Shown: positions 1-64,000 of the stretch, one piece after another | How the letters are laid out: the number at the start of each line of letters is the position of its first letter | Numbering within the stretch: position 1 is the first letter of the stretch | Assembly: GCA_963717465.1 (NCBI GenBank) | Contig: OY970340.1 | Span: 1,600,001 to 1,664,000 of the forward strand | Length of the DNA: 64,000 bases | Reading direction: 5' to 3' | Origin: Candidatus Bathyarchaeota archaeon | GTDB lineage: Archaea; Thermoproteota; Bathyarchaeia; Bathyarchaeales; Bathycorpusculaceae | The notes under the pieces: model-generated | Told to the model about the DNA's origin: nothing | Databases searched by the model: none | Seen by the model: the letters and a program-made list of their open reading frames with translations, nothing else | Translations under genes and position numbers: made by a program

Positions 1-1257
1 AGCGATGCCACCTAGAACTGTAACTACTGGAATATAGCGTCTAAGGATTAACTCGATCGGCTTTCCTGATCGCCTGTAACCAGGGATTTGCATTCCTGAA
101 TCCATTAGTTGCTGTGCAACTTTTGCTGGTCCAAGACCCCCGACTTCAAGCCAAACAAGCGAGAAAACTGCGCAGAATATTATCAAAATTACTATGTATA
201 CTAAGGCTCTTAACGGGTCCTCCCCTACAAGGAAGATGTTATTCGGAGCTGTCACGTAGTAAGCAAGACCACCAACAGGAGTTACAGAGGTACTGTTGGC
301 AGGTATAATGTATTGTCCAAAAATGTTCGTGAGCATGTTTGCTCCAGGAGCTGGTTTACCTTGAGTACTCCAAAGGATTTGTGAGAAGAAGTAGACATTT
401 GCGAACAGTGCAGAAGCAAAAATAACAGGTAAGTTTGAAACGTACAATAGTTTAATTGGATACCTGCTACGGAAGCCTTTGTATCCCGCGTATGTCATCG
501 GGAGTTCCACTCTGACACCGTTTAAGTAAATGCAGATTGCGAAAATTACGAGGGTAGCTGTGAAACCGAGCAGTGACGGATAAGTCCCAGAAGCTTCCCC
601 GAATACCCATTGAAAGCTACTTTGTGCGCCACTTAAGAATGTAGAAAGAGAACCTACAAACAAGCCGTTTTGGGGTGAAAACATATCCCAGAGAATAGTT
701 TGTGCTACTCCCGCCATAATGAATAAGCTTATGCCACTGCCTATACCCCAGCCTTTCTGCACAAGCTCATCCATTAACATGACAATCATGCCCGCGCCTA
801 ATAACTGCAAGAAGATAATCACTGATGTTGTTGCCCCTATAGAGCCGTATATGCCGCTTACAAGGTAAGCTATAGATTGGATTGCCGTGAACATTATTGA
901 AAAGACTTTGCTTGCAGAAGTGAACAATCCTCTGTCTTCTGCACTTGACATGTCACATTTTATTATCGAAGAACCAACTAGCAACTGGAGAATCAGACCT
1001 GCGGTAACTATTGGCCCAATGCCCAGTTGCATTAGAGTTCCACTGTTTGAAGCAAAAATAACTCTCAAAGCGTTAAATTGACTGGCTGCTGATGAACTGA
1101 TACCGTAAAGTGGAATTTCAGTCATAACCAAATAAACAACTAATACGATACCGGTCCAGAAGATTTTCTCGTTGAAGCTGACTTTGCGTTGAGGCTTCTT
1201 GATTTCAGGCAAGACTCTGCCTATTGGTTTAAATAAACTGAGAAATCTTCCAGCCAT
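1..1257 (-). CDS. secY: Preprotein translocase subunit SecY (3' end runs off the window)
   Basis: My translation from the ATG at 1257: MAGRFLSLFKPIGRVLPEIKKPQRKVSFNEKIFWTG...GTLMQLGIGPIVTAGLILQLL, the archaeal SecY signature. Lies directly downstream of rpl15. Confidence 0.95.
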   Translation of the reverse strand, partial: MAGRFLSLFKPIGRVLPEIKKPQRKVSFNEKIFWTGIVLVVYLVMTEIPLYGISSSAASQFNALRVIFASNSGTLMQLGIGPIVTAGLILQLLVGSSIIKCDMSSAEDRGLFTSASKVFSIMFTAIQSIAYLVSGIYGSIGATTSVIIFLQLLGAGMIVMLMDELVQKGWGIGSGISLFIMAGVAQTILWDMFSPQNGLFVGSLSTFLSGAQSSFQWVFGEASGTYPSLLGFTATLVIFAICIYLNGVRVELPMTYAGYKGFRSRYPIKLLYVSNLPVIFASALFANVYFFSQILWSTQGKPAPGANMLTNIFGQYIIPANSTSVTPVGGLAYYVTAPNNIFLVGEDPLRALVYIVILIIFCAVFSLVWLEVGGLGPAKVAQQLMDSGMQIPGYRRSGKPIELILRRYIPVVTVLGGIA

Positions 1258-1266
1258 CGGACGAGC

Positions 1267-1695
1267 TTACTCCCCATTATTCTTGGAAGTAATTATGATT
1301 TTTCCGCCTGCTTGCTGGATTTTTTCTTGGGCTGTTTTAGATGCTGATAACACTGTTACGCTTAGTGGCTTGTCTATTTTTCCTGTTCCTAAAAGCTTTG
1401 TATATCCTAGACTTGTTAGGTCAATGACGTTTTTTCCGTCTTTTTCTGCGGGCATAAGCTCATTTAGTTTCTGAAGGTTGATGGGATTATTTTTTGTTTT
1501 AAGGCTTTTTGGTGAGGTGAAACCGCTTTTGCCGAAGTAGTCAGGTTCATACGTGGAGACGTAACTCCATAGATGCTTGTGTCGTCCGACTTTTCGGTGA
1601 CCTTTGGAGCCACTGTCACGGTGTTGGCCTATTCTTCCATAGCCTACTGTTCGTGAACCTCTCTTTTTCCGGATTTTTCTGAGTTTGTGAGGCAT
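1267..1695 (-). CDS. rpl15: 50S ribosomal protein uL15
   Basis: RKKRGSRTVGYGRIGQHR and KLLGTG motifs; adjacent to secY. Confidence 0.96.
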   Translation of the reverse strand: MPHKLRKIRKKRGSRTVGYGRIGQHRDSGSKGHRKVGRHKHLWSYVSTYEPDYFGKSGFTSPKSLKTKNNPINLQKLNELMPAEKDGKNVIDLTSLGYTKLLGTGKIDKPLSVTVLSASKTAQEKIQQAGGKIIITSKNNGE

Positions 1696-1700
1696 TTTTT

Positions 1701-2141
1701 TCAGCTTCTTTCTATTGTTTGTTCGCTTTGTGCTTTTTTAAGCTTAATCTCTAGCACACCGTTCTTGAATGTAGTGTGCATGATGTTGGGAATCACTACC
1801 TTTGGAAGATTTAAACTTTTATAGTATCTACGCTCTTTAGATTTTGCTGACAGCGTAATTTTCTGGTCTTTCACATTTATTTTGAGGGTTTCCTTATTAA
1901 AGCCTACTATTTCAGCTACGATAGTAATCCAATTCCCCTCTTGGAAAATGTCAATCAAGGGTTTTGGTTCTTTGAATTTTTTTTTCGTGTTTAACGTGGG
2001 TGGGTGAAAAGTTTGCGTGCGAGTAGATTTTATTGACTTAGTCTCTATTTTAAGTATTTTTGATTTTTTCGGTCTAATTTCAATGTTGTTTAAGTCTAGC
2101 CATTTTCTATTTTTTTTAGTTCTTCTCCATTTCGCACTCAA
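1701..2141 (-). CDS. Hsp20/alpha-crystallin family protein
   Basis: C-terminal alpha-crystallin domain (EPLIDIF-like, YYKSLNLP, FKNGVLEIKLKK); basic N-terminus; start uncertain. Confidence 0.8.
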   Translation of the reverse strand: MSAKWRRTKKNRKWLDLNNIEIRPKKSKILKIETKSIKSTRTQTFHPPTLNTKKKFKEPKPLIDIFQEGNWITIVAEIVGFNKETLKINVKDQKITLSAKSKERRYYKSLNLPKVVIPNIMHTTFKNGVLEIKLKKAQSEQTIERS

Positions 2142-2387
2142 ATACTTCCCCTCCGATTACTAACGCAGATTTCATTGTGATTATTAAAATGTATCGCAAA
2201 TAAAACCAGAGAATACGGGCATTGCTTTGAAGCTAAATCCCATTAGAAAAAGGTTACAGCTTTGTTGCCTAATTTATCGCCTGTTTTCTTGATCAAAGCT
2301 TCCTTTTTAGGCATCTCTTCAGTTTAACAAAATTAGGCAATTATACCTAAAAACTGACGCGTAATCGCTGGCTTAAAATGGGGTTAG

Positions 2388-3821
2388 TTACCTAATCTTT
2401 CGGTCGACCAATTTCCCATTTGCATCAAACAATGTTATGTCCAAAGGCATTTCTCTAACCGCGTGGGTTGCACAGCTTAAACATGGGTCAAAAGCGCGGA
2501 TTACCGCTTCAACCCTGTTAAGCATGCCTTCCTGCAGCTGTTTTGCATTTACGTATTTTTTCGCCACTTGAGTAACAGCCTGATTATAGGCGAGATTGTT
2601 GTGTTCAGTGGCGATAATCATGTTGTTCCAAAGTACAATGCCTTGAGAGTCAACCTTATAATGGTGAATCAGAGTTCCTCTTGGAGCTTCAGCCACTCCG
2701 ATGCCTTCAAAATTGTTCACTAAAGCCTTTGAGGCCACGTGTTCTGACAGGATTTCTGGATCTTCAAGCAGACGTTTTGCCGTCTCCAAACAGAACAGCA
2801 ATTCAATTAATCGAGCATAATGATAGTGAAACGTGTTCTGCACAGGGCCGTTTTTTCCAAGCTTCTTAAATTCCAGTAATTCCTTATCAGCAAGCGGAGT
2901 ACCGCAGCTTGAAACAACGTTTAAACGTGCAAGCGGTCCAACACGGTAGCATCCCTGTGGATAACCTAATGGTTTGTAATACGGAAACTTCATGAAGGAC
3001 CAGGGTTCAACTGCTTCACCAATGTACTCAAAGTATTTTTCTGGCTCAAGCTGGTCAGCAATGATTTTGCCGTTCTCGTCCAAAAAACGAATTTTTCCGT
3101 CATAGTGTTCAAGCTCACCGTTGAGCGTGACCAGACCCATGTACAGCGATGGAAAATTCCCGAAATTTTCAATTTCTTCAGAGTGATCATCCAGCCAAGA
3201 TTTGTATAGCGCCAACGCACTGTTTGCGATATCCATAGCTTCAGGTAGATTAGCCAAAAGGAAAGCAACATTTTCTTTTGATAAAGGCCATTTCGCTCCA
3301 CCCGGTAGAATCCATTCGCTTGAATGAATCTTTTTTCCTGCGACTTTTTCGATTATTTCTTGGCCGAACTTTCGCAGTTTTATTCCCTGCAATGCCAAAT
3401 CAGGTTTTTTCTCAATCAAGCCAAAAATGTTTCTATGAGCTGGGTCAGAATCAATTCCTAAAAGCAAATCTGGGCCTGAAAGATGGTAAAAGTTTAGGGC
3501 ATGTGATTGAATTAGTTGCCCCATATGCATTAAACGCCGAAGCATCGTTGTAGTTTTCGGTGGGGTAACCCCGACTATTGCGTCGCATGCTTTGGCTGAA
3601 GCTAACAGATGGCTAACTGGGCAGATTCCACATGCCCTTGATGTTATACTGGGCATTTCGTAGAATGGTCTGCCTTCAGTGAATTTTTCAAATCCTCGAA
3701 AATCAACCACTTTAAAATGTGCTTCGTGAACGGAGCCATCTTCATTTAGCATTATGGAGACTTGTGCATGACCTTCGATTCGGGTTATTGGGTTGATTAT
3801 TACTTCTTTTTCTTTAACCAT
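2388..3821 (-). CDS. hoxH: [NiFe]-hydrogenase large subunit, group 3d (HoxH)
   Basis: TRIEGH, L1 motif RACGIC, L2 motif [10 protein letters not shown]-terminal extension for maturation cleavage; last gene of the hox operon. Confidence 0.92.
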
Positions 3822-4347
3822 ATTTTGACTTGTCCTCCATGTTTGGTGTTTTCCCAGCTAACAATTCAGTCAGCACGTAGCAAATCAGGTCTGCCGATGG
3901 TGGACAGCCAGGAATAAAATAGTCTACTTTAACTTCTTCATGAAGCGGGCGTGCCTTAGGCAAAAGTTTTGGCACTTCTGTTGGCAATTGAGCATTGAAA
4001 TTTGATTTATCAATAAAAGCGCGCTCTAAAATAGCTTGGTCACTGTGATGCCATGCATTTCTAAGAGCCGTCACATTGCCGGTGACTGCGCAGTCGCCGA
4101 GTGAGATCAAAATTTTTGTTCGAGATCTTGCCTTCTTGAGCAATGTTGATTGATCTTGATTTGCAACGGCTCCTTCAATTAGAGCAATGGTGGTGTTTTC
4201 TGGAAATTCTTTAATGTCAACAATCGGACTGCATACAAGCTCTATTTTCTGTGCAAGCGTTATGAGTCGTTCGTCTTGGTCTAAGAAGGACATGTGGCAG
4301 CCTGAACAGCCGCTTAGCCAAATCGTGGCTACTTTTGCTTTTGCCAT
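3814..4347 (-). CDS. hoxY: [NiFe]-hydrogenase small subunit HoxY
   Basis: Short (177 aa) small subunit with GCSGCHMS, GDCA and PGCPP motifs. Confidence 0.9.
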   Translation of the reverse strand: MAKAKVATIWLSGCSGCHMSFLDQDERLITLAQKIELVCSPIVDIKEFPENTTIALIEGAVANQDQSTLLKKARSRTKILISLGDCAVTGNVTALRNAWHHSDQAILERAFIDKSNFNAQLPTEVPKLLPKARPLHEEVKVDYFIPGCPPSADLICYVLTELLAGKTPNMEDKSKYG

Positions 4348-4349
4348 TG

Positions 4350-5057
4350 CTATTTGTGTTGCCTCCGTGAAATGATGAATTGTGCGATGCTGCTTTGTTT
4401 GGTGTGATCGATGGGTTCACCTTCGATGTATATGGCTCCGACTGGGCAGACTTTAGCGCATTTTCTGCAGCTTGTGCAGGAGTGTGCCTTGGCCCATGGT
4501 TCATCTAAATCCATAATTACTTCAGAGTTTTTTCCGCGTAATTTCAAATCCAAAGTGTGAACTCCTTCAATCTGGTCGCAGACTCGGATGCATCTCGTGC
4601 ATAAGATGCACCTATTTCGATCTATCACCAGAAAGTCATGGGTTGAATCGATTTCTTCACTTGTCCATTGTCGCTCAAACATCACGTGATCCACGCCATG
4701 CTTATTTGCTAAGGCTTGAAGCTCACAATGATCATTAGCCACGCATACAGGGCAGATGTGAGTTCGCTCAGAAAGAAGCAGTTGCAGTGACATTTTGCGG
4801 TATTCTTTCAGTTTTTCGGATTTGGTCGTGACCTCCATTCCTGTGCTGACAGGCGTGGTGCAAGAGGGAAAAAGTTTTGGTGAACCTCGAATTTCCACAA
4901 GACACATCCGGCATCCACCGAAACTTTTTAGGCCTTCAAGGTTGCAAATCGTCGGGATTATTATGCCGTAGCTTTTGGCTGCCTCCAGAATAGAAGTGCC
5001 TTCGGGAACGTTGACTTCGACGCCGTCAATTTTCAGTTTCACGTTTGGTTCACTCAT
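4350..5057 (-). CDS. hoxU: Diaphorase Fe-S subunit HoxU (like the NuoG N-terminus)
   Basis: 2Fe-2S motif (PTIC...GGCRMC...C), HxCxxC...C, CILCTRC and CTSCRKC...CP. Probable start ATG 5057 (MSEPNVK). Confidence 0.9.
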   Translation of the reverse strand: MSEPNVKLKIDGVEVNVPEGTSILEAAKSYGIIIPTICNLEGLKSFGGCRMCLVEIRGSPKLFPSCTTPVSTGMEVTTKSEKLKEYRKMSLQLLLSERTHICPVCVANDHCELQALANKHGVDHVMFERQWTSEEIDSTHDFLVIDRNRCILCTRCIRVCDQIEGVHTLDLKLRGKNSEVIMDLDEPWAKAHSCTSCRKCAKVCPVGAIYIEGEPIDHTKQSSIAQFIISRRQHK

Positions 5058-6702
5058 TTTGATTTGTCTCCTCTTCGCTGAAGCATATGCCTGCCTCACA
5101 CTTTTTTTCCGCGATATGCGTGAGATATTCATCCTTGAAGTACCGTAAAGTCGTAATAACCGGATTAGGGGCTGTTTGACCTAGACCACACAGGCTTGCT
5201 TCTCTAATGTAAATGCTTGATTTCTCCAACAGAGAGATATCACCCAATGTGCCCGCGCCATGAGTTATCCGATCAAAAACATCTAAAACTTTGCTTAGAC
5301 CTACTCTGCAAGGTTGACATTTGCCGCATGATTCTTCAACGCCGAATTCTGTAAAAAAGCGTGCCGTGTCTACCATGCATGAATCTTGGTCGAGTACGAC
5401 AATTCCGCCTGAACCCATGATTGCCCCGACTTTCATGAGTGAGTCATAGTCAACTGATGACTCCAGGAGAATTTCAGGTAGGCATCCGCCCGATGGACCG
5501 CCGACAAGAACGGCTTTGAATTCTTTGCCGTCTGGAACGCCTCCGCCGATATCGAACACTATTTCTCTTAGCGAGATGCCCATTGGAACTTCAATTAACC
5601 CTGGATTGTTTACTTTTCCCGTCAGGGAGAAGCATTTAGTTCCCGTGCATTTTGGCGTGCCAATTTTTGCGAACCATTGACCGCCATTATGAACAATTAG
5701 CGGAATATTCGCTAACGTTTCAACATTTTGGATTAGCGTCGGTTTATTCCAAAGCCCCGAGTTAGCTGGGTACGGTGGACGAGGCCTTGGTATTGCTCTA
5801 CGCCCTTCCACTGAGGCCAAAATAGCGGTCTCTTCTCCGGCTACAAATGCGCCTGCGCCAAGCCGCAGTTCTAGATCAAACTTAAAGTCCGTCTCAAGAA
5901 TATTATCGCCTACAAGTGACATGCTTTTTGCTTGAGCTAACGCTTTAAGAATGGTTTGGATAGCCACTGCGTATTCAGCTCTAATGTAAAGGTAGCCTTT
6001 TTCTGCACCTAACGCATAAGCAGCGATCAGCATGCCTTCAATAATCGCGTGCGGGTCAGCTTCCGCGAGAGTGCGGTTAGCGAAAACTCCTGGGTCGCCT
6101 TCATCCAAATTAGCAACAATGTACTTTGGATTATCATGTGCTCGTGCAACCAATTCCCATTTTTGACCAGTTGGAAACCCTGCGCCGCCTCTACCTCTTA
6201 ACCCGCTAATTGTCACTTCATTTATGACGTCTTGGGGACTCATTGAGGTTAAGCATTTGGCGAAGGCTGAGTATCCGCCGACTTCAATGTAGTTCTGAAT
6301 TCGCGAAGGGTCAATTTTGCCCGCGTTTCGCAAGACTAGCCTACGCTGTTTTTTGAAATAAGCTTCGTTTTTATAGAGTAATTCTTTAACGGGTAAACCT
6401 AAAACGACGTGGTCGCGAACGATCTGTTTTGCTTTTTCAGGAGTTACAGTTTGATACAAGTAATCGCCTGGCTCCACAGTTACTGCTGGACCTACCGAGC
6501 AGGTGCCTATGCATCCAGTTCGGGCGACCTTGCATTCCTTTTCAACACCCAATTCCTTCACGGCATCTTCAAATGCCTTTAAAACTTTCAGGGCGCCAAA
6601 AGGAATACAGCCACTTGAACAGCAAACATTTATTTTGTACCTGTAAGCGTCTTCAAAATCAAGTTCGTTTTCAGCGATTCTTTGCAGGTCGGACAGCTTC
6701 AT
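5050..6702 (-). CDS. hoxF: Diaphorase NAD/FMN-binding subunit HoxF (NuoF-like)
   Basis: GLRGRGGAGFPTG, DEGDPG, GAFVAGEET and ESCGKCQPCR motifs; N-terminal thioredoxin-like 2Fe-2S domain. Confidence 0.92.
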   Translation of the reverse strand: MKLSDLQRIAENELDFEDAYRYKINVCCSSGCIPFGALKVLKAFEDAVKELGVEKECKVARTGCIGTCSVGPAVTVEPGDYLYQTVTPEKAKQIVRDHVVLGLPVKELLYKNEAYFKKQRRLVLRNAGKIDPSRIQNYIEVGGYSAFAKCLTSMSPQDVINEVTISGLRGRGGAGFPTGQKWELVARAHDNPKYIVANLDEGDPGVFANRTLAEADPHAIIEGMLIAAYALGAEKGYLYIRAEYAVAIQTILKALAQAKSMSLVGDNILETDFKFDLELRLGAGAFVAGEETAILASVEGRRAIPRPRPPYPANSGLWNKPTLIQNVETLANIPLIVHNGGQWFAKIGTPKCTGTKCFSLTGKVNNPGLIEVPMGISLREIVFDIGGGVPDGKEFKAVLVGGPSGGCLPEILLESSVDYDSLMKVGAIMGSGGIVVLDQDSCMVDTARFFTEFGVEESCGKCQPCRVGLSKVLDVFDRITHGAGTLGDISLLEKSSIYIREASLCGLGQTAPNPVITTLRYFKDEYLTHIAEKKCEAGICFSEEETNQNE

Positions 6703-7181
6703 TCTTCATTCCTTCCAAGTGCAATCTTAATCTTTTGGATGACTTCTTGACTGGTGGCTTTACCAATAACCTCATCATCTACTGCAATGTTTGGAGCCAT
6801 GGCACAGGCACCGATACAACGAGAAATAAGCAGGGAAAGCTTGCCATCCGACGTTGAACCGCCTCTTTTAACATTAAACTCATGTTCAACTGACTCAACG
6901 ACCCTTTCAACGCCTTTCACATAGCAAGCAGTGCCCAAGCAAACTGTTACCGTGTGCTGACCAGGCTTTAACAGCTTAAAGTAGTTGTAGAAGGTTGCGA
7001 CTCCGTAAACATGGCTCGCTGGAATGTTCAAAGTGTCCGAAATATCCGTCAACAAATCCTTATCCAAATACCCGTAGATCTCTTGGGCGCGATGAAGAAT
7101 TTCTAAAAGAGCGCTCTCGCTGTAATCGTGTTCCATAAAAACTTTTTCAAGCATAACTCGACGATTGTCGGCTTTCGCCAA
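6699..7181 (-). CDS. hoxE: HoxE (NuoE-like 2Fe-2S subunit)
   Basis: GVATFY, VCLGTAC and CIGACAMAP motifs. Confidence 0.9.
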   Translation of the reverse strand: MAKADNRRVMLEKVFMEHDYSESALLEILHRAQEIYGYLDKDLLTDISDTLNIPASHVYGVATFYNYFKLLKPGQHTVTVCLGTACYVKGVERVVESVEHEFNVKRGGSTSDGKLSLLISRCIGACAMAPNIAVDDEVIGKATSQEVIQKIKIALGRNEE

Positions 7182-7438
7182 AAAAATAAGCCTCTAATAA
7201 CTACTAGATGTTTTGCTTAAAGAGTATAAAAATATGATGAAAATGCTTTTTCGCATAGCTATTTTTTTAACGAGTTTTAAGGCTGCTTAAGCTTTAGTAA
7301 CAACGACCAGTCTATTTTCGACTGTTAATCGGCGAGCAGGAGTCTTAAGCATAACATCGATTCCTTTATCTCTGCATGACCATAATAACGATTAAGATAT
7401 TAAGAAATAGCGTGCAATTATCTCGCGAGGATGTATCT

Positions 7439-8663
7439 TTGAAGTATGTAGATTATGTTGATTTAAATTATAAGCCGAAGGAAACTGACTTAATCTGCAC
7501 TTTCAGTGTAGAACCAAAAGGGATTAGCCTTAAGGAAGCTGCTGGTGCAGTGGCGGCTGAAAGTTCAATTGGTACATGGACTGAACTTTCAACTTCAAAA
7601 CCATACGTCAACGCGTTAGCAGCCCATGTTTTCAGCATCCGAAAAAACAAGATAAAAATAGCCTATCCAATCGAGTTGTTTGAGCAGGCTAATATGCCTA
7701 ACATTTTAAGTAGCGTCGCAGGCAACGTTTTCGGGTTAAAAGCCCTTGAAAACCTAAAATTACTCGACATACAACTCCCCCTGAAACTGGCAGACAGCTT
7801 TAAGGGACCAAAGTTTGGCATTGCAGGGATTCGTGAGCTCTTGAAAGTTCCCAGGCGTCCACTTGTGGGAACAATAATTAAGCCTAAACTTGGCTTAAAA
7901 ACGAAGGACCACGCGCGAGGTGGCTTATGAGGCTTGGAGTGGAGGATGCGACATCGTTAAGGATGACGAAAATCTAAGCAGCCAAAAATTCAATCCGTTT
8001 GAAGACCGTCTTGTGCAGACCTTGGAGAGCCGAGACAAAGCGGAACAAGAGACAGGTGAACGCAAAGTCTACATGATTAACGTTACTGCTGAAACACAAA
8101 CCATGCTTAAGCGTGCTCAACTTGTCCTTGACAGCGGGGGTGAATATGTTATGGTTGACATTTTAACTTGCGGTTGGTCAGCGCTTCAAACCTTAAAAGA
8201 TCAGAACTTTAAACTTGTTATTCACGCTCACAGGGCAGGACACGCAGCTTTCACGAAGAACCCGTTGCATGGAATTGCTATGCGCCCAATCGCCACTGTT
8301 GCAAGAATTATCGGCGTGGATCAGCTTCATGTAGGCACGGTTGTTGGTAAAATGTCTGAGACTAAAAGTGAGGTTCAAGAAAACATTGATGCTTGCAAGA
8401 TCAAGTTGGGAGGCATTAAGCCTGTGTTGCCTGTTGCCTCAGGTGGATTGTACCCGCAGCTGGTTCCTGCTCTGATGGAAACTTTTGGTGAAGATTTTGT
8501 GATTCAAGCAGGCGGCGGTATCCACGGACATCCGGATGGGACAGTTGCTGGAGCCAAGGCAATGCGACAAGCAGTAGATGCGGTTCTGAATGGTTTAACC
8601 TTAGAAGAATATGCCAAGTCGCACAAAGAATTGAAAGCTGCACTTAAACAGTGGCCAAGCTAA
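7439..8663 (+). CDS. rbcL: Form III RuBisCO large subunit (one apparent +1 frameshift near 7915)
   Basis: AAESSIGTWT and GTIIKPKLGL in ORF 7376-7930; KDDENL, HAHRAGH, DQLHVGT, PVASGG and QAGGGIHGHP in ORF 7920-8663. Removing one base gives ...DHAEVAYEAW. Probable TTG start at 7439. Confidence 0.9.
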
Positions 8664-9262
8664 TTCTGTTTGAAAACTTCACGAGGTAATTCTGATCGTT
8701 ATTAGTAAAACTTGCAAAAAGCGCAGTAAAAGTGATTTTTTTAAATAAGAATCTGCTTGAATTACGACTCTTTGAGCTAAAACTCGAAGGATACGGCTTT
8801 ACGCTTAAAGAGATTGTTGCAAAAACATACATGAAATTCGCGTGACAGAGGGCTACCGCTTATTGAGAGCTTGCTCACTGTGTTAGATGGTAGCTTATGC
8901 TGCAGGAATTCGTTGAGGTGTTGTTGAAGGCTGAGAATTGCCTCTCGCGGGTTAGACATGGCAATAGGTAACCTTAATGAGTATTGACAACGAGGACGCC
9001 CGGAAACATCGACGAAATGAGCTTCAGGAATACTCTGAGAATCTCGGAAAACCCGCGAATAGCATGGGAAATCTCGGAAATCCAAAATCAGAGGGTTGAC
9101 CGCATGGTTGGAGACACCGTTCAACCTTCTATGTGCATAGGCAGTATATTATGAGGGTTGACTTGGCAAAGCTTCACGGTGCTGAGGGTTAGGTTTACAT
9201 TCGCGTTTAAATTTCATGCGAAAAACTAAGAAATATAAGGAAAGCGATTGTGCTCGCCTTTT

Positions 9263-9961
9263 TTATGGAAGCATTTTTTCTCTTCTAATCAGCCTGCTTG
9301 ACAAAATCAAAAGCACAATTGATAACGCACCAACTACGCCGGCAATAAGCAGCTCAATTAAGACACCGGTAAAAAACGGTAAAATAGCCGCAAGTAAGAG
9401 AGTGAGAGCGATAATCGGCATGCCAAGCGTTAAAGCAAGAGGACTATTTGCGCCTACTCTCTGCTTTAGCAACGAGCTGAAATCAACCATAGCGACTGTA
9501 ACAAATGAAACGACTGAGAAACCTAATGCGGCGGTAACAGCTGACACCACTAAACTTAAAATGAGGGTAACCGATGTTCCTATAACCACACTTACTGCAA
9601 CATTGACGGCTAATTCGTAAATAAAAATAGTAAGCGCCAAGAAGAGCGCGGCTTCTAAGTAGCGCTTAAAGATGTCGTGTTGATTCCAACCAAGCGAAAG
9701 CAAGTACTCCAAAACCCCGTTGTTTTTGTCATAAACATACAGCAAAATAATAGGGATTGAGGAAAGAAGAATTCCCTCAGCCATAAGAGAAACAGAAAAG
9801 AGCGCGGCTTGGCCATTTGCAAGGACAAGCCCATTTATAGTTAAATGGTTGCCGGCGTTAAATAACAAGATCCCGGCAGAAGCAATGACAATCCCCATTA
9901 CAAATTGTATTTTGCTTAAACTGAGGCTTCGCTTGGCAAAAATCAAAGCATTATTAGGCAA
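9263..9961 (-). CDS. ABC-2 type permease-like membrane protein
   Basis: Multiple TM segments, YDKNNGVLEYLLS motif; overlaps the stop of the ABC ATPase. Confidence 0.7.
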   Translation of the reverse strand: MPNNALIFAKRSLSLSKIQFVMGIVIASAGILLFNAGNHLTINGLVLANGQAALFSVSLMAEGILLSSIPIILLYVYDKNNGVLEYLLSLGWNQHDIFKRYLEAALFLALTIFIYELAVNVAVSVVIGTSVTLILSLVVSAVTAALGFSVVSFVTVAMVDFSSLLKQRVGANSPLALTLGMPIIALTLLLAAILPFFTGVLIELLIAGVVGALSIVLLILSSRLIRREKMLP

Positions 9962-10841
9962 CTTGCTGTGACTCCTTTTGTGTTTTTTCTACGTTTACGT
10001 TTGGTGTCTCGAAAAGTTCTTGCAATGGATTATCTAGCTGGCGCATTTCAGTGACTAAAATACCATTTTCGACCAGTTTTTTCAAAGCAAGCCCTGCGTC
10101 CTCAGGGCTAGATACATTCAAAACAAAGTAATCGCCCTCACGTTGGGCATCAACAATCTTAGATATGTCCGTTGAGGCTTTGATACCTACTCGGTATTGT
10201 TTAGGTTTAATGTTTGAGATCTTATCAAAAAATGTTACGGAACCATTTTTGATTAAAATCAGGTAAGTGCCAATGTCCGTTGCTTCATAGAGGTTATGTG
10301 AAGAGTACAGAATCATTTTATCCTTACTTAATTTTAGAATGATATCTCGAATTTCCTTTGAAACTGCTGGGTCTAAATTCGCGGTGGGTTCATCCAGCAA
10401 ATACAAATCTCTTTCGCACAGAAACACCTTTGCGATGGCAGCTCGCTTCTTTTGTCCTTGCGAAAGGTCAGAGAAACGCTTATTTTTCAGTTGGTCAAGG
10501 TCCAGCAAATCAATCGCGTTATCAGGATCGCCACCTTCCATATCAGCGTAAAACTTCAATGCGTTAAATACCGTCATCTCTTCAGGCATCGCATTTTGCG
10601 AGAAGAAGCTCATTCTTTTTCTGGCTTCACGCGAGTTAGTTATGTTTTGGCCATCAAGAAGAATTTCGCCGCTGAATGGCTCTAATACGCCTGCGATTGT
10701 TCTAAACAATGTTGTCTTGCCTGCGCCGTTTGGCCCTAAAACAACGTATATTGATGGCTCTTTCAGTTTAAAGCTGATATCGTGTAAAATGGCTTGCCCG
10801 TTGTAACCAGAAGTTATGTTATTCAATTCCAAAGTATGCAT
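9954..10841 (-). CDS. ABC transporter ATP-binding protein
   Basis: Walker A GPNGAGKT, signature LSQGQ, Walker B LLDEP. Confidence 0.92.
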   Translation of the reverse strand: MHTLELNNITSGYNGQAILHDISFKLKEPSIYVVLGPNGAGKTTLFRTIAGVLEPFSGEILLDGQNITNSREARKRMSFFSQNAMPEEMTVFNALKFYADMEGGDPDNAIDLLDLDQLKNKRFSDLSQGQKKRAAIAKVFLCERDLYLLDEPTANLDPAVSKEIRDIILKLSKDKMILYSSHNLYEATDIGTYLILIKNGSVTFFDKISNIKPKQYRVGIKASTDISKIVDAQREGDYFVLNVSSPEDAGLALKKLVENGILVTEMRQLDNPLQELFETPNVNVEKTQKESQQVA

Positions 10842-10970
10842 TTTTATTCACCTTTTTTTTGATTTCATAATCCGAATCAGCTCTACCCTGCTTGTTTTGC
10901 TCATCGCGCGCGATGCTCATTATCGCACCACTTTTCTGGCGACAATTATAACGCGCGCACTAATCCCTTA

Positions 10971-12656
10971 TCATTTTTTTTCTTTTGGCTTATTTTCTGT
11001 TTGGCCATAGACGTATTTACCGCCTCTAAGCATCGAGAGGATGGCTGCTATAAAGCACATTATAGCGCCTGCAATAAACACTTCTTTTAGTGAATTCATA
11101 AACGGCGAGGCAATGGCGTTTGGAAAGAACGCTGTTTGTGTGAGTTTTTGAATGGCGGTTGCAGGTATGCTACTAATGACTGAGTGCGGCAATGTTCCTA
11201 GTATAGTTTGAATGGGGTTGTAACCTAAGAGTGCTCCGAATAAAGCAGCGGTTGCAGGGGTAGAACTTAGAACTTTGGCAATTTGCAAAGAAGCGCCAGC
11301 ATTTGTTACCGCCAAAGATAGGGCGCCTGGAAGAGTGCCATTGAGGGCTACTATTACGATAGTGAAGAATAATGCTTGGCCTATTGTTTGAGCGCTGTTT
11401 TGGAGTGTTGCACGCATGCCTGATGCGGCGCCTCGATGTTCAGGCGGAACACTATTCATAATCGCCGCCGCGTTAGGCGAAATGAAGAGGCCGCTACCTA
11501 TACCCATTATAAAGAGTATCATCCCGAAGGCTAAGCATGCAAAATTGACTTGGAGAAAGGCAAAGGCGATAAATGTTAACCCAGTAACGACATTGCCCAT
11601 TGTAGCGAGTGTTCTCGCGCCATACTTATCTGATAACCAACCGCTAATTGGACCTGCAATGACAAATCCAATTGTCATTGGTATAATGAATATTCCTGCC
11701 CAGAACGGCGTTGAATCGTAGCTGTAGCCATTTAGTGGAAGCCAGATGCCTTGAAGTAGTACTACAAGCATAATCATGACTCCTCCACGGGCCATGGAAT
11801 TTAAGAACGATGCGATGTTACCTATACTGAACGCTCTTATTTTGAAAAGTTCAAGTCTAAACAATGGTTCAGCAACATGTCGTTCGATAAAGGGGAATGC
11901 GACGAGAAGTCCTGCTCCAATAACCAAGGAAGCAATTACAAATGGGCTGCTCCAGCCCATAGCTGAACTGCCATAAGGCAATAGCCCGTAAGTTATTCCT
12001 ATCAAGATAAGGGTTAAACCGGCACCTAAGGTTATGTTTCCCCAAATGTCCAATTTCTGGTGATGCTTAATTGTGGCGAGTTCCTTTAGTTTCCAGTAAG
12101 ACCAAACGGTACCGACCACACCCACTGGAACATTCACAAGGAATACTAATCGCCAATCGTATGTTGCTAGAATTCCGCCAAGCGCCAAGCCAATCAATGA
12201 ACCAGCCAAAGAAGCTACCGAATTGATGCCTAACGCTTTTCCGCGTTCATTGACCGGGAACGAGTCAGTAATTATGGCGGCGCTGTTTGCAAGGAGAAAT
12301 GCTCCGCCAACGCCTTGGATGAGTCTAAATGCGATTAGTTCGATTGCTCCCAGATTGCCTTGGTTTGGTGTTATGGCGCAAAGGATTGAGCCTGCTGTAA
12401 ATATGGCAAATCCTAAGTTGTATAGTTTGACTCTTCCGAGCATGTCTGATATTCTGCCGAAGGTTACGAGCAAGGTTGCGGTTACGATGCTGTAGCCGAA
12501 TAGTATCCAGAGCAGATATTGAAAAGAAGTAAACGGATTAACGTTTAAACCTCTGAAAATAGCTGGCAAGGCTATCAGAACAATAGTTGCGTCAATCGTA
12601 GCCATTAGTGTGCCTATGGTTGTGTTTGAAAGGGCGACCCATTTGTATTCAACCAT
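10971..12656 (-). CDS. MFS transporter (DHA2/EmrB-QacA-like, 14 TM)
   Basis: GRISDMLGR motif [16 protein letters not shown]; many TM helices. Start ATG 12656 (GTG 12665 is an alternative). Confidence 0.88.
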
Positions 12657-12714
12657 ACTGCTCACTTCGGTTCTTTTTCTTTTAACTGAATGATGTCAGT
12701 GCGGATTAATCTTA

Positions 12715-12732
12715 TAGCGAGCATATTCGCTA
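12715..12732. promoter_or_regulatory. Palindromic putative operator between the divergent MFS and HTH genes
   Basis: TAGCGA-gcatat-TCGCTA inverted repeat in the short divergent intergenic region. Confidence 0.45.
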
Positions 12733-12769
12733 CACAAATTATTTATTGAATGAAAGTGATTTAAATCAC

Positions 12770-13501
12770 ATGCGCAGGCTAGTTGTAGAATGGTCAATAA
12801 ACGAATCAATCAAAAAAATCAAGGATCGAGAAATCGAGAGACTCAAAATATCTGGAGCGGATGACAATTCCGAATTAATCAAAAAAGCTCAATTGACTGA
12901 ACTAAACAGGCTCGAAACCATGAAAAAAATCAAGTCATTTGAGATGCTACACATTTTACGACTTGATTCCTCTGAAACTGCAGCCATATTCAGACTAGAA
13001 GCCAAGGATGACTCTTTGGAAGTTGAGGAACTTCTGAAGTCACTTCTTCACAACATCAAATTTGAATGTCAGCTTTTAGAGCGTGATAGAGGCGCTTGCA
13101 TCTACTTTATCAAGGGAAACCCGGCTCAGTCAACTTCGGGAACGTCTAACAGAAGCGGAATGTACCCCCTGTTGCCTTTTGCTGTCAGGGATGGAAAAGT
13201 TAGAGTTACCCTTGTCGGAGATAATGAGCAGGTTAAGGGGTTCCTTGAAACTATGGGAGTTAACTACAAGGTGTTGTCGCTGACGGATGCCAAATTTTCA
13301 CTCAATTCGCCGATCAGTCGCTTGACTGAAAAGCAGCAGGAAGCGATTTCTTTAGCTTTTAGGCTTGGCTACTTTGATACACCCAGAAAAGTAAGCGCAG
13401 ATGAGCTGGCAGCAAAGCTTGGTCTTGCGAGTTCTACTTTAGCTGTTCATTTGAGAAGAGCCGAACGACGCCTGCTTTCAGAAACACTGAACACCGCCTA
13501 A
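12770..13501 (+). CDS. HTH_10 (bacterio-opsin activator-like) transcriptional regulator
   Basis: C-terminal LTEKQ...AFRLGYFDTPRKVSADELA...HLRRAE. Confidence 0.85.
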   Translation: MRRLVVEWSINESIKKIKDREIERLKISGADDNSELIKKAQLTELNRLETMKKIKSFEMLHILRLDSSETAAIFRLEAKDDSLEVEELLKSLLHNIKFECQLLERDRGACIYFIKGNPAQSTSGTSNRSGMYPLLPFAVRDGKVRVTLVGDNEQVKGFLETMGVNYKVLSLTDAKFSLNSPISRLTEKQQEAISLAFRLGYFDTPRKVSADELAAKLGLASSTLAVHLRRAERRLLSETLNTA

Positions 13502-13629
13502 AACCAGTAAAAGAAGCGCGCTGAGTCTTAGCCGTATTCTTAATCCTTTGAAGAGGTCTTTTTTAAGGCGGCTGATTTTCTAGGGATTCTTTGTAGGGAT
13601 ATCCATTCCTGGTTAAGAATCCCCATTTG

Positions 13630-13905
13630 TCAGGATACGCAGGGGAATCTTAGTATGAGACTTGGATTCGACCTGATGAGAATTGCCGCATTGGCTTTTG
13701 AGTCTTCTTCATTCATGTTATAGATTTGCGGGAAAAATTTCCTTGAAATAAACTCGTAAACTCTGGCGTATTGGCTTGTTTTAAATAAGCCATCAACTTG
13801 GTTTTGACAGTGAGTGCAGTATCTTGCGTCAAATTTGGATGGTTCCCCATCATTTACCATGTCAATATTGCAGTTGGCACATCTTTTTTGATCCGATTCA
13901 CCCAT
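13630..13905 (-). CDS. Small zinc-ribbon protein
   Basis: CxxC...YCxxC pattern; AGGT upstream of the start. Confidence 0.6.
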   Translation of the reverse strand: MGESDQKRCANCNIDMVNDGEPSKFDARYCTHCQNQVDGLFKTSQYARVYEFISRKFFPQIYNMNEEDSKANAAILIRSNPSLILRFPCVS

Positions 13906-14072
13906 ACTTTTACCTCAAATCTTGCGAGCATCTTCAGATTTACGTACTTCTGATTTTTAGACAAGTAATCTTTCTCTTAAACAATGGTTATTATCAGGAT
14001 TGACTGACCATTCATCGCGCAATGCTAAGGCTTTAGGTGTTTAATGAAAACTGGTTAACCCGATTATGCTTT

Positions 14073-14999
14073 CTAGAAAAGCCATGGATATAATCGTCTT
14101 GCCGTTTCTGTCACGATGGCTGGCGCGATTACTCCTTCTTCGCAGATTAAGCCGTGAATTAAATCGCGTCGAGTAACATCGAAAGCTGGGTTGCAGACGT
14201 TTAGTTTAGCTGGGGCGTCTTCCCAGACTTCTTTTGGATTTCGCATTTCAATTTTCTCATAATCTCCGCATAAGGTTGTTGGATCGTATTTTAAGAGTTC
14301 TGATGCAACGTAGAAGGGTTTTCTTGCTTCCTTGGCTAAAACGGCAAGTGTGCCTGTGCCAATCTTGTTTACCACATTTCCCTCTGCAGTAATTGCGTCA
14401 GCGCCTACTATGACAATATCCGCTTTGCTTATGTATGATCGAGCGGCTGAATCAACAATAAAAGTGGTTTCCACTCCAAGCTCTAAGAGTTCTTTAGCTG
14501 TTATCCTTCCTTGAAGGGCAGGTCTTGTTTCGGTGCAGATAACCTTGAAGTTTCTGCCATCTTTTTTTGCTAATGCTAACATGCGAGTTACAGTTGAGGA
14601 GTGACAGTGAGTAAAAACCGTGTAACCATCGCGGATTCGCCTGGAGCCTATCTGCGCAACAAGTTCTCGCGAATTTTCAAGATTCTTCAAGAACTGTTCA
14701 GCGCTTGCCGAAACAGTTTTGCCAAGCAGCTTCATGTTTTTATCGCGGCTGTTTTCAACTTGAGTAATTATCCATCTAACAGCATTTCTCATCAGCGGCT
14801 CAGTTTCTCTTGAAGCAAAAAGAACACTTTGAGCTTGGGAGAGTTCGCTTAAAAACTCAGTTTTAGTTTTTGCTTCTGTCTGTTCAGCCAAAGTTTGAAG
14901 GGCTTTAATTGCTGCTATTGCAACGTTTCTTGCCCCTTGAACTTGCAGTTTCCTTATTTTTTCAGCTGTGGCGCTGATGGTTTCAGTCATTTTGCTCAT
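14073..14999 (-). CDS. Ribose-1,5-bisphosphate isomerase (eIF2B/MtnA family)
   Basis: VQGARNVA, THCHSS (catalytic Cys position), ETRP, VGAD, NKIGT and NPAFDVT motifs. Confidence 0.8.
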   Translation of the reverse strand: MSKMTETISATAEKIRKLQVQGARNVAIAAIKALQTLAEQTEAKTKTEFLSELSQAQSVLFASRETEPLMRNAVRWIITQVENSRDKNMKLLGKTVSASAEQFLKNLENSRELVAQIGSRRIRDGYTVFTHCHSSTVTRMLALAKKDGRNFKVICTETRPALQGRITAKELLELGVETTFIVDSAARSYISKADIVIVGADAITAEGNVVNKIGTGTLAVLAKEARKPFYVASELLKYDPTTLCGDYEKIEMRNPKEVWEDAPAKLNVCNPAFDVTRRDLIHGLICEEGVIAPAIVTETARRLYPWLF

Positions 15000-15080
15000 C
15001 CTTTGCAAAAATGTTTTGGCTTTGTAAGGTATGCATGGAGAAGCATATAAGCCGATTGAACTGTTACTATTGCGAAGAAA

Positions 15081-16220
15081 ATGTCGTCGCCAACCGATGG
15101 TAACCTTGACGTTTTAAACTCCATAATTGGGCCTTGGTACGAGTCTCTTGAGAATCCTCAAAAATCACAAGAGCAAGTGCTAACCCAATTACTTAGCAAG
15201 TACGCCGTTTCAGATTATGGCCAAAACCACAAAGCAACTAAAGTAGTAGGCATCGCTGATTTCCGTAAGAATTTTCCGATAATTAATTACCAGGGGCTAC
15301 TGCCGTACATTGCACAAATTCAGAACGGAAACTACAAGGCATTCCTTTCTGAACCGCCTGATTGCTGGGTTATGACTCGGGGTTCGACCGGAAAATCCAA
15401 AGTCATGCCCGCAACGCAAACCCATTTGAAACAAATCTTCAGTTGCGGCGCAAGAGGCTTAGTAAATTTTGCAGTTAAGAAGCAGAACTTTGAGGCTTTT
15501 TCTGGTTACATTCTTAACTTGAATTTTCCCTCAAGCGTTCATACACTTGTTCAGAACAACAAGAAGATCAATTATGGCTATAGCTCTGGAACGTATGCTA
15601 GGCTTAATCCCATGTTTAATCAGGTAAGCTTGCTTCCACGTCAAGAGGATATTGACGCTATAGGTCAAGGAATTGGAAAAGCGGACTGGGAGAAACGTTT
15701 TGAACTTGTCTATCAGCAAGCTCTTGACAAGAATGTAACTGCCACTATGGGTGTCACCCCGGTGATTATCTCTTTCGCGAGGTACATTCAAAAGAAGCAC
15801 GGTAAGAAGCCTCGTGAATTATGGAAGCCTCAAGCCTTTTTCTGCACAAGCGTGCGAAAGATACAGTTCAAATATGGGCCTATTTTAAGAAAATATTATG
15901 GTGATGCTCCTATTGTGGAAATGTACTCTGCGACGGAAGGGGTTTTTGCCCAGCAGCTTGATGATTTACCGTATGTGACGCCTAATTATGATACTTACTT
16001 TTTTGAAGTTGTTACAGGAAGTGGCGTGAAGATGCTTCATGAGCTTAAGCGTGGTGAATGGGGTAGACTTATTATTTCTTCGTGTATGCTTCCACGATAC
16101 GATATTGGGGACATGGTTGAATCTGCAGGAAAAAATTATTTTCGAATATTTGGTCGAGCAGATACTTTGAATATTTTAGAGCACAGGATATACCGATTGT
16201 TCTTTAATTGGCTTCTTTAA
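15081..16220 (+). CDS. GH3-family (acyl-acid amido synthetase-like) protein
   Basis: TRGSTGKSK, YSATEG and RYDIGD adenylation motifs. Confidence 0.8.
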   Translation: MSSPTDGNLDVLNSIIGPWYESLENPQKSQEQVLTQLLSKYAVSDYGQNHKATKVVGIADFRKNFPIINYQGLLPYIAQIQNGNYKAFLSEPPDCWVMTRGSTGKSKVMPATQTHLKQIFSCGARGLVNFAVKKQNFEAFSGYILNLNFPSSVHTLVQNNKKINYGYSSGTYARLNPMFNQVSLLPRQEDIDAIGQGIGKADWEKRFELVYQQALDKNVTATMGVTPVIISFARYIQKKHGKKPRELWKPQAFFCTSVRKIQFKYGPILRKYYGDAPIVEMYSATEGVFAQQLDDLPYVTPNYDTYFFEVVTGSGVKMLHELKRGEWGRLIISSCMLPRYDIGDMVESAGKNYFRIFGRADTLNILEHRIYRLFFNWLL

Positions 16221-16651
16221 GTTGGCGGTGGATTTCGTCTTCGAGCTGTAGTTGAATAGTATATAGCCGCGACTATAACAATTATGCCAATCATTAGCAA
16301 GATCAAAGCTCCGCTTGTCGTCGAAGTCAAGTAGCCACTAACTTGCAAGAGTGCGAAAAAGCCGATTATAATCAGCAGTAAACCACCAATTAGCCAGCCG
16401 GCAAAGCCGTATTCTCCTTTCTCATGCTTTTCACCTGCTTCACCTTTTTCCTCCTTCTCATGTTTCTCCTGCTTCTCCTGTTTTTCTTGCTTCTCATCTT
16501 TCTCGTCTCTGCCTTGGTAAGGTGGAGGTGCTGAAGGTGCAGGTGCTGCTTGAGTTCCCCCAATCCTTAGAGGTGCCCCGCATTTTGGGCAGAACGCCAT
16601 ATTTTCATCAACTTTATTGCCACATTTTGGACAATACGACATACCGCTCAT
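16217..16651 (-). CDS. Zinc-ribbon membrane protein with EK repeat
   Basis: CPKCG twice, (EKQ)n low-complexity tract, two C-terminal TM helices. Confidence 0.75.
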   Translation of the reverse strand: MSGMSYCPKCGNKVDENMAFCPKCGAPLRIGGTQAAPAPSAPPPYQGRDEKDEKQEKQEKQEKHEKEEKGEAGEKHEKGEYGFAGWLIGGLLLIIIGFFALLQVSGYLTSTTSGALILLMIGIIVIVAAIYYSTTARRRNPPPT

Positions 16652-16751
16652 CCTGCTTTATCATAAATCAGGACTCCCTATTTAAAACATCACTTTTAAA
16701 TCGAAAAATATATGTGCTTACAGCTTAAATAATGGGCTGAGGAGACAAAGC

Positions 16752-17276
16752 TTGACCAATTATTCAAGCACAAAAGCCCGTCCTAATACAACTTATACAG
16801 ATAGTGTTTCGTCAGCAGTTTCGGTTGGAGCATTTTTCATAATAATAAGCGTGATCTACATAATTCATCTTAGTCCACAATTTAATCTTTGGAACAACTT
16901 TATTTCTTTTTTAACTTCGTTTACACTCGCGCAGGTTCCTAATACAACAATATTTTGGCCCGCACCAAGTAACCCTGCAGGTTTTACAGAGCTTTACTCA
17001 GCTTTCTTCCAATTTTGCATCGCTACAGGAATCGTGAACGCGATACTGTTAATTCTGCGGTTTTGGTTTAACTCCTCAATCGATAGAAAAGCTGAAACAA
17101 TTGGGAATATAGTTTTTTGGTTTGGCACAGGTTACCTGATAACCGTTTACCTCACCAGTTCTGTAACCTTGTATACATGGTTCGTATTTTGGATTTGGGT
17201 TTTAATGGTTTTAGGGTGGTCTCTAATTGCTCGGGCTTTTGCTTTCCTAGCGAAAAGAGCGCCATCTAAAACATAG
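16752..17276 (+). CDS. Hypothetical membrane protein
   Basis: Four hydrophobic segments; GAGGAG upstream of the TTG start; T-tract after the stop. Confidence 0.65.
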   Translation: MTNYSSTKARPNTTYTDSVSSAVSVGAFFIIISVIYIIHLSPQFNLWNNFISFLTSFTLAQVPNTTIFWPAPSNPAGFTELYSAFFQFCIATGIVNAILLILRFWFNSSIDRKAETIGNIVFWFGTGYLITVYLTSSVTLYTWFVFWIWVLMVLGWSLIARAFAFLAKRAPSKT

Positions 17277-17410
17277 CTCTTTTTTTTTCAATGTTATAGC
17301 AATATCAGCCGTCAGTTCATATTAAATGAATCTTGAAATCACTTAATCTTCTGTTCTTTTCACTGTCGGTTTATTAGAAATTTGCCTAAGAAAGTTATTA
17401 AAGCAAGGAT

Positions 17411-18823
17411 TTGATGCTAACTCGTGTAGGTGGGATTACCTTCAAGAAGCTTGCAGTAGCAAAATTTGGCGGCAGCTTGTTAGACACGGACGGCAAAGGA
17501 ATACCTAAAATCGTTAGACGCATAAAAGAGTTAAATGCAAAAAACGGTTTTGGGCCAATTGTTGTTTTCTCCGCACCAATGGGCTGCACTGACATGCTCA
17601 TTCACATTGGAGAATCTTACGCCCAGTCAACACCGATTCCAATTGAGCCAGTCTTTGAAGTTTACGATCAATTGGCCAAGGCTCATATTAAGAGTGAATT
17701 GCTTGAACAGGCACAAAAAGAGTTAGGCAAATACAAAGCGCTTACTTCAACTGCTCTTAAATCAATTAATAAACGCTTCAATGGAAACATTAAGGCTAAA
17801 ATACTTACGTTAGGCGGCGAATTAGCCATGTCTACGTTAGCAGACTATATTTTAAAAGTAATGATTTAGACTCGTGCAGGCTTCCATTTGAAAATTGGCC
17901 CATTGTAACTGATGATAATTTTGAGGATGCATGGCCAAATTACACTTTCAGCCTAAAAAAAATCGACTGCCCTAATCGAACCGTTAGAGGAAGGCAAAAT
18001 TGTTTCGATGGCGGGATTTTTAGGAGCAACCGCAGATGGTCTTGAAACAATCTTAGGCAGAGGCGGCTCCGATTTAACTGCGGTCTTCACTTCATGTCTA
18101 CTAAAAAACATCTACAACACTGAGACTTTACTATACAAGGATGTGCCTGTTCAAAGTGCTGACCCAAAAGTTGTGCGAGGACAAAAAACAGAACATGTAA
18201 AATCGCTAACATACAATGAAGCCCATAAAGCATCAATGATGGGCATGAAAATTGTTCAAAGCCCCGCAATCGCAATGGCAAGACGATTCACTCAGCCCTT
18301 AATTGTAGTGCCAATCAATGAGCCAGAGAAAATTTCAGTAATTCATTCGCAATCAAGCGAAGGCGAAGTTGTAAAATGCTTAACTGGAAAAGCTGGATGC
18401 GCAATACTTTCAATGAACGATGAGAAAAGCAGATCACTTGAAGATTCCCTGCGAATATGGGAGAGACGGAATGACTTCATAGATTTAGGCGCTGAAACCC
18501 TTGAAACAGGCGAAAGCATTCGCGATTTTCTTTTCTTGGACTCTGATTTCCTAAAAAAGAACGAAGAAAAACTGAAAGGATTCGACGAGAACATGAAAAT
18601 TGAATATGGGCTAGGCGTCGTCACGCTTATCGGAGACAAAATGAAGGATTCAGCGGGCATAGCTTCACTAGCTATCGGCGCAATATCAGGCATAAACATT
18701 AAACGAGGAATCTTTGCACCCCACACATCACAAATAATAATCGTCGTAAACGAGAAAAACGTTCATGCAACAGTCGCCGCAATTCACCAAAAAAAGGCAG
18801 AAATGAACAAACCCATCGATTAA
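17411..18823 (+). CDS. lysC: Aspartate kinase (two apparent compensating frameshifts near 17856 and 17971)
   Basis: VAKFGGS at the N-terminus, IVTDDNF in the bridging frame, GFLG...LGRGGSDLTA, DPKVV, ACT-like C-terminus. Confidence 0.8.
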
Positions 18824-18988
18824 AATTAAAAACTTATTAGCATTCACGGGCAAAGCGGTGGTAACTTATTTGCGTTTTGCAGGCGTTCTTTAACTCTTCA
18901 ACTCCAACTGTGAACCAACAAATTACTAGCAATACGGAAAAATCTTGCAAAGTAAAAGCTTAGCACTTGGATTCCCAGTTTAATAGAA

Positions 18989-20353
18989 CTATTTCATTTT
19001 ATTGTAGATGGCGTTTGTTAGTGCTTCGAATGGTTTGCCTAAAAGAGAGTAACCCTTATCGCCAAGGTTTTTTCTGATATAGAATTGAGTCATGCCTTTG
19101 ATGATTGCGAACTTTAGCTTGGGCTCAGTGACTTGTGAATCAAACAATAGTTTATGCTTTATCAATTGAATATTTTTTGGTTCTTCCCATTCTTCCGAAA
19201 ACATTTCTCCTTTAAGTCTTTGAAATAAGGGGGTTCCTGGAATAGGGTACGGTAGTGTGAAAGAAAGATAATCCAATGGGATGGAAGATGCAAATTTTAC
19301 GGTGTCCAAGATTGTTTTTTCGTTTTCGCCTGGATACCCTAAAATGAAAAAAGCTCCAGCCTTAATGTTTTTCGTTTTGCATAATTGGACAGCTGAATAT
19401 GCCTGACTTGTTGTTGTTTGCTTGTTCATGATTTTAAGAATTTCATCGTTTCCTGATTCAATTCCGAAGAAAATTCTTACGCATCCAGCTTGCTTCATTT
19501 TCTCGGCAACTTCGGAATCAAATGTGTCAACTCTTGATAGACATTCCCAGCTAATTTTCAAATTGCGTTTGATTATTTCATCACAAATTCCTATGAGCCT
19601 TCTGCAATTTAAGGTAAAACAGTCATCAGCAAACCATATCCTATTATAACCCAAAGAAGCAACTTCTTCGACCTCGTCAGCCACATTTGACGCCGTTCTC
19701 GCCCTGAAATTGTTACCGAACACTGGTCTGCTACAGAAATCACAGTTAAACGGGCAACCTCTGGAAGTCATAATAGCAGTAGTCGTATAGCCAAACCTTT
19801 CAAAATAATATTTCTTGTATGCATCGTTATCAAATAGATCTCGTGAAGGAAGCGGCAAACTATCCAAGTCATCAACAAAATCGCGCGGCGAAGTATGTTT
19901 GATTTGACCTGTGTCTTTATCTTTATATACCAATCCTTTAATCTGAGACAACGCGCTACCCTTCTCGAATGCACCAACCAGTTCAAGCATCGTTTGTTCG
20001 CCTTCACCAACAACAGTAACATCGAAAGCATCGAGAAATTCTTCAGGCTGCATGGTTGGAAGCGCTCCACCTGCAACAAGAAGTTCACAATGCTCTCTTA
20101 GCAAGCGGGCTAATTCTATTGACTTGTCTTTCATTGAATACATTGATTGGATTCCGATTATTTTCGGCTTTGAATTAATAATTTTTCTAAGTGCTTCATG
20201 CTGGTCAAGAAAAGTGCAGTCTACAACTTTAACTGAAATTCCATTTTGTTTTAGAACGGCTGCAATATATCCAAGACCTAATGGTGGAAACCTAAAAATT
20301 GATGTGTCAAAACTAGGGTGAAAGTATGGGTAAACCAAGAGAACATCTGTCAT
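18989..20353 (-). CDS. B12-binding radical SAM protein
   Basis: PPLGLGYIAA N-terminal domain; SRGCPFNCDFC motif; GIESG. Confidence 0.9.
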   Translation of the reverse strand: MTDVLLVYPYFHPSFDTSIFRFPPLGLGYIAAVLKQNGISVKVVDCTFLDQHEALRKIINSKPKIIGIQSMYSMKDKSIELARLLREHCELLVAGGALPTMQPEEFLDAFDVTVVGEGEQTMLELVGAFEKGSALSQIKGLVYKDKDTGQIKHTSPRDFVDDLDSLPLPSRDLFDNDAYKKYYFERFGYTTTAIMTSRGCPFNCDFCSRPVFGNNFRARTASNVADEVEEVASLGYNRIWFADDCFTLNCRRLIGICDEIIKRNLKISWECLSRVDTFDSEVAEKMKQAGCVRIFFGIESGNDEILKIMNKQTTTSQAYSAVQLCKTKNIKAGAFFILGYPGENEKTILDTVKFASSIPLDYLSFTLPYPIPGTPLFQRLKGEMFSEEWEEPKNIQLIKHKLLFDSQVTEPKLKFAIIKGMTQFYIRKNLGDKGYSLLGKPFEALTNAIYNKMK

Positions 20354-20362
20354 ATAATGTGG

Positions 20363-21211
20363 TCACCCAAAAACTTCAATTTCGTATTCGAACGAATCGC
20401 GATGGGCGTTGATCTCGTAGTCTAGGCCGATCCAATCCAAAGACCCTTCTACTAATTCCCTCCCACGTCGCAACAATGTTCCCTTAATATTTTTCAATTT
20501 GAAGCCTATTCTTCCTTGTTCATCCGCTATTTTCGCGTACTGAGCTGTAACGCTGTCCCAAAAACCGATTTTGTCATCATACAAATTAAGGCCATCAGAG
20601 TCAAAATATTTTTTGAAGAAATGTGCACCTTGCTCGTTTAAAACAAAAACCTTTTCAAGTCTTTGCCGATCAAGTTGGCTAATATCTAAATTCAAATCGA
20701 TTAAGTTCTTCTTAATCATGCAAGTTAAGATAACCTTACCTTTCGGAGTCGTTTTATCAAAAATTGATTTTACTCCAAACTTTGAAAGTAATCCTTGGGT
20801 GAAGATAATGAATCGAGCAATCCACTTATTTTTTTGATAAAACAAGGAAACAAAATCTATCATTGAACGCAACTGCTTATTTTCAAGTTTGAGGCTTCGA
20901 AACTGGTCCCTTGCTATCAAATCCATGGAAAACTCTTTTCGGATTACAACGAAATCTTTCCTTCTATGAACTCCTAAAAGAGACGAACCTGAAAAAACTG
21001 TTTCATCAGAATATTTTGCGATAGGAGCTCCAAAACCCATTCCTTCTCCAACAACTTCTCTACCGTTGTACAATAGAATAATTCCTTTCTGTAAATTCGC
21101 AGTTTTCATTATCTTAGGTTTTGTATCAGAATAGATTCTAGCTGCAACAAAATCAGAAATAGTAAAAGTATGCTGCGCCGCTGATGAAAACATTTGGTTT
21201 TGATTTGACAT
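20363..21211 (-). CDS. Hypothetical protein
   Basis: 282-aa ORF ending 9 bp upstream of the radical SAM gene on the same strand; no motif recognised. Confidence 0.6.
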   Translation of the reverse strand: MSNQNQMFSSAAQHTFTISDFVAARIYSDTKPKIMKTANLQKGIILLYNGREVVGEGMGFGAPIAKYSDETVFSGSSLLGVHRRKDFVVIRKEFSMDLIARDQFRSLKLENKQLRSMIDFVSLFYQKNKWIARFIIFTQGLLSKFGVKSIFDKTTPKGKVILTCMIKKNLIDLNLDISQLDRQRLEKVFVLNEQGAHFFKKYFDSDGLNLYDDKIGFWDSVTAQYAKIADEQGRIGFKLKNIKGTLLRRGRELVEGSLDWIGLDYEINAHRDSFEYEIEVFG

Positions 21212-21950
21212 TTCTAATTCTTAATCCTCAAAAACTATTTTTTCCCGATCACGATTTAAGAAATGTACCTGGAATTTTAAATTGAACTTAAGCGGAACTG
21301 TAAAAAATTATGCCTGTAAAAATGACTTTATACTCTGTAAAGATACAACGGTTCAGTTGCTTGCTTCTTCTTTTCAGTTTGAGGCATTCTTTGAAATGAA
21401 TTTTCAAGTCCTTTTTGGCAGTTCAATTTACTCAACCACTTTACAACTTTGTCAAGTTTTGAAAAATATTAACACTTGTGACTGTGCCGACACAGCAACA
21501 ACCGAGTTAGCTGTAGCAAAGCAAGCTCTAATAGAAGGGGGTCTTAGTTAATAACCCTCAAAAGGTTTGCTCAATTGCTCGGAAAGCAACAACCGTCCTT
21601 TTAAAGTCGCCAAGTGTTCATGCAGTTTACTGCGATATTTATCTTTTCAAGTTATTATTCCGAAAAATGAATATATTTACAAGATAATTTAGGGGAATTT
21701 GTATTTTTTGCAAAACAAAATATTTTCATTATTTAGTTTCCTTTTTTGGGTTTTTATCTTTTGATCTGATAGTTTTCAGTAAAAAAGGTAGGCTTTTTAA
21801 TGCAAACTTTCCCACTCTTGGCTAAAGCGATTTTTATGATTTGGAGACTGCGCCAGATAAGAACTTGTACAAAATGATCATGATATCAAAGTTCAAGTCT
21901 TCCGCAAACATAAATAGTTGGATAATGCGCTTTTGATTTGGACAATGAGG

Positions 21951-22034
21951 ATATCGAGGTACGCCGAGGCTGAAGGCGGGGAAAATATGCTGGAGGCTTG
22001 TGAGTGCTTTTTCCGCTACTGAGTCTGTCAAAAG
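21951..22034 (+). repeat. Degenerate direct repeat, copy 1 (left of the glycerol-type operon)
   Basis: Exact 26-bp core GCTTGTGAGTGCTTTTTCCGCTACTG at 21996-22021, also at 30010-30035; the flanks align ungapped. Confidence 0.85.
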
Positions 22035-22226
22035 CCGCTAAATGTCGTAAAGGTAATTGAAGTAAGCAACAATACCTGTTGCCTTTTTCTATGTGTTTCT
22101 CTTCGCTCTAAAAGAGTTCAGGGTGAATTTCAGGTTAAGAATTAGGGCTAAAGATGAAAATGTCAGGTTTAAAAACCATGTTTTGGGCAAAAACCATTAA
22201 GAATTACCTCAGCCATATGGTGATGT

Positions 22227-23666
22227 ATGCCAAATGGAATTAGCCAAACCAAAGAATCGAAAACTGAAAGCGAAAAAACCAGGATTTATCAACTTTTATG
22301 CGTTGCCATTGGCGCTGAAAATGTCTCCACTCAAGAAGTAGATCGGGTAGCTTATTCAAGAGATTATTGGCCAATCGCCTTTAGGTGGTTTCTTGAAGGA
22401 AAAAATCCCACGTTGCCAGATTTCGTTTGCTGGCCTGGAAGTGCAAAAGAGGTTTCAGAAATCGTAAAGATAGCCTGTGAACAAAAAGTCCCCATTACGC
22501 CTTTTGGAGAGGGATCTGGAGTTTTAGGCGGCGCAATCCCAATCGATGGCGGCATAATCGTGGACCTAAAAAGAGTGAATAAAATTATTGAAATCAACGA
22601 TCAAAACCTAACCGTCACCGCGCAAACTGGAATCAACTTAACAAATTTAGAGGAAGAACTAAATAGAAAACAGTACACAATGGGGCATTTCCCCCAATCG
22701 TTTTATTGCTCTTCACTCGGAGGCAATCTTTCAACGCGAGCAGCAGGAGAATTCTCGACAAAGTACGGCAAAATAGACGACATTGTAATATCTCTTGAAG
22801 CAGTCCTCCCGCAAGGAGAAATAATCAAGTCGAAAACCACGCCAAAGTCTTCCACAGGTCCCGCTGTTGAACGCCTTTTAGTGGGCGGTGAAGGAACACT
22901 TGGCATTATCACTCAAGCAACACTTAAGATATGGCCTAAACCAGAAAAAACTGTTTTCAAATCTTATGCCTTTGTTAACATGCAAGACGGGTTAGACGTA
23001 ATCAGAAAAATTCTAAGAAAAGGCATCTTTCCAGCAGCCGTCAGATTATACGATAAACTGGAAACAGAAAGGCAGTTTTACCAGTTTTCTTTGGCAAAAG
23101 ACAAGTGCATGCTAGTCCTGGTAATGGAGGGCAGCGAAGAACTTGTGGACTTGGAGCAAAAAGTAACTGAAAAACTATGCAACGCGCAGGCTGTTGATAC
23201 AGGTGAAGAACCAGCACGCCACTGGCTTGAAAAAAGGTTCAACGTGAGGGAACTTGCAGATTTTTCACCGAAAGATGTGATTATTGACACGATTGAAGTG
23301 TCGGTCACATGGGATAAATCAATTAGTCTGTATGACTCGATTACTTCAGCGATAAATAGAATTAACGGGATATTCTATATCTCCGCGCACGCTTCACATT
23401 TCTATCCTCAAGGCGTATGTTTCTACTTCACTTTTGCAGGAGTACCAACGAAAACAAAGCCTGAAGATTTCTACAATAAAGTATGGGATAAAGCTATGAA
23501 GACTACTCTGGAAGTTGGGGGTTCAATAAGTCACCATCACGGCATAGGTATAATGCGTGAAAAATGGCTCGCCGATGAGTTAGGACAAAGCATGGAGGCG
23601 CTGAGAAAGATAAAGCATGCCTTGGACCCAGATAACATTATGAATCCGGGAAAAATGGGATTATAA
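22227..23666 (+). CDS. FAD-linked oxidoreductase, alkyl-DHAP synthase/GlcD-like (VAO family)
   Basis: PFGEGSGVLGG, GHFPQS...SLGG, GGEGTLGIIT, SHHHGIG and DPDNIMNPGK motifs. Confidence 0.85.
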   Translation: MPNGISQTKESKTESEKTRIYQLLCVAIGAENVSTQEVDRVAYSRDYWPIAFRWFLEGKNPTLPDFVCWPGSAKEVSEIVKIACEQKVPITPFGEGSGVLGGAIPIDGGIIVDLKRVNKIIEINDQNLTVTAQTGINLTNLEEELNRKQYTMGHFPQSFYCSSLGGNLSTRAAGEFSTKYGKIDDIVISLEAVLPQGEIIKSKTTPKSSTGPAVERLLVGGEGTLGIITQATLKIWPKPEKTVFKSYAFVNMQDGLDVIRKILRKGIFPAAVRLYDKLETERQFYQFSLAKDKCMLVLVMEGSEELVDLEQKVTEKLCNAQAVDTGEEPARHWLEKRFNVRELADFSPKDVIIDTIEVSVTWDKSISLYDSITSAINRINGIFYISAHASHFYPQGVCFYFTFAGVPTKTKPEDFYNKVWDKAMKTTLEVGGSISHHHGIGIMREKWLADELGQSMEALRKIKHALDPDNIMNPGKMGL

Positions 23667-23667
23667 A

Positions 23668-24870
23668 TTGGAAAAAATTCGAAAAAATTCATGGTTAATC
23701 AAGCTCATAGTAAAAGCAAACCTTTCAACAAAGAACCAACTGATAAAAAGCTTACTTTTCTCCGAAAAAAAATACTTGCCCAAAACAAGGCTTGAAGCAG
23801 ACGCAAAAAGCGTGCTAAAGTGTGCTCTTTGCCCAAACATGTGCAGGTTTGCTTGCCCTATATTGAAAGCCGAAAAATCTGAAGCAGTATCGCCTTCTGG
23901 GAAAACAAGAATTGCCCATCTTTTAGAAACTGACCATTTGGAATACAAAAAAGAAAACGTGGACATTTTTTACAATGATTTGGATTGCGAAGCTTGCAGG
24001 CAATGGTGCCCTTTCGGTTTCTCAGTCGGCGAGCTATCAATAGGCGTTAAACGAGATATTGCAAAAAAAGGATTAACCCCTAAAGCATTGCTTGAAGTCA
24101 AAGATAAGTTGCTTAAAGAGCATACGATTTATCCGGAAGGAATAACTTCATTTGCAGACCCGAAAGAAAAGAAAGCAAATATCTTGTACTTCGCTGGATG
24201 CACCACTCTAAACAAAAGAAAAGAAATCGCAGTCGCCACAACAAAAATACTGGAAAAGGCGGGAATCAGTTTTACGGTTTTACAAGAGGAGTGGTGTTGT
24301 GGCTATCCCCTGTATGCCTTGGGTTTTCAGGAAGAATTTCAATCATTCGCTGAGCGTAATTCAAAAGGCATCAAAGAGACTGGGTGCAAAATGATAATCT
24401 GCAGTTGCCCAACCTGTGCTTACGTGCTTAAAAAAATGTATCCACTTGGTAACTGCGAAGTTAAGCATGCATCACAGTACTTTCTTGAACTAATAAAAGG
24501 CAACAAGCTCAACCTAAAAGAAGTTGACAAAGAGTTTGTTTACCATGATCCATGTGTTCTTTCCAGAAAATTAGACGTTACTGAGGAGCCAAGGCAAGTC
24601 TTAAAAAGCATCCCAAATCTAACCTTAAAAGAGACCTATTTTAACAAAAAAAACACTCAATGCTGCGGAAAAGGCGGCGGATTAGGACTAGCGAACCCTG
24701 AGCTTTCCTTCCAAATAGCCCAAAATAGGGTCTCACAGCTAGAAGAAGTCTCATCCTCTATAGTCACCGCGTGCCCCTCATGTGAGCTTGCGCTCAAAAG
24801 TGCTGGTAAATCAATCGAGGTACTGGATTTATCTGAAATCATCTTGGCGGCTTTAAACAATGAAGGATGA
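23668..24870 (+). CDS. Fe-S protein with CCG domains (GlcF/GlpC/HdrD-like)
   Basis: CALCPNMCRFACP, CEACRQWCP, WCCG, YHDPC, QCCG and TACPSC motifs. Confidence 0.85.
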   Translation: MEKIRKNSWLIKLIVKANLSTKNQLIKSLLFSEKKYLPKTRLEADAKSVLKCALCPNMCRFACPILKAEKSEAVSPSGKTRIAHLLETDHLEYKKENVDIFYNDLDCEACRQWCPFGFSVGELSIGVKRDIAKKGLTPKALLEVKDKLLKEHTIYPEGITSFADPKEKKANILYFAGCTTLNKRKEIAVATTKILEKAGISFTVLQEEWCCGYPLYALGFQEEFQSFAERNSKGIKETGCKMIICSCPTCAYVLKKMYPLGNCEVKHASQYFLELIKGNKLNLKEVDKEFVYHDPCVLSRKLDVTEEPRQVLKSIPNLTLKETYFNKKNTQCCGKGGGLGLANPELSFQIAQNRVSQLEEVSSSIVTACPSCELALKSAGKSIEVLDLSEIILAALNNEG

Positions 24871-26626
24871 AGAACTCGACAGGAAAGTAAAGCAATCTCT
24901 GAAAGAATTCGTCTTTCAGATAAACAGCACGGTAAAAGATGGCATCGTTTACTTAGATGGGCATGTGGATAATTGGGAGAACGTTGTTGAATTAGGTCAC
25001 CGCGTCGGGAAAATAAAGGGCGTGGAAGAAGTCGTCAACGACATCCTTTCAAATGAACCTGCTGGAGAAGTGGCACAGCCCCAGGTCAGACTTCCCAAGA
25101 AAATTTATGACCCAATCTTGCCAAAGAAAGCTGATGTAGTAATAATTGGAGGCGGCGTAATCGGCAGTTTTATCGCACGAGAACTATCGCGGTACAAACT
25201 GGACATCGTTCTATTGGAAAAGGAAAGCGACGTATGTGGCGCTGCAACAAGATCCAACAATGCACAAATACACACGGGGGTAGGCGAAAGTTCTGGGACA
25301 TTGAAAAGAAAATTGTGCATAAAATCCTGGCCCTTATTTGATAAAATTTCTGATGAGTTAGATGTACCCTACAATAAAACTGGTCTACTAGTTCTTGTAA
25401 CTAAGGATAGCCTATCCAAAAAAATCCCCACGCCTCTTAGGCATTTTTTGTGTAAATACTTGATTCCTTTGCCTATTTGGATAATGGCAAAAAGAGCCAA
25501 AGACAAACCAAAGATTGTTAGAAAAGCGAAGCTGCAGCAAATGGAACCGTACCTGACTGAAAATGCGCTTGTCGGGGTTCTTATGCCAAATTATGGAATA
25601 ATTGACCCTTTTAGACTGACTCTTTCACTCGCTGAAAACGCGGTTCAAAATGGTGCACAAGTATTTATTGACACCGAGGTAACAGGCATAAAAGTTGAGG
25701 ATAAAAAGATCAAAGCAGTTGTTACCACTAGAGGAATGATTGATACAGATTTTGTAGTAAATGCAGCAGGCGTTTATGCTGATAGGATCGCTGATATCGC
25801 TGGGACTCGAGAATTTACCATACACCCAAGAAAAGGCGGAACCGTACTTTTCGATAAAAAGACAAACAAATATGCTGCCCATCAATTAAACGAGTTTAAG
25901 CTTCCAAGGGACGAGCACACTAAAGGCGGTGGAGTATTAAAAACCCCAGAGGGGAACATAAACTTTGGACCAAGCGCTGTGGAAGTTCCCGACAAAGAGG
26001 ATACGTCGATGTCAAGAGAGGATCTTGATAACATCCTCGAGAAATATTCTACCGTTTTCTCCAGTTTTCCAAAAAAATCAGTAATTACCTATTTTTCTGG
26101 GCTAAGAGCTTGCACATACAAAGAAGATTTTTTGATAAAGCCCTCAAAAAACGTTAAAGGCCTAATCCATGCAGCGGGGATTCAATCTCCAGGATTAACA
26201 TGCTCCCCAACTATCGCAAGAATGATTTTGGAGATTCTGGGAAAGGAGGGATTGCCCATGAGCGAAAAAGAAAATTTTAATCCTCTTTCAAAAAGAGTCC
26301 CAGTATTTAGAGAGCTAACCTTGGAGGAAAAAAAGAAAATCGTTTCAGAAGACAAACTTTATGGAAATGTGGTCTGCAGATGTGAGCACGTTACTGAAGG
26401 AGAAATAGTCAAGGCTATTCATTCGCCAATTCCAGCTCTCACTGTAGACGCTATAAAGAGGAGGACAAGAGCGGGGATGGGAAGGTGCCAAAGTGGTTTC
26501 TGCGGGTATCTGGTTGCCCGAATACTTGCTAGAGAATTGGGTATTCCCATGGAGGAGATAACGAAGAACGGTGGTAATTCACGCCTTTTCATTGGCAAAA
26601 CTAAGGAGCTTTTGGCAGGGGATTAG
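24860..26626 (+). CDS. GlpA-like FAD oxidoreductase with N-terminal BON-like and C-terminal BFD-like [2Fe-2S] domains
   Basis: IIGGGVIG Rossmann motif, GIQSPGLT, VCRCEHVTEGEI...RAGMGRCQSGFC. The N-terminal ~60 aa are BON-like (VKDGIVYLDGHV...GVEEVVNDI). Confidence 0.85.
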   Translation: MKDEELDRKVKQSLKEFVFQINSTVKDGIVYLDGHVDNWENVVELGHRVGKIKGVEEVVNDILSNEPAGEVAQPQVRLPKKIYDPILPKKADVVIIGGGVIGSFIARELSRYKLDIVLLEKESDVCGAATRSNNAQIHTGVGESSGTLKRKLCIKSWPLFDKISDELDVPYNKTGLLVLVTKDSLSKKIPTPLRHFLCKYLIPLPIWIMAKRAKDKPKIVRKAKLQQMEPYLTENALVGVLMPNYGIIDPFRLTLSLAENAVQNGAQVFIDTEVTGIKVEDKKIKAVVTTRGMIDTDFVVNAAGVYADRIADIAGTREFTIHPRKGGTVLFDKKTNKYAAHQLNEFKLPRDEHTKGGGVLKTPEGNINFGPSAVEVPDKEDTSMSREDLDNILEKYSTVFSSFPKKSVITYFSGLRACTYKEDFLIKPSKNVKGLIHAAGIQSPGLTCSPTIARMILEILGKEGLPMSEKENFNPLSKRVPVFRELTLEEKKKIVSEDKLYGNVVCRCEHVTEGEIVKAIHSPIPALTVDAIKRRTRAGMGRCQSGFCGYLVARILARELGIPMEEITKNGGNSRLFIGKTKELLAGD

Positions 26627-26627
26627 C

Positions 26628-27881
26628 ATGATGAACGTTGACACGCTTGTTATTGGCGGTGGGCCAGCAGGTTTAGCTGCTGCTTTAAGCGCGTACAAGA
26701 ATGGAGTAAAAGATGTGTTGCTTATTGAACGTAATCCAGAGCTAGGCGGAATACTTCCTCAATGCATACATGATGGGTTTGGAACCGTAATTTTCAAGGA
26801 GCGATTAACAGGGCCAGAATACGCAGAGCGCTATATCCAAGAAATCAAAAAATCGGCCATAAATGTGAAGCTGGAAACAATGGTTTTGCAGATAGATCGC
26901 TTCAAGAGAGTAATTGCTGTCAACCCGACTGATGGTTTGCTTGACATACAAGCAAAAAGCTTGATTTTGACGATGGGTTGCAGAGAGCGAACGCGACAGC
27001 AAATTATCATCCCGGGAGATAGACCGGCAGGAATTTACACAGCAGGGGTAGCTCAAAGATACATAAATATGCAGGGAATAATGCCTGGCAAAGAAATTGT
27101 GATTCTTGGTTCTGGAGATGTCGGCCTTATAATGGCTAGAAGATTTACTCTGGAAGGAGCCAAAGTGGAGGGAGTTTACGAGGTCATGCCGACTCCTGGA
27201 GGATTAACTAGAAATCTTGTTCAGTGCCTGCAAGATTATGAAATTCCTCTGCATCTTTCTCACACGATTGTAAACATAAAAGGTAAAGAACGGGTTGAAG
27301 GAGTAACTGTTGCACAAGTCGATTCTAACATGAAGCCCATTCAAAGTACTGAAAGGTTTGTTCCATGCGACACAGTGATAGTGTCCGTGGGTTTAATTCC
27401 TGAAAATGAACTCTCCGAAATGGTGCCTTTAAATTTTGATTCTGAGACTGGTGGTCCAGTAGTTGATGAATCCATGGAAACTTCAGAAGCAGGAGTTTTC
27501 GCCGCTGGAAATGTTGTTTACGTACATGACTTAGTTGATGATGTTTCAGCTGAAGGCGAAATAGCAGGAAAGGCAGCTGCAAAATACATCAAGGGAGAAT
27601 TACAGGAGAGAGAAAAATTAGTAAAGGTCGAGGCGGGAGAAAACGTAAGGTATGTTGTTCCGCAAATAATTCGCAAAAAAGGTTTTGAAGAAAACATAAA
27701 ACTCTGCTTTCGTGTGAAAGAAGTTCAAAAAAACATTTCTGTAAAAACGTTTGCAGATGACAAAGAGATTTGCTCAGTGAAGCAACGCATTGTAAGACCG
27801 CCGGAGATGCTTTCCGTTAATGTGTCCTCTTCAGCATTGGAAAATGCCAAAGTTGTTAAATTAAAGGTGACGAAAGAATGA
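26628..27881 (+). CDS. NAD(P)/FAD-dependent oxidoreductase (GlpA partner)
   Basis: IGGGPAG, GGILPQCIHDGFG, MGCRER and GVFAAGN motifs. Confidence 0.85.
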   Translation: MMNVDTLVIGGGPAGLAAALSAYKNGVKDVLLIERNPELGGILPQCIHDGFGTVIFKERLTGPEYAERYIQEIKKSAINVKLETMVLQIDRFKRVIAVNPTDGLLDIQAKSLILTMGCRERTRQQIIIPGDRPAGIYTAGVAQRYINMQGIMPGKEIVILGSGDVGLIMARRFTLEGAKVEGVYEVMPTPGGLTRNLVQCLQDYEIPLHLSHTIVNIKGKERVEGVTVAQVDSNMKPIQSTERFVPCDTVIVSVGLIPENELSEMVPLNFDSETGGPVVDESMETSEAGVFAAGNVVYVHDLVDDVSAEGEIAGKAAAKYIKGELQEREKLVKVEAGENVRYVVPQIIRKKGFEENIKLCFRVKEVQKNISVKTFADDKEICSVKQRIVRPPEMLSVNVSSSALENAKVVKLKVTKE

Positions 27882-28252
27882 AAAAAGTCCATAAATTAAC
27901 CTGTATAGGCTGCCCGTCTAGTTGCGAGATTAAGGTAATCGAGAGCGACGACAAGCAGTTGCAGGTAGTTGGCGGCTGTAAAATAGGCAAAGAATACGTA
28001 ATCAAGGAAGTTACAGCTCCCGAGAGAATTTTAACTTCGACCGTTAGAGTTGAAAATGGCGTATTGCCTGTTCTCCCTGTTAAAAGTGAGAAGCCACTTC
28101 CTAAAGGATTAATTAAAGAATCTGTGCGAGAGCTTGCAAAAATTAAGGTTAAAGCACCTGTAGAGCAAGGAAGCATAATTTATGGAAATATGCTAAATAC
28201 AGGTGTCAACGTCATAGCATCTAGAAGCTTGGAGGCGAGAAGTCTTGAATGA
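27878..28252 (+). CDS. DUF1667-family Cys-containing protein
   Basis: TCIGCPSSC...C...P.R.LTSTV; usual third gene of this glp-type operon. Confidence 0.8.
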   Translation: MKKVHKLTCIGCPSSCEIKVIESDDKQLQVVGGCKIGKEYVIKEVTAPERILTSTVRVENGVLPVLPVKSEKPLPKGLIKESVRELAKIKVKAPVEQGSIIYGNMLNTGVNVIASRSLEARSLE

Positions 28253-29819
28253 AAAGAAGTATATTTTGGTGAACGATGTCGGAACCACGATGCTAAAAGC
28301 CGTTGTGCTTGACGAGCTTCTCAACATCGTAGCTGAAGCTTCAGAAGAAATATCACAAATTTATCCGAAGCCTGGATGGTGCGAACAAGACCCAAACGAG
28401 ATTTGGGATAAAAGCTTGGCTGCATCAAAAAGGGCTCTGCAAAAAGTTGGTGCAGAAAACATTGCAGCCATGGGTTTAGTAACCCAAAGAGCCACAATTA
28501 TTGTCTGGGATAAGACAACAGGAAAACCAGTCTACAATGCTATAACATGGCAAGACATCAGGACTGCAAGCTTTTGCCAAAAAATAAACAGCAAAGCAAG
28601 CGTCAAACTTTTTCATGGCTTAGGCAAAACCGTCCAAAAAATATCACTTGTAATTAAACCTCTAAGAAAATCAGCTAGTACGAATAGGCTTATTCAACTT
28701 TCGCACTTTAATTTTTTGCCAGTTCAGGCTGGAGCACGCTTTAACTGGATAATGAATAATGTGCCCGAAGCAAAAGAAATTCAGCAGAGTGGCAATTTGC
28801 TTTTTGGGACGGTTGACACTTGGCTATTATGGAAGCATACTCAAGGACAAATTTACGCAACAGACTACTCTAACGCATCCTCCACTGGCATCTTTGACCC
28901 CTTTACTTTAGGCTGGAGCAAGTTCATAATGGACTCTTTTGAAATGCCAAAAAATCTAAAGCTTCCTGAAATCAAACAAACCAGCGATAACTTTGGCAAA
29001 ACCAGCGCATTCGGTGTGCCAATCAACATAAGAAGTGTTGTGGCGGATCAGCAGGCGGCATTATTTGGGGAAGCATGTTTCTCTAATGGAGATGTTAAAT
29101 GCACTAATGGAACTGGCACATTTATCGACATAAACACTGGTAATACTCCCATCGCGTCGAGTCATGGTCTTACTCCTTTGGTAGCTTGGAAAATAAATGA
29201 TAAAGTCACTTTCATGTTGGAAGGTTTTGTCCAAAATACTGGTTCATTGGTACAGTGGTTAAAAGACTTAGAACTCATCAGCAGTCCCCAAGAAAGTGAG
29301 GATTTAGCCAAGAGCATTGAAGACACTGCCGGAGTCATTGTTGTGCCAGCTCTAACGGGACTTGGCGCCCCATATTGGGACCCTAATGCTCGGGGAACAG
29401 TGATAGGTCTTACTAGAAAGGCTAAAAAAGAACACATCGTTAGAGCTGCCTTAGAATCCATCGGATACAGCTGCAACGACATATTGGAAGTCCTGAAAAA
29501 AGACACGGGTTTTTTGATATCTTCGATTAAAACAGATGGAGGAGCATCGAAAAACAATTTCATCATACAATTTCTCGCCGACATAACAAACGCACAAATT
29601 GAAAGACCAAAAAATTTAGAAATGACCGCTATAGGCGCAGGATGCTTAGCTGGTCTTGCAGTTGGCTACTGGAAATCAACTGAGGACCTGCTAAAAAATC
29701 GCAAGGTCGACAAGGTGTTCTCGCCCAAAATGGAAGATAGTCTGAGAATGACTTTGTGTTCTCAGTGGAAGAGAGCTATCCAAAGAAGCTACGATTGGGC
29801 AACTGATGAGATTCAATAA
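28245..29819 (+). CDS. glpK: Glycerol kinase family (FGGY) protein with an internal insertion
   Basis: DVGTT, EQDP, WQDIRT, FGTVDTW, TDYSNAS, DQQAALFG, GLGAPYW and DGG motifs. Confidence 0.85.
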   Translation: MNEKKYILVNDVGTTMLKAVVLDELLNIVAEASEEISQIYPKPGWCEQDPNEIWDKSLAASKRALQKVGAENIAAMGLVTQRATIIVWDKTTGKPVYNAITWQDIRTASFCQKINSKASVKLFHGLGKTVQKISLVIKPLRKSASTNRLIQLSHFNFLPVQAGARFNWIMNNVPEAKEIQQSGNLLFGTVDTWLLWKHTQGQIYATDYSNASSTGIFDPFTLGWSKFIMDSFEMPKNLKLPEIKQTSDNFGKTSAFGVPINIRSVVADQQAALFGEACFSNGDVKCTNGTGTFIDINTGNTPIASSHGLTPLVAWKINDKVTFMLEGFVQNTGSLVQWLKDLELISSPQESEDLAKSIEDTAGVIVVPALTGLGAPYWDPNARGTVIGLTRKAKKEHIVRAALESIGYSCNDILEVLKKDTGFLISSIKTDGGASKNNFIIQFLADITNAQIERPKNLEMTAIGAGCLAGLAVGYWKSTEDLLKNRKVDKVFSPKMEDSLRMTLCSQWKRAIQRSYDWATDEIQ

Positions 29820-29964
29820 CAAGTAACCTCTTTTTCTACAAGCGGCGGTTTTGGCGTGCATTTGCTTTTTAATGTACCCTCTGAACTAGCTTATTTTCCT
29901 GCTTTTTTGGTTGGTCGGATTAACTTTTAGGTTAAGATAAAAATTAAGTAACCAAATCATTACA

Positions 29965-30047
29965 ACATCAAGGTGCGGCGAAGCTGAATGCGGGGAATTT
30001 AGGCTGGACGCTTGTGAGTGCTTTTTCCGCTACTGGGTTCGACAAAG
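29965..30047 (+). repeat. Degenerate direct repeat, copy 2 (right of the glycerol-type operon)
   Basis: Matches 21951-22034 at an offset of 8014 bp; 26-bp exact core. Confidence 0.85.
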
Positions 30048-30258
30048 ATTGATAGACTTACCTTGCTAAGTTATCAAAGTGCAACGGAGCTTAAGCCATC
30101 AGGGAGTGAATACAGAGCGAAGGTTTAGGCTTAAGATAAAATTTTGATCAAAAAATAATTATTATAAGTATATTTTTTAAATTAACATGATTTTTAAGTT
30201 AAATAGCATATAAGTTCAATCACAAGAGTCCAGCAATTCTTGCAAGAAGGAACTTAAT

Positions 30259-31191
30259 ATGTTAATGAAGTCGAGTGACACAATTGAAGAAATGACATGT
30301 TACACAGACACGTGTTGCTATAAAGGAAAGGTCCCAGGGAATTTAAAAGTTAAACTTAAAGACTTCGATACTGGATGGGCACAAAACGAAGAAGCCAAAT
30401 TTTTAGGAAAAGGTAAATTGAAGGAATGGGCAAACAAGTTGCTGGAGGAAAATCGACAGCAACTGGCAAAAGCACAGGAGTTGCTCTATGCAAATAATAC
30501 TTACGCTTTGCTTGTGATTTTCCAAGGCATGGATGCAGCCGGCAAAGACGGAATAATCAAGCATGTGATGTCAGGTGTTAACCCGCAGGGTTGTTGTGTA
30601 ACAAGTTTTAAGCAGCCTTCTGTTACGGAGTTGGAGCATGATTTTTTGTGGCGACAGGTTGTGGCTTTGCCTGAAAAGGGCATGATAGGCATTTTCAACC
30701 GATCCTATTATGAAGAAGTCTTGGTTGTCAAGGTACACCAAAACCTCTTAAATAACCAAAATCTCCCAAAGAAAAAGTATAACGATAAGTTTTGGAAAAA
30801 TCGTTATGAAGACATTACAAGTTTTGAGCATCATCTTGTGCGGAACGGAACGTTAATACTAAAGTTCTTTTTGCATATTTCTAGAGATGAGCAGAAGAAA
30901 CGTTTTATTGAACGCTTAAGCGATCCAGGTAAATATTGGAAGTTTTCTGAAGCTGACCTTAAAGAAAGGGACTATTGGGATAACTACATGAAAGCTTACG
31001 AGGGCATGTTAAATAATACAAGCACGCAATGGGCACCATGGTACATTATCCCTGCAGACTACAAATGGTTAGCTCGCTCACTAGTTGCAGATATCATAAC
31101 CACGAACATACTATCTTTGGGCATCAAATACCCACTCTTGAATGAACAAAAACTTAAAGCAATCAAAGAAGCAAAAAGAAAACTTGAATAA
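30259..31191 (+). CDS. ppk2: Polyphosphate kinase 2 family protein
   Basis: QGMDAAGKDG, SFKQPS, FNRSYYE, KFFLHIS and APWYIIPAD motifs. Confidence 0.92.
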   Translation: MLMKSSDTIEEMTCYTDTCCYKGKVPGNLKVKLKDFDTGWAQNEEAKFLGKGKLKEWANKLLEENRQQLAKAQELLYANNTYALLVIFQGMDAAGKDGIIKHVMSGVNPQGCCVTSFKQPSVTELEHDFLWRQVVALPEKGMIGIFNRSYYEEVLVVKVHQNLLNNQNLPKKKYNDKFWKNRYEDITSFEHHLVRNGTLILKFFLHISRDEQKKRFIERLSDPGKYWKFSEADLKERDYWDNYMKAYEGMLNNTSTQWAPWYIIPADYKWLARSLVADIITTNILSLGIKYPLLNEQKLKAIKEAKRKLE

Positions 31192-31329
31192 ACACAATAA
31201 TAGCAAAACCCAACAATTTGTCATGTATCTAAAGAGTTAACTCAAGGAAAATAAACTGATAAAATTAAAGTCAAAAGTTAGTGAGCAAAGACTTTTTTCA
31301 AGAAAAATCCTCATACGTTCATGCTTTTT

Positions 31330-31831
31330 TTAAATCTTGTAGACAAAAATTCTTTCTTCACTTTTAAGTAACTTCATGTTTTCAATTGGCCAGTAATAAC
31401 TTATCACTTTAGTCCCAGTTCGCGCGTCTGAAATTATTTTTTTTCGCAATTCTATCGTTTATCTTTCCTCTATATTGAAATACAAAAATGACATCAGCGT
31501 CAAAAATGTCATGTTTGAAAAGGTTTCCTAAAATAACTTGGGCTTTTCTCGCTCTAAGCTTGGCTATAAACCATCTAATAGGTTCTATCTCGATTCCCTT
31601 AACGTGATCGCACAACTTTGAGGCAACAATAAGGGCTTCTCCTGTGCCACATCCGAGGTCATAGAATACTTCGTCTTTTTTGAGATCAACTAATTTTAGA
31701 GCTTCTGCTATAACGCTCTTTGGCGTGGAAGTGTACCCGGCACCTCCTGTAAGCATGGGATAGAAAAAAGAAGCTACTGCATATGCACATAACGCAATAA
31801 TTACAATGAAAACGCCAATGAATATGTCCAT
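31330..31831 (-). CDS. Small class I SAM-dependent methyltransferase with N-terminal TM (homopolymer frameshift near 31440)
   Basis: YDLGCGTG and GIEIEP motifs. Removing one A gives ...KKIISDARTGTKVISYYWPIE...IFVYKI* ending at 31330. Confidence 0.75.
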
Positions 31832-32033
31832 GTAAAGATTCCTTTTTATGCGTTAAAGAGCCATAATTGTTGAGAAGAGCTTTTCACTCTTAAAGATGTT
31901 CGCAAGGTCGAACCCCTAAAAATAGTTATGTCATAAATTCCCTTGGGACGTAAGCTAATAAACACCTTTCGATAAGACGCAGATGAAACAAGGTCACTTT
32001 TACCAAGGTTTCTTGTTTTATTTCTGAAACTGT

Positions 32034-32387
32034 TTAGGCTTTTGATGCCAGAAGGGCTTCAAAAAGTGTTACTGTTTTCTTGATCATAGATATAATTGAA
32101 CCAGAAAGCAACGGGTCATCGCTCTCACTCAAAGATTTTGTAAGGTCAGCCCATTTAGCGGAATCTTGTGTTTCACTTTCGAATTTTCTAAAAATATCTG
32201 AAGCATAATTCGATTTGAAGAGTTGCAACACTAATAACAAGTTTGTACTTAGACTGTGTTTAATATTAATTCTTTCATCATGATTATCCCACTGATGCGG
32301 ACCATACCCCACATATTTGAAGAGATCTTTTTTAAGGTCATCAACTGCAATTTTCAGTTTCGGAATTTCTGACATGATATTCGCCAC
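32034..32387 (-). CDS. Hypothetical protein
   Basis: 117-aa ORF with protein-like composition; no motif recognised. Confidence 0.45.
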   Translation of the reverse strand: MANIMSEIPKLKIAVDDLKKDLFKYVGYGPHQWDNHDERINIKHSLSTNLLLVLQLFKSNYASDIFRKFESETQDSAKWADLTKSLSESDDPLLSGSIISMIKKTVTLFEALLASKA

Positions 32388-32788
32388 AATTATTGGTTTC
32401 TTATATTAATAATAGGACTTTTTAACTATTCGTGCTAAAACCCATACGCGCGTTAACATAGTTCATGAGAAGAATTTTTCAATTATTTTTTTACATAGCA
32501 TTACAGATAGGCTTTGGATTTAGCGGAGTATTTTCATATATTTTTATTAGCAGCAATTACAACTACACCCATTATCTAACACAATTTAAAAATCATTTTG
32601 TTAACTTTTTACATGACTTGTTTGATCAAAACCTATCTCTGAAAAGTTTAACAATTTTACTATCAAGTTATTTTAGTCCGGGTATCCTTGTGCGCTAAAG
32701 CTGAAAATAAAAAAGAAGCTTTTTGCAGGTTTCTCCAAGAGAAATCTATAGCTGGCTGTTATAAAGAAAGAAGTGGGGGTGGTTTTGT

Positions 32789-33013
32789 TTAGTACTTTGT
32801 TTTGTTATCCGTCATGTAAGCCCATACAGTAACCATGATTACGGTTATTGCAGCGCCCGCAAATCCTGAAATTAGAAAACTCCAATTAATCAACGGTATG
32901 ATAGCTTGAAGCCACGGGATGAGAGTCGTCCATGCAACTTGTGCTAGTAAACCTGCAAAAAAGCCTAAGATGGCTACTGTTGCAAATATTTTTATTCTTC
33001 CCATTCGATTCAC
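32789..33013 (-). CDS. Small two-TM membrane protein
   Basis: Two hydrophobic helices; divergent from the cdv cluster. Confidence 0.65.
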   Translation of the reverse strand: MNRMGRIKIFATVAILGFFAGLLAQVAWTTLIPWLQAIIPLINWSFLISGFAGAAITVIMVTVWAYMTDNKTKY

Positions 33014-33150
33014 CTTTTTGTTTTTAGGATTGGTTCAAGCTTCTTTTTAGTCTAACTATCATATTTCTGTCTAATCTGCACTAATCGGTTGGCTAATGTT
33101 TTAATTTTTTAATTAAAGCCTAAGGCATGTTTTAACACGTGTATATCTCT

Positions 33151-33186
33151 ACGTATATACGTGCATATTGTTAACATATTAACAAT
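33151..33186. promoter_or_regulatory. Two adjacent palindromes upstream of the cdv operon
   Basis: ACGTATATACGT (33151-33162) and ATTGTTAA-cata-TTAACAAT (33167-33186). Confidence 0.5.
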
Positions 33187-33233
33187 GTATAAGATTGTTT
33201 TCTACAGTTCTGTGTGTTTTGGAGGAAAATTAA

Positions 33234-33899
33234 TTGTCAGAAAGATTCTCGAAAAAGTGGGAAAATAAACAAGAGGAACAGCCTTTCACAAACCGCCTTA
33301 AAGACGCTGTGAAACCGCCAGGTCCACTCAAGCCAAGACTTGATTTTGCAGTTAGACGCATTGACCTTCAAGTACAGAAGCTTGACCAAGCAAATGAAAG
33401 GTTCACACAAAGAGACAAAGCAATCTTCGCCAGGATAGTTGATGCCTACTCAAAGCATGACAGTGCACGTGCAAACGTTTTTGCAAACGAATTAGCAGAG
33501 GTCCGCAAAATGTCAAAGTTAATCATGAATGCTAAACTTGCACTCGAACAAATAACATTAAGATTACGAACAGTTTCAGAACTAGGTGATGTCGTATCCA
33601 CTTTAGGTCCAGCCGTAGGAGTATTGCGCTCAGTTAAAGCTGGATTAGTTAGCGTATTTCCAGAAGCAGAAAGCGAACTGGGCGAAATAGGAAACATGCT
33701 AAGCGGAATAATGATTGAAGCAGGCCAAGGCTCAGGAATGACAATAAACTTTGACACTGTAAACGAGGACGCATCAAAGATTCTTACAGAAGCAGCAACA
33801 GTTGCCGAACAAAAGATAAAAGACAAATTCCCAGATCTGCCGCCAGGAATGCCCTCAATGGCAAATCCGCAAGCAGAGAAAACAACAGAGAGCTACTAA
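33234..33899 (+). CDS. cdvB: ESCRT-III / Snf7 family protein (CdvB paralog)
   Basis: Snf7 core (ANELAEVRK...LALEQITLRLRTV...GDVV...L.PA); C-terminal FPDLP; GGAGG upstream. Confidence 0.9.
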   Translation: MSERFSKKWENKQEEQPFTNRLKDAVKPPGPLKPRLDFAVRRIDLQVQKLDQANERFTQRDKAIFARIVDAYSKHDSARANVFANELAEVRKMSKLIMNAKLALEQITLRLRTVSELGDVVSTLGPAVGVLRSVKAGLVSVFPEAESELGEIGNMLSGIMIEAGQGSGMTINFDTVNEDASKILTEAATVAEQKIKDKFPDLPPGMPSMANPQAEKTTESY

Positions 33900-33915
33900 A
33901 TAAGGAGGTAAAAAA

Positions 33916-34635
33916 ATGTCTAACTCCAATCTTTTTCTTTCTCTTGGTAAACCCGTTAAAAATGATTATGGAAAAATAATAGGAAAAGTTGCATCCTTCG
34001 CATTAACTCCAAACGGAAAATTTGAATCCGTTTTTATAGAATTTGGTGACGGTCTATTCTCGAAACAATCGATTGATGACCTAAAATTTGATGGCACCAC
34101 AGTTACAATTACCTCAAAAATCAGATCTAAAGCCAGTTATGTATGCGAACAAATCACCCTCATCTGGCGAAAAGATCAGGCTATAAAAGACCTTAATGAA
34201 AAAAGAAAAATCAACTCAGATTTATACCAGGAACTTCACAGTAGTTTTGAGACGGTACTAACTCAACTAAAGAAAGATGCTCAAGTTCTTAACGAAGAGG
34301 CATCAGTTGAAGTGGCGCGTTGTGACGAAGAAATAAAGTCCTTAAGCTATGCTATACTTCATGTAGAATTGGAACATGAAATAGGCCAAATAGACGAAGA
34401 AAACTACAACGCAGCATCAGTAATACTGCAAGAAAATCTTAAGCGTGCACAGACAGAAAAAACAGATTACGAATTAACAAAAAGCAGAATTGCAGGCGTA
34501 CTACTTGGAGATACATCAATACAAAATCTGGTTAAAATCAACAAAGTATATGCTGAACCAGTCACAGCTGCAGCTGACCTTCCAGAGCCCCCAGTCGTTG
34601 TTTACGTTAAGGAAACTGGCAAAACGGTATTCTAA
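33916..34635 (+). CDS. cdvA: Cell division protein CdvA
   Basis: N-terminal PRC-like barrel (LGKPVKNDYGKIIG), coiled coil, ELEHEIGQID, C-terminal PPVVVYV motif; lies between two ESCRT-III genes. Confidence 0.8.
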   Translation: MSNSNLFLSLGKPVKNDYGKIIGKVASFALTPNGKFESVFIEFGDGLFSKQSIDDLKFDGTTVTITSKIRSKASYVCEQITLIWRKDQAIKDLNEKRKINSDLYQELHSSFETVLTQLKKDAQVLNEEASVEVARCDEEIKSLSYAILHVELEHEIGQIDEENYNAASVILQENLKRAQTEKTDYELTKSRIAGVLLGDTSIQNLVKINKVYAEPVTAAADLPEPPVVVYVKETGKTVF

Positions 34636-34675
34636 AAAATATAACGAATAAGAGTGACTTCAGACGGAGGGAAAC

Positions 34676-35566
34676 ATTATTAAAAGTTTAACTAATCCCA
34701 ACCCTCCGCCAATCCGTGAAGTCGCAAACAAATCTATTTCTACACTTAAAGTTCAACAAAACAAGCTTGAACAAGCTAGTTTTCGCCTTAAAGAACGTGA
34801 TAGAGTACTTTTTGAGACCTGCATGGGCGCATTAAAAAGAAATAATAAAGAAAGAGCCGCAATGTGCGCAACTGAACTGTCTGAAGTACGTCGCTTAGTA
34901 AAGTTTCTTTCTAACGTTCAGTTAGCAATTGAACGTGTGGTTTTGCGACTTGAGACTATTAGAGAACTAAGCGATATAGTTGTTGACTTAAAACCTGCCC
35001 TGCGGCTGCTTCAAAATGTTTCATCAGAATTATTTCAAGTATTACCTGACGTCAGCAACGAGCTAAGCAATGTAAACGACGCCATAAGCGAAACCCTTCA
35101 CGTAACAAAACTTCAAGCTGACGAAAACATTATCCCCGTTGGAAGAAAGACAGAAGCCGGTGCTGAAATACTAAAAGAAGTTTCATCTTTCATGGAGAAA
35201 AAGATGGCTGAAACTCTTCCTGAACCCCCGCGTGCTTCCCCTGCTAAAGCGAAATCGCCAATCAAGGAGCTCGTTGCGCTTTCCGCTTCCTCTTCTGATT
35301 TACATGGAAACAAAACTGAAGAGAAAGAGGATTCCTCTCAAACAGTTATTTCTTACAAAAAATCTGAAATTAAAGAAATTACTATGAAAGTCAAGCAGCC
35401 ATCATTAGAAGATGTGCTTCTTGAGTACGTAAGAAAGAGCAAAGGTCAAATTGATATGTCACGTTGCTCGAATGAGCTTAATACTTCTAACAAAGAAATT
35501 GAGCGTGCCCTAGAAAATCTGGGAACACAGGGCAAAATAAAAATCGAGTTAAAATCGCCTGAATAG
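34676..35566 (+). CDS. cdvB: ESCRT-III CdvB with C-terminal winged-helix domain (probable ATT start)
   Basis: Snf7 core (ELSEVRR...LAIERVVLRLETI), LPEPP, C-terminal wH (LLEYVRKSKGQIDMSRCSNEL). The frame is open 49 codons upstream of ATG 34823 to an ATT placed 5 nt after GGAGG. Confidence 0.85.
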   Translation: MIKSLTNPNPPPIREVANKSISTLKVQQNKLEQASFRLKERDRVLFETCMGALKRNNKERAAMCATELSEVRRLVKFLSNVQLAIERVVLRLETIRELSDIVVDLKPALRLLQNVSSELFQVLPDVSNELSNVNDAISETLHVTKLQADENIIPVGRKTEAGAEILKEVSSFMEKKMAETLPEPPRASPAKAKSPIKELVALSASSSDLHGNKTEEKEDSSQTVISYKKSEIKEITMKVKQPSLEDVLLEYVRKSKGQIDMSRCSNELNTSNKEIERALENLGTQGKIKIELKSPE

Positions 35567-35576
35567 GAGAAATAAA

Positions 35577-36743
35577 ATGAGTGCCTCACATGAACTAGAA
35601 AAATCTGCAACGGCATACGCTTTAGATGCCGTTAAAATGGATAAACAAGGCCAAAAAGGCAGAGCAATAACCCTTTATCAGAAAGCAATTGAGAATCTCT
35701 TGCAGCTTGTTCAATTATATCCTGAATATGGTCTGAACAAAGTTTATGTTCAGAGAGCAATTGCTTACCAAGAACGAATTAAAGCCCTTCAAGGAGCAGT
35801 TTCATCAAATGAAATGCGGGAAGAAGCAATCGACGCTGAAGGTGTACCCAAAACGCCTGAGATCAATGGAAAAGCAGCCGAGGAATTAATCGTTACTGAA
35901 AAGCCGATGGTTAACTGGGCTGAAGTTGTCGGTTTAGATCCTGCTAAAAAGGCAGTTAAAGAAGCAATAGTTTATCCTGTGCAAAGACCTGATCTGTTTC
36001 CGCTTGGTTGGCCGCGAGGAATTTTACTTTTTGGTCCTCCTGGCTGCGGTAAAACTTTGCTGGCTGCTGCTGTGGCTACAGAGATTAACGCGAACTTTTA
36101 CTCGATTGATGCAGCTTCGGTTATGTCTAAGTGGCTTGGTGAAGCGGAGCAGAATGTCGCAAAACTTTTCGGGTCAGCCCGTAAATCCTCAAATGAAGGT
36201 AAGGCTGCTATTGTGTTTGTTGATGAGTTGGATTCACTTATGGGTCAGCATGCAAATGAAGTAGGCGGAGAAATTCGTGTTCGCAACCAGTTCCTTAAGG
36301 AAATGGATGGCATAGTGGATAAAGGAAAGAACTTGCATGTCTATGTTATTGGCGCGACGAATAAGCCTTGGGATTTAGATTGGGCGTTTATTAGGCGTTT
36401 TCAAAAGAGAATTCTTGTTCCTCTTCCAGATAACTCAACAAGACTAAGTATGTTAAAGCTTTATTCAAGTAATCTTAAGATTGATGCAGATGTTGATTTG
36501 TGTGAGTTAGCAAGGCTTTCCGAGGGCTTTTCGGGAAGTGATATTCGTGATGTTTGTCAGTCAGCTCAGTTGTCACTTATCGGCGAGTTCTTTGAGTCTG
36601 GAAAAGCTCAGGATAAGGAGGCAAAGCCGCGGTTGTTAACGATGGCCGATTTCCGCCAAATCCTAGAAGAGCGCAAGCCAAGTGTCTCGTTAGATATGCT
36701 ATCGCAGTATAATAGATGGTTTGAGGCTTTCAAAGCCTTATAA
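35577..36743 (+). CDS. cdvC: Vps4-like AAA+ ATPase CdvC
   Basis: N-terminal MIT domain; GPPGCGKT, SKWLGE, FVDELD, ATNKPWDLD and RRFQKRI motifs. Confidence 0.93.
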   Translation: MSASHELEKSATAYALDAVKMDKQGQKGRAITLYQKAIENLLQLVQLYPEYGLNKVYVQRAIAYQERIKALQGAVSSNEMREEAIDAEGVPKTPEINGKAAEELIVTEKPMVNWAEVVGLDPAKKAVKEAIVYPVQRPDLFPLGWPRGILLFGPPGCGKTLLAAAVATEINANFYSIDAASVMSKWLGEAEQNVAKLFGSARKSSNEGKAAIVFVDELDSLMGQHANEVGGEIRVRNQFLKEMDGIVDKGKNLHVYVIGATNKPWDLDWAFIRRFQKRILVPLPDNSTRLSMLKLYSSNLKIDADVDLCELARLSEGFSGSDIRDVCQSAQLSLIGEFFESGKAQDKEAKPRLLTMADFRQILEERKPSVSLDMLSQYNRWFEAFKAL

Positions 36744-36908
36744 CATGGAGGGCAAAAACCGAAACAAAAACGGGTTGGGTGGAAAGGTTTGGAGAAAATA
36801 AATTTTTTGCACGCTCTCCCTTCTCCCCCTCAAATTATCTCCAAACCCCACAACCCAAAAAAACTAAAAACGATTAGACGCCAACCATAAAACGAAAAAG
36901 AACTAGGT

Positions 36909-37388
36909 TTAAGAGTTGTTTTTCATTTCTTCTTTGAAAATTTCTTCAAGCGTTCTTTCGTTTATGCCGATTTCTTCCGCTAACCGTTTTACTTGTTTTA
37001 CGTAGGTGCGGAATAAGCTTTGAAGAATATCAGCTTTTTCTTCTTCCGTTAATTCTTTCTCTTCAGCTAGCAGCAGAGCGAACCATCTTCCAAGATCTGT
37101 TAGCTTAAAAGTTTTTACCCAGGTTATTCTGCCTTCATGCTCATTTTTTTCCATGCATTCAGTCAAGACGCCAAGTTCAGTGAGTGTTTTTAGATTCTCG
37201 ATTATTGTCTTGTTTGAATAGTTTAATTTCTTAACCAAATCTTTCTGGTAGAGATTTTTTGAAATACCCTGCTTAAGCGAAAACCTAAGCAAGTCAACTC
37301 CTGCTTTTGAACCGAAAATCGCACTTAGTATCCTATCTTTTTTTTCACTTGGAAGAAAAATTACATATGGACGTAAATGTGCTACCAT
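36909..37388 (-). CDS. Winged-helix DNA-binding protein
   Basis: YQKDLVKKLNYSNKTIIENLK...LTDLGRW wHTH pattern. Confidence 0.7.
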   Translation of the reverse strand: MVAHLRPYVIFLPSEKKDRILSAIFGSKAGVDLLRFSLKQGISKNLYQKDLVKKLNYSNKTIIENLKTLTELGVLTECMEKNEHEGRITWVKTFKLTDLGRWFALLLAEEKELTEEEKADILQSLFRTYVKQVKRLAEEIGINERTLEEIFKEEMKNNS

Positions 37389-37495
37389 ACTTGACGATTT
37401 TAATTGTTGAGATGTAACTTATAAAAATTCTGATTAAATCAACTTAAGAACCAAAACAGACAAAATCTATTACCCATGCATGCGTTGTCGCCGTC

Positions 37496-37747
37496 TTATT
37501 TCAATTCCGGGTTTTCCTGTTTAAGTTCTGATGCTCTAGCTTTTACGTTCATTATGTCATTTTCTAGTTTTTTTGTAAGTTCTTCTAACAATGCTTTTTG
37601 TTCAGCATCTAGATTTTCTAATATTACCGTAAGTTTATGATTAGAAACGTCGTTTTGTTGATTTGTTTGTGTCTGAATTCTACTTTCTGTATTGTGATCT
37701 TCATCAAATAAATCATATAGATCAAGTAGCTCAATCATCCAATTCAC
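37496..37747 (-). CDS. Hypothetical small protein
   Basis: 83-aa ORF with a coiled-coil-like C-terminus. Confidence 0.45.
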   Translation of the reverse strand: MNWMIELLDLYDLFDEDHNTESRIQTQTNQQNDVSNHKLTVILENLDAEQKALLEELTKKLENDIMNVKARASELKQENPELK

Positions 37748-37910
37748 CTACATCAAATACTAACGCTAACCCGTTTTAAATATGGTTTATTTTTAAGGCA
37801 TATACTGCATCATCACATATAAAGTCATCATATAAAAGACAAGATTCAACCATAAAAGAAGCTAACCAAAAAATAAGCTTCTGATGAAGGATTTTCTGCA
37901 GAAAGTTCAA

Positions 37911-37988
37911 TGGCGGGCTCGACGGGAATTGAACCCGCGACCCCCGGATTAAAAGTCCGGTGCTCTAGCCTGACTGAGCTACGAGCCC
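37911..37988 (-). tRNA. tRNA-Lys(UUU), intronless, CCA encoded
   Basis: Reverse complement reads GGGCTCGTAGCTCAGTCAGGCTAGAGCACCGGACTTTTAATCCGGGGGTCGCGGGTTCAATTCCCGTCGAGCCCGCCA; anticodon arm CCGGA-CTTTTAA-TCCGG. Confidence 0.97.
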
Positions 37989-38119
37989 ACATGTTATTTT
38001 ATTGCGTTGATTAGAAGACTATGAAGGGGTTTTTTAGCGTTTCTGTTCGAAAACCCTTCATGTGGTGAAAATCACCCACGCCCAATTCCCTTTTTTCTCT
38101 TTTTTGGAGGCTTTTCTTA

Positions 38120-38359
38120 ATGGCTAATTTTATCGTTAGTTTTGATCATGCAAGCACTTCTTGGGTAATTGGAAAGCCATGTTTGAAGTGTAAAAAACTG
38201 ATTGCCGAAGGCGATAAAGTTGTTTCTAGACCTCATGAACGCATTTATCATGAAAAATGTTGGGACGGGTGTTTTGTTGGGTATGCGTGCTTAACAAGTT
38301 TTATTTTTTGCGAATATCTAGTAAGAAAGTATGGAAATATGCCTGTGCCCGCATATTAG
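38120..38359 (+). CDS. Small CxxC...HxxC zinc-finger protein
   Basis: CLKC...DKVVSRP...YHEKC; GGAGG upstream; paralog at 59107. Confidence 0.65.
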   Translation: MANFIVSFDHASTSWVIGKPCLKCKKLIAEGDKVVSRPHERIYHEKCWDGCFVGYACLTSFIFCEYLVRKYGNMPVPAY

Positions 38360-38562
38360 AAAATGCCAGCTGTTTTGCGTTGAACACAACAACAACCAAC
38401 TTTTACACGAAAAATGCAAAATAAGCAGCAGTCATCGAAATTTTTGAGCTGAAACAATAAAACCTCTTGTTCAGGTGCTCATCTGTTATACGTTTCAACA
38501 TCTTAAACAGGTAAGTAACTGTTCAACATATAATACTTGGATAATAACACGGGGAACAAGAG

Positions 38563-38904
38563 ATGCTGAACAAAAAGCGCGTTTTCTTTTCTGTCGTAAT
38601 CATATTGGGCATCTTAGACTGGCTTACAACAGTAATAGGCATTTTCTTCTGCGGCGCAACAGAAGCTAACCCTTTGCTCTCTGGATTAACACAATCAAGC
38701 ATGCTGCTCTTCAGCGTGGTTAAGTTTTCAGCACTCTTACTCGGGGGCTTCGCATTCTACAAAGCATCAGCTATAAGCGAATCGGCAACCGGTGACTGGC
38801 AATTCCCCCAAAAAATCACGTTTGGTGCATACTCACTAACCTCTCTCATTCTCGCCGCTGTAGTAACCAGCAACATGATAACAATCTTGGGCTCGCATTT
38901 CTAA
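38563..38904 (+). CDS. DUF5658-like membrane protein
   Basis: LDWLTT...GATEANPL motif; three TM segments. Confidence 0.7.
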   Translation: MLNKKRVFFSVVIILGILDWLTTVIGIFFCGATEANPLLSGLTQSSMLLFSVVKFSALLLGGFAFYKASAISESATGDWQFPQKITFGAYSLTSLILAAVVTSNMITILGSHF

Positions 38905-39039
38905 GCAAAATGCCACGCGCTAGCATTTTGGTGTACCTAATAACCTTTTTCCCTTTTTTAAGCAAGAATAGGAGTAAGTTATAAATAGATAAAGAATAAG
39001 TTATAAATAAATAAACAGAACAAAATATTTTTTGCAGAA

Positions 39040-39300
39040 TTGGCTTTAAGAGTCTATAAATTGAATCAGACTAAAATCATGCTTTTCTCTTTTGGAATAA
39101 TATTGTTAATCATTGGTGTGTTTTTGGCAATACAAACTCAGCAACAAGCAACGTGCACAAGCATGTATGGAGTTCAGATTCCCACAGGATCAGTAACAGT
39201 TTATCCTTACTTAATTGAGGTCATACCAACTTTAGTAATTGGAGTAATAATAATTGTATCTGCTTTTACAATTAAAGAAAAAGAAGAGAATACACAAAGC
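39040..39300 (+). CDS. Small two-TM protein (ORF 39040-39504 reads through into an integrase fragment)
   Basis: Two hydrophobic helices, then an abrupt switch to integrase sequence. Confidence 0.45.
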
Positions 39301-39575
39301 AAACAAGCTCTAAAGATTCACTTCCACACTTTGAGGTATTGGAAAGCTAGCGGGGAATACGAGAAAACAGGCGATATTTATGCTGTAAAAGACTTGCTAG
39401 GCCATAAAAGTCTAATGAATACAGATCGTTACCAACACAGCAATTATACAAGCGATGAATACATAACTAAGCGACTAAGACAAGCCAAGAAGAGGATGCT
39501 TTAATTTCCGCTGGATTTGAGTATGTGCGTTTTGACGATAGAGAGCAAGTGCCTATCTATAGGAAAAGGAAGTAA
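39301..39575 (+). pseudogene. Tyrosine recombinase/integrase C-terminal remnant
   Basis: IHFHTLRYW (HxxR), LLGHKSL and TDRY (catalytic Tyr); shifted tail EEDALISAGFEYVRF...IYRKRK*. Confidence 0.8.
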
Positions 39576-39660
39576 CAACATGACTCAGAATTATAGTGTT
39601 ATCGTTGTTTTTGTATTGTTTCTGTTCGAATAATTAAGAAAAAGTAGGGGTTGGCTTTTT

Positions 39661-40020
39661 TTATGTTTTTAAAATGGTTGACAGGAAGCCTTTGATTTTG
39701 TCGTTTGAGTTAAGTATTACTTCGATGGTGCTTGTTCCTTTTGGGGTAAGTTTGTAGATTCTTTTTCGTTCAATCCAGGCGCCTTCAATTAGACCGTTCC
39801 TTTCTAGTGAGTAAAGTAGTGAGTAGACTGTTCCTGAACTAACTAGAAAACCATACTTGTTATGAATGTACGTTATTATGTCGTAGCCGCTTATTGCGTC
39901 ATTCCGTAGCTCTGACATTATTATCGCGTCCAGGAAGCTTTTGATTATGCGTTCATGAATTTTCTTAAGGACTTTTGCCTCCATTTTTTCGCCGTTTACG
40001 CTGACTGAAAGTGGAACCAT
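39661..40020 (-). CDS. PadR-family regulator
   Basis: SGYDII...SSGTVYSLLYSLERNGLI...RIYKLTPKG. Confidence 0.88.
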   Translation of the reverse strand: MVPLSVSVNGEKMEAKVLKKIHERIIKSFLDAIIMSELRNDAISGYDIITYIHNKYGFLVSSGTVYSLLYSLERNGLIEGAWIERKRIYKLTPKGTSTIEVILNSNDKIKGFLSTILKT

Positions 40021-40451
40021 GTTTTTCTCGCCAGCAATGTCTATTCATGTTTATATATTTAAGTTTAATTCTAATTTCGAATAAAATATATAAATAAATT
40101 TATATTATTTAAACAATTACTGTATATTCAAACTATGTTAGCCTTGTCCTCAAATAAACAACTAGTAATTTTAGCCTGCGTGTCAACAATGCTATGTTCT
40201 TAAAAAAATGTATAAAAAAATAAAAAACATAGGCTACAAATCTTCAATTTTACATGTAAATGTCATAGCGCTAACTTTACATTAAAAAAAATTTACTCTT
40301 TAATTAAATAAGCAATCAAGCAAAGAGCTATTTTTAACTCTTAATTTCCATTTTCGTCGCAAGTTAAATCGTTTTTAATAGCCAGCGATATATGTGCATG
40401 TTAATAAACGTTAATTCAACTATCGCCTTAAAAGCAATCGGTGCCCAAGAT

Positions 40452-41304
40452 TTGATTTCATGGAAATACTCCTACAAACAATTAAACGAAGAATATAATC
40501 TGGCCAATAAGAAAAAACAAGCTCTTAGACAAATTGTACCAAACAGGAAAAATTAGTCAAACCACCCATGACTTATTTGACAGCGACATAAGAACAGCGC
40601 TAACGGAAATTGAGAAAAAGCAAAAAGATCTGCTTGTATCTATGCAGTCAAAATCCCAAGAGTTGATTAACCAAATTGCAACTTTAGAATCGCTACTTAC
40701 GAATTCTGAAATTCAACATGTTGTTGGCGAAATTGAAGATGACACTTACCAACGAGAGATAGACCTTATGGCAGCAAGCCTTGACAGCGCAAAAAACGAG
40801 TTAAGCCTAATTAAGCAAGCAATGGATCAAATTTGCCCAGAAACAGTTCTAGAAGCCACTTCCACGCCAGAGCACATGGATAACCCATCTGTTATTGACA
40901 TTCCAACGGCCGATCCCATTGCAGAAAATATTCCATCCGAATCTATACCAATAGTATCTGCCACAGAGGAAGCTTCTCAAGATACGACTCCCAAAGAAAC
41001 TATACCTACAGAGGTTGCCTCAGCTGAAGATGCACAGAGCCAAAATTCTTTAAATCCATCCGAACCTAACGTCGAGGTTATAACAGAACCTAAAGAACCC
41101 GAAATTACTGAGCCAACAATACACGAACCAATAATAAGCATGGAAACAGCAAACGAGCAACCAGCAATTAGCGTTGCACCCGTAGTCTTCGAAGCCGTTC
41201 CCGAAAATACTGCAGAATTATCAGTTGCGCCAACAACTGAAATAGAAAACAAAGAAATCCCAAAAATTCAAACCACAGAAGAAACGTCAAACAGTACACA
41301 ATAA
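40452..41304 (+). CDS. CdvA-like coiled-coil protein with acidic Pro/Thr/Glu tail (frameshift near 40524)
   Basis: TTG 40452 gives MISWKYSYKQLNEEYNLANKKKQA, joining LDKLYQTGKISQ...EIQHVVGEIE, which resembles CdvA (KDQAIKDLNEKRKIN...ELEHEIGQID). Confidence 0.7.
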
Positions 41305-41620
41305 ACTATCCTTTTCTTTTTCTGTTCTATTTGCAGTTCAAATCTTAAAATTCATCAATTTAAAATTGAATTTGCATTTTTGTTTTGATTTTATTATTTT
41401 GATTGATTTTTGTGCCTCAGAACCTTAATTATGCGTTTATGTCATCTTTCCCAGAAAGAATTCTGGTCAATGCTAACGTGCAATTATCATCATAGGCACC
41501 AAATCTTGTGTTAAATCATGAAGGACAAAAAGATAAACTATACCAAGGTAACCAAAAGATTCGCTAATCAGTTTTCTGCTAGAATAATTTTATAAGCTAA
41601 AAATTGCAAGTTAAGCCTTC

Positions 41621-42406
41621 ATGCAAGCGGAATTTGGAATAATCGGTGGGACTGGTCTTTACGACCCAAAATTGCTAAAGAATATTCAAGAAGTAGAAAT
41701 TGAAACGCCTTATGGGAAGCCATCTGACACCATAACAATCGGTGAAATAGGCGGTAAAACAGCTGCATTTCTGCCTAGGCACGGAAAAAAACACAATATC
41801 CGACCGACCGACATTAACGTTAGAGCAAACATTTTTGCGTTAAAGAAACTCGGGGTTAAATATGTGCTTGCTCCTTCCACAGTTGGCTCTCTCAGAGAGG
41901 AATATCAGCCGGGCGAAATAGTTTTTGTTGACCAGTTCATTGACAGGACAACTCGCCGTGAGCAATCATTCTATACTCAGGATAAAGTATGCCATATTTC
42001 AGTAGCTGAACCAATGTGTCCAAATCTAAGAAAAACCTTAATCTCCGTTGCTAAAAAAATGGGAATCAAAATGCATGAAACTGGAACTTACGTATGCATC
42101 GAAGGACCGCGTTTTTCAACGAAGGCTGAATCCAAAATGTTCCGAACATGGGGAGCAGACATTGTAGGCATGACACTGGTTCCTGAATGCGTTTTAGCAC
42201 GTGAAGCAGAATTATGTTACGCCTCCATATCAACCGTAACAGACTACGATGTATGGAAAGAACACCCAGTTTGCGTAAGCGAAGTGCTAAAAATCATGAA
42301 GGCTAACATTGAAAATGTAAAACGCCTAATCGCTCAAACCATAACGGACCTGCCAAGCGAACGAGACTGTAAATGCAAAGACGCCCTAAAGGAAGCATTA
42401 GTTTAG
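41621..42406 (+). CDS. mtnP: S-methyl-5'-thioadenosine phosphorylase
   Basis: GIIGGTG, TPYG.PS, RHG, EGPRFST.AES, GMT and TDYD motifs. Confidence 0.93.
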   Translation: MQAEFGIIGGTGLYDPKLLKNIQEVEIETPYGKPSDTITIGEIGGKTAAFLPRHGKKHNIRPTDINVRANIFALKKLGVKYVLAPSTVGSLREEYQPGEIVFVDQFIDRTTRREQSFYTQDKVCHISVAEPMCPNLRKTLISVAKKMGIKMHETGTYVCIEGPRFSTKAESKMFRTWGADIVGMTLVPECVLAREAELCYASISTVTDYDVWKEHPVCVSEVLKIMKANIENVKRLIAQTITDLPSERDCKCKDALKEALV

Positions 42407-42419
42407 AAGGAGATAAAGA

Positions 42420-42965
42420 ATGAGCAAGACTGCAAAACAAGTCGATCTAAAGTCAAAAATTAGAAGGATACCTGAATTCAAAGGGGTTGTATTTTGGGAT
42501 ATAACCCCTCTGCTAAAAGATAAGTCCTGCTTTCATAATTGCATTAAGAAATTAGCTGATCATTATAAAAACAAGAAAATTGACGTTGTTGTATCAAACG
42601 AAGCAAGAGGATTCATTATAGGCGCTGCATTAGCCTACGAACTCGGCACAGGTTTCGTCCCAATCCGAAAAAAAGGAAAATTGCCCTACAAATGCGTTAA
42701 TTTTGAGTACAAAAAAGAATATGAATGCGACACAATCGAGATACACGAAGACGCAATCAAGAAAGGCCAAAACGTCTTATTGATCGATGACTTGTTAGCT
42801 ACCGGCGGCACAGTGAAGGCAAACATCGCACTTATTGAGCAGTTAGGCGGTAAAATTGTCGGTGTAGGCTTCCTAATTGAACTTGGCTATTTAGAAGGCA
42901 GAAAACTAATCGGCAACAAGTACGACGTGTACTCACTCGTAAAGTTAGAAACAACGAACGGCTAA
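42420..42965 (+). CDS. apt: Adenine phosphoribosyltransferase
   Basis: F.DITPLL, EARGF, RKKGKLP and IDDLLATGGT motifs. Confidence 0.93.
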   Translation: MSKTAKQVDLKSKIRRIPEFKGVVFWDITPLLKDKSCFHNCIKKLADHYKNKKIDVVVSNEARGFIIGAALAYELGTGFVPIRKKGKLPYKCVNFEYKKEYECDTIEIHEDAIKKGQNVLLIDDLLATGGTVKANIALIEQLGGKIVGVGFLIELGYLEGRKLIGNKYDVYSLVKLETTNG

Positions 42966-43263
42966 TATACGCCAAAATGCCACATGCGTCAGCATCAATT
43001 TTTATTTGGGCTTAGCATCCTAGAAAACACAATTCAAACTCCATTCATTTCCTTCTTTTCAATCTGCGAAAAATATAATTTGAATTGCTGCGATTTTTGC
43101 TTTTGTTGAATTTTCTGGAAAAAAGCATCGGTTTCGCCAGCTCAAGCTTTTTCAGCTGAAAAGAGTAAGCGAGCCGCACCGATTTTATATTGATTTGTTG
43201 TTGCAGTTATGCGACAACTTATGTTAATAGCTTTGTTTCAATGGTTTTAATTTGTAAATTGAG

Positions 43264-43581
43264 GTGAGATTAATTTTGGAGGACGTATATGCAGGTACAG
43301 TTGAATCCATAGTAGTTGATTCTATGGATAGAAAGCCTACTAACCCAGAGTTGCTACGACGAGCTTTTGTATTTATCACGACAGAGCAAGAGCAATGTGA
43401 TCTTGCAGTTGAAGACTTAAGACAAATTGAAGGGGTCGATGAAGTTTATCGTTCTCTTGGATGCTATGATATCGTAGCTAAAGTAAGTGCTAAATCAGTA
43501 GATCTTCTAAGAGAATTGGTTTTTCAGCGAATTAAAAATCTTTCAAGCATAAAATCAACTTTAACATTAACTATAGTTTAA
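43264..43581 (+). CDS. Lrp/AsnC ligand-binding domain protein
   Basis: AFVFI...GVDEVY...G.YDIVAKV...STLTL. Confidence 0.8.
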   Translation: MRLILEDVYAGTVESIVVDSMDRKPTNPELLRRAFVFITTEQEQCDLAVEDLRQIEGVDEVYRSLGCYDIVAKVSAKSVDLLRELVFQRIKNLSSIKSTLTLTIV

Positions 43582-43814
43582 TCATTCAAAATTCCTGCGA
43601 ATTTGGAAACTCTCTTTTTTTTGTAAATACCTGATACTGAGAATTAACTTAAATTATTTAAGAACAAGAAACTTGCTAAAAGCTGTAATATAAGCAGCTG
43701 CGGGTCTGACAATAAGGGTCTTTTATTGAATTGTTACATAGAACTTTTCAAGAAAATATTTATTCTGCGAGATAATCTAAGCAATAATCATTGAAAGCAA
43801 GTTGATGTTCATTA

Positions 43815-44138
43815 ATGAGCGAAACTGAAAAACATTCAGACACCCACTTTAAGAATGAGGTAGAAAAGAAGGAAACCGCAATCGTTCTGTTTTATGCATC
43901 TTGGTGTCCTTTCTCACAGAGATTCCTGCCTATTTTTGAGGAATACGCAAAGAACAATCCGAAACAGTGTCTAAGTTTAAAAATGGATGATAAAGAGTAT
44001 CTTTGTGACGATTACTCTATAGAGTATTACCCAACAGTAATTCTTTTCAAAAAAGGAAAAATTCACAAAAGACTCGATTCAGAACATGGTCTTGGATTAA
44101 CTGAAGAACAATTTAAGAAATTTGTAAACAAAATGTAA
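43815..44138 (+). CDS. Thioredoxin-family protein (CxxS)
   Basis: FYASWCPFS motif and YPTV cis-Pro loop. Confidence 0.8.
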   Translation: MSETEKHSDTHFKNEVEKKETAIVLFYASWCPFSQRFLPIFEEYAKNNPKQCLSLKMDDKEYLCDDYSIEYYPTVILFKKGKIHKRLDSEHGLGLTEEQFKKFVNKM

Positions 44139-44330
44139 CGCCTTCACTTTTAGTTCCTTCATGCAGCAGATTAGCGAAATACTTGTTGGTGCCAAAGTGA
44201 ACCAACAATCGTTTTTATCTACGAGCAACTAGAGCTTCATTTTGAAGAATTTCAGATACTAAAGAATTTTTTTAGTCTGTTTTGACCCGCCAAATTTGCT
44301 GAAAATTCCTCGCAAGTTTGGAGAAAAAAC

Positions 44331-44939
44331 ATGAAAAAAAGAAGAATAGGTTTTTTAATTTTCTTTCTCGAGGTTGCAGTTTTAATTCTAATCCTGATTT
44401 ATAGTGCGGAGTTGTTGACTGAAGGTTTTTCGGTTCAAAGTGCAATAAACAGTCCAAATCTATCAATATCAACTTCAAACGAAAAAGTAACGATTAATGC
44501 TGATTTATTACCCAACGCAACGTCGTCTCCGACGCCGACTCCTTCTCCCAGCTCATCTCCAAGTCCTTCCCCGTCCGCAACGCCAACCCCCTCGCCAAGT
44601 GCGACTCCCTCGCCAAGTGCGACTCCCTCACCGACTGTGACTCCCGCACCGAGTGCAACTCCAAATCCAACCCCTACTCAAACACCAACTCCGACAAGCA
44701 TTCCCAAAACTACGCCTTCCCCTTCACCTTCGCCGTCGCCGACGCCAAGCGTGTCTTCAGTTACCCCAACTCCTTCACCAAGCGTTGACCAAGCATCAGT
44801 CTCACCAAACCCTAATGCTCTATCACCGAATAGTGAATACGGAATTAGCGCTTATTATTGGGCAACATTGGTAGCGGCAGTGACAATTATTTTTGTGGTT
44901 ATCGCTACGTCAGTCTTTAAGAAGAAGCAGATTAAATAA
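44331..44939 (+). CDS. Surface protein with Pro/Thr/Ser tandem repeats and N- and C-terminal TM anchors
   Basis: (TPSPSA)n tract with an exact 18-bp tandem unit near 44590-44625; C-terminal TM followed by KKK. Confidence 0.75.
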
Positions 44940-45069
44940 AATAAAGATGCTGAGCTATAAAAAATAAAATGAGTTTTTAGATCGCTAAAGCCTGCTGGTT
45001 TTGCCTAAAATAAAGTAAAAATAAGTTTTAGAGGAAATTGAGGTGAAATTAGGTTTGGTGAGCATTTGC

Positions 45070-47469
45070 TCATTCTTTGGAGGATATTGGTTGAACTTCT
45101 TGTTTTGCGTTGATCTTTTGCATGAGGTTTTTTCTGACGTCTTCTTTTAGTGGTCCCATTTTCGAAATTCTATTGTTGAATACTTCAAAGACGTTTATTA
45201 TTTTGTTGTATTCTGGGAGCGTAGTCGAATACGATATTATCCGCATCGGTTCGATATTGTAAGCGCTTAAATCTTTTTTCAACTGGTTGGTATATTCCCG
45301 CAAGGCGTCTTCGCTGAACACGCCGCCATGATCTTCAAACATTATAACACCGTCAGCTCCATAAGCAAAAGCGTGCAACAAATGCTTCAAGCCTATACGT
45401 CCTGTACTGGGAACTCTTATTATTTTGACGTTTGCTGGGTAAGTTGCTCGGCTTTGTCCTGCTAAATCTGCAGCTCCATAGGCGATTTCTTTTTCAAGAA
45501 ACGCTACTAGCTTTGGTGTCATGCTGTAATCGCTGACACTGTGAATTTGAGCCATTAACTGTTCTTCAGTTGAATTATTGAGGTTGATTGCTTCTTTTGG
45601 ACACTTTGGCACGCAGATTCCGCATCCAATGCACGAAATAGAATTGACGGTTATGGCTTTCGATGACTTTTCAATCGCTGAGACTGGGCATACTTTTATG
45701 CATATTTCGCAGCTGTCACATTTCTTCGGATCTATGTATGCCACTTCTGGGGAGATTGAGATTTCACCTTTGCCCAAAAACGTAGCTACTCTTGACGCAA
45801 CTGCCGACGATTCTAAGGTTGTCTCTCTGATATCTTTTGGACTTACAGCGCACCCGGCGATGAATATTCCTTCTCGTTGACTATCAACTGGTTTTAGCTT
45901 GTAGTGCTTTTCTACGAGGAACTCGTCTGATCCAATCTGAATTCCAAGTTTTTTAGCTAATTCCTGAGCACCTGAAGCTGGAGTAATTCCGAGAACTAGC
46001 ACAACTAAATCGAAAACTCCTTCAATGGGGCATCCGACAAGGGTATCCTCTGCTTTTACTAATAAATCGCCGCTCTTTAATGGTAAAATTTCGGCTACAC
46101 GCCCTCTAACAAATTTTACGTTATGCTCTCTGGCTTTAGCGTAAAACTCTTCGTATCCCTTTCCATCAGCTCTTATATCAGTGTAGAAAATCCATGGTTC
46201 AGCGTCTGGCACTACTTTTTGAACCAACATTGCTTGTTTAATTGAAGCCATGCAGCCAATCTTACAGCAGTGCTCCACGCCGCCAAGCTCTTTATTCGTC
46301 ATTCGGCTGCCTACGCAAAGGACAAAAGCAACTTTCTTTGCGACTTTCTTATCTGAAGGCCTTTTCATCTCCTGACCTATAAGTCGTTCAAGCTGCAAGT
46401 TGGTTATTACATCTGGATTTAAGCCGAACTTGTATTCCCCAAATTTCTTTGCATCAACAAGTTCAAAGCCTGTTGAAGAAATTACAGAACCAACATCAAG
46501 TTCAATATTTTCTTCCTTTTGGTTAAAATCAATGGCTTTGCCTTTGCAGAATTTCTCGCAGAGTCTGCAAACTCCTTTTGTTAAATATAGACAATGCTCT
46601 TTATCGATTACATACGTCTTTGGGACTGCTTGCTTAAAAGGTGTATAAATGGCTTTTCGAGTTGACAAATTAGCATCAAATTCGCTTGGTACATTGACTG
46701 GGCAAACCTTTTCGCATTCGCCGCATGCGGTACAATTGGCGGCATTAACAAATCTTGGGCTTTTCTTGATTAAAGCTCGGTAGTTTCCTGGAGATCCCTC
46801 AACGGCTTGTACTTCTGCCATTGGAATAATTTTGATGTTAGGATGTTGCGCAACGCTTACCATTTTTGGCGTCAATATGCATTGTGAGCAGTCCAAGGTT
46901 GGGAAAGTTTTGCTTAGTTGAGCCATGTGTCCGCCTATGCTTGGACTTCGCTCCACTAAGTATACTTGATAACCTTTATCTGCAATCTCTATCGAAGTGG
47001 TAATGCCTGCAATTCCGCCTCCAATGACAAGAGTGTCTTTTTTCACTGGAATTGCCTTGGCAGTTAAGGGTTCCAAGTAGCGAGCTCTCGATACTGCGCT
47101 GCGAATTATGTCGATGGCTTTAGAGGTTGCTTCGTCTTTGTTTCCGTGAACCCAACTGCATTGTTCTCTGATATTTGCCATTTCGAGCAAGTAAGGGTTT
47201 AAACCTGCTGCTTCTACGACACGTCTAAATGTGTCCAGATGCATTCGCGGCGAGCAGGATGCTACAACGATTCTGTTTAATCCGTTTTCCTTAATGCCTT
47301 TTTTGATCATTTCTTGCCCTGGGTCACTGCATACGTATTCGTATTTTTCTACGACTTTTACGCCGTCAAGTTTTGAAACAGCTTCTTTTACCTTGGCAAC
47401 GTCAACTGTGTCGCTTATGTTTCCTCCACAGTGGCAAATATAAACTCCGATCTTTGCTTTTTCAGTCAA
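45070..47469 (-). CDS. hdrA: Heterodisulfide reductase subunit A fused to an MvhD-like C-terminal domain
   Basis: GVYICHCG.NI, ASCSPRMH, NIREQCSWVH, IGGGIAG, KTFPTLDCSQC, ferredoxin motifs, CVGSR...CCKIGC, DIRA.GKGYEEFY; MvhD-like tail (YGAADLAG...YP.NVKIIRV...GADGV). Confidence 0.95.
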   Translation of the reverse strand: MTEKAKIGVYICHCGGNISDTVDVAKVKEAVSKLDGVKVVEKYEYVCSDPGQEMIKKGIKENGLNRIVVASCSPRMHLDTFRRVVEAAGLNPYLLEMANIREQCSWVHGNKDEATSKAIDIIRSAVSRARYLEPLTAKAIPVKKDTLVIGGGIAGITTSIEIADKGYQVYLVERSPSIGGHMAQLSKTFPTLDCSQCILTPKMVSVAQHPNIKIIPMAEVQAVEGSPGNYRALIKKSPRFVNAANCTACGECEKVCPVNVPSEFDANLSTRKAIYTPFKQAVPKTYVIDKEHCLYLTKGVCRLCEKFCKGKAIDFNQKEENIELDVGSVISSTGFELVDAKKFGEYKFGLNPDVITNLQLERLIGQEMKRPSDKKVAKKVAFVLCVGSRMTNKELGGVEHCCKIGCMASIKQAMLVQKVVPDAEPWIFYTDIRADGKGYEEFYAKAREHNVKFVRGRVAEILPLKSGDLLVKAEDTLVGCPIEGVFDLVVLVLGITPASGAQELAKKLGIQIGSDEFLVEKHYKLKPVDSQREGIFIAGCAVSPKDIRETTLESSAVASRVATFLGKGEISISPEVAYIDPKKCDSCEICIKVCPVSAIEKSSKAITVNSISCIGCGICVPKCPKEAINLNNSTEEQLMAQIHSVSDYSMTPKLVAFLEKEIAYGAADLAGQSRATYPANVKIIRVPSTGRIGLKHLLHAFAYGADGVIMFEDHGGVFSEDALREYTNQLKKDLSAYNIEPMRIISYSTTLPEYNKIINVFEVFNNRISKMGPLKEDVRKNLMQKINAKQEVQPISSKE

Positions 47470-47484
47470 TTTTCGTTACATCTC

Positions 47485-48372
47485 TTATGCTTTAAGTTTG
47501 TTAACGAGAGTTTGAACTTGGGTTTTATTTTTGTCCAGGCCGATCTCTGCTGGGGTCATACCGAGCGCTAAACCCAAGAGTTGCGTTAGAAAGACTACTG
47601 GTAACTCGTATTTAGTTTTCAACTTTTGATTTATTTCAACTTGTCCGTTATCAAATTGGAGATGACAGAAGGCACATGGTGTGACTACACAATCTGCTCC
47701 AGCACTAAGCATGTTGTCAATCTTTGACCTGGTGAAATCAAGGGCAACATCAATGGCGTCAGATCTCACTCCGCCGCCTGCGCCGCAGCATTGCATTTTA
47801 TCCTTGTAATCAACGCTTTCTGCACCCAATGTTCTAACAAAATCATCGATTATAGTTGGGTTTTCAGCTGAACCGTGTTTTCTCACCGCGCTTGGCTTTA
47901 AAAAGTGGCAACCATAGTGGACTGCAACTTTGATGTTGCTAAGTGGGACTTTTACCTTTTCTTTAATAGCTGAGTAGCCAACATCTTCGTTTAAAACTTC
48001 AATTATGTGTTTTACTTTTGTTGTTCCTTTATATTCTCTATTGACTTCTTTGAAGATATCATTCACCTGATGCTTCAATTCGTCATTTTCCATTAAGAGG
48101 CAGTTAGTCTCCTGAAGTGACCCGTAGCAGCCATTACAGGTAACTGCTATATCCTTATTCATTTGCTCGGCGATAGTAAGGTTTCTTGCACTAATCACAG
48201 CCCATGTTAACATGTCAAAAGAGCCGAAGACTCCTGGAGCAGGGCAGCATGAAGCCCCCTTCATATCCAGTAATTCTATTCCAAAAACTCCAAGTGTTTT
48301 TTTGGTTGCTAATTCAATTCCAGGGTAACGGTTGGGCGCAATACATCCAAGAAAGTAAGCATACTGTTTCAT
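47485..48372 (-). CDS. hdrB: Heterodisulfide reductase subunit B
   Basis: YFLGCIAPNRYPGIE, SCCPAPG, CNGCYGSL, HYGCH, CCGAGGG and CAFCHLQFD motifs. Confidence 0.96.
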   Translation of the reverse strand: MKQYAYFLGCIAPNRYPGIELATKKTLGVFGIELLDMKGASCCPAPGVFGSFDMLTWAVISARNLTIAEQMNKDIAVTCNGCYGSLQETNCLLMENDELKHQVNDIFKEVNREYKGTTKVKHIIEVLNEDVGYSAIKEKVKVPLSNIKVAVHYGCHFLKPSAVRKHGSAENPTIIDDFVRTLGAESVDYKDKMQCCGAGGGVRSDAIDVALDFTRSKIDNMLSAGADCVVTPCAFCHLQFDNGQVEINQKLKTKYELPVVFLTQLLGLALGMTPAEIGLDKNKTQVQTLVNKLKA

Positions 48373-48950
48373 TTTTTAACCTCTCCCTTAACTGCTTTTT
48401 CTGCAACGAGAACCTTAAATCCTGTTTTTTCAAGTAACTTGTTTATTTCTTTAAGTCCCTCAGGATCACTGAGAGTAGTTGGCGGAACCTCTGATAGTCC
48501 CATGTTTTTTCTAACTGCTTTCATTTCATCATTAATAGGCACGGCATGCCCACTCGCCATGAAAGCTTTGGCGATTTTTCTATGTGATTCTTTTATGTTG
48601 CCATTTTTCACGGCCATGTTTCTGAGAATTCTAACTATGTCAGTAGTGTGAATGCCTCGGGGGCACCTTTCTTGACAGGTATAACAAGTAGTGCATTTCC
48701 ACAAATCATCACTCGAAAGAACTTTATCTTTTAATCCTGTCGAAGTCTCTTCAAAAATTTTTCTAATTCGCCATGAAGTTCGTCTTCCAGAGGGGCAGCC
48801 TCCGACACACCTTCCGCATTGAAGGCATTGTCTAAGTTTTTCTATTTCTTCCTTGTTATAGAATTTTGAACCAGCATCTATAACTTCATTGCGAAAATTA
48901 AATGATGCGTCTTGAATAACTTCTTTCTTTGGAGCCATCCTTATCCCCAT
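48369..48950 (-). CDS. hdrC: Heterodisulfide reductase subunit C
   Basis: CLQCGRCVGGCPS, LWKCTTCYTCQERCPR and GHAVPI motifs. Confidence 0.95.
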   Translation of the reverse strand: MGIRMAPKKEVIQDASFNFRNEVIDAGSKFYNKEEIEKLRQCLQCGRCVGGCPSGRRTSWRIRKIFEETSTGLKDKVLSSDDLWKCTTCYTCQERCPRGIHTTDIVRILRNMAVKNGNIKESHRKIAKAFMASGHAVPINDEMKAVRKNMGLSEVPPTTLSDPEGLKEINKLLEKTGFKVLVAEKAVKGEVKK

Positions 48951-49196
48951 GCTCTTTTCTTAGCCAACTCTACGCTGCTTAGTTTTGAATAAACATTGAC
49001 CCGTGAATTTAAACATTTTTACCTCACCGAATTCATTTAAAATGTTAAAGTCTGCTCAGTTTTATAATGAAAGTTAACTGTTGCATGTACCTTGAGGTGC
49101 ATTATAATGGCAAGCCGATAAGAAATTAACATGACAAGACATAAATAAGCTCAATCGCTTTTTAGTTTCTTAAAAAATAGGAGTGCTACAACTATA

Positions 49197-50222
49197 ATGG
49201 ATTTAAAAGAAAGGTTTCTTGCTTCAACGAAGCGTAAACCAGTTGATAGAGTTCCTTGTGCAAGTCCCCTTCAAACGGCAACAGTAGATTTAATGAATAA
49301 ATGTGGCGCGAGTTGGCCTGAAGCTTTTAGAAATGCAGAGAAAATGGCTACTCTTTCCGCTGCAGCTTACGAAATAGGCGGAATTGAAAGTGTTCGAGTG
49401 CCTTTTGACTTATCCGTCGAGGCAGAAACGTTGGGCTGCAAAATTAAACCAGGCTTGGTCAACGTCCAGCCGCAAACATTAGAAGGCATAATTAATAGTC
49501 CCGATGATGTTGGCAAAGTGAAGGTTCCTGATCCGAAAACAGCTGAACCTATGGCAACAGTCTTAAAAGCAGTAAAGATTCTCAAAGGAAAGTATCCCGA
49601 CAAAGTACCTATTATCGGTGCAGCTTTGGGTCCCATGACGCTAGCCGGACACGTTAATGGTATAGAAAAATTTTTGGTGGCCTTGAGAAAGCAACAGGAT
49701 TTTGCCAGATCAATTCTTGATTTTGCAACGCAAGTTTCAACAACTTATTCGCTTGCGCTAGTTGAAGCTGGCGCTGACGTCATAAGTTTAATAGATCCCT
49801 CAGCAACTGGGGAAATATTAGGGCCAAGGTTCGAAAAAGAGTTCGCTACTCCATACACCAAGAAAGTGGTTGAGCAAATACACAAAGCAGGAGTACCTGT
49901 AATCTTACATATCTGCGGCAAATCTACCATTATTTGGGATTCTATGGTTGAGACTGGATCAGACATGCTCAGCATCAGTGAGCAAGTTGACATGGCTGAA
50001 GCAAAACAAAAAATAGGCAGCAAAGTTGCTCTTGCTGGCAACATTAATCCGATTCAGACTTTGCAGTTTGGGACACCGCAAGACGTGGAGAAAGCAGTCA
50101 AAGAATGCATAGAAAAGGGCGTAGATAACCTTTGCCCAGGTTGCGGATTCACACCGAATACATCACTAGAAAACATGAAGAAAATGACAGATGCGTGCAG
50201 AGCTGTAGGAGCCAAACGATAA
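49197..50222 (+). CDS. mtaA: Methylcobamide:CoM methyltransferase (MtaA/MtbA-like, UroD fold)
   Basis: QTATVDLM...WPEA, RVPFDLSVEAE, Zn-binding LHICG and PGCG motifs. Confidence 0.8.
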   Translation: MDLKERFLASTKRKPVDRVPCASPLQTATVDLMNKCGASWPEAFRNAEKMATLSAAAYEIGGIESVRVPFDLSVEAETLGCKIKPGLVNVQPQTLEGIINSPDDVGKVKVPDPKTAEPMATVLKAVKILKGKYPDKVPIIGAALGPMTLAGHVNGIEKFLVALRKQQDFARSILDFATQVSTTYSLALVEAGADVISLIDPSATGEILGPRFEKEFATPYTKKVVEQIHKAGVPVILHICGKSTIIWDSMVETGSDMLSISEQVDMAEAKQKIGSKVALAGNINPIQTLQFGTPQDVEKAVKECIEKGVDNLCPGCGFTPNTSLENMKKMTDACRAVGAKR

Positions 50223-50680
50223 ATTCAAAGGCATGCAGCTTAAACAGCCCTCTCTTTTATTTTAGCGGTATGTAACTGCTCAGAAATGTTTATAATAAAT
50301 TTTCGCAAATTTCGTAATTTTCTAACCCTTTCTCAACATTTTTGCCAGCATGTAGTGTGTATTATTCGTCAATAAACGAAATACATACCTTTCCATGCAC
50401 GTTTAGTGTTTTGGCACTCTATAAGGTAGGTCCGTGAGCGTCGCGCAGCCTTTCGGCAGTGCGCGCTAAATTGCGTCTTGTTAAGTTCAATAGTTGCTCA
50501 AAGAGTTTATTATAACCTTGAAGGATGTATTCAATGACTTCTCCTTTATCATTAAAGACAAGCTCACAGACTTGAACGTCTACATTAAGCATTCTAAAAG
50601 TTTAAGACAATTATCAAAACTATTTTGGAAGATATCTTGAACGATTTGTTTTTCTTCCATAAATCCCAATAATTAATTAT

Positions 50681-50722
50681 TTCTGATTAGGTACTTTATT
50701 AATTCTGATTAGGTATTTTATT
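50681..50722 (+). repeat. Two-copy tandem repeat (22-bp period)
   Basis: TTCTGATTAGGTACTTTATT-aa-TTCTGATTAGGTATTTTATT. Confidence 0.8.
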
Positions 50723-51165
50723 TTTTAGGTTTAATCTAATTAACATGACAAAACCACAAGCAGAGATGGCTTGAATTGACCTTGTTTTAGTCCAAGCGAA
50801 TGCAAAAACTGGCAGGAAGAAGAGGTGAAGCATTCCACTTTGGATTAAATGTCAATTCAACCAGCCTCATATTTTTGGATTGGGTTTAGTGCGCACTCCA
50901 AATCAATTGTCTTTTGCGTTATGAAAATATCGTAAGCTGCTTTTACGCATTGATTGGCTGCTTCAAAAATATTTTGATTTGAACTATGATTAAATGGTTC
51001 TGTAGGTATTAATCCCTAAATATGTCTTGGGAGAAATGAGTCTTGAAATCGACATTATTGGATTTTGACCTTTTTGGTTTAAGTCGGTAGGCCTAGCGCT
51101 GCTACAATATATTTAATTAATGTTTACTTAAAGGCTTAAATATCAGTAAAATTTCCAAAGCATTT

Positions 51166-52215
51166 ATGACAACTCCATATGATCGATTGATTAATGTTTT
51201 GAGTGGTAAAAAAGCTGAAGTTGATCGACTTCCCGTTATAAACCCTGTCTCCACTTACACATATGATTCTATGAAAGCATATGACGCCTATTGGCCAGCT
51301 GCCCATAGAGATCCTGAAAAAATGGCAAAGCTAGCCGCAGGGCTCCATAGACTTGCAGGCTTAGGTAACGTGACAGTTCCATTTGAATTGACCTTCGAGG
51401 CTGAGATTCTCGGTGCCCCAGTGCAGTTTTTCGAAGACAAGATAAAATGGCCCACTGTTAAGGGTTTTATTGCTCATGAAGTTTCTGACCTTAAATTTCC
51501 CAAGGATATATCAACGGCTGGAAGAATACCAGTTGTTACTAATGCTATTAAAATATTAAAAAGGGAATTCGAAGGCAAAGTCCCAATAATTGCGTACATA
51601 AATTGTCCATTCACCAGCATCAGTAGCTACTTAGTTGAACCAGTCGAATTCCTGAAATCTCTAAGACGTGAACCCGAGAAGGTTCGCGAATTCTACAAAG
51701 CATCCTACCCATTTTATGGTGAAATTGCAAACGCGTTTAAGGAAGCCGGCGCCGACATAATCACATATAGGGAAGAAGGTGTCTCACTTGACAACATCTC
51801 AATCAAGGATTTCGACGAATATGTTAAGCCATATCTCACTAAACTGATTGGTCTCACAAAGTCGCCGAAAATTCTCCACACCTGCGGTTTATGCATAAGC
51901 CGTGAAAAGGAAATTATTGGAAGGATGATAGAATGCGGTGCCGATGCAATTTCCATTGAGGAAAGGACACCAATGAAAGCAGCAAGAGAATTCGCCGACA
52001 AGGCTAAACCAGGTTATCCTATATGCGGAAATGTTGCTCCTTTTTCGGTTATACATAATGGTCCTATTGAAAGAATCAGATTAGCCGTTAAAAAAGCAAT
52101 TGATGAAGGAGTGGATATAGTATCACCTGGCTGCGACTTTTACTTGGAGACCCCGACTGAGCATGTGAAGGCTTTCGTCAATGCCGCTATTGAGTTTGGT
52201 ACACAAACAAGGTGA
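51166..52215 (+). CDS. MtaA/CmuA-family methyltransferase, paralog 2
   Basis: YWPAAH.DP.KMAKL, VPFELTFEAE, LHTCG and PGCDF motifs. Confidence 0.85.
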   Translation: MTTPYDRLINVLSGKKAEVDRLPVINPVSTYTYDSMKAYDAYWPAAHRDPEKMAKLAAGLHRLAGLGNVTVPFELTFEAEILGAPVQFFEDKIKWPTVKGFIAHEVSDLKFPKDISTAGRIPVVTNAIKILKREFEGKVPIIAYINCPFTSISSYLVEPVEFLKSLRREPEKVREFYKASYPFYGEIANAFKEAGADIITYREEGVSLDNISIKDFDEYVKPYLTKLIGLTKSPKILHTCGLCISREKEIIGRMIECGADAISIEERTPMKAAREFADKAKPGYPICGNVAPFSVIHNGPIERIRLAVKKAIDEGVDIVSPGCDFYLETPTEHVKAFVNAAIEFGTQTR

Positions 52216-52628
52216 GGAAGTCTGTCAACTTCGTTAGGGAAATCTAAAGGTAAATTTTCGAGGAAACGTTAAGGATTATAATCGGCAAACCTCTTCTTTC
52301 GGCACTTGCCAATAAGCTTGGCATGTCGAAAAGTCTTTATTTTTTCTTTACATTTTTTATATGTGTACATTACTTAGAAAAGCATGTGCTCTGTAACTTA
52401 CCTTTCAACTATTATCCTTATTGTGAAAGCGTTCGCCATGAAGAAAGAGTTGATGAATTAATCGAAAAATAAACAGTCACTTTAAGAATTTTTTACAACA
52501 TTAAGAGATAAAGGTAATACTTAACGAATTTGACAGAAATCGGCAGGTTATGGGCAAATAAAGAAGAAGTTTACAAAAAAGTAAAAATATAGGTGTTTTT
52601 TGCTAAAAAACAACAGGTGAACAAAGAC

Positions 52629-53589
52629 ATGTTTAAATTTAAATCTCAACAAAAAATTTTCAAGATAGGAAATGTGAGTATAGGTGGACAGCCGGGAGAA
52701 CTCCCGAAGGTGCTGTTCGGAACCATTTTTTATGGCAAACATAAAATCGTAGAGGACCAGAAAAAAGGCATTTTCGACAGGAAAAAGGCAGAGGAACTGA
52801 TAAATAAACAAGAAGAGCTTTCTGATCTTACTGGTAACCCTTGCGGGTTAGATGTTGTATGCATCTCGCTTGAGTCAGCTTGTAAGTTCATCGATTTTGT
52901 TGCAGAGACAACTGATTGTCCGATTTCAGCAGATATTTGGACGCCCGAGATTAAAATTAAAGTTCTAAATCATATTGCTGAGGTAGGTCTTTCAGATCGA
53001 ATCATTTACAACAGTGTGATGTCAGTTCCGTTGCCCAGCGAAGATGAACTTAATGCTATTAGAGAGTCAAAGGTTAAGTCAGCTGTAATTCTATGTTACA
53101 ACACAAAGGATCGTACGACCAAAGGTGTTTTGTCTTTGCTCAGGGGCACTGAAGAGCAAAAGGGCTTGCTGGACATAGCTCAGGGAGCAGGAATAGAAAA
53201 GCCATTAGTTGACGCAACCATCTTTACATACATTCCAAGCATAGGCGTTGGAGCTAGAGCATGTTACTTAGTAAAAGATGAATTCGGTCTTCCAGTGGGC
53301 GGTTCACCTGGAAACGCAACTACTGTTTGGAAAGAACCAAAAAAGTGGGGACAAGATATCTTTAAAGCGTGTGAAGCAGCGGCAGAAGTTGTACCTTTAG
53401 CCTTAGGCGCAGATTACCTGTTTTATGGACCAGTTGAGTCGGCCCCTTGGGTATTTCCAGCCTGCGCTGGAGTTGACGCAATGATTGCCAGCAGCAGCTA
53501 AAACTGAATTCGGAATAAAAACCTTGACGAAAGAGCATCCACTGTATAAATTATTCCCCGAAATCGTTAAAAAGTTAGACATTGAATAA
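52629..53589 (+). CDS. mtrH: MtrH-like pterin:corrinoid methyltransferase (frameshift near 53490)
   Basis: MFKFKSQQKIFKIG...IGGQPGELP..L.GTIFY..HKIV.D..KG.FD, GADYLFYGPVE; shifted tail AAKTEFGIKTLTKEHPLYKLF. Confidence 0.85.
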
Positions 53590-53609
53590 GAATAAAGAGA
53601 TGATGCAAT

Positions 53610-54650
53610 ATGGTTGAATTGACTTCTTATGACAGAGTCATGGCTGTTTTAAACGGCAAGAAAAGTTCTGTTGATAGGCTTCCTTGCATAAACTCTGTTA
53701 GTGTAAGCACGATTGATTTCATGAAGTCTTATGATGCTTATTGGCCAGCCGCACACAAAGACCCTGTGAAAATGGCCAAACTTGGCTCGGCGGCTCACAG
53801 ATTATGTGGTCTTGATAACGTGACAGTACCATTTTGTATGACAGTTGAAGCGGAGGCACTTGGAGCGGTGATTAATTTTCACGAAGACACAATAAAGTGG
53901 CCCTCAATTAAAGAATTTCACGTGAACGAGCCTTCAGATCTTAAATTTCCCAATGACGTATCAACAGCTGGAAGAGTTCCAGTCGTCATTGAAGCAATCA
54001 AAATATTGAAAAAAGAATTTGAAGGCAAAGTTCCCGTAAATGCTTACATAACACCACCATTCACGAGCATCAGCAGTTACCTAGTGGACAGCGTTACTTT
54101 CTTGAAGTGGCTGAGAGTTTCGCCAGAAAAGGTTCATCAATTCGTAAAAAGCGCTAACGATTTTTACGCAAAAATAGCAAAATTATACGAAGAAGCTGGG
54201 GCTGACATAATTACTCTTCATGAGATGGGTGCTTCTACAGATAACATATCACCGAGACATTTTGATCAATTCGTTAAGCCTTATATCGTTGACTTGATTA
54301 AGCCTTTGAAGGCAAAAACGATTTTGAACATTTGCGGAGATGCTAATATGATTGTTGACAAAATGGTTGGAACTGGTGCAAGTGCCATATCAGTAGATGA
54401 GAGAACAAAAATTAGCGGAGTTAGAAATGCAGTGGATAAGATTAAGCCAGGTTATCCTGTCGCCGGTAATTGCCCATCCTACACAGTGATACACTTAGGT
54501 ACTGTCGAAAAAATAAGGGACTATGTCAAGCAAAACATCCAAGATGGCGTTGATATTGTGGCTCCCGGTTGTGATTTTTGGCTAGAGACTTCTGTTGATC
54601 ATGTGAAGGCTTTTATTGATGCAGCCAAAGAATTTGGGAAACTACAATGA
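53610..54650 (+). CDS. MtaA/CmuA-family methyltransferase, paralog 3
   Basis: Close paralog of 51166; VPFCMTVEAE, LNICG (His replaced by Asn) and PGCDF motifs. Confidence 0.85.
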   Translation: MVELTSYDRVMAVLNGKKSSVDRLPCINSVSVSTIDFMKSYDAYWPAAHKDPVKMAKLGSAAHRLCGLDNVTVPFCMTVEAEALGAVINFHEDTIKWPSIKEFHVNEPSDLKFPNDVSTAGRVPVVIEAIKILKKEFEGKVPVNAYITPPFTSISSYLVDSVTFLKWLRVSPEKVHQFVKSANDFYAKIAKLYEEAGADIITLHEMGASTDNISPRHFDQFVKPYIVDLIKPLKAKTILNICGDANMIVDKMVGTGASAISVDERTKISGVRNAVDKIKPGYPVAGNCPSYTVIHLGTVEKIRDYVKQNIQDGVDIVAPGCDFWLETSVDHVKAFIDAAKEFGKLQ

Positions 54651-54740
54651 TAAAGAGGAATACTTTACAAAAAAGTATTTATTCCTGCAACAAAACTCAC
54701 GAAACTTAAAGAACTAATAATTTAATGGAGAGAAAAAATA

Positions 54741-55427
54741 ATGAGTGAAACTGAAATATTTAAGAAACTTTCTGATGCAGTTGATACTGGAAACGTTGAG
54801 ATGGCTAAAGAGGCTGCTAACGAGGCTATCGCTAAGGGCGTTCCAGCTTTGAAGGCGATTTTGAATGGGCTTGCAGAAGGAATGAGAATTGTTGGCGTAA
54901 AATACGAAGAAAAGGAATATTTCTTGCCTGACATGCTTGCGGCAGCAGATGCAATGTACGCTGGGATAGAACTTTTGACTCCTCATATTCCTGCGGCGGA
55001 TAGAAAATCAAAAGGAAAGATAGTTATGGGTGTTGTAGAAGGCGATGTTCATGACATTGGAAAAAACATTGTAAAAATAATGTTGACGGCTTCTGGATAT
55101 GAAATCGTGGACTTGGGCAAAGATGTGCCAACAGGCGAATTTATTAATAAAGCTAAGAGTGAAGGAGCGCAAGTAATAGCGATGTCAACGCTTATGACGC
55201 CAACGCTCATGTCTATGAAAACAGTAGAAGAAAAACTGAAAGAATCAGGAATGAAAGACACTGTTAAAACTATCATAGGCGGCGGCTCAGTAAGCGAGGA
55301 ATGGAAGAATAAAATAGGTTCAGATGCTTATGGCGCGGATTCTTCAGAAGCTGTCAGCAAAGTTAAGCAGTTGCTAGATAGTATCATGACCGCTGTAGAC
55401 GTAATGAAAAAAGATCAGAAACAATAA
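54741..55427 (+). CDS. Methyltransferase-cognate corrinoid protein (MtaC/MttC-like)
   Basis: Cap domain (GL..GM..VG.KYE..EYFLP); B12 motif GDVHDIGKN, DLGKDVP and IIGG. Confidence 0.93.
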   Translation: MSETEIFKKLSDAVDTGNVEMAKEAANEAIAKGVPALKAILNGLAEGMRIVGVKYEEKEYFLPDMLAAADAMYAGIELLTPHIPAADRKSKGKIVMGVVEGDVHDIGKNIVKIMLTASGYEIVDLGKDVPTGEFINKAKSEGAQVIAMSTLMTPTLMSMKTVEEKLKESGMKDTVKTIIGGGSVSEEWKNKIGSDAYGADSSEAVSKVKQLLDSIMTAVDVMKKDQKQ

Positions 55428-55441
55428 GAAGGTAGACTAGT

Positions 55442-57358
55442 TTGGCTCCTGAAGAAATTGAGATCGTATTTCAGCCCTATGGCAAACGAACAAAGTTTCC
55501 ATCGGGCATCAACCTTTTAGATGCCGCCAAAGGTTTAGGCATAGATTTATCTTCACTATGCTCAGGAAAAGGCACTTGCGGAAAATGCAAAATCAAGATT
55601 CAAAAAGGAGCAGAGGGTTTAAGTCCCCTCACAGAAAAGGAATCAAAGCGCCTATCCCAAGAGGAACTTGACACATCCCACAGATTAGCATGCCAAGCTA
55701 CAATAACAAACTCTGCAATAATCTATGTTCCACTAACAAGCAGAGTGGGAGTTCAGAGACTACAAACTGACGGGCTTGATGTACCAGTAAAACCCAACCC
55801 CTTCGTGAGAAAATACTATTTAGAAATGACTCAACCATCACTTCATGACATGAGGTCTGATGAAGACAGAGTTTTTGATGCATTAAACAAGGAGTACGGT
55901 CTTTCTAACGTAAAATTTGACTTTGACACCGCAAAAACTCTTCCAATAAACCTTCGAAAAGAAGATTGCAAAGCAACCGCTGTTGTCTGGAACGACAAAG
56001 AAATTATTGCTCTCGAACCTGGAAATACCTCCGATAGATGCTTTGGACTTGCCGTGGATATCGGATCTACAAAGCTAGCAGGATTCTTGATGGATCTTAA
56101 AACCGGTCAAGTTGTTGCCGTCGCAGCTAGAATGAACCCCCAAATTCCGCTGGGCGAAGATGTCATGTCAAGGATAACCTATGCTATGATGGGTGAGTGG
56201 AAAGCCATCCAGGAACTCCAAACAGCTGTTGTCTCAGGAATTAACGAAATAACTGAGGAATGCTGCAAAAAGGCAAATGTGAAAATTGAAGAAATATACG
56301 AAACCAACTTCGTCGGTAACACAGCAATGCAACTTTGTTTCCTCGGTTTCTGGTCTAGATATGTAGGCTTCTCACCTTACCCGCCAGTACTTCGAAGAGG
56401 TGTTGATGTACGCGCTGCAAGGTTAGGCTTAAAGGCTCACCCAAATGCGAATACGCACTATCTCCCGGTCATTGGAGGTTTCGTGGGAGCAGATAGTATT
56501 GCATGCATCTTAGCATCAAAACTTCTAGAAGAAGATGAAATCAAAATGATTATCGACGTAGGCACAAACACTGAAATCATGTGCGGAAATAAAGACCTAT
56601 GCATGGCTGACTCTTGTGCATCTGGTCCAGCCTTTGAAGGAATGGAAATAAAATTCGGCATGAGAGCAGCAACAGGAGCTATCGAAAAAATTAGCATTGA
56701 TCCTGATACATTGGACCTTAACTTCAGAACTATTGGAAATGCTCCTGCTGTTGGCATAACTGGATCCGCACTCGTCGACGCTCCAGCTGAGCTTCTGAAG
56801 TCTGGTATAATAAACTTGAGGGGCAACTTTGTTCCAGAAATGATGAAGAGAACTGATAGATTAAGAAAGGGATCTAGCGGCTGGGAATTTGTGATAGCGA
56901 GAAAGAATGAAACAAGCATCGGCACAGATGTCGTTTTAACCTTAGCTGATGTTAGAGCACTCCAGCAGGCAAAAGCTGCAATGCACGTTGGAGCAGACAT
57001 TCTGATGAAAAGGATGAACATTCCAATAGAGAAACTGGATAAACTGGTGATTGCTGGGGCCTTCGGAAACTATATCGACGCCGAAAACGCAAGGACAATC
57101 GGCATGTATCCTGAAGTGCCGCTTGAAAAGATCGCTTTCGTTGGAAACCTTGCTGGCACAGGTTCTAGACTTGCTTTGATTTCAAAAGAAGAAAGAGCGA
57201 AAGCTGAAGAAATAAGCAAAAAGGTAAAGTACTATGAACTTGCAGTGGATCCTGAATTCCAGACAGAATATGCGAAGTCACTGTACTTCCCGCACTCTGA
57301 CCTGGATAAGTATCCAAGCACTAAAGAATTACTGAAGAAGTTAGGTCGCATTCCTTAA
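55442..57358 (+). CDS. ATP-dependent reductive activator of corrinoid proteins (RACo/DUF4445, ASKHA fold)
   Basis: N-terminal 2Fe-2S (CSGKGTCGKC...RLACQ); DIGSTK, NPQ..G.DVMSRI, GFVGAD, DVGTNTE, ASGPAFEG and AGAFG motifs. Confidence 0.92.
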   Translation: MAPEEIEIVFQPYGKRTKFPSGINLLDAAKGLGIDLSSLCSGKGTCGKCKIKIQKGAEGLSPLTEKESKRLSQEELDTSHRLACQATITNSAIIYVPLTSRVGVQRLQTDGLDVPVKPNPFVRKYYLEMTQPSLHDMRSDEDRVFDALNKEYGLSNVKFDFDTAKTLPINLRKEDCKATAVVWNDKEIIALEPGNTSDRCFGLAVDIGSTKLAGFLMDLKTGQVVAVAARMNPQIPLGEDVMSRITYAMMGEWKAIQELQTAVVSGINEITEECCKKANVKIEEIYETNFVGNTAMQLCFLGFWSRYVGFSPYPPVLRRGVDVRAARLGLKAHPNANTHYLPVIGGFVGADSIACILASKLLEEDEIKMIIDVGTNTEIMCGNKDLCMADSCASGPAFEGMEIKFGMRAATGAIEKISIDPDTLDLNFRTIGNAPAVGITGSALVDAPAELLKSGIINLRGNFVPEMMKRTDRLRKGSSGWEFVIARKNETSIGTDVVLTLADVRALQQAKAAMHVGADILMKRMNIPIEKLDKLVIAGAFGNYIDAENARTIGMYPEVPLEKIAFVGNLAGTGSRLALISKEERAKAEEISKKVKYYELAVDPEFQTEYAKSLYFPHSDLDKYPSTKELLKKLGRIP

Positions 57359-57700
57359 CTTCACAATTCCTCAATTTTTTTATTTAAATGCGAATTACTA
57401 GATTATCAGTTGCATCTATTAAGGCACTAACAATGTAATATTGTTTCAAACCATTTTCTGCGGACCGTGCGTAGAACTGATGTTTCCTTGGGTTTTTTGA
57501 TCTGCAGTTTGGCTCGGAACGCTCGCTTTCTGTTTCTTTCATTATTAGGTTAATGAGTGGGAGACCAGGTTTTGCAAAGCAGAAATGTACCTACAGTCAA
57601 ATCAATCAACAAGTCGTTCAAACTTACTCATACTCTTCGTGTGCTGTCCTTAAGAGTGCGATGGCTGCTAGCGCTATAAATTTATTATAATAATTAATTC

Positions 57701-58531
57701 TTATTTTTTTCTTACTTGCTCAAGTTGTTGTATTCTTGTATTCACATCGACAGCTTTGCCCCATAACCCCTCAAAAAATACTCGCAACACTCGAATAAAC
57801 ACTTCGCTATCAGTCCAAAAAGCAACCATATCTTCGCCCATCTTAGATTCCCAAACTAGCATCGCACTTTTATCATCTCCTATTAAAAGTCTATATGTTA
57901 TATTTTCCTCCAAAACTAAACAACGCGATTCTGCATTAATACCTAATTCAATAGTCGTAGCCATAAATCGGTTAACTTTTTCGACTTCTTCACGTTTAAA
58001 ATTGATTAAAGATCTAATTTTCACATTCTTAAAATTGCCTTGTACTATCTGTTCAGAAGATAGTCCCTTAAAATTTGAGACCATCCATAATATCTCTTTC
58101 TTTGCATCAAGAACCACCTGTACGCCTTTTGCAGATATAATTTCTTGCCGTTTAAGAATTAGAAATTTTTCATTATCCGCTATTGGGTAATCAGATGTTA
58201 TTGACTTAAATTGAGCTATGATCTCCTTTTTATCAGCTTCTAAGCAATGAGTTTGTTCTTTCATTGCTTTAATATTCAAGTCTAGAACTTTTTCAATTGG
58301 AACAGCAATATATGCCATTGGGCGGTCTATTGTTGATTCTACGATGCCCTTACTTTGTAAACTCTTTAGAGCACGATATGTATCCCCTTTATGGAGTCTT
58401 AGTCTGTTTATAATTTCCTTAGCATTGGTAGGGACTTGATTTTTTGCGAGGTAAAGGAAAACTTCTTGCTCTTTTTTAGTCAGCCCCAGTTTTGTAAGAA
58501 TCTCTGATAACTGATTGTTGTATCCATTCAT
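57701..58531 (-). CDS. TrmB-family transcriptional regulator
   Basis: LGLTKKEQEVFLYL...YRALKSLQSKGIV...RP..Y.AV N-terminal wHTH; C-terminal effector-domain-like region. Confidence 0.85.
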   Translation of the reverse strand: MNGYNNQLSEILTKLGLTKKEQEVFLYLAKNQVPTNAKEIINRLRLHKGDTYRALKSLQSKGIVESTIDRPMAYIAVPIEKVLDLNIKAMKEQTHCLEADKKEIIAQFKSITSDYPIADNEKFLILKRQEIISAKGVQVVLDAKKEILWMVSNFKGLSSEQIVQGNFKNVKIRSLINFKREEVEKVNRFMATTIELGINAESRCLVLEENITYRLLIGDDKSAMLVWESKMGEDMVAFWTDSEVFIRVLRVFFEGLWGKAVDVNTRIQQLEQVRKK

Positions 58532-58832
58532 CTGTTAATCTTCCATTGATATTTTAGACTGGCTTTGAAAATGAATAAGTACTTCCAAGAAAATAACTTT
58601 CATAGTAATTGATCATAAACCATTAACTAACCTTCACTACCACTAGTCTCAGGGTGTTCGCATTTTCGACTTACCAAATTATATATTTGAATATTTACAT
58701 AAAAGCCTTGTGATGGTGTGATGGTTTAGGGAGGTGTTCTTCATGTACATACTCCAGGTCTCAATACTTGATTCCAACTCCCTAACTAATCTCCAATAAA
58801 ATTGTCAGAAATATGGGGGATCATAAGAATAT

Positions 58833-59099
58833 ATGTCTGGGCGTAGGAGGAATATGGTCTCAAAAGCTGCTTTTGATATTCTTCGCCTTCTTTCATTAAA
58901 TGGACGAACAAGATACACTCAAATTTGCTTTGAATTGGCTTTAAGTAAGACTACTGTAAGCATTTGTCTGAAAAAATTGATTGCCGAAGGCTTGGTTAAA
59001 AGCAGAATTAGCATTGCTGGAATCAAAGTTTACTCTAACACGGCTAAAGGTAACAAAGTCTATGAGCGCAAAAAAACAACTGTAGTAATCTTAAGTTGA
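58833..59099 (+). CDS. Small winged-helix (ArsR/MarR-like) protein
   Basis: ILRLL...YTQI...LSKTTVS..LKKL...GLV...Y..T.KG. Confidence 0.7.
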   Translation: MSGRRRNMVSKAAFDILRLLSLNGRTRYTQICFELALSKTTVSICLKKLIAEGLVKSRISIAGIKVYSNTAKGNKVYERKKTTVVILS

Positions 59100-59106
59100 T
59101 GCTGTT

Positions 59107-59283
59107 ATGACTGAGTTTGTAGCGGGTTTAAGTCGTAATAAAACTAAAACTCAGATTTTCACCAAGTATTGTATGCGCTGCGATAAACCGTTCAGGCTAA
59201 ATGATAAAGTTGTAAGTCGCCCACGGAGAAATCAACTCCAAAGATACTATCATAAAGATTGCTATGAAGAAATGTTTGTTTAA
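59107..59283 (+). CDS. 58-aa CxxC...HxxC zinc-finger protein (absent from the ORF track)
   Basis: MTEFVAGLSRNKTKTQIFTKYCMRCDKPFRLNDKVVSRPRRNQLQRYYHKDCYEEMFV*; paralog of 38120-38359. Confidence 0.7.
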   Translation: MTEFVAGLSRNKTKTQIFTKYCMRCDKPFRLNDKVVSRPRRNQLQRYYHKDCYEEMFV

Positions 59284-59294
59284 GCACGCGCAGT

Positions 59295-59849
59295 CTTTTT
59301 GCGTGTTTAGCGGACCGATACAACTAGGCAATTCTCTGTTAAGATAAGGCTCCAAGTTTCCACGTGTCAATGTTATAAAATCGCTAACACGTAAGCCTAA
59401 CGACTTGCCAACTGTAATGACGTATTGTTTGGTTAAATTACCTATATCAGCCATTTTCTTTAAATCATCCCTAGTAAACCGATAGTCTTCGGTTTTACGA
59501 CTTGCCTTGTTGTTTTTTACTTTCTTGTGTTCGTAAAACAATTGGCATGTAAAAGTATGTGAAAAAACTTCTAGGCGCAATGGTTGCGGTTTTTGCGTAC
59601 TTGAATGAAACCCTTGTTTTTTAGCCATTGTTTGAATGACATTATTTTGCGTTCCCAGCTATGTTCGGTATCGGTTTTGCGGTCTGCAAGTATTTGGTCG
59701 CCTGTCATGCCTGTAAATTCCAAAAAATTTAACCAGTTGTAAAATTAACCATCCCTCGTTGCATTTAAACTATCCAACCATTCTGTCGAAGCTTTATCGG
59801 TTGGGTCGATAGTTCTTGGGGTTTTAGAGCGGTAAGCGCCTTTTCTCAA
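59295..59849 (-). pseudogene. Tyrosine recombinase/integrase N-terminal remnant
   Basis: FLEFTGMTGDQILADR core-binding-like region and YRFTRDDLKKM...GKSLGLRVSDFITL (catalytic Arg box). Has an in-frame stop and a frameshift, and is truncated before HxxR/Tyr. Confidence 0.75.
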
Positions 59850-59985
59850 TTAATCTAACCTTCCTACTTGGTTGATTAACTTTTAGCGCCTTGGATTTAG
59901 GCTATTTGTGGATTTAAGGCGAATATGAGACTTTATTTTAAAGCGCGACTTAAAAAAATATGTTGGAAAATTTCGTTTTTTCAGC

Positions 59986-60012
59986 AAAGTTTATAATAAA
60001 AGTTTTATATAG
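59986..60012 (+). promoter_or_regulatory. Putative BRE/TATA promoter of the mcr operon
   Basis: AAAGTTTATAATAAAAGTTTTATATAG, 35-45 bp upstream of the candidate mcrB starts. Confidence 0.5.
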
Positions 60013-60054
60013 TCTGAAAGAATATCATAATAAAACCAAAAGGTCATGATCGGA

Positions 60055-61387
60055 ATGAAGTACAAGGACAAAATAGACCTGTATAGTGAGGAAGGAAAAC
60101 TACTTGAGTCTAATGTACCTCTTGAGGCCATTAGTCCAATTTTAAACCCTGCGATTAAGAAAATAATTCATACATTGATGAGATCCGTCGCTGTTAACTT
60201 AGAAGGCATAGAGAAATCTTTGGCAAACGGAACAGTTGGCGGTGAAGGATGTAAGATTCCTGGAAGAGAACTACAACTCGACATTGTGAAAAATGCCAAT
60301 GTCATTGCAGACAAGGTTTTGGAAAAAGTCAGAGCTAAGAAAGGCGATGATGCTGAAGTTCAAATTCTAGCTGGCGGAAAACAACTCCTAGTTAAATCTC
60401 CAACTCTGAGACTCGAAGCTAGTGCTGAATACACAACATCTTTAACTAACATTGCATCAGCTGTGACGCAAACGATCATTGATGTATTCAACGTATCAAT
60501 GTTCGATGCGGATATGGTTAAAGCAGCTGTTTGGGGCAGGTACCCACAATCAATTAATCTAATGGGCAGTAATCTTGCCTCTGTCCTAGGTGTGCCACAG
60601 GCAAACGAGGGCTTAGGTTACGCTCTAAGAAACATATCCGCGGCTTATGTAGCAATGATATGCAAGAAGAACGCTTTAAACACAGCAGCCTTATCCTCAA
60701 TACTTGAACAGATCAGCAGCGTTCGAAATGGGAGACGCAATCGGCGACTTTGAAAGAATGCAACTTCTCGGACTCGCATTCCAAGGATTAAACGCTAACA
60801 ACCTCGTTTACGACCTTGTTAAGGAAAACGGTAAAACCGGAACAGTCGGCACTGTTATTACCAGCCTCGTAAAACGTGCACTCAAAGACAAAGTTATACG
60901 ACCTCTTGAAAAGAACGAATCAGGTTTTGTTACATATACTACTGACGACATGGCGCTCTGGAACGCATACGCAGGAGCTGGATTATTAGCAGCCACAATG
61001 ATAAGCCAAGGCGCAATGAGAGCTATGCAAGGAGTTTCAGCAGTAGTAGTATATTTCAACGACATGCTCGAACACGAAACAGGATTGCCCTCAGTCGAGT
61101 TCGGCAAATCCATGGGTTCAGGAGTTGAATTCTCATTCTTCAGCCACTCAATATACGGCGGTGGAAGCCCAGTCGTATTCCACGGAAACCACATCGTGAC
61201 AAGACACAGCAAAGGATTCTCCATACCTCCAGTCGCAGCAGCAATCGCACTCGACGCAGGAACAGTTTACTATACACCAGAAAAAGTCGCTGGAATAATT
61301 AGCGAAGTTTTCAGCACAATACCAGAACTAAGAGAGCCAATCGCTCATGTAGCAAAAGCTGCTGCAGAAGTGAAGGCCTCTATATAG
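60055..61387 (+). CDS. mcrB: Methyl-coenzyme M reductase beta subunit (+1 frameshift near 60711)
   Basis: [42 protein letters not shown], then [28 protein letters not shown] and [11 protein letters not shown]...[11 protein letters not shown]. Confidence 0.97.
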
Positions 61388-61399
61388 GCGAAAAAATCG

Positions 61400-61847
61400 G
61401 TGCCAAACACACCCCCTCAATTTTCTTTTAAAAATATTTCTGAAAATAACGAAGAAATCGAAATTTTTCCGAATCGTCTATTAAGCCTTGCAACTTTAGA
61501 AAAAATATTAAATAAAATTTCTAAAATTGAAGAAGTTATCTCTGTAACCTTGCAGGGTCAGCGTCTTCCTAAAGAAGAAGCTACTTGCGCTTGTGAAGCT
61601 GAAAACCAAGTTGAGAGCAGAAAGATTCTTGTGCAAAATCAGGAAATTGAAATTCACATCATGACTGGTCGAATAATTCTCGAAGTGCCAAGCCAAGAAA
61701 CTGAAAAAGTTATCAAAAAAATTAAGAAAATATCTGATCAACTGTCTTCCATTTGGCTATAGTATTAGAGTTGGCAAATTCCTTAAAAGAAACGTGTCAC
61801 TAGCTGATTATAAGAGAGAATGGTTTCAAAATATCTCCAAAAAATAA
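61400..61847 (+). CDS. mcrD: McrD (frameshift near 61746)
   Basis: IEIFPNRLL...T.EKILN, GQRLP and GRII motifs; shifted tail LPFGYSIRVGKFLKRNVSLADY. Confidence 0.88.
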
Positions 61848-61875
61848 TTCGTATCTTTAAGATTCTTAGGAGTCG

Positions 61876-62545
61876 ATGATAAAGTTGCCTGGTGGTTCTT
61901 GTCGCAGAATGGAGAAGCCTTGCATAGGCAAAAAGACACAGTTTATCGATTGCCGAGAGGTAATGGGTTTAGGTTTAGGTGGAGGATTAGCGCAACGTGG
62001 AACTCTCGCTGAAGCGTCTCCTGCAGATGTTATTGTTATAGCTATGTCACCTGGAAGAAGGCATATTACTAAACCCGTTTGCGAAATTACCTCTGCATTA
62101 AGAGAAGCTGGTATCAGTGTGAGTGTTTTGATTTTAGATGCTGGTTCAAGTGTACCACCTGATGCACCTTCCTCAAGACAAGGGTACGGACCAATCTTTG
62201 GTTTGTCTCCAGAAGAATTTGCAAAGAATTTCAAAGCATAAACTTGCAATAATTCATTTGGGAAATGTTAGAGCTCACATTGTTTATAAAGCTCGTGCAA
62301 TTTTGAGAATGGTCAATATTCCTGCGGTTGTTATTTGTCAATGTCCAGTTGATTTTGAGGATTTTGCTGAAGTCGGTGTTAGAACGCGCTTTGTAAAACC
62401 GAATGCGACTGAGGAGCAGACTCTTGGTGAGATTGTTGAAATTGTTACTGACGTGGTAAGGGGTCAAACATGCCCTCGAAGTAAACTCGATGAGATAAGT
62501 GGAAAAGTCAAGTCATCACTAAACTTATTAAGGAAAACAAAATAA
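61876..62545 (+). CDS. mcrC: McrC (frameshift near 62224)
   Basis: [22 protein letters not shown] and [16 protein letters not shown], then [25 protein letters not shown] and VVRGQTCP. Confidence 0.93.
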
Positions 62546-62596
62546 TAGTTGAAAAGAAACCATACAATAATTGAGACAAAACGGAGTGTATAGCAT

Positions 62597-63379
62597 TTGG
62601 AAAAATCAGATTATAAGCCTCAATATACCCCTGGCGTCTCCGATGTAGCTAAGAACAGAAGAAACTACATGGACCCAAAGCACAAATTGGAGAAGCTTCG
62701 CTCAATTTCTGACGAATCTCTGATAAGGTTGCTTGGGCATCGCGAGCCTGGAGAAGCCTATAAATCAGTTCACCCACCCCTTGAAGAAATGGGCGAACCT
62801 AAATGCACGATAAGGAAACTTGTTGAACCCACACCTGGAGCCAAAGCTGGTGACAGAATCACATTCATACAATTCACCGATTCTGTGTACTTCTCGCCTT
62901 TGGCACCCTACAGCAGGTGCTGGATGTACATGTCAAGATACAGAGGTGTAGACCCTGGCGCTCTATCAGGAAGATGCCCCCTTGAAATGAGAGAAAGAGA
63001 TTTAGAAGCAGTTTCAAAGGAGCTAATTGAAACAGAAGTTTTCGACCCAGCAAGAACCGCAGTTAGAGGCGCAACAGTACACGGCCACTCTTTGAGACTG
63101 GACGAGAACGGAATGATGTTTGACTTATTAAGACGCTCTGTTTACGACAAGAAGAAGCAAGAAATCACATATGTTAAAGATCAGTTGGGAGTACCGTTAG
63201 ACACGCCAATTGCACTTGGAAAACCGTTACCAGAAGAAGAATTAAGGAAAAGAACAACAATCTTCAGGGCAGACGGAACATCCATACGAAAAGATCCAGA
63301 GCTACTAAAATATATTCAAAGAATTCACACACTAAGAACAATCGCTGGTCATAACCCGGAAAAAGCCAAAGGACTATAA
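62597..63379 (+). CDS. mcrG: Methyl-coenzyme M reductase gamma subunit
   Basis: NRR..MDP..KLEKLR, LLGHR.PGE.YKSVHPPLEE, QFTDS, YRGVDPG.LSGR, RERDLE and RGATVHGHSLRLDENG.MFD motifs. Confidence 0.98.
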   Translation: MEKSDYKPQYTPGVSDVAKNRRNYMDPKHKLEKLRSISDESLIRLLGHREPGEAYKSVHPPLEEMGEPKCTIRKLVEPTPGAKAGDRITFIQFTDSVYFSPLAPYSRCWMYMSRYRGVDPGALSGRCPLEMRERDLEAVSKELIETEVFDPARTAVRGATVHGHSLRLDENGMMFDLLRRSVYDKKKQEITYVKDQLGVPLDTPIALGKPLPEEELRKRTTIFRADGTSIRKDPELLKYIQRIHTLRTIAGHNPEKAKGL

Positions 63380-63405
63380 AAAGAGGTTAAAATGAGGTAA
63401 TAATT

Positions 63406-64000
63406 ATGGTTAAGAAAGAAAAAATGTTTTTAGAAGAACTTGAGAAGAAATTCAAGGAAGATCCTACTAAAAAGACTACTACCTACTACCATTTTGGTGG
63501 CTGGAAGCAGTCAAAGAGAAAGCAAGAATTCTACAGAGCTAGCCAAAAGATCGAGAAAGAGAGAGGCATACCGATGTACTCTCCGGATACTTCACTTAGG
63601 TGGTGTACCTGTAGGTCAAAGACTTCTTATGCCCTATAAGATCTCTGGGACAGACGTTTATTGTGAAGGAGACGACTTACATTTCATCAACAACGCAGCC
63701 ATGCAGCAAATGTGGGACGACATAAGAAGGACAGTAATCGTAGGCTTAGATGCCCCGCACAAAGTATTAGAAAGCAGATTAGGCAAAGAAGTAACACCAG
63801 AAACAATAAGCGAATACATGGAAATACTCAACCACACAATGCCTGGAGCAGCAGTAGTTCAAGAACACATGGTTGAAACACACCCCGCACTAGTGTCAGA
63901 TTGCTATGTAAAACTATTCACAGGCAACGATGAGCTTGCAGATGCCATAGACAAAAGATTCGTAATTAACATAAACAAATTATTCCCCAAAGAAAATGCT
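63406..64000 (+). CDS. mcrA: Methyl-coenzyme M reductase alpha subunit (5' part; +1 frameshift near 63589; runs off the window)
   Basis: [12 protein letters not shown]...RGIPMY.PD, then my translation [52 protein letters not shown]...[11 protein letters not shown]...[37 protein letters not shown]. Confidence 0.97.

Follow-up and report, generated by a model that had tools for sequence, protein, structure and literature searches.

A chromosomal island that probably provides a Bathyarchaeia species with a canonical MCR system for methane formation

The 64,000-nucleotide stretch of DNA analysed here (the window) probably, at odds of about two in three (0.65), contains the central part of a true island in the chromosome, at least 42 kb long, which would enable one Bathyarchaeia species to form methane by H2-dependent methyl reduction, using a canonical MCR system that is complete. 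Methane formation by Bathyarchaeia has been debated since 2015, and the first candidates proved to carry alkane-type enzymes. Here, one closed chromosome (G000; completeness 88%, contamination 1.01%) links Bathyarchaeia core genes with what appears to be the complete system: the factors that assemble the enzyme, the synthesis of F430 and CoM, Hdr-Mvh, and the corrinoid methyltransferases. The idea of methane-producing Bathyarchaeia is now directly testable, with the G000 mcrA clade and its related sequences in peat metagenomes as a defined target, and the 119 other species of the genus lack these genes, which makes it possible to compare naturally occurring sister species with and without mcr.

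The gene content that the initial annotation had assigned to positions 45070-64000, comprising hdrCBA, three MtaA/CmuA-family proteins, an MtrH-like protein, a corrinoid protein, RACo, two regulators and all five mcr genes (mcrBDCGA), was recovered by Pfam and NCBIfam profile searches, and the markers it had placed on the same contig (secY/rpl15, tRNA-Lys and cdvB-cdvA-cdvB-cdvC) were likewise located (Table 1).

Table 1. Features of the window, with strand and supporting observations.
Feature	Position	Strand	Remarks
SecY	1-1257		same contig
uL15	1267-1695		same contig
cdvB-cdvA-cdvB-cdvC	33234-36743		Cdv system
tRNA-Lys	37911-37988		
Host flank: purine-nucleoside phosphorylase, phosphoribosyltransferase, AsnC-type regulator	41621..43581	+	
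hdrA (fused MvhD-like end)	45070-47469	-	Pfam
hdrB	47485-48372	-	NCBIfam HdrB 439 bits, over cut-off
hdrC	48369-48950	-	NCBIfam HdrC 200 bits, over cut-off
MtaA-type methylcobamide:CoM methyltransferase	49197-50222	+	NCBIfam 370 bits
Variable 9.7-kb module	50276..59980	+	20-nt direct repeats at both flanks
MtaA/CmuA-family paralog, HxC...C motif kept	51166-52215	+	Pfam + NCBIfam
MtrH-like methyl-corrinoid:pterin methyltransferase	52593-53501	+	Pfam MtrH E = 2e-86
MtaA/CmuA-family paralog, Asn instead of motif His	53610-54650	+	Pfam + NCBIfam
Corrinoid (B12-binding) protein	54741-55427	+	Pfam + NCBIfam
RACo-type reductive activator of corrinoid proteins, N-terminal 2Fe-2S domain	55442-57358	+	Pfam + NCBIfam
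TrmB-type regulator	57701-58531	-	Pfam
wHTH regulator, small	58833-59099	+	Pfam
Integrase-like ORF, 143 aa, right end of 9.7-kb module	59197-59628	-	translation
mcrB	60046-61387	+	one extra base near 60713 (frame 1 to frame 2)
mcrD	61400-61847	+	one extra base near 61744 (frame 2 to frame 3)
mcrC	61876-62545	+	frame change within 62138-62241 (frame 1 to frame 2)
mcrG	62597-63379	+	intact; Pfam MCR_gamma E = 4e-122
mcrA	63406-65078 (window numbering; past window end at 64000)	+	extra base near 63588, second frame change near 64748

The host belongs to the Bathyarchaeia, as had been proposed: it carries a Cdv system, and its SecY is 75-79% identical to those of MAGs from this class. The matches listed for SecY are 73-79% identical, and the named archaeal ones are all Candidatus Bathyarchaeia or Bathyarchaeota; two rows of this list carry bacterial bin names. 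The marker genes do not place the host in any lineage already known to carry mcr: McrG was found in none of the 331 other genomes of the family. In addition, MCR_gamma was matched in none of 24 genus and 16 order genomes, Mmp3 and over-cut-off CfbD in none of the 40 genus and order genomes, and AtwA in none of 119 genus genomes. Elsewhere in the class, mcr is borne by G061 and G228, two of the 400 genomes sampled. Gene order shared with congeners ends with the host flank: its proteins are 73-83% identical in all five congeners (5/5), and the genes that follow it in G003, G014 and G016 match G000 at 2.284-2.288 Mb, so that synteny is broken after 43.6 kb. The best match of the island HdrA in 39 of 40 congeners is only 43-51% identical, indicating that it is not the native HdrA of the genus.

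The Mcr is canonical and not Acr-like, in line with the initial annotation, as judged by bit scores and by the placement of McrA outside the Acr outgroup, where the branch to the outgroup has a support of 100. Pfam MCR_alpha_N, MCR_alpha, MCR_beta_N, MCR_beta and MCR_gamma were all matched, and McrA scored 455-595 bits against 17 solved MCR chains (537-595 for those of methanogens, 455-515 for two ANME chains), compared with 322 bits against the ethyl-CoM reductase 7b1s. Of eight McrA positions checked, which we take to be active-site or modified residues, seven are conserved (Gln147, His257, Arg271, Tyr333, Gln400, Gly445 and Asp450 of M. marburgensis), and Cys452 is replaced by Met. Within the tree, McrA pairs with P0001 (support 100) and then with P0004 (92), and this clade emerges, in a quick tree, from a polytomy shared with group I and the two group II clades. 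The highest identities to named McrA sequences are to group II members; at best, named relatives reach 76% for McrA and 56% for AtwA, neither being close to a named methanogen. The G000 McrA stands apart from those of G061, G228 and P0022, which adjoin Nezhaarchaeales, and forcing it together with them, a grouping that was named after inspection of the tree, was 91 log-likelihood units worse (AU p = 2.9e-6). The McrA of a same-class genome clusters with a protein named Candidatus Bathyarchaeota. The phylogeny shows that the Bathyarchaeia contain at least two separate canonical Mcr lineages; the gene order also differs, being mcrBGA in G061 and mcrBDCGA in G000.

The "Mcr" of the Bathyarchaeia BA1 and BA2, described by Evans in 2015, is nowadays reportedly read as an alkyl-CoM reductase. 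These enzymes are assigned to group III in the accessible parts of two papers (PMC10321748, PMC12694404). The G000 locus is similar to BA1/BA2 in its host class and in the co-location of methyltransferase and MtrH-like genes, but distinct in that its enzyme lies at a large distance from the Acr outgroup. A closer parallel in enzyme type is the group II MCR cluster that Hou et al. 2023 (PMC10321748, in the portion available) describe in the Bathyarchaeia MAG 3300028193_21 of the order Jinwuousiales, which is not the order of the host; both genomes carry canonical MCR, belong to the same class and are known from the genome alone. The lineage, for which no established canonical methanogenesis had been known to the initial annotation, therefore has some precedent.

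The island runs for at least 23 kb further past the window end, where mmp2/3/5/6/7/8/15/17, atwA and CoM synthesis genes are located. Of the genes for which a genome search had been proposed, atwA, cfb and some of the com genes were found. Mmp3, 5, 6, 7, 8, 15, 17 and A2 score over the NCBIfam cut-off, as do cysteate synthase and ComDE, whereas mmp2 falls below it (275 of 365 bits). A cfbABCDE operon lies about 23-33 kb before the window, beside hemA-L-B-C and cobA, with cfbA, D and E over and cfbB and C below the cut-off. The genome contains the Mcr activation and assembly set (McrC, McrD, AtwA and the Mmp proteins); mcr itself is single-copy. A second nearby locus (L055) carries hdrC-hdrB-hdrA-mvhD-mvhG-mvhA, several of these genes scoring below curated cut-offs. 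A check of tetranucleotide uniformity, likewise proposed earlier, found the island to be typical of the genome (window distances at the 22nd-54th percentile), and its GC content is 0.39-0.41 compared with 0.401 genome-wide. Being absent from the genus and family yet compositionally at home, the island points to an old acquisition or to the rare retention of an own Mcr lineage.

Five frame breaks, all +1, were missed in the initial annotation: one each in mcrB, mcrD and mcrC and two in mcrA. In the deposited record, mcrG is the only one of the five mcr genes that can be translated. The mcrB pieces match MCR_beta_N 1-182 and MCR_beta 1-36 plus 31-249, the first mcrD piece matches Pfam MCR_D 1-95 of 142 with the remainder in the next frame, both mcrC pieces match the McrC of G061 (48% and 35% identity) with a weak Pfam MCR_C match, and the three mcrA pieces cover residues 3-550 of M. 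marburgensis McrA. Judged from the sequence, these breaks are most likely insertion errors of the assembly and not decay. Over 53,387 aligned residues of conserved housekeeping genes across the genome, the frame changes 43 times, in 40 cases by the same +1 type, and the RuBisCO and amino-acid kinase genes in the window are likewise split. That the operon is instead a real pseudogene, part of a system once possessed or acquired and now being lost through true mutations, such that no methane would be formed, appears distinctly unlikely. The density of breaks in mcr (five in 5 kb, roughly fourfold the genome-wide average of one per 3.7 kb), next to 13 kb of unbroken hdr and methyltransferase coding sequence, would be in keeping with such decay, but patches of equal density also occur in housekeeping genes, in-frame stops, deletions and lost residues are all absent from mcr, the catalytic residues are kept, and the accessory genes mmp3 (513 aa), atwA (531 aa) and cfbA-E are intact. 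Moreover, in a comparison with related peat populations that spanned four of the five sites, three (60713, 61744 and 63588/63589) are without the extra base among the matches listed, that at 60713 in related contigs of both runs X1 and X2; these contigs are from other strains, none being at least 99% alike to G000, and are therefore silent on the G000 strain itself. It is very improbable that the island is an assembly chimera, in which true methanogen DNA has been joined into a Bathyarchaeia chromosome. While the error-prone assembly, the broken synteny at the left side of the island and its uniqueness among the 331 family genomes would accord with a false join, the composition is indistinguishable from the remaining genome, contamination is as low as stated above, McrA and AtwA are far from named methanogens, and further copies of methanogenesis genes occur near 0.75, 0.80 and 2.6 Mb, at separate loci between Bathyarchaeia core genes.

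In the favoured reading of a methyl-reducing MCR system, the families present suggest that a methyl group would be passed to the corrinoid protein, held reduced by RACo, and that MtaA would transfer it to coenzyme M, from which McrABG would form methane with coenzyme B. McrC, McrD, AtwA and Mmp2/3/5/6/7/8/15/17 would serve in assembly and activation, with F430 supplied from the nearby cfbABCDE operon. The resulting CoM-S-S-CoB may be recycled by HdrABC, and H2-linked recycling via hdrCBA-mvhDGA also appears to be encoded. The pathway had been described as nearly self-contained, which is only partly right, as no classical substrate methyltransferase was found in the island. MtaB had no match in the genome, and the 13 MTTB matches (11 over the Pfam cut-off, at most 47 bits) at about ten loci are weak matches to the MttB superfamily. 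MtrA (PF04208) had no match in the genome (completeness 88%), whereas the positive control matched in two methanogens; a complex-I-like membrane module is present. G000 shares Mcr, AtwA, Mmp proteins, MtaA, HdrABC-MvhADG and the lack of an Mtr complex with Methanosuratincola/Methanomethylicia, Korarchaeia and Methanonezhaarchaeia, and H2-dependent methyl reduction is the expected physiology in each case. In contrast to these Thermoproteota methyl reducers, G000 lacks a detectable MtaB, its operon order is BDCGA rather than BGA, its McrA and McrG are just 68-76% and at most 75% identical, respectively, and we know of no cultured methanogen in its class. Intact genes could also operate with no net role in methane formation, Mcr running in reverse (methane oxidation) or serving as an electron sink of minor importance alongside the fermentation or acetogenesis that is usual in Bathyarchaeia. 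We regard this as unlikely, since cultured methanogens that reduce methyl groups have a matching gene set (MtaA next to mcr, Hdr-Mvh, no Mtr) and nothing specific to methane oxidation was seen, although the genome encodes many other redox modules. Other energy-conserving routes are also ascribed to every group II mcr-encoding genome in the accessible part of a preprint (10.1101/2025.10.16.682713).

The region between mtaA and mcrB is variable. In a related peat contig of run X1, mtaA is directly followed by mcrB, the contig joining position 50275 to 59981 and skipping 9705 bases, and the module so delimited is flanked in G000 by an imperfect 20-nt direct repeat at 50280-50299 and 59981-60000 (family D7, 18/20 bases alike, spacing 9701). 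The ORF at its right end has no Pfam or NCBIfam match, which makes the integrase-like label weak. All three proteins initially annotated as MtaA/CmuA do belong to the family, but the one upstream of the module alone resembles a plain CoM methylase (219 bits to the solved MtaA 4ay7), with an HxC...C motif that is presumably the zinc site of such enzymes. The other two lie in the module; the paralog retaining the motif is 34-35% identical to MtaA. For the MT1 proteins of the module, 4ay7 is the sole solved relative found, at 177 bits. The module may either provide methoxyl-derived methyl input or link methyl-H4MPT to CoM. A bolder and rather doubtful proposal is that this peat-dwelling Bathyarchaeon is a true methanogen with its own Mcr lineage that turns lignin-derived methoxyl groups into methane, the Mto-like module between mtaA and mcrB, plus a second copy, making it a methoxydotrophic methanogen outside the Euryarchaeota. 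O-demethylation is known in Bathyarchaeia, and, if true, such a metabolism would tie it to methane emission from peat. By description and gene families, the module contains the components given for the Mto methoxydotrophy operon of Methermicoccus shengliensis in the available part of Kurth et al. 2021 (PMC8630106), namely two methyltransferases related to MtaA/CmuA, an MtrH-like transferase, a corrinoid protein and a RACo-type 2Fe-2S activator; it differs in that one paralog retains the HxC...C motif and in its position inside the mtaA-mcr operon. The MtrH-like protein is at most 46% identical to proteins of congeners, and a second copy, 83% identical, is located at 750.3 kb of G000.

The genes identified here are real and specify canonical, MCR-based methyl-reducing methanogenesis, a kind known in Thermoproteota, with the function predicted from gene content. 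The methane-enzyme genes occupy 45070–64000 of the window (G000:C1:1600001-1664000, from the single-contig Bathyarchaeota source genome G000 of 3,053,889 bp), and the island extends beyond the window end. ORF listing together with Pfam/NCBIfam scans recovered all of the genes named in the initial annotation, each where it had been placed, and mcr is present in a single copy in G000. SecY, uL15, tRNA-Lys and cdvB-cdvA-cdvB-cdvC are located upstream of the island on the same contig, and an Rfam scan of 36–64 kb returned no match other than the tRNA. The SecY fragment is 73–79% identical to the relatives listed, where every named archaeal entry is a MAG of Candidatus Bathyarchaeia or Bathyarchaeota; two entries have bacterial bin names, which we take for mis-binned contigs. 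These matches agree with the Bathyarchaeia host proposed initially, as do the Cdv genes, which are consistent with a Thermoproteota host. In addition, a protein named Candidatus Bathyarchaeota shares a 90% cluster with the McrA of G228, an mcr-bearing genome of the same class. The left edge of the island carries, at 44331–44939, the gene for a 202-aa membrane-anchored protein without family match that consists mostly of Pro-Thr/Ser repeats.

Features of the island within the window (window numbering), from the ORF listing and Pfam/NCBIfam scans
Feature	Coordinates	Strand
hdrA, hdrB, hdrC	45070-48950	minus
MtaA-type methyltransferase	49197-50222	
MtaA/CmuA-family protein	51166-52215	
MtrH-like protein	52593-53501	
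MtaA/CmuA-family protein	53610-54650	
Corrinoid protein	54741-55427	
RACo	55442-57358	
TrmB-type regulator and small wHTH regulator	within the island	
mcrB, mcrD, mcrC, mcrG, start of mcrA	60046-64000	

The initial annotation, largely right as to genes, host and canonical Mcr, overlooked five frame breaks within the mcr genes: mcrB, mcrD and mcrC each occupy two frames and mcrA three. All five changes run from frame n to n+1, that is, one extra base apiece, at approximately 60713, 61744, 62230, 63588 and 64748. The McrB pieces span both Pfam domains end to end, and the three McrA pieces align to M. marburgensis residues 3–59, 61–441 and 442–550. When 307 ORFs translated from 400 kb of the closed same-genus genome G003 were compared with G000 by tblastn, 38 of the 174 orthologous proteins gave multi-frame matches, and chaining of collinear pieces left 43 frame changes across the 53,387 residues aligned (approximately one per 3.7 kb), 40 of them of the +1 type. 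These changes are regionally clustered (a single 20-kb stretch contains ten, for example, and a 793-aa protein four), and the genes for the RuBisCO large subunit (7376–8663) and an amino-acid kinase (17411–18823) are also split within the window. G000 is a closed genome but is rated only 88% 'complete'.

At the three of the five mcr break sites that the listed alignments covered, namely 60713 (mcrB), 61744 (mcrD) and 63588/63589 (mcrA), exactly one base is missing in related Logan contigs from two peat-metagenome DNA runs of one study. Because none of these contigs is 99% or more alike (most are below 95%), both runs represent related strains rather than this one; they contain shares of 0.09 and 0.05 of the words of the stretch and leave parts of 44–64 kb without cover, and no RNA run is listed as containing it. 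Since the same +1 type recurs genome-wide and the base is lacking in the related contigs, the mcr frame breaks are most likely assembly insertion errors, a reading for which the contig comparison draws on related strains. Programmed +1 frameshifting is rejected as an explanation because the same breaks affect roughly every sixth conserved gene, and do so at sites that are not conserved. Calls of 'split gene' or 'pseudogene' in G000 should be weighed against its regional +1 breaks.

Further methanogenesis genes are found on both sides of the window. Downstream, at 70.2–77.3 kb, mmp8, mmp7, a NifB-like radical-SAM gene, mmp17, mmp15, mmp5, mmp6 and mmp3 are followed by atwA (77.4–79.0 kb) and then by mmp2, cysteate synthase and sulfopyruvate decarboxylase (84.2–86.6 kb). 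Approximately 23–33 kb upstream of the window, L044:6576-17359 (G000 1,566,576–1,577,359) carries hemA-hemB-hemL-hemC-cobA/hemD-cfbA-cfbE-cfbD-cfbC-cfbB, which is a full operon for coenzyme F430 synthesis. Of the genes that the initial annotation proposed to search for in the bin, cfb and atwA are present at these loci, and com is represented by cysteate synthase and sulfopyruvate decarboxylase. A second cluster, hdrC-hdrB-hdrA-mvhD-mvhG-mvhA, lies approximately 36 kb past the window (L055:1310-7879; G000 1,700,310–1,706,879). The genome further encodes three antiporter subunits as part of a complex-I-like module. Neither MtrA nor MtaB has a match in G000, and its approximately ten MttB-superfamily genes are all weak matches. 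We note that two further loci, G000 799,653–802,013 and 2,614,847–2,616,516, carry a second HdrA, 65% identical to that of the island but with 12 stops in a single-frame read-through, and additional copies of mmp15 and mmp5 with 50–56% identity. Exactly two in-frame TGA are present in several HdrA homologs of G000 and its congeners, and none in the island HdrA.

When compared with proteins of solved structure, the McrA piece of 418 aa scores 537–595 bits with methanogen MCRs, 455–515 bits with ANME enzymes and 322 bits with ethyl-CoM reductase. The nearest McrA, P0001, is 90% identical, with 76% identity to an Archaeoglobi MAG, 72% to Methanosuratincola and Korarchaeum, and 68% to Nezhaarchaeales, while the best relative of McrG on contigs of other genomes (own record excluded) is 75% identical. 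Of eight McrA positions that we take to be active-site or modified residues in M. marburgensis, seven are kept and Cys452 is replaced by Met. In quick maximum-likelihood McrA trees, rooted on Helarchaeota Acr, with SH-aLRT support only and with approximately 17 out-of-frame residues at the end of the G000 row, G000 is joined to P0001 with support 100 and to P0004 with support 92, and this clade meets euryarchaeal group I and the two group II clades in a polytomy. The comparison with canonical Mcr and Acr references proposed in the initial annotation places G000 McrA outside the Acr outgroup. The McrA of G061 and G228, two other mcr-bearing genomes of class Bathyarchaeia, groups instead with P0022 beside Nezhaarchaeales, apart from G000. 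A tree forcing G061, G228 and P0022 together with the G000 clade is rejected by 91 log-likelihood units (AU p = 2.9e-6, for a constrained group named after the tree was seen). The operon order also differs, being BDCGA in G000, whereas BGA is found in Methanomethylicia loci and G061. In G061 (L049 and L050; G061:C1:232001-272000) and G228 (L051; G228:C90), mcrBGA has mmp genes nearby.

Between mtaA and mcrB, the island contains a variable 9.7-kb module with two MtaA/CmuA paralogs, the MtrH-like protein, the corrinoid protein, RACo and the two regulators. One contig from X1, one of the two peat DNA runs, joins 50275 to 59981, such that in this relative mtaA directly precedes mcrB. The skipped segment has a 20-nt imperfect direct repeat at both flanks, and the module end adjoins a 143-aa ORF without family match that we read as an integrase-like fragment; the 890-bp gap at 50276–51165 holds no ORF of note. 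A second MtrH-corrinoid-RACo copy, 76–83% identical, is located at G000 750,317–753,984. The module has the same components as the Methermicoccus shengliensis Mto operon, which passes methoxyl groups to H4MPT (PMC8630106). O-demethylation is known from Bathyarchaeia, with bacterial-type systems in 31 of 297 MAGs (PMC10989822). We suggest that the module could perform Mto-like transfer of methoxyl groups. Instead, or also, it may link methyl-H4MPT to CoM without Mtr, since one MtaA/CmuA paralog keeps the HxC...C motif, presumably the zinc site of CoM methylases, in which Asn replaces His in the other paralog. A solved-structure search with the MtaA paralogs did not tell MT1 and MT2 apart.

Among related genomes, MCR_gamma was matched in none of 24 genus and 16 order genomes, Mmp3 in none of 40 genus genomes, CfbD over the cut-off in none of 40 congeners and AtwA in none of all 119 genus genomes in the data set. 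McrG was likewise found in none of the 331 other genomes of the family and in two of 400 sampled class genomes (G061 and G228). The best congener counterparts of the island HdrA are 43–51% identical and those of the MtrH-like protein at most 46%, and LipS2, encoded beyond the CoM genes, is only 42–48% identical to copies elsewhere in congeners. In the congeners G003, G014 and G016, the genes matching 41.6–43.6 kb of the window are followed by genes that sit at 2.284–2.288 Mb in G000, and synteny therefore stops just before the island; G000 is rearranged relative to these genomes, and synteny gave no right-hand boundary. In tetranucleotide distance and GC, the island windows do not stand out from G000 as a whole, which bears out the compositional uniformity that the initial annotation had wanted checked, and the methanogenesis genes occupy several separate loci among host genes. 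Both findings speak against a chimera, and likewise against a recent transfer from a donor of different composition. We regard the island as an old acquisition or a rare retention, giving preference to neither. Close AtwA and McrA relatives, 81–90% identical, are present on contigs of 46–196 kb, indicating that G000 is not alone; the nearest are P0361 on 196 kb, P0243 on 183 kb, and P0001 and P0244 on 46 kb.

Among 304 MAGs, Hou et al. (2023, PMC10321748) describe a single one, from the Jinwuousiales, that carries a group II mcr cluster. The role is called unresolved in a 2025 review (PMC12694404), and a 2025 preprint (10.1101/2025.10.16.682713) lists a clade of Bathyarchaeia among the group II McrA of mesophilic sediments. 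In a 2026 preprint, mcr in Bathyarchaeia from a pond is touched on with no further details. A literature phrase search showed no description of such an organism in its listing, and the McrA clade of G000 may already be listed in the supplements of 10.1101/2025.10.16.682713. The system is distinguished by a host family in which it is otherwise not found, an McrA clade of its own and an unusual methyltransferase insert.

Elsewhere in the window, 2388–7181 encodes a NiFe hydrogenase with NuoE/F/G-like diaphorase subunits, comparable to a Hox-type soluble hydrogenase, whose large subunit is nearest to VhuA with a score below the cut-off. At 37911–39630, a DUF5658 gene and a 154-aa fragment of the C-terminal part of an integrase come after tRNA-Lys. 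This stretch, with a 22-nt imperfect direct repeat at both sides (38030–38051 and 39609–39630), resembles what is left of an integrated element.

Follow-up and report, generated by a model that had tools for sequence, protein, structure and literature searches.

A cysteine-free MvhD domain fused to HdrA in a bathyarchaeon likely marks a widespread class of HdrA fed by ferredoxin rather than hydrogen

In the solved hydrogenotrophic complexes of HdrABC with MvhAGD, Vhu or Fdh (PDB 5ODC, 8RVU, 9SFI and 7BKB), the MvhD cluster links the donor module to FAD and a pair of HdrA cysteines is given a relay role (both in the available text of PMC13580544 and PMC13518236), while a VhuD helix, N76-L93, helps the docking of Vhu or Fdh (available text of PMC13518236). 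Fusions of HdrA to MvhD are already known, and the type Ia class of such fusions comes from PMC12054007 (available sections). The type Ia HdrA2B2C2 of Methanosarcina acetivorans (NF040770) bifurcates F420H2, and its HdrA2 (MA2868) interacts with F420 (PMC5296606, in the part available) and keeps all MvhD cysteines (Fig. S3 of the same paper). For HdrA1B1C1 (MA3128-3126; NF041778/80/79), growth and flux data led to a direct mechanism that uses ferredoxin only, with a donor that is not biochemically known, in an organism described as having no hydrogenase activity (PMC4561719, available sections). The 2018 review PMC6019823, in its available text, gives ferredoxin-driven bifurcation as a proposal for HdrA1 and says that the MvhD extension is absent from it, and PMC12054007 files the same protein in class A2-1. 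The hdrA1C1B1 and hdrA2 genes are regulated separately (PMC9963511 and PMC4561719, in part). Finally, a second HdrA is recognized in Methanobacteriales (NF041891, hdrA_Methbact), for which no functional study was found.

The locus described here lies in the window, i.e. the whole 64,000-nt stretch that was analysed (contig OY970340.1 of assembly GCA_963717465.1, positions 1,600,001 to 1,664,000, Candidatus Bathyarchaeota archaeon), and comprises the genes hdrC-hdrB-hdrA* in this order, hdrA* being the last (Table 1); the asterisk designates an HdrA fused to a cluster-free MvhD domain. HdrA* has the composition of a type Ia fusion, with an N-terminal cluster, a FAD domain, inserted and C-terminal ferredoxin domains and a fused MvhD, and its best NCBIfam match is NF040770 (889 bits, under the 1100 cut-off). 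Searches against the PDB aligned residues 3-644 with HdrA of the solved complexes (E 1e-193) and the tail with MvhD or VhuD chains (E 6e-12 to 2e-9). Residues 655-772 match the Pfam FlpD/MvhD family (PF02662; 84 bits against a cut-off of 22.3, E 1e-23), the rest of the protein matching FAD and 4Fe-4S domains, and hhalign relates this domain to an intact MvhD of the same genome with a probability of 99.4. The three motifs quoted in a preliminary description of this DNA, as well as the absence of cysteine, were borne out: the 799-aa frame is intact and contains 29 Cys in residues 1-640 and none in the last 159 residues (641-799).

Of the five Cys columns of intact MvhD domains, four are Cys in 41/41 sequences and one in 37/41, and the corresponding positions in HdrA* are E659, I662, S688, D713 and a gap left by deletion of the CHY loop. 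Since Cys16 of MvhD is described as an additional, non-ligand cysteine (available text of PMC13580544), the remaining four columns were taken as the [2Fe-2S] ligands, and these correspond to E659, S688, D713 and the gap. This comparison supports the view that the domain would be unable to hold the canonical [2Fe-2S] cluster. The first-half motifs of MvhD are kept, the CHY loop and the G-N with which the docking helix begins are not, and HdrA* displays the family marks K695-H696, E712 and P752.

Table 1. Features of the hdrA* locus (positions in the window)
Feature	Position	Strand	Remark
hdrA* (hdrA with fused cluster-free MvhD domain)	45070..47469	-	799 aa, frame intact
MvhD-like domain without cysteine, aa 655-772	45154..45507	-	Pfam FlpD
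Ligand-column residues	E659 45493-45495, S688 45406-45408, D713 45331-45333	-	fourth ligand loop deleted
Helix aa 720-737, putative equivalent of VhuD helix N76-L93	45259..45312	-	equivalence predicted from alignment
C-terminal 2x[4Fe-4S] domain of HdrA*	45565..45747	-	all eight Cys kept
Flavin-site E361 (=E356) and K411 (=K409 of M. thermolithotrophicus HdrA)	46237..46389	-	
Cys194/Cys197 pair (relay to flavin)	46879..46890	-	invariant in family
hdrB, methanogen type	47485..48372	-	TIGR03288 439 bits, cut-off 345; 15 nt upstream of hdrA*
hdrC, methanogen type	48369..48950	-	TIGR03290 200 bits, cut-off 160; 4-nt overlap with hdrB
Context: three MtaA-type methyltransferases, MtrH, corrinoid protein, RACo activator	49197..57358	+	divergent from hdr operon
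Context: mcrB (two frames), small ORFs, mcrG, mcrA start	60046..64000	+	

The loss had been presented as special to this HdrA, an idea that is not supported. A survey of HdrA-MvhD fusions for the Cys-less pattern, as had been suggested, found it to be widespread: in a word-biased search, Cys is absent at the four aligning ligand columns in 96/96 domain homologues, all of which also lack the CHY loop, and a column comparison set 38/38 cluster-free domains apart from 41/41 other MvhD domains at four invariant Cys columns. Chance or assembly error is excluded by these two results, which confirm that the feature is real and not unique to this genome. Among 55 aligned full-length relatives, mean identity reaches 69% in the MvhD domain and 66-79% in the other domains, so that the description of the domain as a cluster-free scaffold is supported, the canonical ligands being gone from a domain whose conservation is that of a structural element. 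That the domain is a functionless relic in decay or an artefact of assembly, an idea to which the richness of the assembly in split genes (mcrB, mcrA, a second HdrA*) could lend itself, has next to no likelihood given the intact frame, the pattern in all 96 homologues, an identity similar to that of the rest of the protein and new residues that are common across phyla.

At the scale of the class, the domain is matched in 148/401 genomes (E<=1e-20), and within the genus in only 7/120. Of the 147 other matching genomes, 56 were inspected and all 56 are cluster-free, a few having a single Cys immediately next to a ligand column. Deeper members, from Baldrarchaeia/Odinarchaeota, Methanobacterium and Methanoperedenaceae, were recovered by an unbiased search of 1.84 billion representatives. 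With a Methanoperedenaceae query, the best 120 matches comprised 116 cluster-free proteins, one intact and three without the domain, the named sources among them being Methanobacterium, Methanobrevibacter and Methanocella. Two bacterial loci (L075 and L079) also carry a cluster-free domain. A core-pattern scan of the collection gave mostly other HdrA types among the 80 of 610 matches listed, and the ESM Atlas returned only FlpD clusters with scores under 0.9, which is at most a lead. A recent, lineage-specific loss is ruled out, as the family includes HdrA1 of Methanosarcina and an HdrA of Methanobacteriales; as judged from alignments, the cluster-free domain is an old conserved family and not the product of local decay.

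In a quick domain tree (130 columns, cysteine columns removed, long branches present), all cluster-free domains (38/38) lie to one side of a single branch (SH-aLRT 93, unstarred), and S688, K695, H696, E712 and P752 are common among them and rare in intact domains. The HdrA cores, by contrast, occur in three places, namely a Bathyarchaeia/Asgard group (support 100), a methanogen HdrA1 group (96) and a bacterial pair, in a tree computed without the three divergent rows L057, L062 and L127_2515. A single clade uniting the first two groups was weakly rejected (AU p 0.034, without the two bacterial rows), and a single origin of the whole HdrA*-type protein was rejected on both grounds. One domain branch combined with cores in three places suggests that the domain is probably one old module carried by several cores; convergence after relaxed selection may instead have produced the cluster-free domains.

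The relationship with M. acetivorans HdrA1 was established as follows. A Methanosarcina locus, L048, passes NF041778 and has the order hdrA-hdrC-hdrB and a cluster-free tail. The model is passed by 48/59 genomes of this genus, and the ligands are absent in 30/30 loci read. The protein of locus L165 is identical, as compared by eye, to the 400 residues that Table S2 of PMC12054007 (available part) gives for the 806-aa M. acetivorans HdrA, and the locus contains the hdrA1 primer site given in PMC9963511 (available part), a site also found in two other loci of 193. Together these identify L165 as HdrA1/MA3128, and HdrA1, read from this sequence, carries the same type of cluster-free MvhD domain. 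The two systems further share a hdrC and hdrB operon and a methylotrophic setting, and both HdrA proteins keep the Cys pair and the K409 equivalent; they differ in the E356 equivalent, kept in the window and absent from HdrA1, and in gene order (C-B-A in the window, A-C-B for HdrA1). The HdrA1 core belongs to a separate lineage and is 39% identical to that of HdrA*, which scores 676 on NF041778 (cut-off 1400), its HdrB scoring 169 on NF041780 (cut-off 450). The second HdrA of Methanobacteriales resembles the window in its cluster-free fused MvhD and its hdrC-hdrB-hdrA order, but it belongs to the HdrA1 core lineage and HdrA* scores only 687 on NF041891 (cut-off 1300). HdrA2B2C2 shares the domain order, the top NCBIfam score and a TIGR03288-type HdrB, whereas HdrA2 has all five MvhD cysteines and HdrA* none, and it was rejected as nearest model for this reason. 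The hydrogenotrophic complexes are alike in HdrA core, HdrB and HdrC types and differ from the window, where MvhD is fused and without ligands, in an operon without mvhAG or fdh.

Every cluster of the path from ferredoxin through FAD to HdrC is kept in HdrA*. The cluster motif CCKIGC is shifted to aa 401-406; K411 and E361 are invariant among the 55 aligned relatives and are those of the bifurcating type; and, in the same set, seven cysteines of the C-terminal 2x[4Fe-4S] domain are invariant and one nearly so. With the MvhD cluster absent, donor entry via MvhD would be cut, and the conservation of the whole ferredoxin-FAD-HdrC path favours a ferredoxin-fed CoM-S-S-CoB reductase with its hydrogenase port capped by the cluster-free MvhD, an explanation that we put forward tentatively, at slightly less than an even chance. 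The fused domain would act as a permanent cap at the place where MvhD and hydrogenase or formate dehydrogenase normally dock, and the loss of the CHY loop and of the G-N start speaks for it. HdrABC would operate as a soluble ferredoxin:CoM-S-S-CoB reductase, likely returning coenzymes M and B to the Mcr encoded nearby, with electrons predicted to pass from reduced ferredoxin to the inserted ferredoxin domain, the N-terminal shuttle cluster, Cys194/Cys197, FAD, the core cluster, HdrC and HdrB. This path would correspond to the canonical low-potential branch run in reverse, without mid-potential input and presumably without bifurcation. By analogy, the window enzyme may work like HdrA1B1C1 while standing outside that family, which we consider nearly as plausible as not. 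As the cores do not form one clade and are 39% identical, the HdrA1 function is transferred here by analogy of the domain, and the retention of K409 and E356 in the window clade, E356 being absent from HdrA1, implies that bifurcation may differ between the two. A further counterpoint is that the HdrA1 mechanism rests on physiology and that PMC6019823 (available text) still lists ferredoxin bifurcation.

The genes accompanying the domain in its relatives are varied. In 40 neighbourhoods there was no fixed partner, and HdrCB, HdrD-like proteins, TrxR-NfnAB, EtfAB with acyl-CoA dehydrogenase, FrhB, fumarate-reductase-like proteins and Flx were all encountered, with mvhAG sometimes nearby; such variety is as expected if a diffusible carrier is the donor. 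The earlier proposal that electrons arrive by another route remains the best reading, but its Hox option did not survive: the Hox-like hydrogenase at 2388-7181 lies 40 kb away, and none of the 40 neighbourhoods has a match to its NuoF- or HoxU-type genes. Counting partners over whole genomes, which is descriptive only because these are draft genomes and kin, an MvhA match is present in 92 of the 147 domain-bearing genomes and absent from 55, 26 of the latter being at least 90% complete, and the 55 genomes without MvhA are in line with a ferredoxin donor. A high-scoring MvhD also occurs in 127/147 genomes, which counts against the capped reductase; it is missing from 20, and some of the 12 examined among these have divergent Cys-bearing domains.

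The conserved flavin site (K411, E361 and the Cys pair, all invariant) would also suit an HdrA* that still bifurcates, F420H2 or an attached NAD(P)H module giving hydride directly to FAD and the MvhD route being dispensable. HdrA2B2C2 does bifurcate F420H2 and HdrA2 interacts with F420 (PMC5296606, available text), and frhB is part of the operon in some relatives (L133), while a GltD/NfnB insertion occurs in others (P0096, L136). The genome itself holds mch, two clear FrhB/FdhB-family matches and a Fpo/Nuo-like cluster and has no match to MtrA, a combination in which F420H2 would need an outlet. However, HdrA2, the sole enzyme shown to do so, has all MvhD cysteines, the hdrA* operon contains no F420- or NAD-binding gene, and the HdrA1B1C1 data argue against bifurcation (PMC4561719, available sections), so that direct hydride transfer is considered unlikely.

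The genome is a 3.05-Mb single contig (88% complete) with ten FlpD matches. As had been stated, mvhAG is absent from the window, and an intact mvhD-mvhG-mvhA set lies 40 kb past its end (G000:C1:1703997-1706879). A separate intact MvhD/MvhAG that docks normally had been named as an observation that would undermine the idea of another electron route; a separate intact set exists, but it is preceded by its own unfused hdrA and hdrCB. Further intact MvhD domains occur, including two intact HdrA fusions, as does a second HdrA* copy (C1:799572-803502) that is cluster-free, frameshifted and provided with its own hdrCB. Split genes are frequent in this assembly, this copy, mcrB and mcrA being examples. 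These intact proteins could allow HdrA* to be half of an HdrA heterodimer, in which a partner with intact MvhD and MvhAG would reduce the HdrA* flavin across the interface. In the solved dimer, the FAD of one protomer is served by the MvhD cluster belonging to the other (PMC13580544, in part), a heterodimer has been proposed for ANME (PMC9012536, in part), and in the bacterial loci L075 and L079 the cluster-free HdrA sits with mvhD, its core in L075 being near-identical to an unfused copy of the same operon. Such pairing is nonetheless very unlikely here. In one genus, four fragmented genomes (85-97% complete) have two HdrA fusions each, both cluster-free, with no stand-alone MvhD and no intact HdrA-MvhD found, and apart from the fusions they have only a ferredoxin-2xMvhD protein encoded next to mvhAG and nfnA; the window HdrA* has its own HdrCB; and M. 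acetivorans regulates hdrA1C1B1 and hdrA2 apart (PMC9963511 and PMC4561719, in part).

The neighbouring HdrB is the only one of seven paralogs in the genome above the TIGR03288 cut-off, the next scoring 341 against 345, and the closest homologues of HdrA* and HdrB seem to share five contigs, which suggests that their pairing recurs. A non-bifurcating ferredoxin sink conserves no energy and would be an odd role for the genome's only methanogen-type HdrB, another argument against the capped reductase. Methanogenesis markers 3, 5, 6, 7, 8, 15 and 17 follow mcr past the window end. A promoter and terminator scan, bacterial in type, gave no more signals than shuffled sequences. In the order, mcrG occurs in 2/301 genomes; the other one, G589, has methanogen-type hdrCB on its mcr contig with no hdrA match in the 3.9-kb locus, and its HdrA* lies on a different contig beside trxR-nfnAB. 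A fixed pairing of HdrA* with mcr is ruled out by this layout.

Two further features argue against a simple cap: the C-terminal 2x[4Fe-4S] domain, which in the usual arrangement feeds MvhD, is fully kept and would be a dead end, and acidic or polar residues are conserved at the old cluster site. Both would fit an MvhD* domain that binds a non-cysteine cofactor, e.g. a metal ion at E659, S688, H696 and E712, and that would still carry the electrons of a donor docked there from the C-terminal clusters on to the flavin. An acid at 659 is found in 36/38 domains, Ser688 in 32/38, His696 in 33/38 and Glu712 in 31/38, in all clades; in the canonical enzyme the HdrA Cys pair and Asp71 of MvhD bind an unidentified ligand near His68 (PMC13580544, available text), and H714 of HdrA* aligns with His68. 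On the other hand, the conservation of D713 and H714 does not extend to deeper members, positions 659 and 696 are occupied by Asn and Leu in Methanosarcina, the Asp71 equivalent falls in the deleted loop and the polar residues may merely fill the cavity, making this relay rather improbable.

These data indicate that the cluster-free domain likely marks a widespread HdrA class fed by ferredoxin rather than hydrogen, and provides a sequence mark for HdrA proteins to which the known electron route from MvhAG or Fdh is closed. An existing characterization of Cys-less fusions as routine would have counted against the original idea; no such characterization, and no mention of cysteine loss in a fused MvhD, was found in the available parts of the open literature, within which the HdrA1 cysteine maps of PMC9012536 (Fig. 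8B/S8) may show the loss, and current annotation does not set cluster-free fusions apart from ordinary MvhD fusions that have a [2Fe-2S] cluster (class A2-1 in the available text of PMC12054007). The domain offers a structural explanation for a long-standing puzzle, namely that HdrA1B1C1 of M. acetivorans, a genetically tractable host, acts as a direct sink for ferredoxin. It also represents a natural knock-out of the MvhD cluster in which Cys194/Cys197, a pair whose role is called unresolved in the 2026 structures, is kept, so that the two jobs proposed for the pair become separable. In a wider reading, which is possible rather than probable, the cluster-free MvhD would be a distinct ancient module that rewires HdrA from a donor-docking bifurcating hub and defines an unrecognized class (Bathyarchaeia, Asgard archaea, Methanobacteriales, Methanocellales, Methanosarcina HdrA1 and some bacteria), its E/D-S-H-E site may hold a non-cysteine redox cofactor, and HdrA*, as part of the main heterodisulfide reductase here, would imply an energy scheme unlike that of Mvh-Hdr or HdrDE methanogens. 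The finding bears on how coenzymes are regenerated in a rare Mcr-bearing Bathyarchaeon.

In the Methanobacteriales, the hdrCB-hdrA* operons, in which hdrA* encodes HdrA fused to an MvhD domain lacking the [2Fe-2S] cysteine ligands, are adjoined by a homocysteine-biosynthesis sulfur-incorporation gene (PF01837). As PMC9963511 describes sulfide as helping a mutant of Methanosarcina acetivorans hdrA1, whose product also bears a cluster-free domain, this neighborhood hints at a sulfur link. In four other relatives' loci (L153, L245, L248 and L250), hdrC-hdrB is followed by fumarate-reductase-like Fe-S and flavoprotein genes and then by hdrA*, with a malic-enzyme-like gene 3' of hdrA* in L153, L245 and L250; this set possibly corresponds to an Hdr-linked fumarate reductase. 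In the bacterial operon of L075, the cores of the unfused HdrA and HdrA* are almost identical, suggesting gene conversion or a heterodimer.

Coordinates of the features discussed (G000:C1, contig of the source genome; L, loci read)
Feature	Location	Strand	Remark
Methanobacteriales hdrCB-hdrA* operon	L046:919-6135		
Methanobacteriales hdrCB-hdrA* operon	L050:4405-9590		
Bacterial operon: unfused HdrA, mvhD, cluster-free HdrA*	L075:3327-8358		
Second cluster-free HdrA*, then hdrC and hdrB	G000:C1:799572-803502 (L207)		Reading frame broken across three frames
HdrA-MvhD gene, in-frame TGA at Cys positions	G000:C1:1519900-1522484 (L004)		
Ferredoxin protein, two divergent Cys-bearing MvhD domains	G000:C1:885493-886731 (L008)		5' of nfnA
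Ferredoxin protein, two divergent Cys-bearing MvhD domains	L244:10310-11476		5' of nfnA
Genes for a Hox-like bidirectional hydrogenase: the large and the small subunit, with NuoE-, NuoF- and HoxU-like proteins	window 2388-7181	-	
Snf7, CdvA-like and Vps4 genes (ESCRT/Cdv cluster)	window 33234-36743	+	
Membrane-anchored protein, long Pro/Ser/Thr repeat	window 44331-44939	+	Convergent with hdrA*; no match in Pfam search
Shifted HdrA core cluster motif	window 46252-46269	-	Alignment of 68 rows

In the source genome, mcrB, mcrA and other genes are split like the second HdrA*, which suggests assembly indels. Two tRNA-Sec calls were obtained and 10 of the 17 molybdopterin-family matches carry one TGA, at an identical aligned position; together with the TGA-containing HdrA-MvhD gene, these sequence signs indicate that the genome is the site of a large selenoprotein expansion.

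In some genomes the ferredoxin gene with two MvhD domains lies immediately 3' of mvhAG, and its product is a candidate adaptor linking hydrogenase to Nfn. Finally, C-C-x-I-G-C replaces C-S-x-x-C-C as the HdrA core cluster motif only in the window's subclade (12 of the 68 aligned rows), a shift that may retune the HdrA cluster adjoining FAD.

Follow-up and report, generated by a model that had tools for sequence, protein, structure and literature searches.

Which methyl donor a group of methyltransferase genes in a Bathyarchaeia genome serves, and where the methyl group then goes, is the question raised by a 64,000-nucleotide stretch of contig OY970340.1 (GCA_963717465.1, positions 1,600,001 to 1,664,000; hereafter the window). 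A sequence-only reading had described a single methyl-transfer cluster of three UroD-fold methyltransferases, an MtrH-like protein, a corrinoid protein and a 2Fe-2S activator, with both CoM and pterin exits. We found that these six genes are genuine, yet that they are split into two units instead of forming one cluster.

Two gene units in the window

Profile searches matched every gene of that set, and the activator was of RACo type as had been read, not RamA type (AcsV 479 bits vs 114 for RamA TIGR04270). The cassette consists of 51166 (A), the mtrH-like gene, 53610 (B), the corrinoid gene and the RACo gene, while 49197 stands outside it because its distance to 51166 is 943 bp, compared with 246 bp to the divergent hdrC. 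This structure of a cassette plus a separate MT2, and the adjoining Mcr as an unusual feature, had been overlooked earlier. The features are as follows.

45070..48950, minus strand: hdrC-hdrB-hdrA, divergent from 49197, with an MvhD-like domain fused to HdrA (TIGR03290 200/160 bits; TIGR03288 439/345; NF040770 889, under its cut-off of 1100; FlpD domain present)
49197..50222, plus strand: MtbA-clade methylcobamide:CoM methyltransferase (MT2), His238-Cys240-Cys316 (URO-D PF01208, E = 7e-85; TIGR01463 324/235; MtbA-containing clade)
50467..50877, no strand: non-coding stretch between 49197 and the cassette, no long open frame
51166..52215, plus strand: cassette methyltransferase A, UroD fold, "CD" clade, His238-Cys240-Cys323 (PF01208, E = 4e-60)
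52593..53501, plus strand: stand-alone MtrH-family methyltransferase (PF02007, E = 2e-86), predicted to pass methyl from corrinoid to pterin in the MtgA/MtoA role; the ATG at 52629 is the likelier start
53610..54650, plus strand: cassette methyltransferase B, UroD fold, "CD" clade, Asn240-Cys242-Cys321 with His204 (PF01208, E = 3e-64)
54741..55427, plus strand: corrinoid protein, both B12-binding domains, D-x-H-x-x-G motif visible in the translation (TIGR02370 216/215 bits)
55442..57358, plus strand: RACo-type corrinoid activator, N-terminal 2Fe-2S domain (Fer2) and three RACo domains (PF00111, PF17650, PF17651, PF14574)
57701..58531, minus strand: TrmB-family regulator (PF01978), convergent with the cassette
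59197..59628, minus strand: truncated ORF without Pfam match
60046..61387, plus strand: mcrB, split by one +1 frameshift near 60710 (PF02783, PF02241 and TIGR03257 in two ORFs)
61400..62545, plus strand: mcrD and mcrC, one +1 frameshift each (TIGR03260, TIGR03264)
62597..63379, plus strand: mcrG, intact, group II (Thermoproteota) type (TIGR03259 375/172; tree)
63406..64000, plus strand: start of mcrA, two +1 frameshifts, continuing beyond the window

The non-coding stretch has a single genomic copy at 335036-335425 (80% identical, blastn E = 3e-101), and the TrmB-family regulator has 18 further tblastn matches in the genome. The truncated ORF matches an unannotated 353-aa protein of the relative G432 (33% over 43 aa, E = 3e-6) and is presumably, on a weak likeness, a tyrosine-recombinase remnant. 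All five cassette proteins are of soluble type and suited to the standard Co(I) spectrum assay. Beside the cassette lie hdrABC, group II mcrBDCGA, methanogenesis markers and CoM synthesis genes; past the window, Mmp8, Mmp7, a NifB-like gene, Mmp17, 15, 5, 6 and 3, AtwA and Mmp2 are followed by cysteate synthase, comDE and an SsuA-type binding protein.

Cassette enzymes A and B

In the tree, A and B form an uncharacterised sister pair in a clade of their own outside the MtbA clade; the sister clade of A/B includes Anaerolineae, Desulfotomaculum, Desulfobacterales and Dehalococcoidales and also holds an MtrH-UroD fusion (P0409). Both proteins (346-349 aa) have the UroD fold and an adjoining corrinoid gene, and the zinc cysteines of S-methyltransferases, two soft ligands, are conserved in both. 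B is without the canonical His and has gained His204 on the neighbouring strand; in the column of this residue A carries Arg. The N-x-C...C of B was present in 118 of 119 homologues among the matches listed. The model of B (pLDDT 95.8) has a TM of 0.92 to MtaA (PDB 4AY7), and His204 may stand in for the canonical His, as covariation and strand order, not geometry, suggest.

His-Cys-Cys is the mark of S/Se-methyltransferases, and O-demethylases are without one or both Cys (PMC10418091). Judged by sequence, methyl-sulfur donors are the likeliest substrates of A and B. MtpA is a thioether-specific MT1 of the MtaA-like family (10.1101/548461), while MtsD prefers dimethyl sulfide (DMS) and MtsF methanethiol (PMC7374477). 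Counting against a methyl-sulfur substrate, the methylation of cob(I)alamin by a thioether is about 20 kJ/mol uphill. No sulfur-metabolism genes were recurrent beside the cassette among the neighbours scanned; MttB/MtmB-type pairs do recur.

Compared by description only, as were A and B with MtsA, MtpA, MtsD/F/H, SdmB/C and MtoB, the cassette has in common with MtsA/MtsB, MtpA/MtpC and MtsD/F/H (CmtA) of Methanosarcina a corrinoid and MtaA-family zinc enzymes on the substrate side. Those methylthiol enzymes are paralogs with differing methyl-sulfur preferences and have been proposed to reach CoM as well as pterin (10.1101/548461; PMC7374477). The cassette differs from them in its fixed A/B pair, separate MtrH-like gene and RACo, in the N-x-C plus His204 of B and in being found mostly in Mcr-less archaea.

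The cassette recurs in Hadarchaeota, other Bathyarchaeia and Nitrososphaeria. A and B co-occur at 12 other loci, six of which have the MtrH-like gene (four of these in the order A-mtrH-B) and one of which has CdhD/CdhE in its place; the remaining five, all from Nitrososphaeria and including two full Mcr carriers, are without an MtrH-like gene in the fetched stretch. In 5 Hadarchaeota B stands alone, the fetched stretch containing no corrinoid gene, and the same is true of an S-x-C relative in 4 Bathyarchaeia. Members of the A/B clade were found in 29 distinct other genomes (14 Bathyarchaeia, 8 Hadarchaeota and 7 of Nitrososphaeria type), and McrA/McrG were undetected in 25 of these, many carriers being incomplete MAGs, with full genes in 3 and a fragment in 1. 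A and B are neither grouped with MtbA/MtaA nor confined to Mcr genomes, which agrees with the earlier suggestion that they are something other than plain CoM MT2 enzymes. MtaA-like proteins adjoin the cassette in Mcr-less genomes too, so MtaA/MtbA-like sequence alone is no proof of CoM use; CoM is possible in other carriers because the ComE search missed two carriers which have Mcr.

Proposed pterin and CoM exits

The best solved relative of the MtrH-like protein in a PDB search was MtgA (6SJ8, E = 2e-65, vs E = 5e-55 for MtrH 9QTP). It had been read as lacking the other Mtr subunits, and MtrA and MtrE indeed gave no matches in the genome (88% complete). Its stand-alone state and its likeness to MtgA support the pterin-side role it had been given. 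The protein matched a Hadarchaeota cassette gene at 73% and, within the genus, had matches of no more than 46%. We propose that the cassette is mobile, and it may have been gained horizontally.

The 49197 protein groups with MtbA of Methanosarcina and Methanomassiliicoccales (support 99 in FastTree, 97 in SH-aLRT), the MtbA names in this tree being automatic annotations, and is at 40% to a named Methanosarcina MtbA. It shares the His-x-Cys...Cys zinc motif (H238, C240, C316) with MtbA/MtaA (PDB 4AY7), but is below both equivalog cut-offs (331 vs 400 for MtaA, 309 vs 600 for MtbA), and no Pyl-type methylamine MT1 or MtaB was found in the genome. Homologues at 86% and 82% lie in two other assemblies on contigs of 196,391 and 46,044 bp, and McrG at 91% and 90% lies on contigs matched to these by equal size. 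No 49197-type best match was found at the cassette loci examined. A CoM methyltransferase which travels with Mcr and not with the cassette is therefore supported for 49197, in keeping with the CoM-side role first assigned to it.

Among the scanned ORFs, which were most of those in the window, there was no match to the MtaB, MttB, MtbB or MtmB families. The earlier statement that no methanol or methylamine MT1 is present holds for the window; it does not hold for the genome, where 10 loci have distant MttB matches and 6 have MtmB matches, although neither MtaB nor MtbB was detected. The majority of these genes adjoin corrinoid genes of their own, so that the possibility of cognate MT1 genes elsewhere supplying the corrinoid was only half borne out. 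The genome also has FwdA, Ftr, Mch, Mer, CODH/ACS, MvhDGA, an Fpo-like complex, cysteate synthase and ComDE. No F420-dependent Mtd was detected, and most other H4MPT-pathway genes are present.

McrG falls within the Thermoproteota clade (support 99/97; 36 rows, no alkyl-CoM reductase in the tree), on a deep branch of its own apart from two other Bathyarchaeia McrG, and is at 68-73% to named group II McrG. With group II Mcr methanogens (Methanomethylicia, Korarchaeia, Methylarchaeales) and Jinwuousiales Mcr (PMC10321748, PMC9478090) the genome shares group II McrG, Mmp markers, stand-alone MtrH, Mvh/Hdr and the lack of membrane Mtr. It differs in its own deep McrG branch, in a host family otherwise without McrG (0 of 331 members) and in retaining CODH/ACS and the greater part of the H4MPT branch, features that are missing from most group II carriers (10.1101/2025.10.16.682713). 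The host family (332 species) is probably the Bathy-6 group, which papers call non-methanogenic and in which two studies found no Mcr (PMC7886697, PMC11697101); a 2023 survey of 304 MAGs reported one canonical Mcr and two alkyl-type (PMC10321748).

The genes, folds, clades, ligand patterns, gene order and distribution observed here suggest, with about an even chance in our estimate, that two modules are joined in one methanogenesis island, a methyl-sulfur cassette and a unit of 49197, hdrABC and mcr. Substrates, direction, MT2-corrinoid pairing and methane production would then be as follows. In the first module, zinc enzymes A and B would shuttle methyl, perhaps one step each, between sulfur-bound methyl compounds (DMS, methanethiol or a related thioether) and the corrinoid protein, RACo would maintain its cobalt as Co(I), and the MtrH-like protein would exchange methyl between corrinoid and H4MPT; in Mcr-less carriers the cassette would feed acetyl-CoA synthesis. 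In the second, 49197, as the partner of hdrABC and mcr, would move methyl from methylated corrinoid proteins to CoM, and methyl-CoM would be converted to methane, probably with H2 via Mvh/Hdr. If 49197 takes the cassette's corrinoid, the result would be a soluble junction of methyl donors, H4MPT and CoM, replacing the missing Mtr pump without energy conservation.

Other explanations and significance

An unlikely explanation, though one to be taken seriously, is a soluble, CmtA-like bypass of Mtr with no outside donor: the corrinoid would receive methyl from CH3-H4MPT through the MtrH-like protein and give it up to CoM through A, B or 49197, so that methyl from other MT1 systems or acetyl-CoA would reach Mcr. 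This direction is downhill (CH3-H4MPT to CoM, about -30 kJ/mol), and the genome, which has most of the H4MPT branch, gave no match to MtrA or MtrE. CmtA is a soluble enzyme of this kind (PMC7374477), and a B carrier, G064, has ComDE, Mmp14 and MtrE. However, the cassette is retained in many genomes without a detected Mcr gene, where a CoM route has no sink, the MtrH-like gene is missing from the fetched stretch at the five Nitrososphaeria loci, Mcr carriers included, and one MT2 would suffice, yet the pair is conserved.

It is rather improbable that the cassette serves methyl disposal (sulfide to methanethiol and DMS) or demethylates (di)methyl selenide to scavenge selenium. Type 1 mlp clusters and SdmABC of Methanococcus voltae resemble it in having several MtaA-like UroD paralogs, a corrinoid protein, a bacterial-type activator (RACE) and S/Se chemistry, and selenide is methylated by Mlp2, as is sulfide at a lower rate (PMC10418091). 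Two tRNA-SeC were called by ARAGORN in the genome, and reaction direction is not readable from sequence. The mlp clusters, mostly from Firmicutes, are nevertheless without a pterin methyltransferase, which the cassette often has, and nearly always keep the His-Cys-Cys that is broken to N-x-C in B, so we did not class the cassette as a type 1 mlp cluster; no selenium genes recurred beside it among the 30 and 26 neighbour proteins scanned.

Less probable again is a decaying or misjoined methanogenesis island, in which the CoM exit would be a relic and the pterin exit alone functional. All five frameshifts in mcrBDCA are +1, and they fall in about 1,600 aa where about one was expected (Poisson P = 0.004), whereas about 6,400 aa of flanking genes have none; the absence of McrG from the other family members points the same way. 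The five shifts look like assembly errors, however: in 139 housekeeping orthologues 23 of 26 shifts were also +1, and clustered, and for the island as a whole the 5 observed compare with an expectation of 5.1. Ten-kb windows across the island lie at the 17th-56th percentile of tetranucleotide distance, the genome has a second DNA copy of mtrH-corrinoid-RACo (77% identical, 900 kb away), and McrG occurs at 90-92% in at least three further assemblies.

Methermicoccus shengliensis has its MtrH within a membrane Mtr, in contrast to the genome here. Its MtoABCD equals the cassette in parts (mtoB1B2-C-A-D: two UroD-fold proteins, corrinoid, MtrH-like MT2 to H4MPT and 2Fe-2S activator in one cluster), but MtoB is 47-48 kDa (PMC8630106) and belongs with CdmB/MtvB (PMC13222342), whereas A and B are MtaA-like in size and fold and have both Cys of the His-Cys-Cys site that the MtoB/MtvB/CdmB type is without; taking CdmB as a proxy for MtoB, neither retrieved it from the PDB and 53610 gave no match. 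The genome's own CdmB/MtoB-type protein (449 aa, CdmB match E = 3e-35) lies elsewhere with its own corrinoid and aligns marginally with 53610 (32 bits). MtgB (about 300 aa) has no homology to known MT1s (PMC10989822), whereas A and B are of the URO-D family, and the cluster has no aromatic transporter. Because A and B are neither MtoB- nor MtgB-like, methoxylated aromatics are unlikely substrates, and the Mto/Mtg-type O-demethylase favoured by the sequence-only reading is scarcely credible.

Taken to its full extent, the two-module reading becomes more tentative. It is possible that this member of the family is a working methanogen with its own deep group II Mcr lineage and no membrane Mtr, in which the horizontally gained cassette links some 20 corrinoid systems with Mcr and the H4MPT pathway; A and B would together form a two-enzyme methyl-sulfur demethylase of undescribed kind in which the zinc His is relocated, and would serve acetogenesis or DMS/methanethiol oxidation in Mcr-less archaea and bacteria. 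The cassette provides named candidate enzymes for anaerobic methyl-sulfur turnover in Mcr-less organisms, and a canonical Mcr that forms a separate lineage, coming from a very large family and present in those further assemblies, offers a concrete target for mcr and a recipe for enrichment. The genome, of a sediment-type archaeon, carries a full methane-making gene set in a family without known methane makers, and this very common group may therefore include methane producers which use an undescribed route.

Layout of the methyl-transfer cluster

All six open reading frames of the sequence-only reading were found at their coordinates and with the families assigned to them, including the activator, which is of the RACo type; two RamA-type genes are located elsewhere in the genome. 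The methyl-transfer cluster is a real feature, is a novel variant among known corrinoid methyl-transfer systems and is probably sulfur-directed.

49197-50222: methylcobamide:CoM methyltransferase (MT2), beside a divergent hdrCBA
51166-52215: UroD-fold methyltransferase A
52593 onward: MtrH-like gene
53610-54650: UroD-fold methyltransferase B
54741 onward: corrinoid protein
55442 onward: RACo-type activator

The stretch 49197..57358 had been read as one cluster; its genes are real but do not form a single unit, because intergenic spacing separates the 49197 gene from the five-gene cassette that follows. The 49197 gene and hdrC are divergent and 246 bp apart, 943 bp of non-coding DNA containing a repeated stretch lie downstream of 49197, and the gaps within the cassette are, in order, 377, 108, 90 and 14 bp. 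A sigma-70 promoter scan, using a model ill-suited to archaea, returned 25 promoters versus 28 expected by chance. A and B share 59% identity with each other and 32–34% with the 49197 protein.

Methyltransferase clades, zinc ligands and proposed mechanism

Two trees were built, a FastTree of 183 rows (representatives < 290 aa left out, overlong sequences trimmed) and an IQ-TREE of 59 rows, and in both the 49197 protein grouped with named MtbA. A and B were sister groups inside a clade distinct from MtbA in both trees, with a final motif ending Cys-Asp as its signature and bacterial relatives and an MtrH fusion as its neighbours. The canonical zinc pattern is His-Cys-Cys, with the His at alignment column 240; B has an alternative His at column 204. 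Among the 48 rows with the Asp, 21 had His204 without His240, 25 had His240 without His204, 2 had neither and none had both, while the other 135 rows had His204 in 0 and His240 in 130. As the rows are related this exclusion is a pattern, not a statistic; it was seen in archaeal and bacterial branches alike. In the predicted structure residues 204 and 240 lie at the ends of successive barrel strands, which makes it plausible that the zinc ligand moved from 240 to 204.

The cluster had been compared with the Mto and Mtg systems for methoxylated aromatics. A and B both retain their cysteines which, by the ligand rule of PMC10418091, accompany sulfur or selenium substrates and not oxygen, so the sequences of A and B point to sulfur or selenium and away from oxygen-bound methyl groups. 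There was no characterised enzyme among the 10 sister-clade proteins looked up, ESM Atlas matches to B carried generic names only and pointed to no usable host taxon, a plasmid search gave 6 weak records with no reference enzyme among them, and the literature searched held no paper on the MtsA zinc motif or PDB 8Z9U. Members of the A/B clade may already be present in the trees or tables of PMC8630106, PMC10321748 and PMC10418091.

In the mechanism we propose, A and B would transfer the methyl group of a methyl-sulfur compound to the corrinoid protein, with both substrate and direction presumed, and the MtrH-like protein would pass it on to H4MPT. If the two modules are coupled, the 49197 protein would transfer the methyl group from the methyl-corrinoid to CoM, and methyl-CoM would yield methane, with H2 via Mvh/Hdr. 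Should one corrinoid serve both exits, this would create a short circuit from CH3-H4MPT to CoM. We link the 49197 gene to Mcr because in two other assemblies its homologue and McrG are on equal-sized contigs, which places both genes together; close B homologues are on contigs of different size.

Other methyl donors and distribution of the cassette

The genome contains 22 corrinoid matches and 4 MtrH-like loci. Potential methyl donor genes include 9 closely related MttB-like genes with a tenth that is more distant, 6 MtmB-like genes (no match has an amber stop and the single one aligned lacks Pyl), 9 matches of a 420-aa family and one CdmB/MtoB-type protein. Most of these genes adjoin their own corrinoid genes, and the 49197 protein and the product of a fourth MtaA-like gene (744 kb) are candidates for unloading other corrinoids onto CoM. 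For the H4MPT branch and acetyl-CoA pathway the genome, which is 88% complete, encodes FwdA, Ftr, Mch, Mer and CODH/ACS; searches for F420-dependent Mtd, MtrA and MtrE gave no match.

MttB-like and corrinoid genes recur next to split molybdopterin oxidoreductases at 120-133 kb (L012:5863-18266), 1206-1213 kb (L017:3293-10491) and 2489-2495 kb (L020:6631-11914). The best family for these oxidoreductases was thiosulfate reductase/FDH/DMSO reductase, all below cut-off, and they may prepare methyl donors. The ~420-aa family (1512k, 1508k, 87k, 89k, 1375k, 1360k, 1127k, 2824k and 839k) has little or no Pfam match, often lies downstream of corrinoid and TrmB genes and is a candidate new MT1 family. 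At 1090-1092 kb (L011:6557-8562) a corrinoid gene accompanies the 449-aa CdmB/MtoB-type protein, the best candidate in the genome for an O-demethylase or haloalkane MT1. A second mtrH-corrinoid-RACo copy at 750-754 kb (L009:12318-15988; 77% DNA identity) lacks A and B, has interrupted mtrH and RACo genes and neighbours an MtaA-like gene and an MttB-like pair, as at cassette loci L068 and L076. A 310-aa ORF beside this mtrH was rejected as MtgB, having no family match and a low-complexity sequence.

In a scan of named genomes the cassette turned up at 11 loci, whose hosts belong to Hadarchaeota, Bathyarchaeia and Nitrososphaeria, among the last Ca. Methylarchaceae. A 57-row profile detected the A/B clade in 14 genomes out of 400 other Bathyarchaeia and in 8 out of 66 from the Hadarchaeota phylum. 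After merging duplicates (G211 = G483, G220 = G491) there were 29 distinct carriers, 12 of which had A and B at one locus, accompanied by an MtrH-like gene in 6, CdhD/CdhE in 1 and neither in 5 (Nitrososphaeria); in the remainder the locus was interrupted by contig ends or held a single gene only. McrA or McrG was found in 4/29 carriers, once as a 42-aa fragment. A strong ComE match was found only in our genome and G064 among 31 genome entries, and ComE was also missed in two Mcr carriers. With B as query none of 119 same-genus genomes matched at 1e-30, and the cassette MtrH-like protein has at most 46% identity to same-genus MtrH-like proteins versus 73% to a Hadarchaeota cassette; because of this distribution and identity the cassette looks horizontally gained.

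In five Hadarchaeota (L144-L147 in G677, G676, G674 and G673; L143 in G672) B stands alone upstream of an amidohydrolase gene, and no corrinoid gene was found within the fetched stretch. In the bathyarchaeial genome G064 (L123), in which Mcr was not detected, Mmp14, RACo and B are consecutive and ComDE and MtrE are also present; it is possibly a former methanogen.

Host genome and methanogenesis island

The window lies within a single 3.05-Mb contig. The genome encodes PQQ-domain proteins, described as a Bathy-6 trait in PMC11697101, and from these and the family size (332 genomes) we infer that the host family is Bathy-6. Same-genus orthologues have a median identity of 73%. The genome also holds at least 9 HdrA-like loci, 7 HdrB-like genes and two tRNA-SeC calls. 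Other genes in the window encode a Hox-like group 3 hydrogenase with NuoF- and HoxU-like subunits (2388-7181), form III RuBisCO as two ORFs and ribose-1,5-bisphosphate isomerase (7376-8663 and 14073-15008), a GlcD-like FAD oxidase, HdrD-like CCG protein, glycerol-3-phosphate dehydrogenase and glycerol kinase (22227-29819), and Cdv cell-division proteins (CdvB paralogs, CdvC, CdvA-like; 33234-36743 and 40534-41304).

The methanogenesis island extends from 45070 to ~23 kb beyond the window end. Besides the methyl cluster it contains hdrABC, mcrBDCGA, Mmp3/5/6/7/8/15/17, a NifB-like gene and AtwA, as well as genes for cysteate synthase and ComDE, an SsuA-type protein and Mmp2, the last scoring below its cut-off. 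MvhDGA and another HdrA follow farther along, after the island. Its tetranucleotide usage is typical for the genome. When the region is compared with 8 stretches taken from 7 genomes of the genus, conserved gene order ends directly after MTAP-APRT(-AsnC); the genus is heavily rearranged, so this break fixes no insertion site.

There are two +1 frameshifts in mcrA and one each in mcrB, mcrC and mcrD. Across 139 distinct orthologues we found 26 shifts, often clustered, of which 23 were +1. The count is high for the mcr genes alone (5 observed vs 1.0 expected, P = 0.004) and is 5 observed vs 5.1 expected for the whole island (7,990 aa); assembly error is a likelier cause than decay.

McrG falls inside the Thermoproteota group II clade (support 99/97, 60-row tree), where it forms with database protein P0255 a branch separate from two other Bathyarchaeia McrG, which cluster with Nezhaarchaeota. 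This tree does not fix its sister group, so we claim no donor. McrG occurs at 90–92% in three other assemblies, and the cassette was absent from all 13 loci that a metagenome scan with McrG returned. It was found in 2 of 400 genomes sampled from class Bathyarchaeia, in 0/119 other same-genus genomes and in 0/331 other family genomes. No description of this cassette or of Mcr in this family was found in the literature searched (titles and abstract starts, with subscription journals largely absent). More surprising than the cluster itself is its setting, a set of methanogenesis genes within a family of Bathyarchaeia that is otherwise without Mcr.

Follow-up and report, generated by a model that had tools for sequence, protein, structure and literature searches.

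A stretch of Bathyarchaeia DNA 64,000 nt long (the window) ends in an operon that, judged by its genes, is likely to encode a canonical methane-type group II MCR and is predicted to be active as such. The explanation that we favor includes an operon that is probably intact within a living cell. The enzyme also appears to represent a deep McrA clade of its own, separate from the published MCR of Bathyarchaeia, an assignment in which we have good confidence. What is new is a Bathyarchaeia host with a separate MCR lineage; the BDCGA gene order itself is already known.

All five mcr genes are on the plus strand in the order B-D-C-G-A, as the preliminary description had claimed, and each is identified by a profile match (McrB, TIGR03257; McrD, TIGR03260; McrC, TIGR03264; McrG, TIGR03259; McrA, TIGR03256; E-values from 4e-17 to 1e-205):

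60055..61387 (start at 60046 or 60055), plus strand: mcrB, with one extra base at ~60713
61400..61847, plus strand: mcrD, with one extra base at ~61744; 148 aa on read-through
61876..62545, plus strand: mcrC, with an extra base within an A run at ~62226; TIGR03264 matches both halves
62597..63379, plus strand: mcrG, intact, 260 aa
63406..64000, plus strand: 5ʹ part of mcrA, whose end is at window-equivalent position 65078; extra bases at ~63588 and ~64748

The same description spoke of a full five-gene operon. This holds for gene order but not for reading frames, since four of the five genes are split as deposited. Single extra bases interrupt mcrB, mcrD, mcrC and, twice, mcrA (the second time beyond the window), and only mcrG is whole. 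Removing one base per break gives stop-free, full-length frames of 444 aa (McrB), 148 aa (McrD), 222 aa (McrC) and 556 aa (McrA). Clustering of McrG at 90% adds three further members.

The five insertions are probably assembly errors, since the same type of insertion breaks essential genes throughout the genome and close relatives are intact. Genome-wide, 21 of 133 orthologs are broken, and 25 of 29 break events are +1, including those in the single-copy genes for IleRS and ValRS. Three of the five mcr extra bases are missing from contigs of relatives: that in mcrB from a ~95% identical contig, that in mcrD from three contigs of two runs, and the first of those in mcrA from a ~96% identical contig. 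The McrA proteins of two relatives, P0001 (on a 46-kb contig) and P0121 (on a 196-kb contig), are intact, 556 aa long and 90–91% identical to the McrA described here.

An alternative explanation is that the operon is truly decaying in this strain, and that the frameshifts are real mutations that followed the loss of methanogenesis. Consistent with this, the mcr genes have five breaks in 5.0 kb where 1.1 are expected, ~5-fold more than the genome-wide estimate (Poisson P = 0.005), the mmp, A2 and cfb genes near mcr are whole, the modification genes for YcaO and Mmp10 were not found, and mcrA is absent from 119 congeners. Nonetheless, all five mcr breaks are of the +1 type that predominates elsewhere, essential synthetase genes included; there are no nonsense codons, and no catalytic residue is lost. 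Clustered breaks also occur elsewhere (four in 2 kb at 1.555–1.557 Mb), and CdhA is split too. Moreover, the terminal McrA branch is not long (0.041), and five of the six listed mcrB differences from a relative fall on third codon positions. We regard decay as improbable; even if it were real in this strain, the lineage has kept intact copies.

The predicted proteins have the features of a methane-forming enzyme. The McrA motifs noted previously, among them VVQEHM, are both present in the open frame, and the claim that McrA has no large insertions extends to the full protein, which shows no gap columns relative to P0001, P0002 and P0005. Seven of eight diagnostic residues listed for checking are kept in the full 556 aa; the exception is Cys452, which is Met. 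The same substitution is found in P0001, P0121 and P0008 (Ca. Korarchaeum), and S-methylation of Cys452 is a variable, non-defining modification (PMC7058361). McrA keeps Q147, H257, R271, N481 and the set F330, Y333, F396, Q400, F443, Y444 and G445, McrB keeps its tyrosine motif, and McrG keeps LSGR. Thus, full-length mcrA, mcrB and mcrG are present, mcrA and mcrB after single-base read-through.

Two relatives, G603 of the same family and G691 of the same order, have Acr-like genes, raising the possibility of an alkyl-CoM reductase (Acr) of the kind known in this order. However, Acr controls alter most of the set from F330 to G445, and none of the six keeps Tyr333. McrA is 65–73% identical to methane MCRs, whereas P0001 is only 37–47% identical to Acr controls. 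In a tree that included Acr (24 of 68 rows, being near-duplicates and three long Acr rows, were omitted), McrA falls outside the Acr clade. Hence, neither Acr-type loss of aromatic residues nor an Acr placement was found, the earlier proposal of a methane-specific enzyme is supported, and we reject the Acr reading as wholly improbable.

The group II placement, apart from group I, has support of 100/100 for McrA, 100/99 for McrB and 92/92 for McrG. In the group II McrA tree, from which all Acr rows and partial sequences were omitted, McrA and its two intact relatives form their own clade (100/100). The published canonical Bathyarchaeia MCR is that of order B25/Jinwuousiales (PMC10321748), and is sister to that of Methanonezhaarchaeia (PMC12700198). 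A single clade with this Nezhaarchaeia-sister MCR was rejected for McrA (AU p = 6e-38), McrB (p = 0.002) and McrG (p = 0.005). Sisterhood with Korarchaeia/Methanoglobus-type McrA was not rejected (p = 0.36; joining support 62/86), and sisterhood with Nitrososphaeria McrA gave p = 0.21. CfbD groups weakly with CfbD of another Bathyarchaeon, G238 (83/67); with few TACK references available, the trees for Mmp7, McrC and A2 gave no placement of these genes. Among the papers listed by a search of openly accessible literature, none reported this McrA clade; the supplementary reference McrA set of 10.1101/2025.10.16.682713 lay outside that search.

The suggestion that BDCGA order may distinguish vertical inheritance from transfer is not supported. 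Published work argues that this order is ancestral for all Mcr (PMC9982363) and reports it from Korarchaeia and Methanomixophus (PMC7380581). Since lineages cannot be grouped by an ancestral state that they share, we rejected the use of gene order as an inheritance marker. None of the 25 further TACK loci examined that have both mcrB and mcrG, not all of them independent, shows BDCGA order.

How does this MCR compare with known systems? Outside its own clade, its McrA is most similar (72–73% identity) to that of Korarchaeia (Ca. Methanodesulfokores) and Ca. Methanoglobus/Methanomixophus, whose group II MCR loci share the BDCGA layout (PMC7380581) and with which, in the case of P0008, it shares Met452. 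It differs from these in its separate clade, its Bathyarchaeia host and the occurrence of relatives in a peat metagenome. The B25-type MCR is likewise group II with methane-type residues; its representatives here (L028, G238 and P0022) were matched to the published MAG by tree position, not by its own sequence. In those loci the order is BGA with mcrC and mcrD elsewhere, and MtrA and YcaO are present, whereas neither was found here. The host is probably of the same order (B26-1/Baizomonadales) as the Acr-containing Bathyarchaeia BA1 and BA2, and G691 has a like-ordered mmp3-6-5-15-17-7 cluster. The BA1/BA2 Acr differs in being group III, with ~41% McrA identity, an altered active site and mcrA apart from mcrBG. 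The methyl-reducing Methanosuratincolia (Methanomethylicia), which do not have Mtr (10.1101/2025.10.16.682713), share group II MCR and a TACK-type CfbD (58–64%). They differ in having BGA order and YcaO, and are said to be without the Wood-Ljungdahl methyl branch that the present genome has.

The host is a single-contig Bathyarchaeia genome, G000, with 88% completeness and 1% contamination. Its SecY lies inside the genus clade (support 100/98), and five of seven source-named SecY matches are from Bathyarchaeia. G000 is the only one of 120 genomes of the genus with mcrA, and, among the contigs examined, the only one that links mcr to Bathyarchaeia housekeeping genes. A chimeric assembly, in which methanogenesis DNA of another archaeon was joined into a Bathyarchaeia contig, could account for Mmp3 being unique to G000 among 332 family genomes, and the assembly is rich in errors; in addition, the 196-kb and 46-kb contigs of relatives have no assigned host. 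We nonetheless consider a chimera very unlikely. Methanogenesis genes are found at three separate sites (1.567–1.577, 1.645–1.687 and 2.615 Mb) with host genes (rad50, secY, cdv) between them. Tetranucleotide distances for all 10-kb segments from 1.53 to 1.74 Mb lie between the 17th and 75th percentiles of 305 such segments, GC3 is ordinary, and contamination is low. Run X1 covers 29 of 30 bins, with mtaA and mcrB linked on a single contig; runs X2 and X3 contain next to none of the stretch. A search for overlap between the contig ends found none. Because the genome is 88% complete, we read gene absences as “not found”.

The region upstream of mcrB includes the following:

45073..48959, minus strand: hdrC, hdrB and an hdrA-mvhD fusion (profile matches)
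49197..50222, plus strand: MtaA-family methylcobamide:CoM methyltransferase (NF004889, above cut-off)
50276..59980, strand not assigned: 9.7-kb block with two MtaA-like proteins, an MtrH-like protein, a corrinoid protein, a RamA/AcsV-like activator, TrmB and an HTH protein
59981..60012, plus strand: AT-rich TATA-like element upstream of mcrB, a putative promoter

The TATA-like element has an imperfect copy at 50280–50299 (17 of 20 bases). The 9.7-kb block is skipped in one relative's contig, and relatives' copies of the block are on other contigs; in a relative, the MtaA-family gene is directly joined to the mcrB promoter. An ORF at 59197–59628, which at first looked integrase-like, gave no Pfam hit at E = 1, and no tRNA was found in the loci downstream of mcr; hence, no mobile-element boundary is defined here.

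The genome encodes a gene set for F430 synthesis and MCR activation (cfbA-E, A2, McrC and Mmp3/5/6/7/15/17). Genes for mmp3, 6, 5, 15, 17, 7 and 8, A2, cysteate synthase and comDE lie within 23 kb downstream, with scores above cut-off, and hem and cfbA-E lie 83–93 kb upstream; CfbE, CfbB and CfbC score under their curated cut-offs. Pfam MCR_C matches Mmp7, not McrC. Mvh-Hdr and a group 4 hydrogenase are encoded, as are Cdh, Fwd, Ftr, Mch and Mer of the Wood-Ljungdahl pathway; Mtd and coenzyme B synthesis are not among the functions identified. The membrane complex at 1.197 Mb carries both nickel motifs, which identifies it as the group 4 hydrogenase and rules out an Fpo-like complex. There are ~20 corrinoid loci, with six MtmB-like and 9–11 MttB-like loci, and the MtmB-like matches have no in-frame stop. 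In this 88% complete genome, neither MtrA nor MtaB was found, and HMM and tblastn searches found neither YcaO (thioglycine) nor Mmp10 (methylarginine). YcaO is present in all 17 other TACK mcr genomes; Mmp10 was not found in G075 or G238 either.

Our best reading of these genes is that the host is a facultative, methyl-dependent methanogen whose MCR carries few modifications. The ordinary-looking MCR and nearly complete set of helper genes make methane from methylated compounds probable, and CO2-reducing methanogenesis is unlikely since no Mtr was found. Of the traits of methyl-reducing methanogens, the genome has methyltransferases, H2-dependent heterodisulfide reduction and an ion-pumping module, with Mtr not found; the known substrate enzymes (MtaB, pyrrolysine MtmB/MttB) were likewise not found. 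Genes alone are no proof of activity (10.1101/2025.10.16.682713). We propose that the encoded MttB-/MtmB-like methyltransferases, whose genes have no amber codon, load methyl groups onto corrinoid proteins, the substrates perhaps being methoxy-aromatics, quaternary amines or methylsulfides, and not methanol. MtaA-like enzymes would then transfer the methyl group to coenzyme M, and MCR, with F430 from cfbA-E and activation by McrC, A2 and Mmp proteins, would release methane. Mvh-HdrABC could regenerate the thiols with H2 while reducing ferredoxin, which the membrane group 4 [NiFe] hydrogenase may reoxidize as it pumps ions. MtrH-like enzymes may divert some of the methyl flux into the Wood-Ljungdahl branch.

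MCR sequence cannot reveal reaction direction. The enzyme might therefore run in reverse, in anaerobic methane oxidation, or be a mere methyl side sink for a cell that lives chiefly by fermentation or acetogenesis. In keeping with this, the genome encodes the oxidative Wood-Ljungdahl branch, and group II genomes have been described as facultative (10.1101/2025.10.16.682713). We think this unlikely: with MtrA not found, the uphill transfer of methyl from CoM to H4MPT would have no known driver, and the numerous methyl-input systems favor methane formation.

The MCR described here is probably without thioglycine, methylarginine and S-methylcysteine, given the modification genes not found and the Cys-to-Met change. 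An engineered group I MCR without these three modifications is viable; there the state was constructed, whereas here it is predicted from genes. Two of the modifications apparently missing here were for long regarded as universal, and, to our knowledge, nearly all other MCRs carry thioglycine. Should YcaO be truly missing, the locus would be a natural test of why this is so.

Bathyarchaeia are among the most abundant sediment archaea, a large and normally non-methanogenic group of sediments and peat. A 2025 review (PMC12694404) describes their methane production as unresolved, with one canonical mcr MAG known, and 28 Bathyarchaeia MAGs from peat yielded no mcrA (PMC11619403); peat group II mcrA have all been reported as Methanosuratincola-like (10.1101/2025.10.16.682713). 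The present locus extends this by a separate McrA lineage from another Bathyarchaeia order, with F430, activation and CoM genes on the same long contig. More speculatively, and with considerable doubt, it may represent a second independent lineage of Bathyarchaeia methanogens in a widespread freshwater/peat genus, using lignin-derived methoxy groups or quaternary amines as methyl sources for methane formation by a natural MCR free of thioglycine and methylarginine, its deep McrA being a vertically inherited relic and the B25 enzyme having come from Nezhaarchaeia. The p value for Nitrososphaeria sisterhood and the weak CfbD grouping with a Bathyarchaeon are compatible with such a relic. The separate lineage casts doubt on the proposal that the B25 enzyme was inherited vertically, and primers, enrichment and isotope work can be aimed directly at the locus.

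All five genes of the mcr cluster matched their own NCBIfam profiles in the order mcrB-D-C-G-A, as the preliminary description had claimed, and the McrA motifs quoted there were located in the sequence. That description overlooked the splits: mcrG is the sole unbroken frame, and the other four genes carry extra bases, as follows.

~60713, + strand: single extra base, splits mcrB
~61744, + strand: single extra base, splits mcrD
~62226, + strand: single extra base, splits mcrC
~63588 and ~64748, + strand: two single extra bases, split mcrA

Removal of one base per break yields stop-free frames of 444 (B), 148 (D), 222 (C) and 556 aa (A). The breaks are probably not real mutations. The congener G003 supplied 263 ORFs (400 kb), which gave 133 orthologs; 21 of these are broken in the source genome, G000, and 25 of the 29 breaks are +1 events; broken genes elsewhere in G000 include single-copy IleRS and ValRS, Rad50, UvrA and TrpB. 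Among the indels listed, the extra base is missing at at least three of the five mcr sites in ~95% identical peat-metagenome contigs. Furthermore, two unbroken 556-aa McrAs (P0001 and P0121; 90–91% identity) lie on 46-kb and 196-kb contigs, and the McrG 90% cluster holds three relatives besides G000. Genuine decay of the operon would be consistent with its break density (5 in 5.0 kb versus 1.1 expected, P = 0.005) and with the unbroken accessory genes on its flanks. However, the genome-wide rate from the G003 control is a lower bound and break clusters occur at other G000 sites; together with the prevalence of +1 breaks, the broken synthetase genes and the intact relatives, this makes decay improbable. 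The RuBisCO large subunit gene (window 7355–8660) is also frameshift-split.

The proposal that the enzyme is methane-specific is borne out. G000 McrA retains Q147, R225, K256, H257, R270, R271, F330, Y333, F396, Q400, F443, Y444, G445, D450, N481 and V482 (M. marburgensis numbering, P0077), with functional roles that we take to be partly those of the preliminary list and partly those generally assumed. The positions singled out in that list (H257, R271, F330, Y333, Q400, F443 and G445) are all kept except Cys452, which is Met in G000, in P0001 and P0121, and in Ca. Korarchaeum (P0008). Y333 is found in none of six Acr controls, and F330, F396, Q400 and F443 in one of six each. The [12 protein letters not shown] motif is intact in McrB, as is LSGR in McrG. 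G000 McrA falls outside Acr and within group II (100/100). Hence neither Acr-type aromatic loss nor placement among Acr, the two outcomes named beforehand as refutation, was seen, and Acr identity is very improbable.

All 15 of the other TACK genomes with mcr that were tested have YcaO, as do two more, G075 and G238; it was not found in G000, a single error-rich genome. The gene directly after A2 is YcaO in G075 and DUF2117 in G000. Mmp10 was found in none of G000, G075 and G238. With YcaO and Mmp10 not found and C452 being Met, the G000 MCR would be without three modifications, as far as one error-rich genome can indicate. One report calls two of these universally conserved, and describes a viable M. 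acetivorans triple mutant lacking the same three (PMC7058361).

The methanogenesis genes of G000 occupy three sites, with host genes between them.

1.567–1.577 Mb: hem-cfbAEDCB
1.645–1.687 Mb: hdr-mtaA-mcr-mmp-A2-com
2.615 Mb (G000:C1:2613853-2616537; L242:8853-11537): second mmp5-mmp15 pair, far from mcr

The second pair is followed by a 334-aa protein without an NCBIfam match and a LipS2-like gene. Base composition at the mcr locus is ordinary for G000, a single 3.05-Mb contig (88% complete, 1% contaminated). The link of mcr to Bathyarchaeia marker genes is read on this contig alone: SecY, 58 kb upstream of mcr, falls inside the genus clade (100/98), and its source-named matches are Bathyarchaeia in five of seven cases and carry bacterial labels in two. 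The CdvABC cell-division cluster (window 33234–36740) is kept in five congeners. In one relative's contig, mtaA (50275) is directly joined to the mcrB upstream region (59981), without the 9.7 kb between them, a stretch flanked by an imperfect 20-base repeat; mtaA-mcrBDCGA is therefore probably the older unit. Just after mcrA (G000:C1:1665151-1669950; L001:5652-10450) are genes for DUF6951, OsmC-like and NifX-like proteins, a radical SAM enzyme resembling BioB, a membrane protein of 300 aa that has no Pfam match, and a 179-aa protein weakly resembling (19–24%) one encoded upstream of mcrB in loci of the Nezhaarchaeia type. Possibly these are MCR maturation or regulation genes of a new type.

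G000 encodes MCR, F430 synthesis, McrC, A2, Mmp2/3/5/6/7/8/15/17, a NifB-like protein, cysteate synthase, ComDE, HdrABC with MvhADG, a membrane group 4 [NiFe] hydrogenase, and Cdh, Fwd, Ftr, Mch and Mer. Its ~20 corrinoid, 6 MtmB-like and 9–11 MttB-like loci have no counterparts of their type in two congeners. MtrA/C/D/E, MtaB, Mmp10, YcaO and TfuA were searched for in this 88% complete genome and not found, and the gene set recognised does not include Mtd or coenzyme B synthesis. Methyl groups would pass from donor to corrinoid and, via MtaA, to CoM; MCR would release methane; Mvh-Hdr would restore the thiols with H2 and reduce ferredoxin; and the membrane hydrogenase would conserve energy, as one of like kind does in Methanosphaera. 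Part of the methyl could be oxidised, entering the Wood-Ljungdahl branch through an MtrH-like protein. The six MtmB-like genes (e.g. 79521–80849 and 117065–118387) have no in-frame amber codon and adjoin corrinoid and MttB-like genes; such proteins were not found in four other genomes tested. A repeated unit (L243:9780-11639 and 17832-19691) comprises a Mo/W-bisPGD enzyme, an MttB-like gene and a corrinoid gene. Nitrogenase-like sequence that matches the CfbD profile weakly occurs at G000:C1:1350612-1352231 and also in G014.

Within the genus, McrA and CfbD each occur in one of 120 genomes (G000). Across the family (332 genomes), Mmp3 occurs in one genome and McrA in two, of which the copy outside G000 is a fragment resembling Acr. 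Besides G000, one genome in a 401-genome order sample has McrG, of Acr type, and two in a 401-genome class sample have canonical McrA. The Acr-type locus of G691 (same order; L277-L278) has mcrA separate from mcrBG and a single run mmp3-6-5-15-17-7-mcrD-mcrC-mmp8.

What is the origin of mcr in G000? We checked 28 partly non-independent TACK loci, a set without Korarchaeia or Methanoglobus (L028 and G075 were counted once for trees). B and G occur together in 25 of them: the order is BGA in 24, B-D points away from G-A in the remaining one, and BDCGA is seen in none; C lies between B and G in four of four euryarchaeal controls. BDCGA is reported for Korarchaeia and Methanoglobus (PMC7380581), and has been argued to be ancestral among Mcr (PMC9982363). 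Hence order cannot decide between vertical inheritance and transfer, and the preliminary gene-order argument fails; the observation itself stands with correction, and the enzyme call stands.

McrAs of G000, P0001 and P0121 form a clade (100/100) at the base of group II, which lacks resolution. A 562-aa deep group II clade (P0004, P0123 and P0124), with Gln at 452 and a six-residue N-terminal insert, is weakly sister to it (72/86). Other Bathyarchaeia McrAs (L028, G238 and P0022) are sister to Nezhaarchaeia, a position likewise published for the B25 MAG (PMC12700198 and PMC10321748); the G238 match (L096:3484-3587) has a gap between query residues 134 and 226. A single clade of both Bathyarchaeia types is rejected by the AU test (McrA, p = 6e-38; McrB, 0.002; McrG, 0.005). 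The McrA data are compatible with sisterhood to Nitrososphaeria (p = 0.21) and, alternatively, to Korarchaeia/Methanoglobus (p = 0.36); the McrB tree, with a single Nitrososphaeria row, excludes the former at 99/97. G000 CfbD is TACK-type and groups weakly with G238 (83/67). Because mcr distribution is patchy, we somewhat favor an ancient transfer, with a group II donor that has not been sampled. Retention by vertical descent, accompanied by many losses, is rather less probable, but the deep McrA position and the CfbD grouping make it possible. Either origin implies that, of the two MCRs in Bathyarchaeia, one was transferred.

A single MAG was the previous source of canonical MCR in Bathyarchaeia (PMC10321748; PMC12694404), and the BDCGA order had already been recorded in TACK. 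The literature searched, in part and with the supplements of 10.1101/2025.10.16.682713 outside its scope, yielded no report of the G000 McrA clade or its host. Judged from its gene content, G000 adds to Bathyarchaeia a second lineage of MCR, accompanied by a predicted near-complete kit for methyl-dependent methanogenesis.
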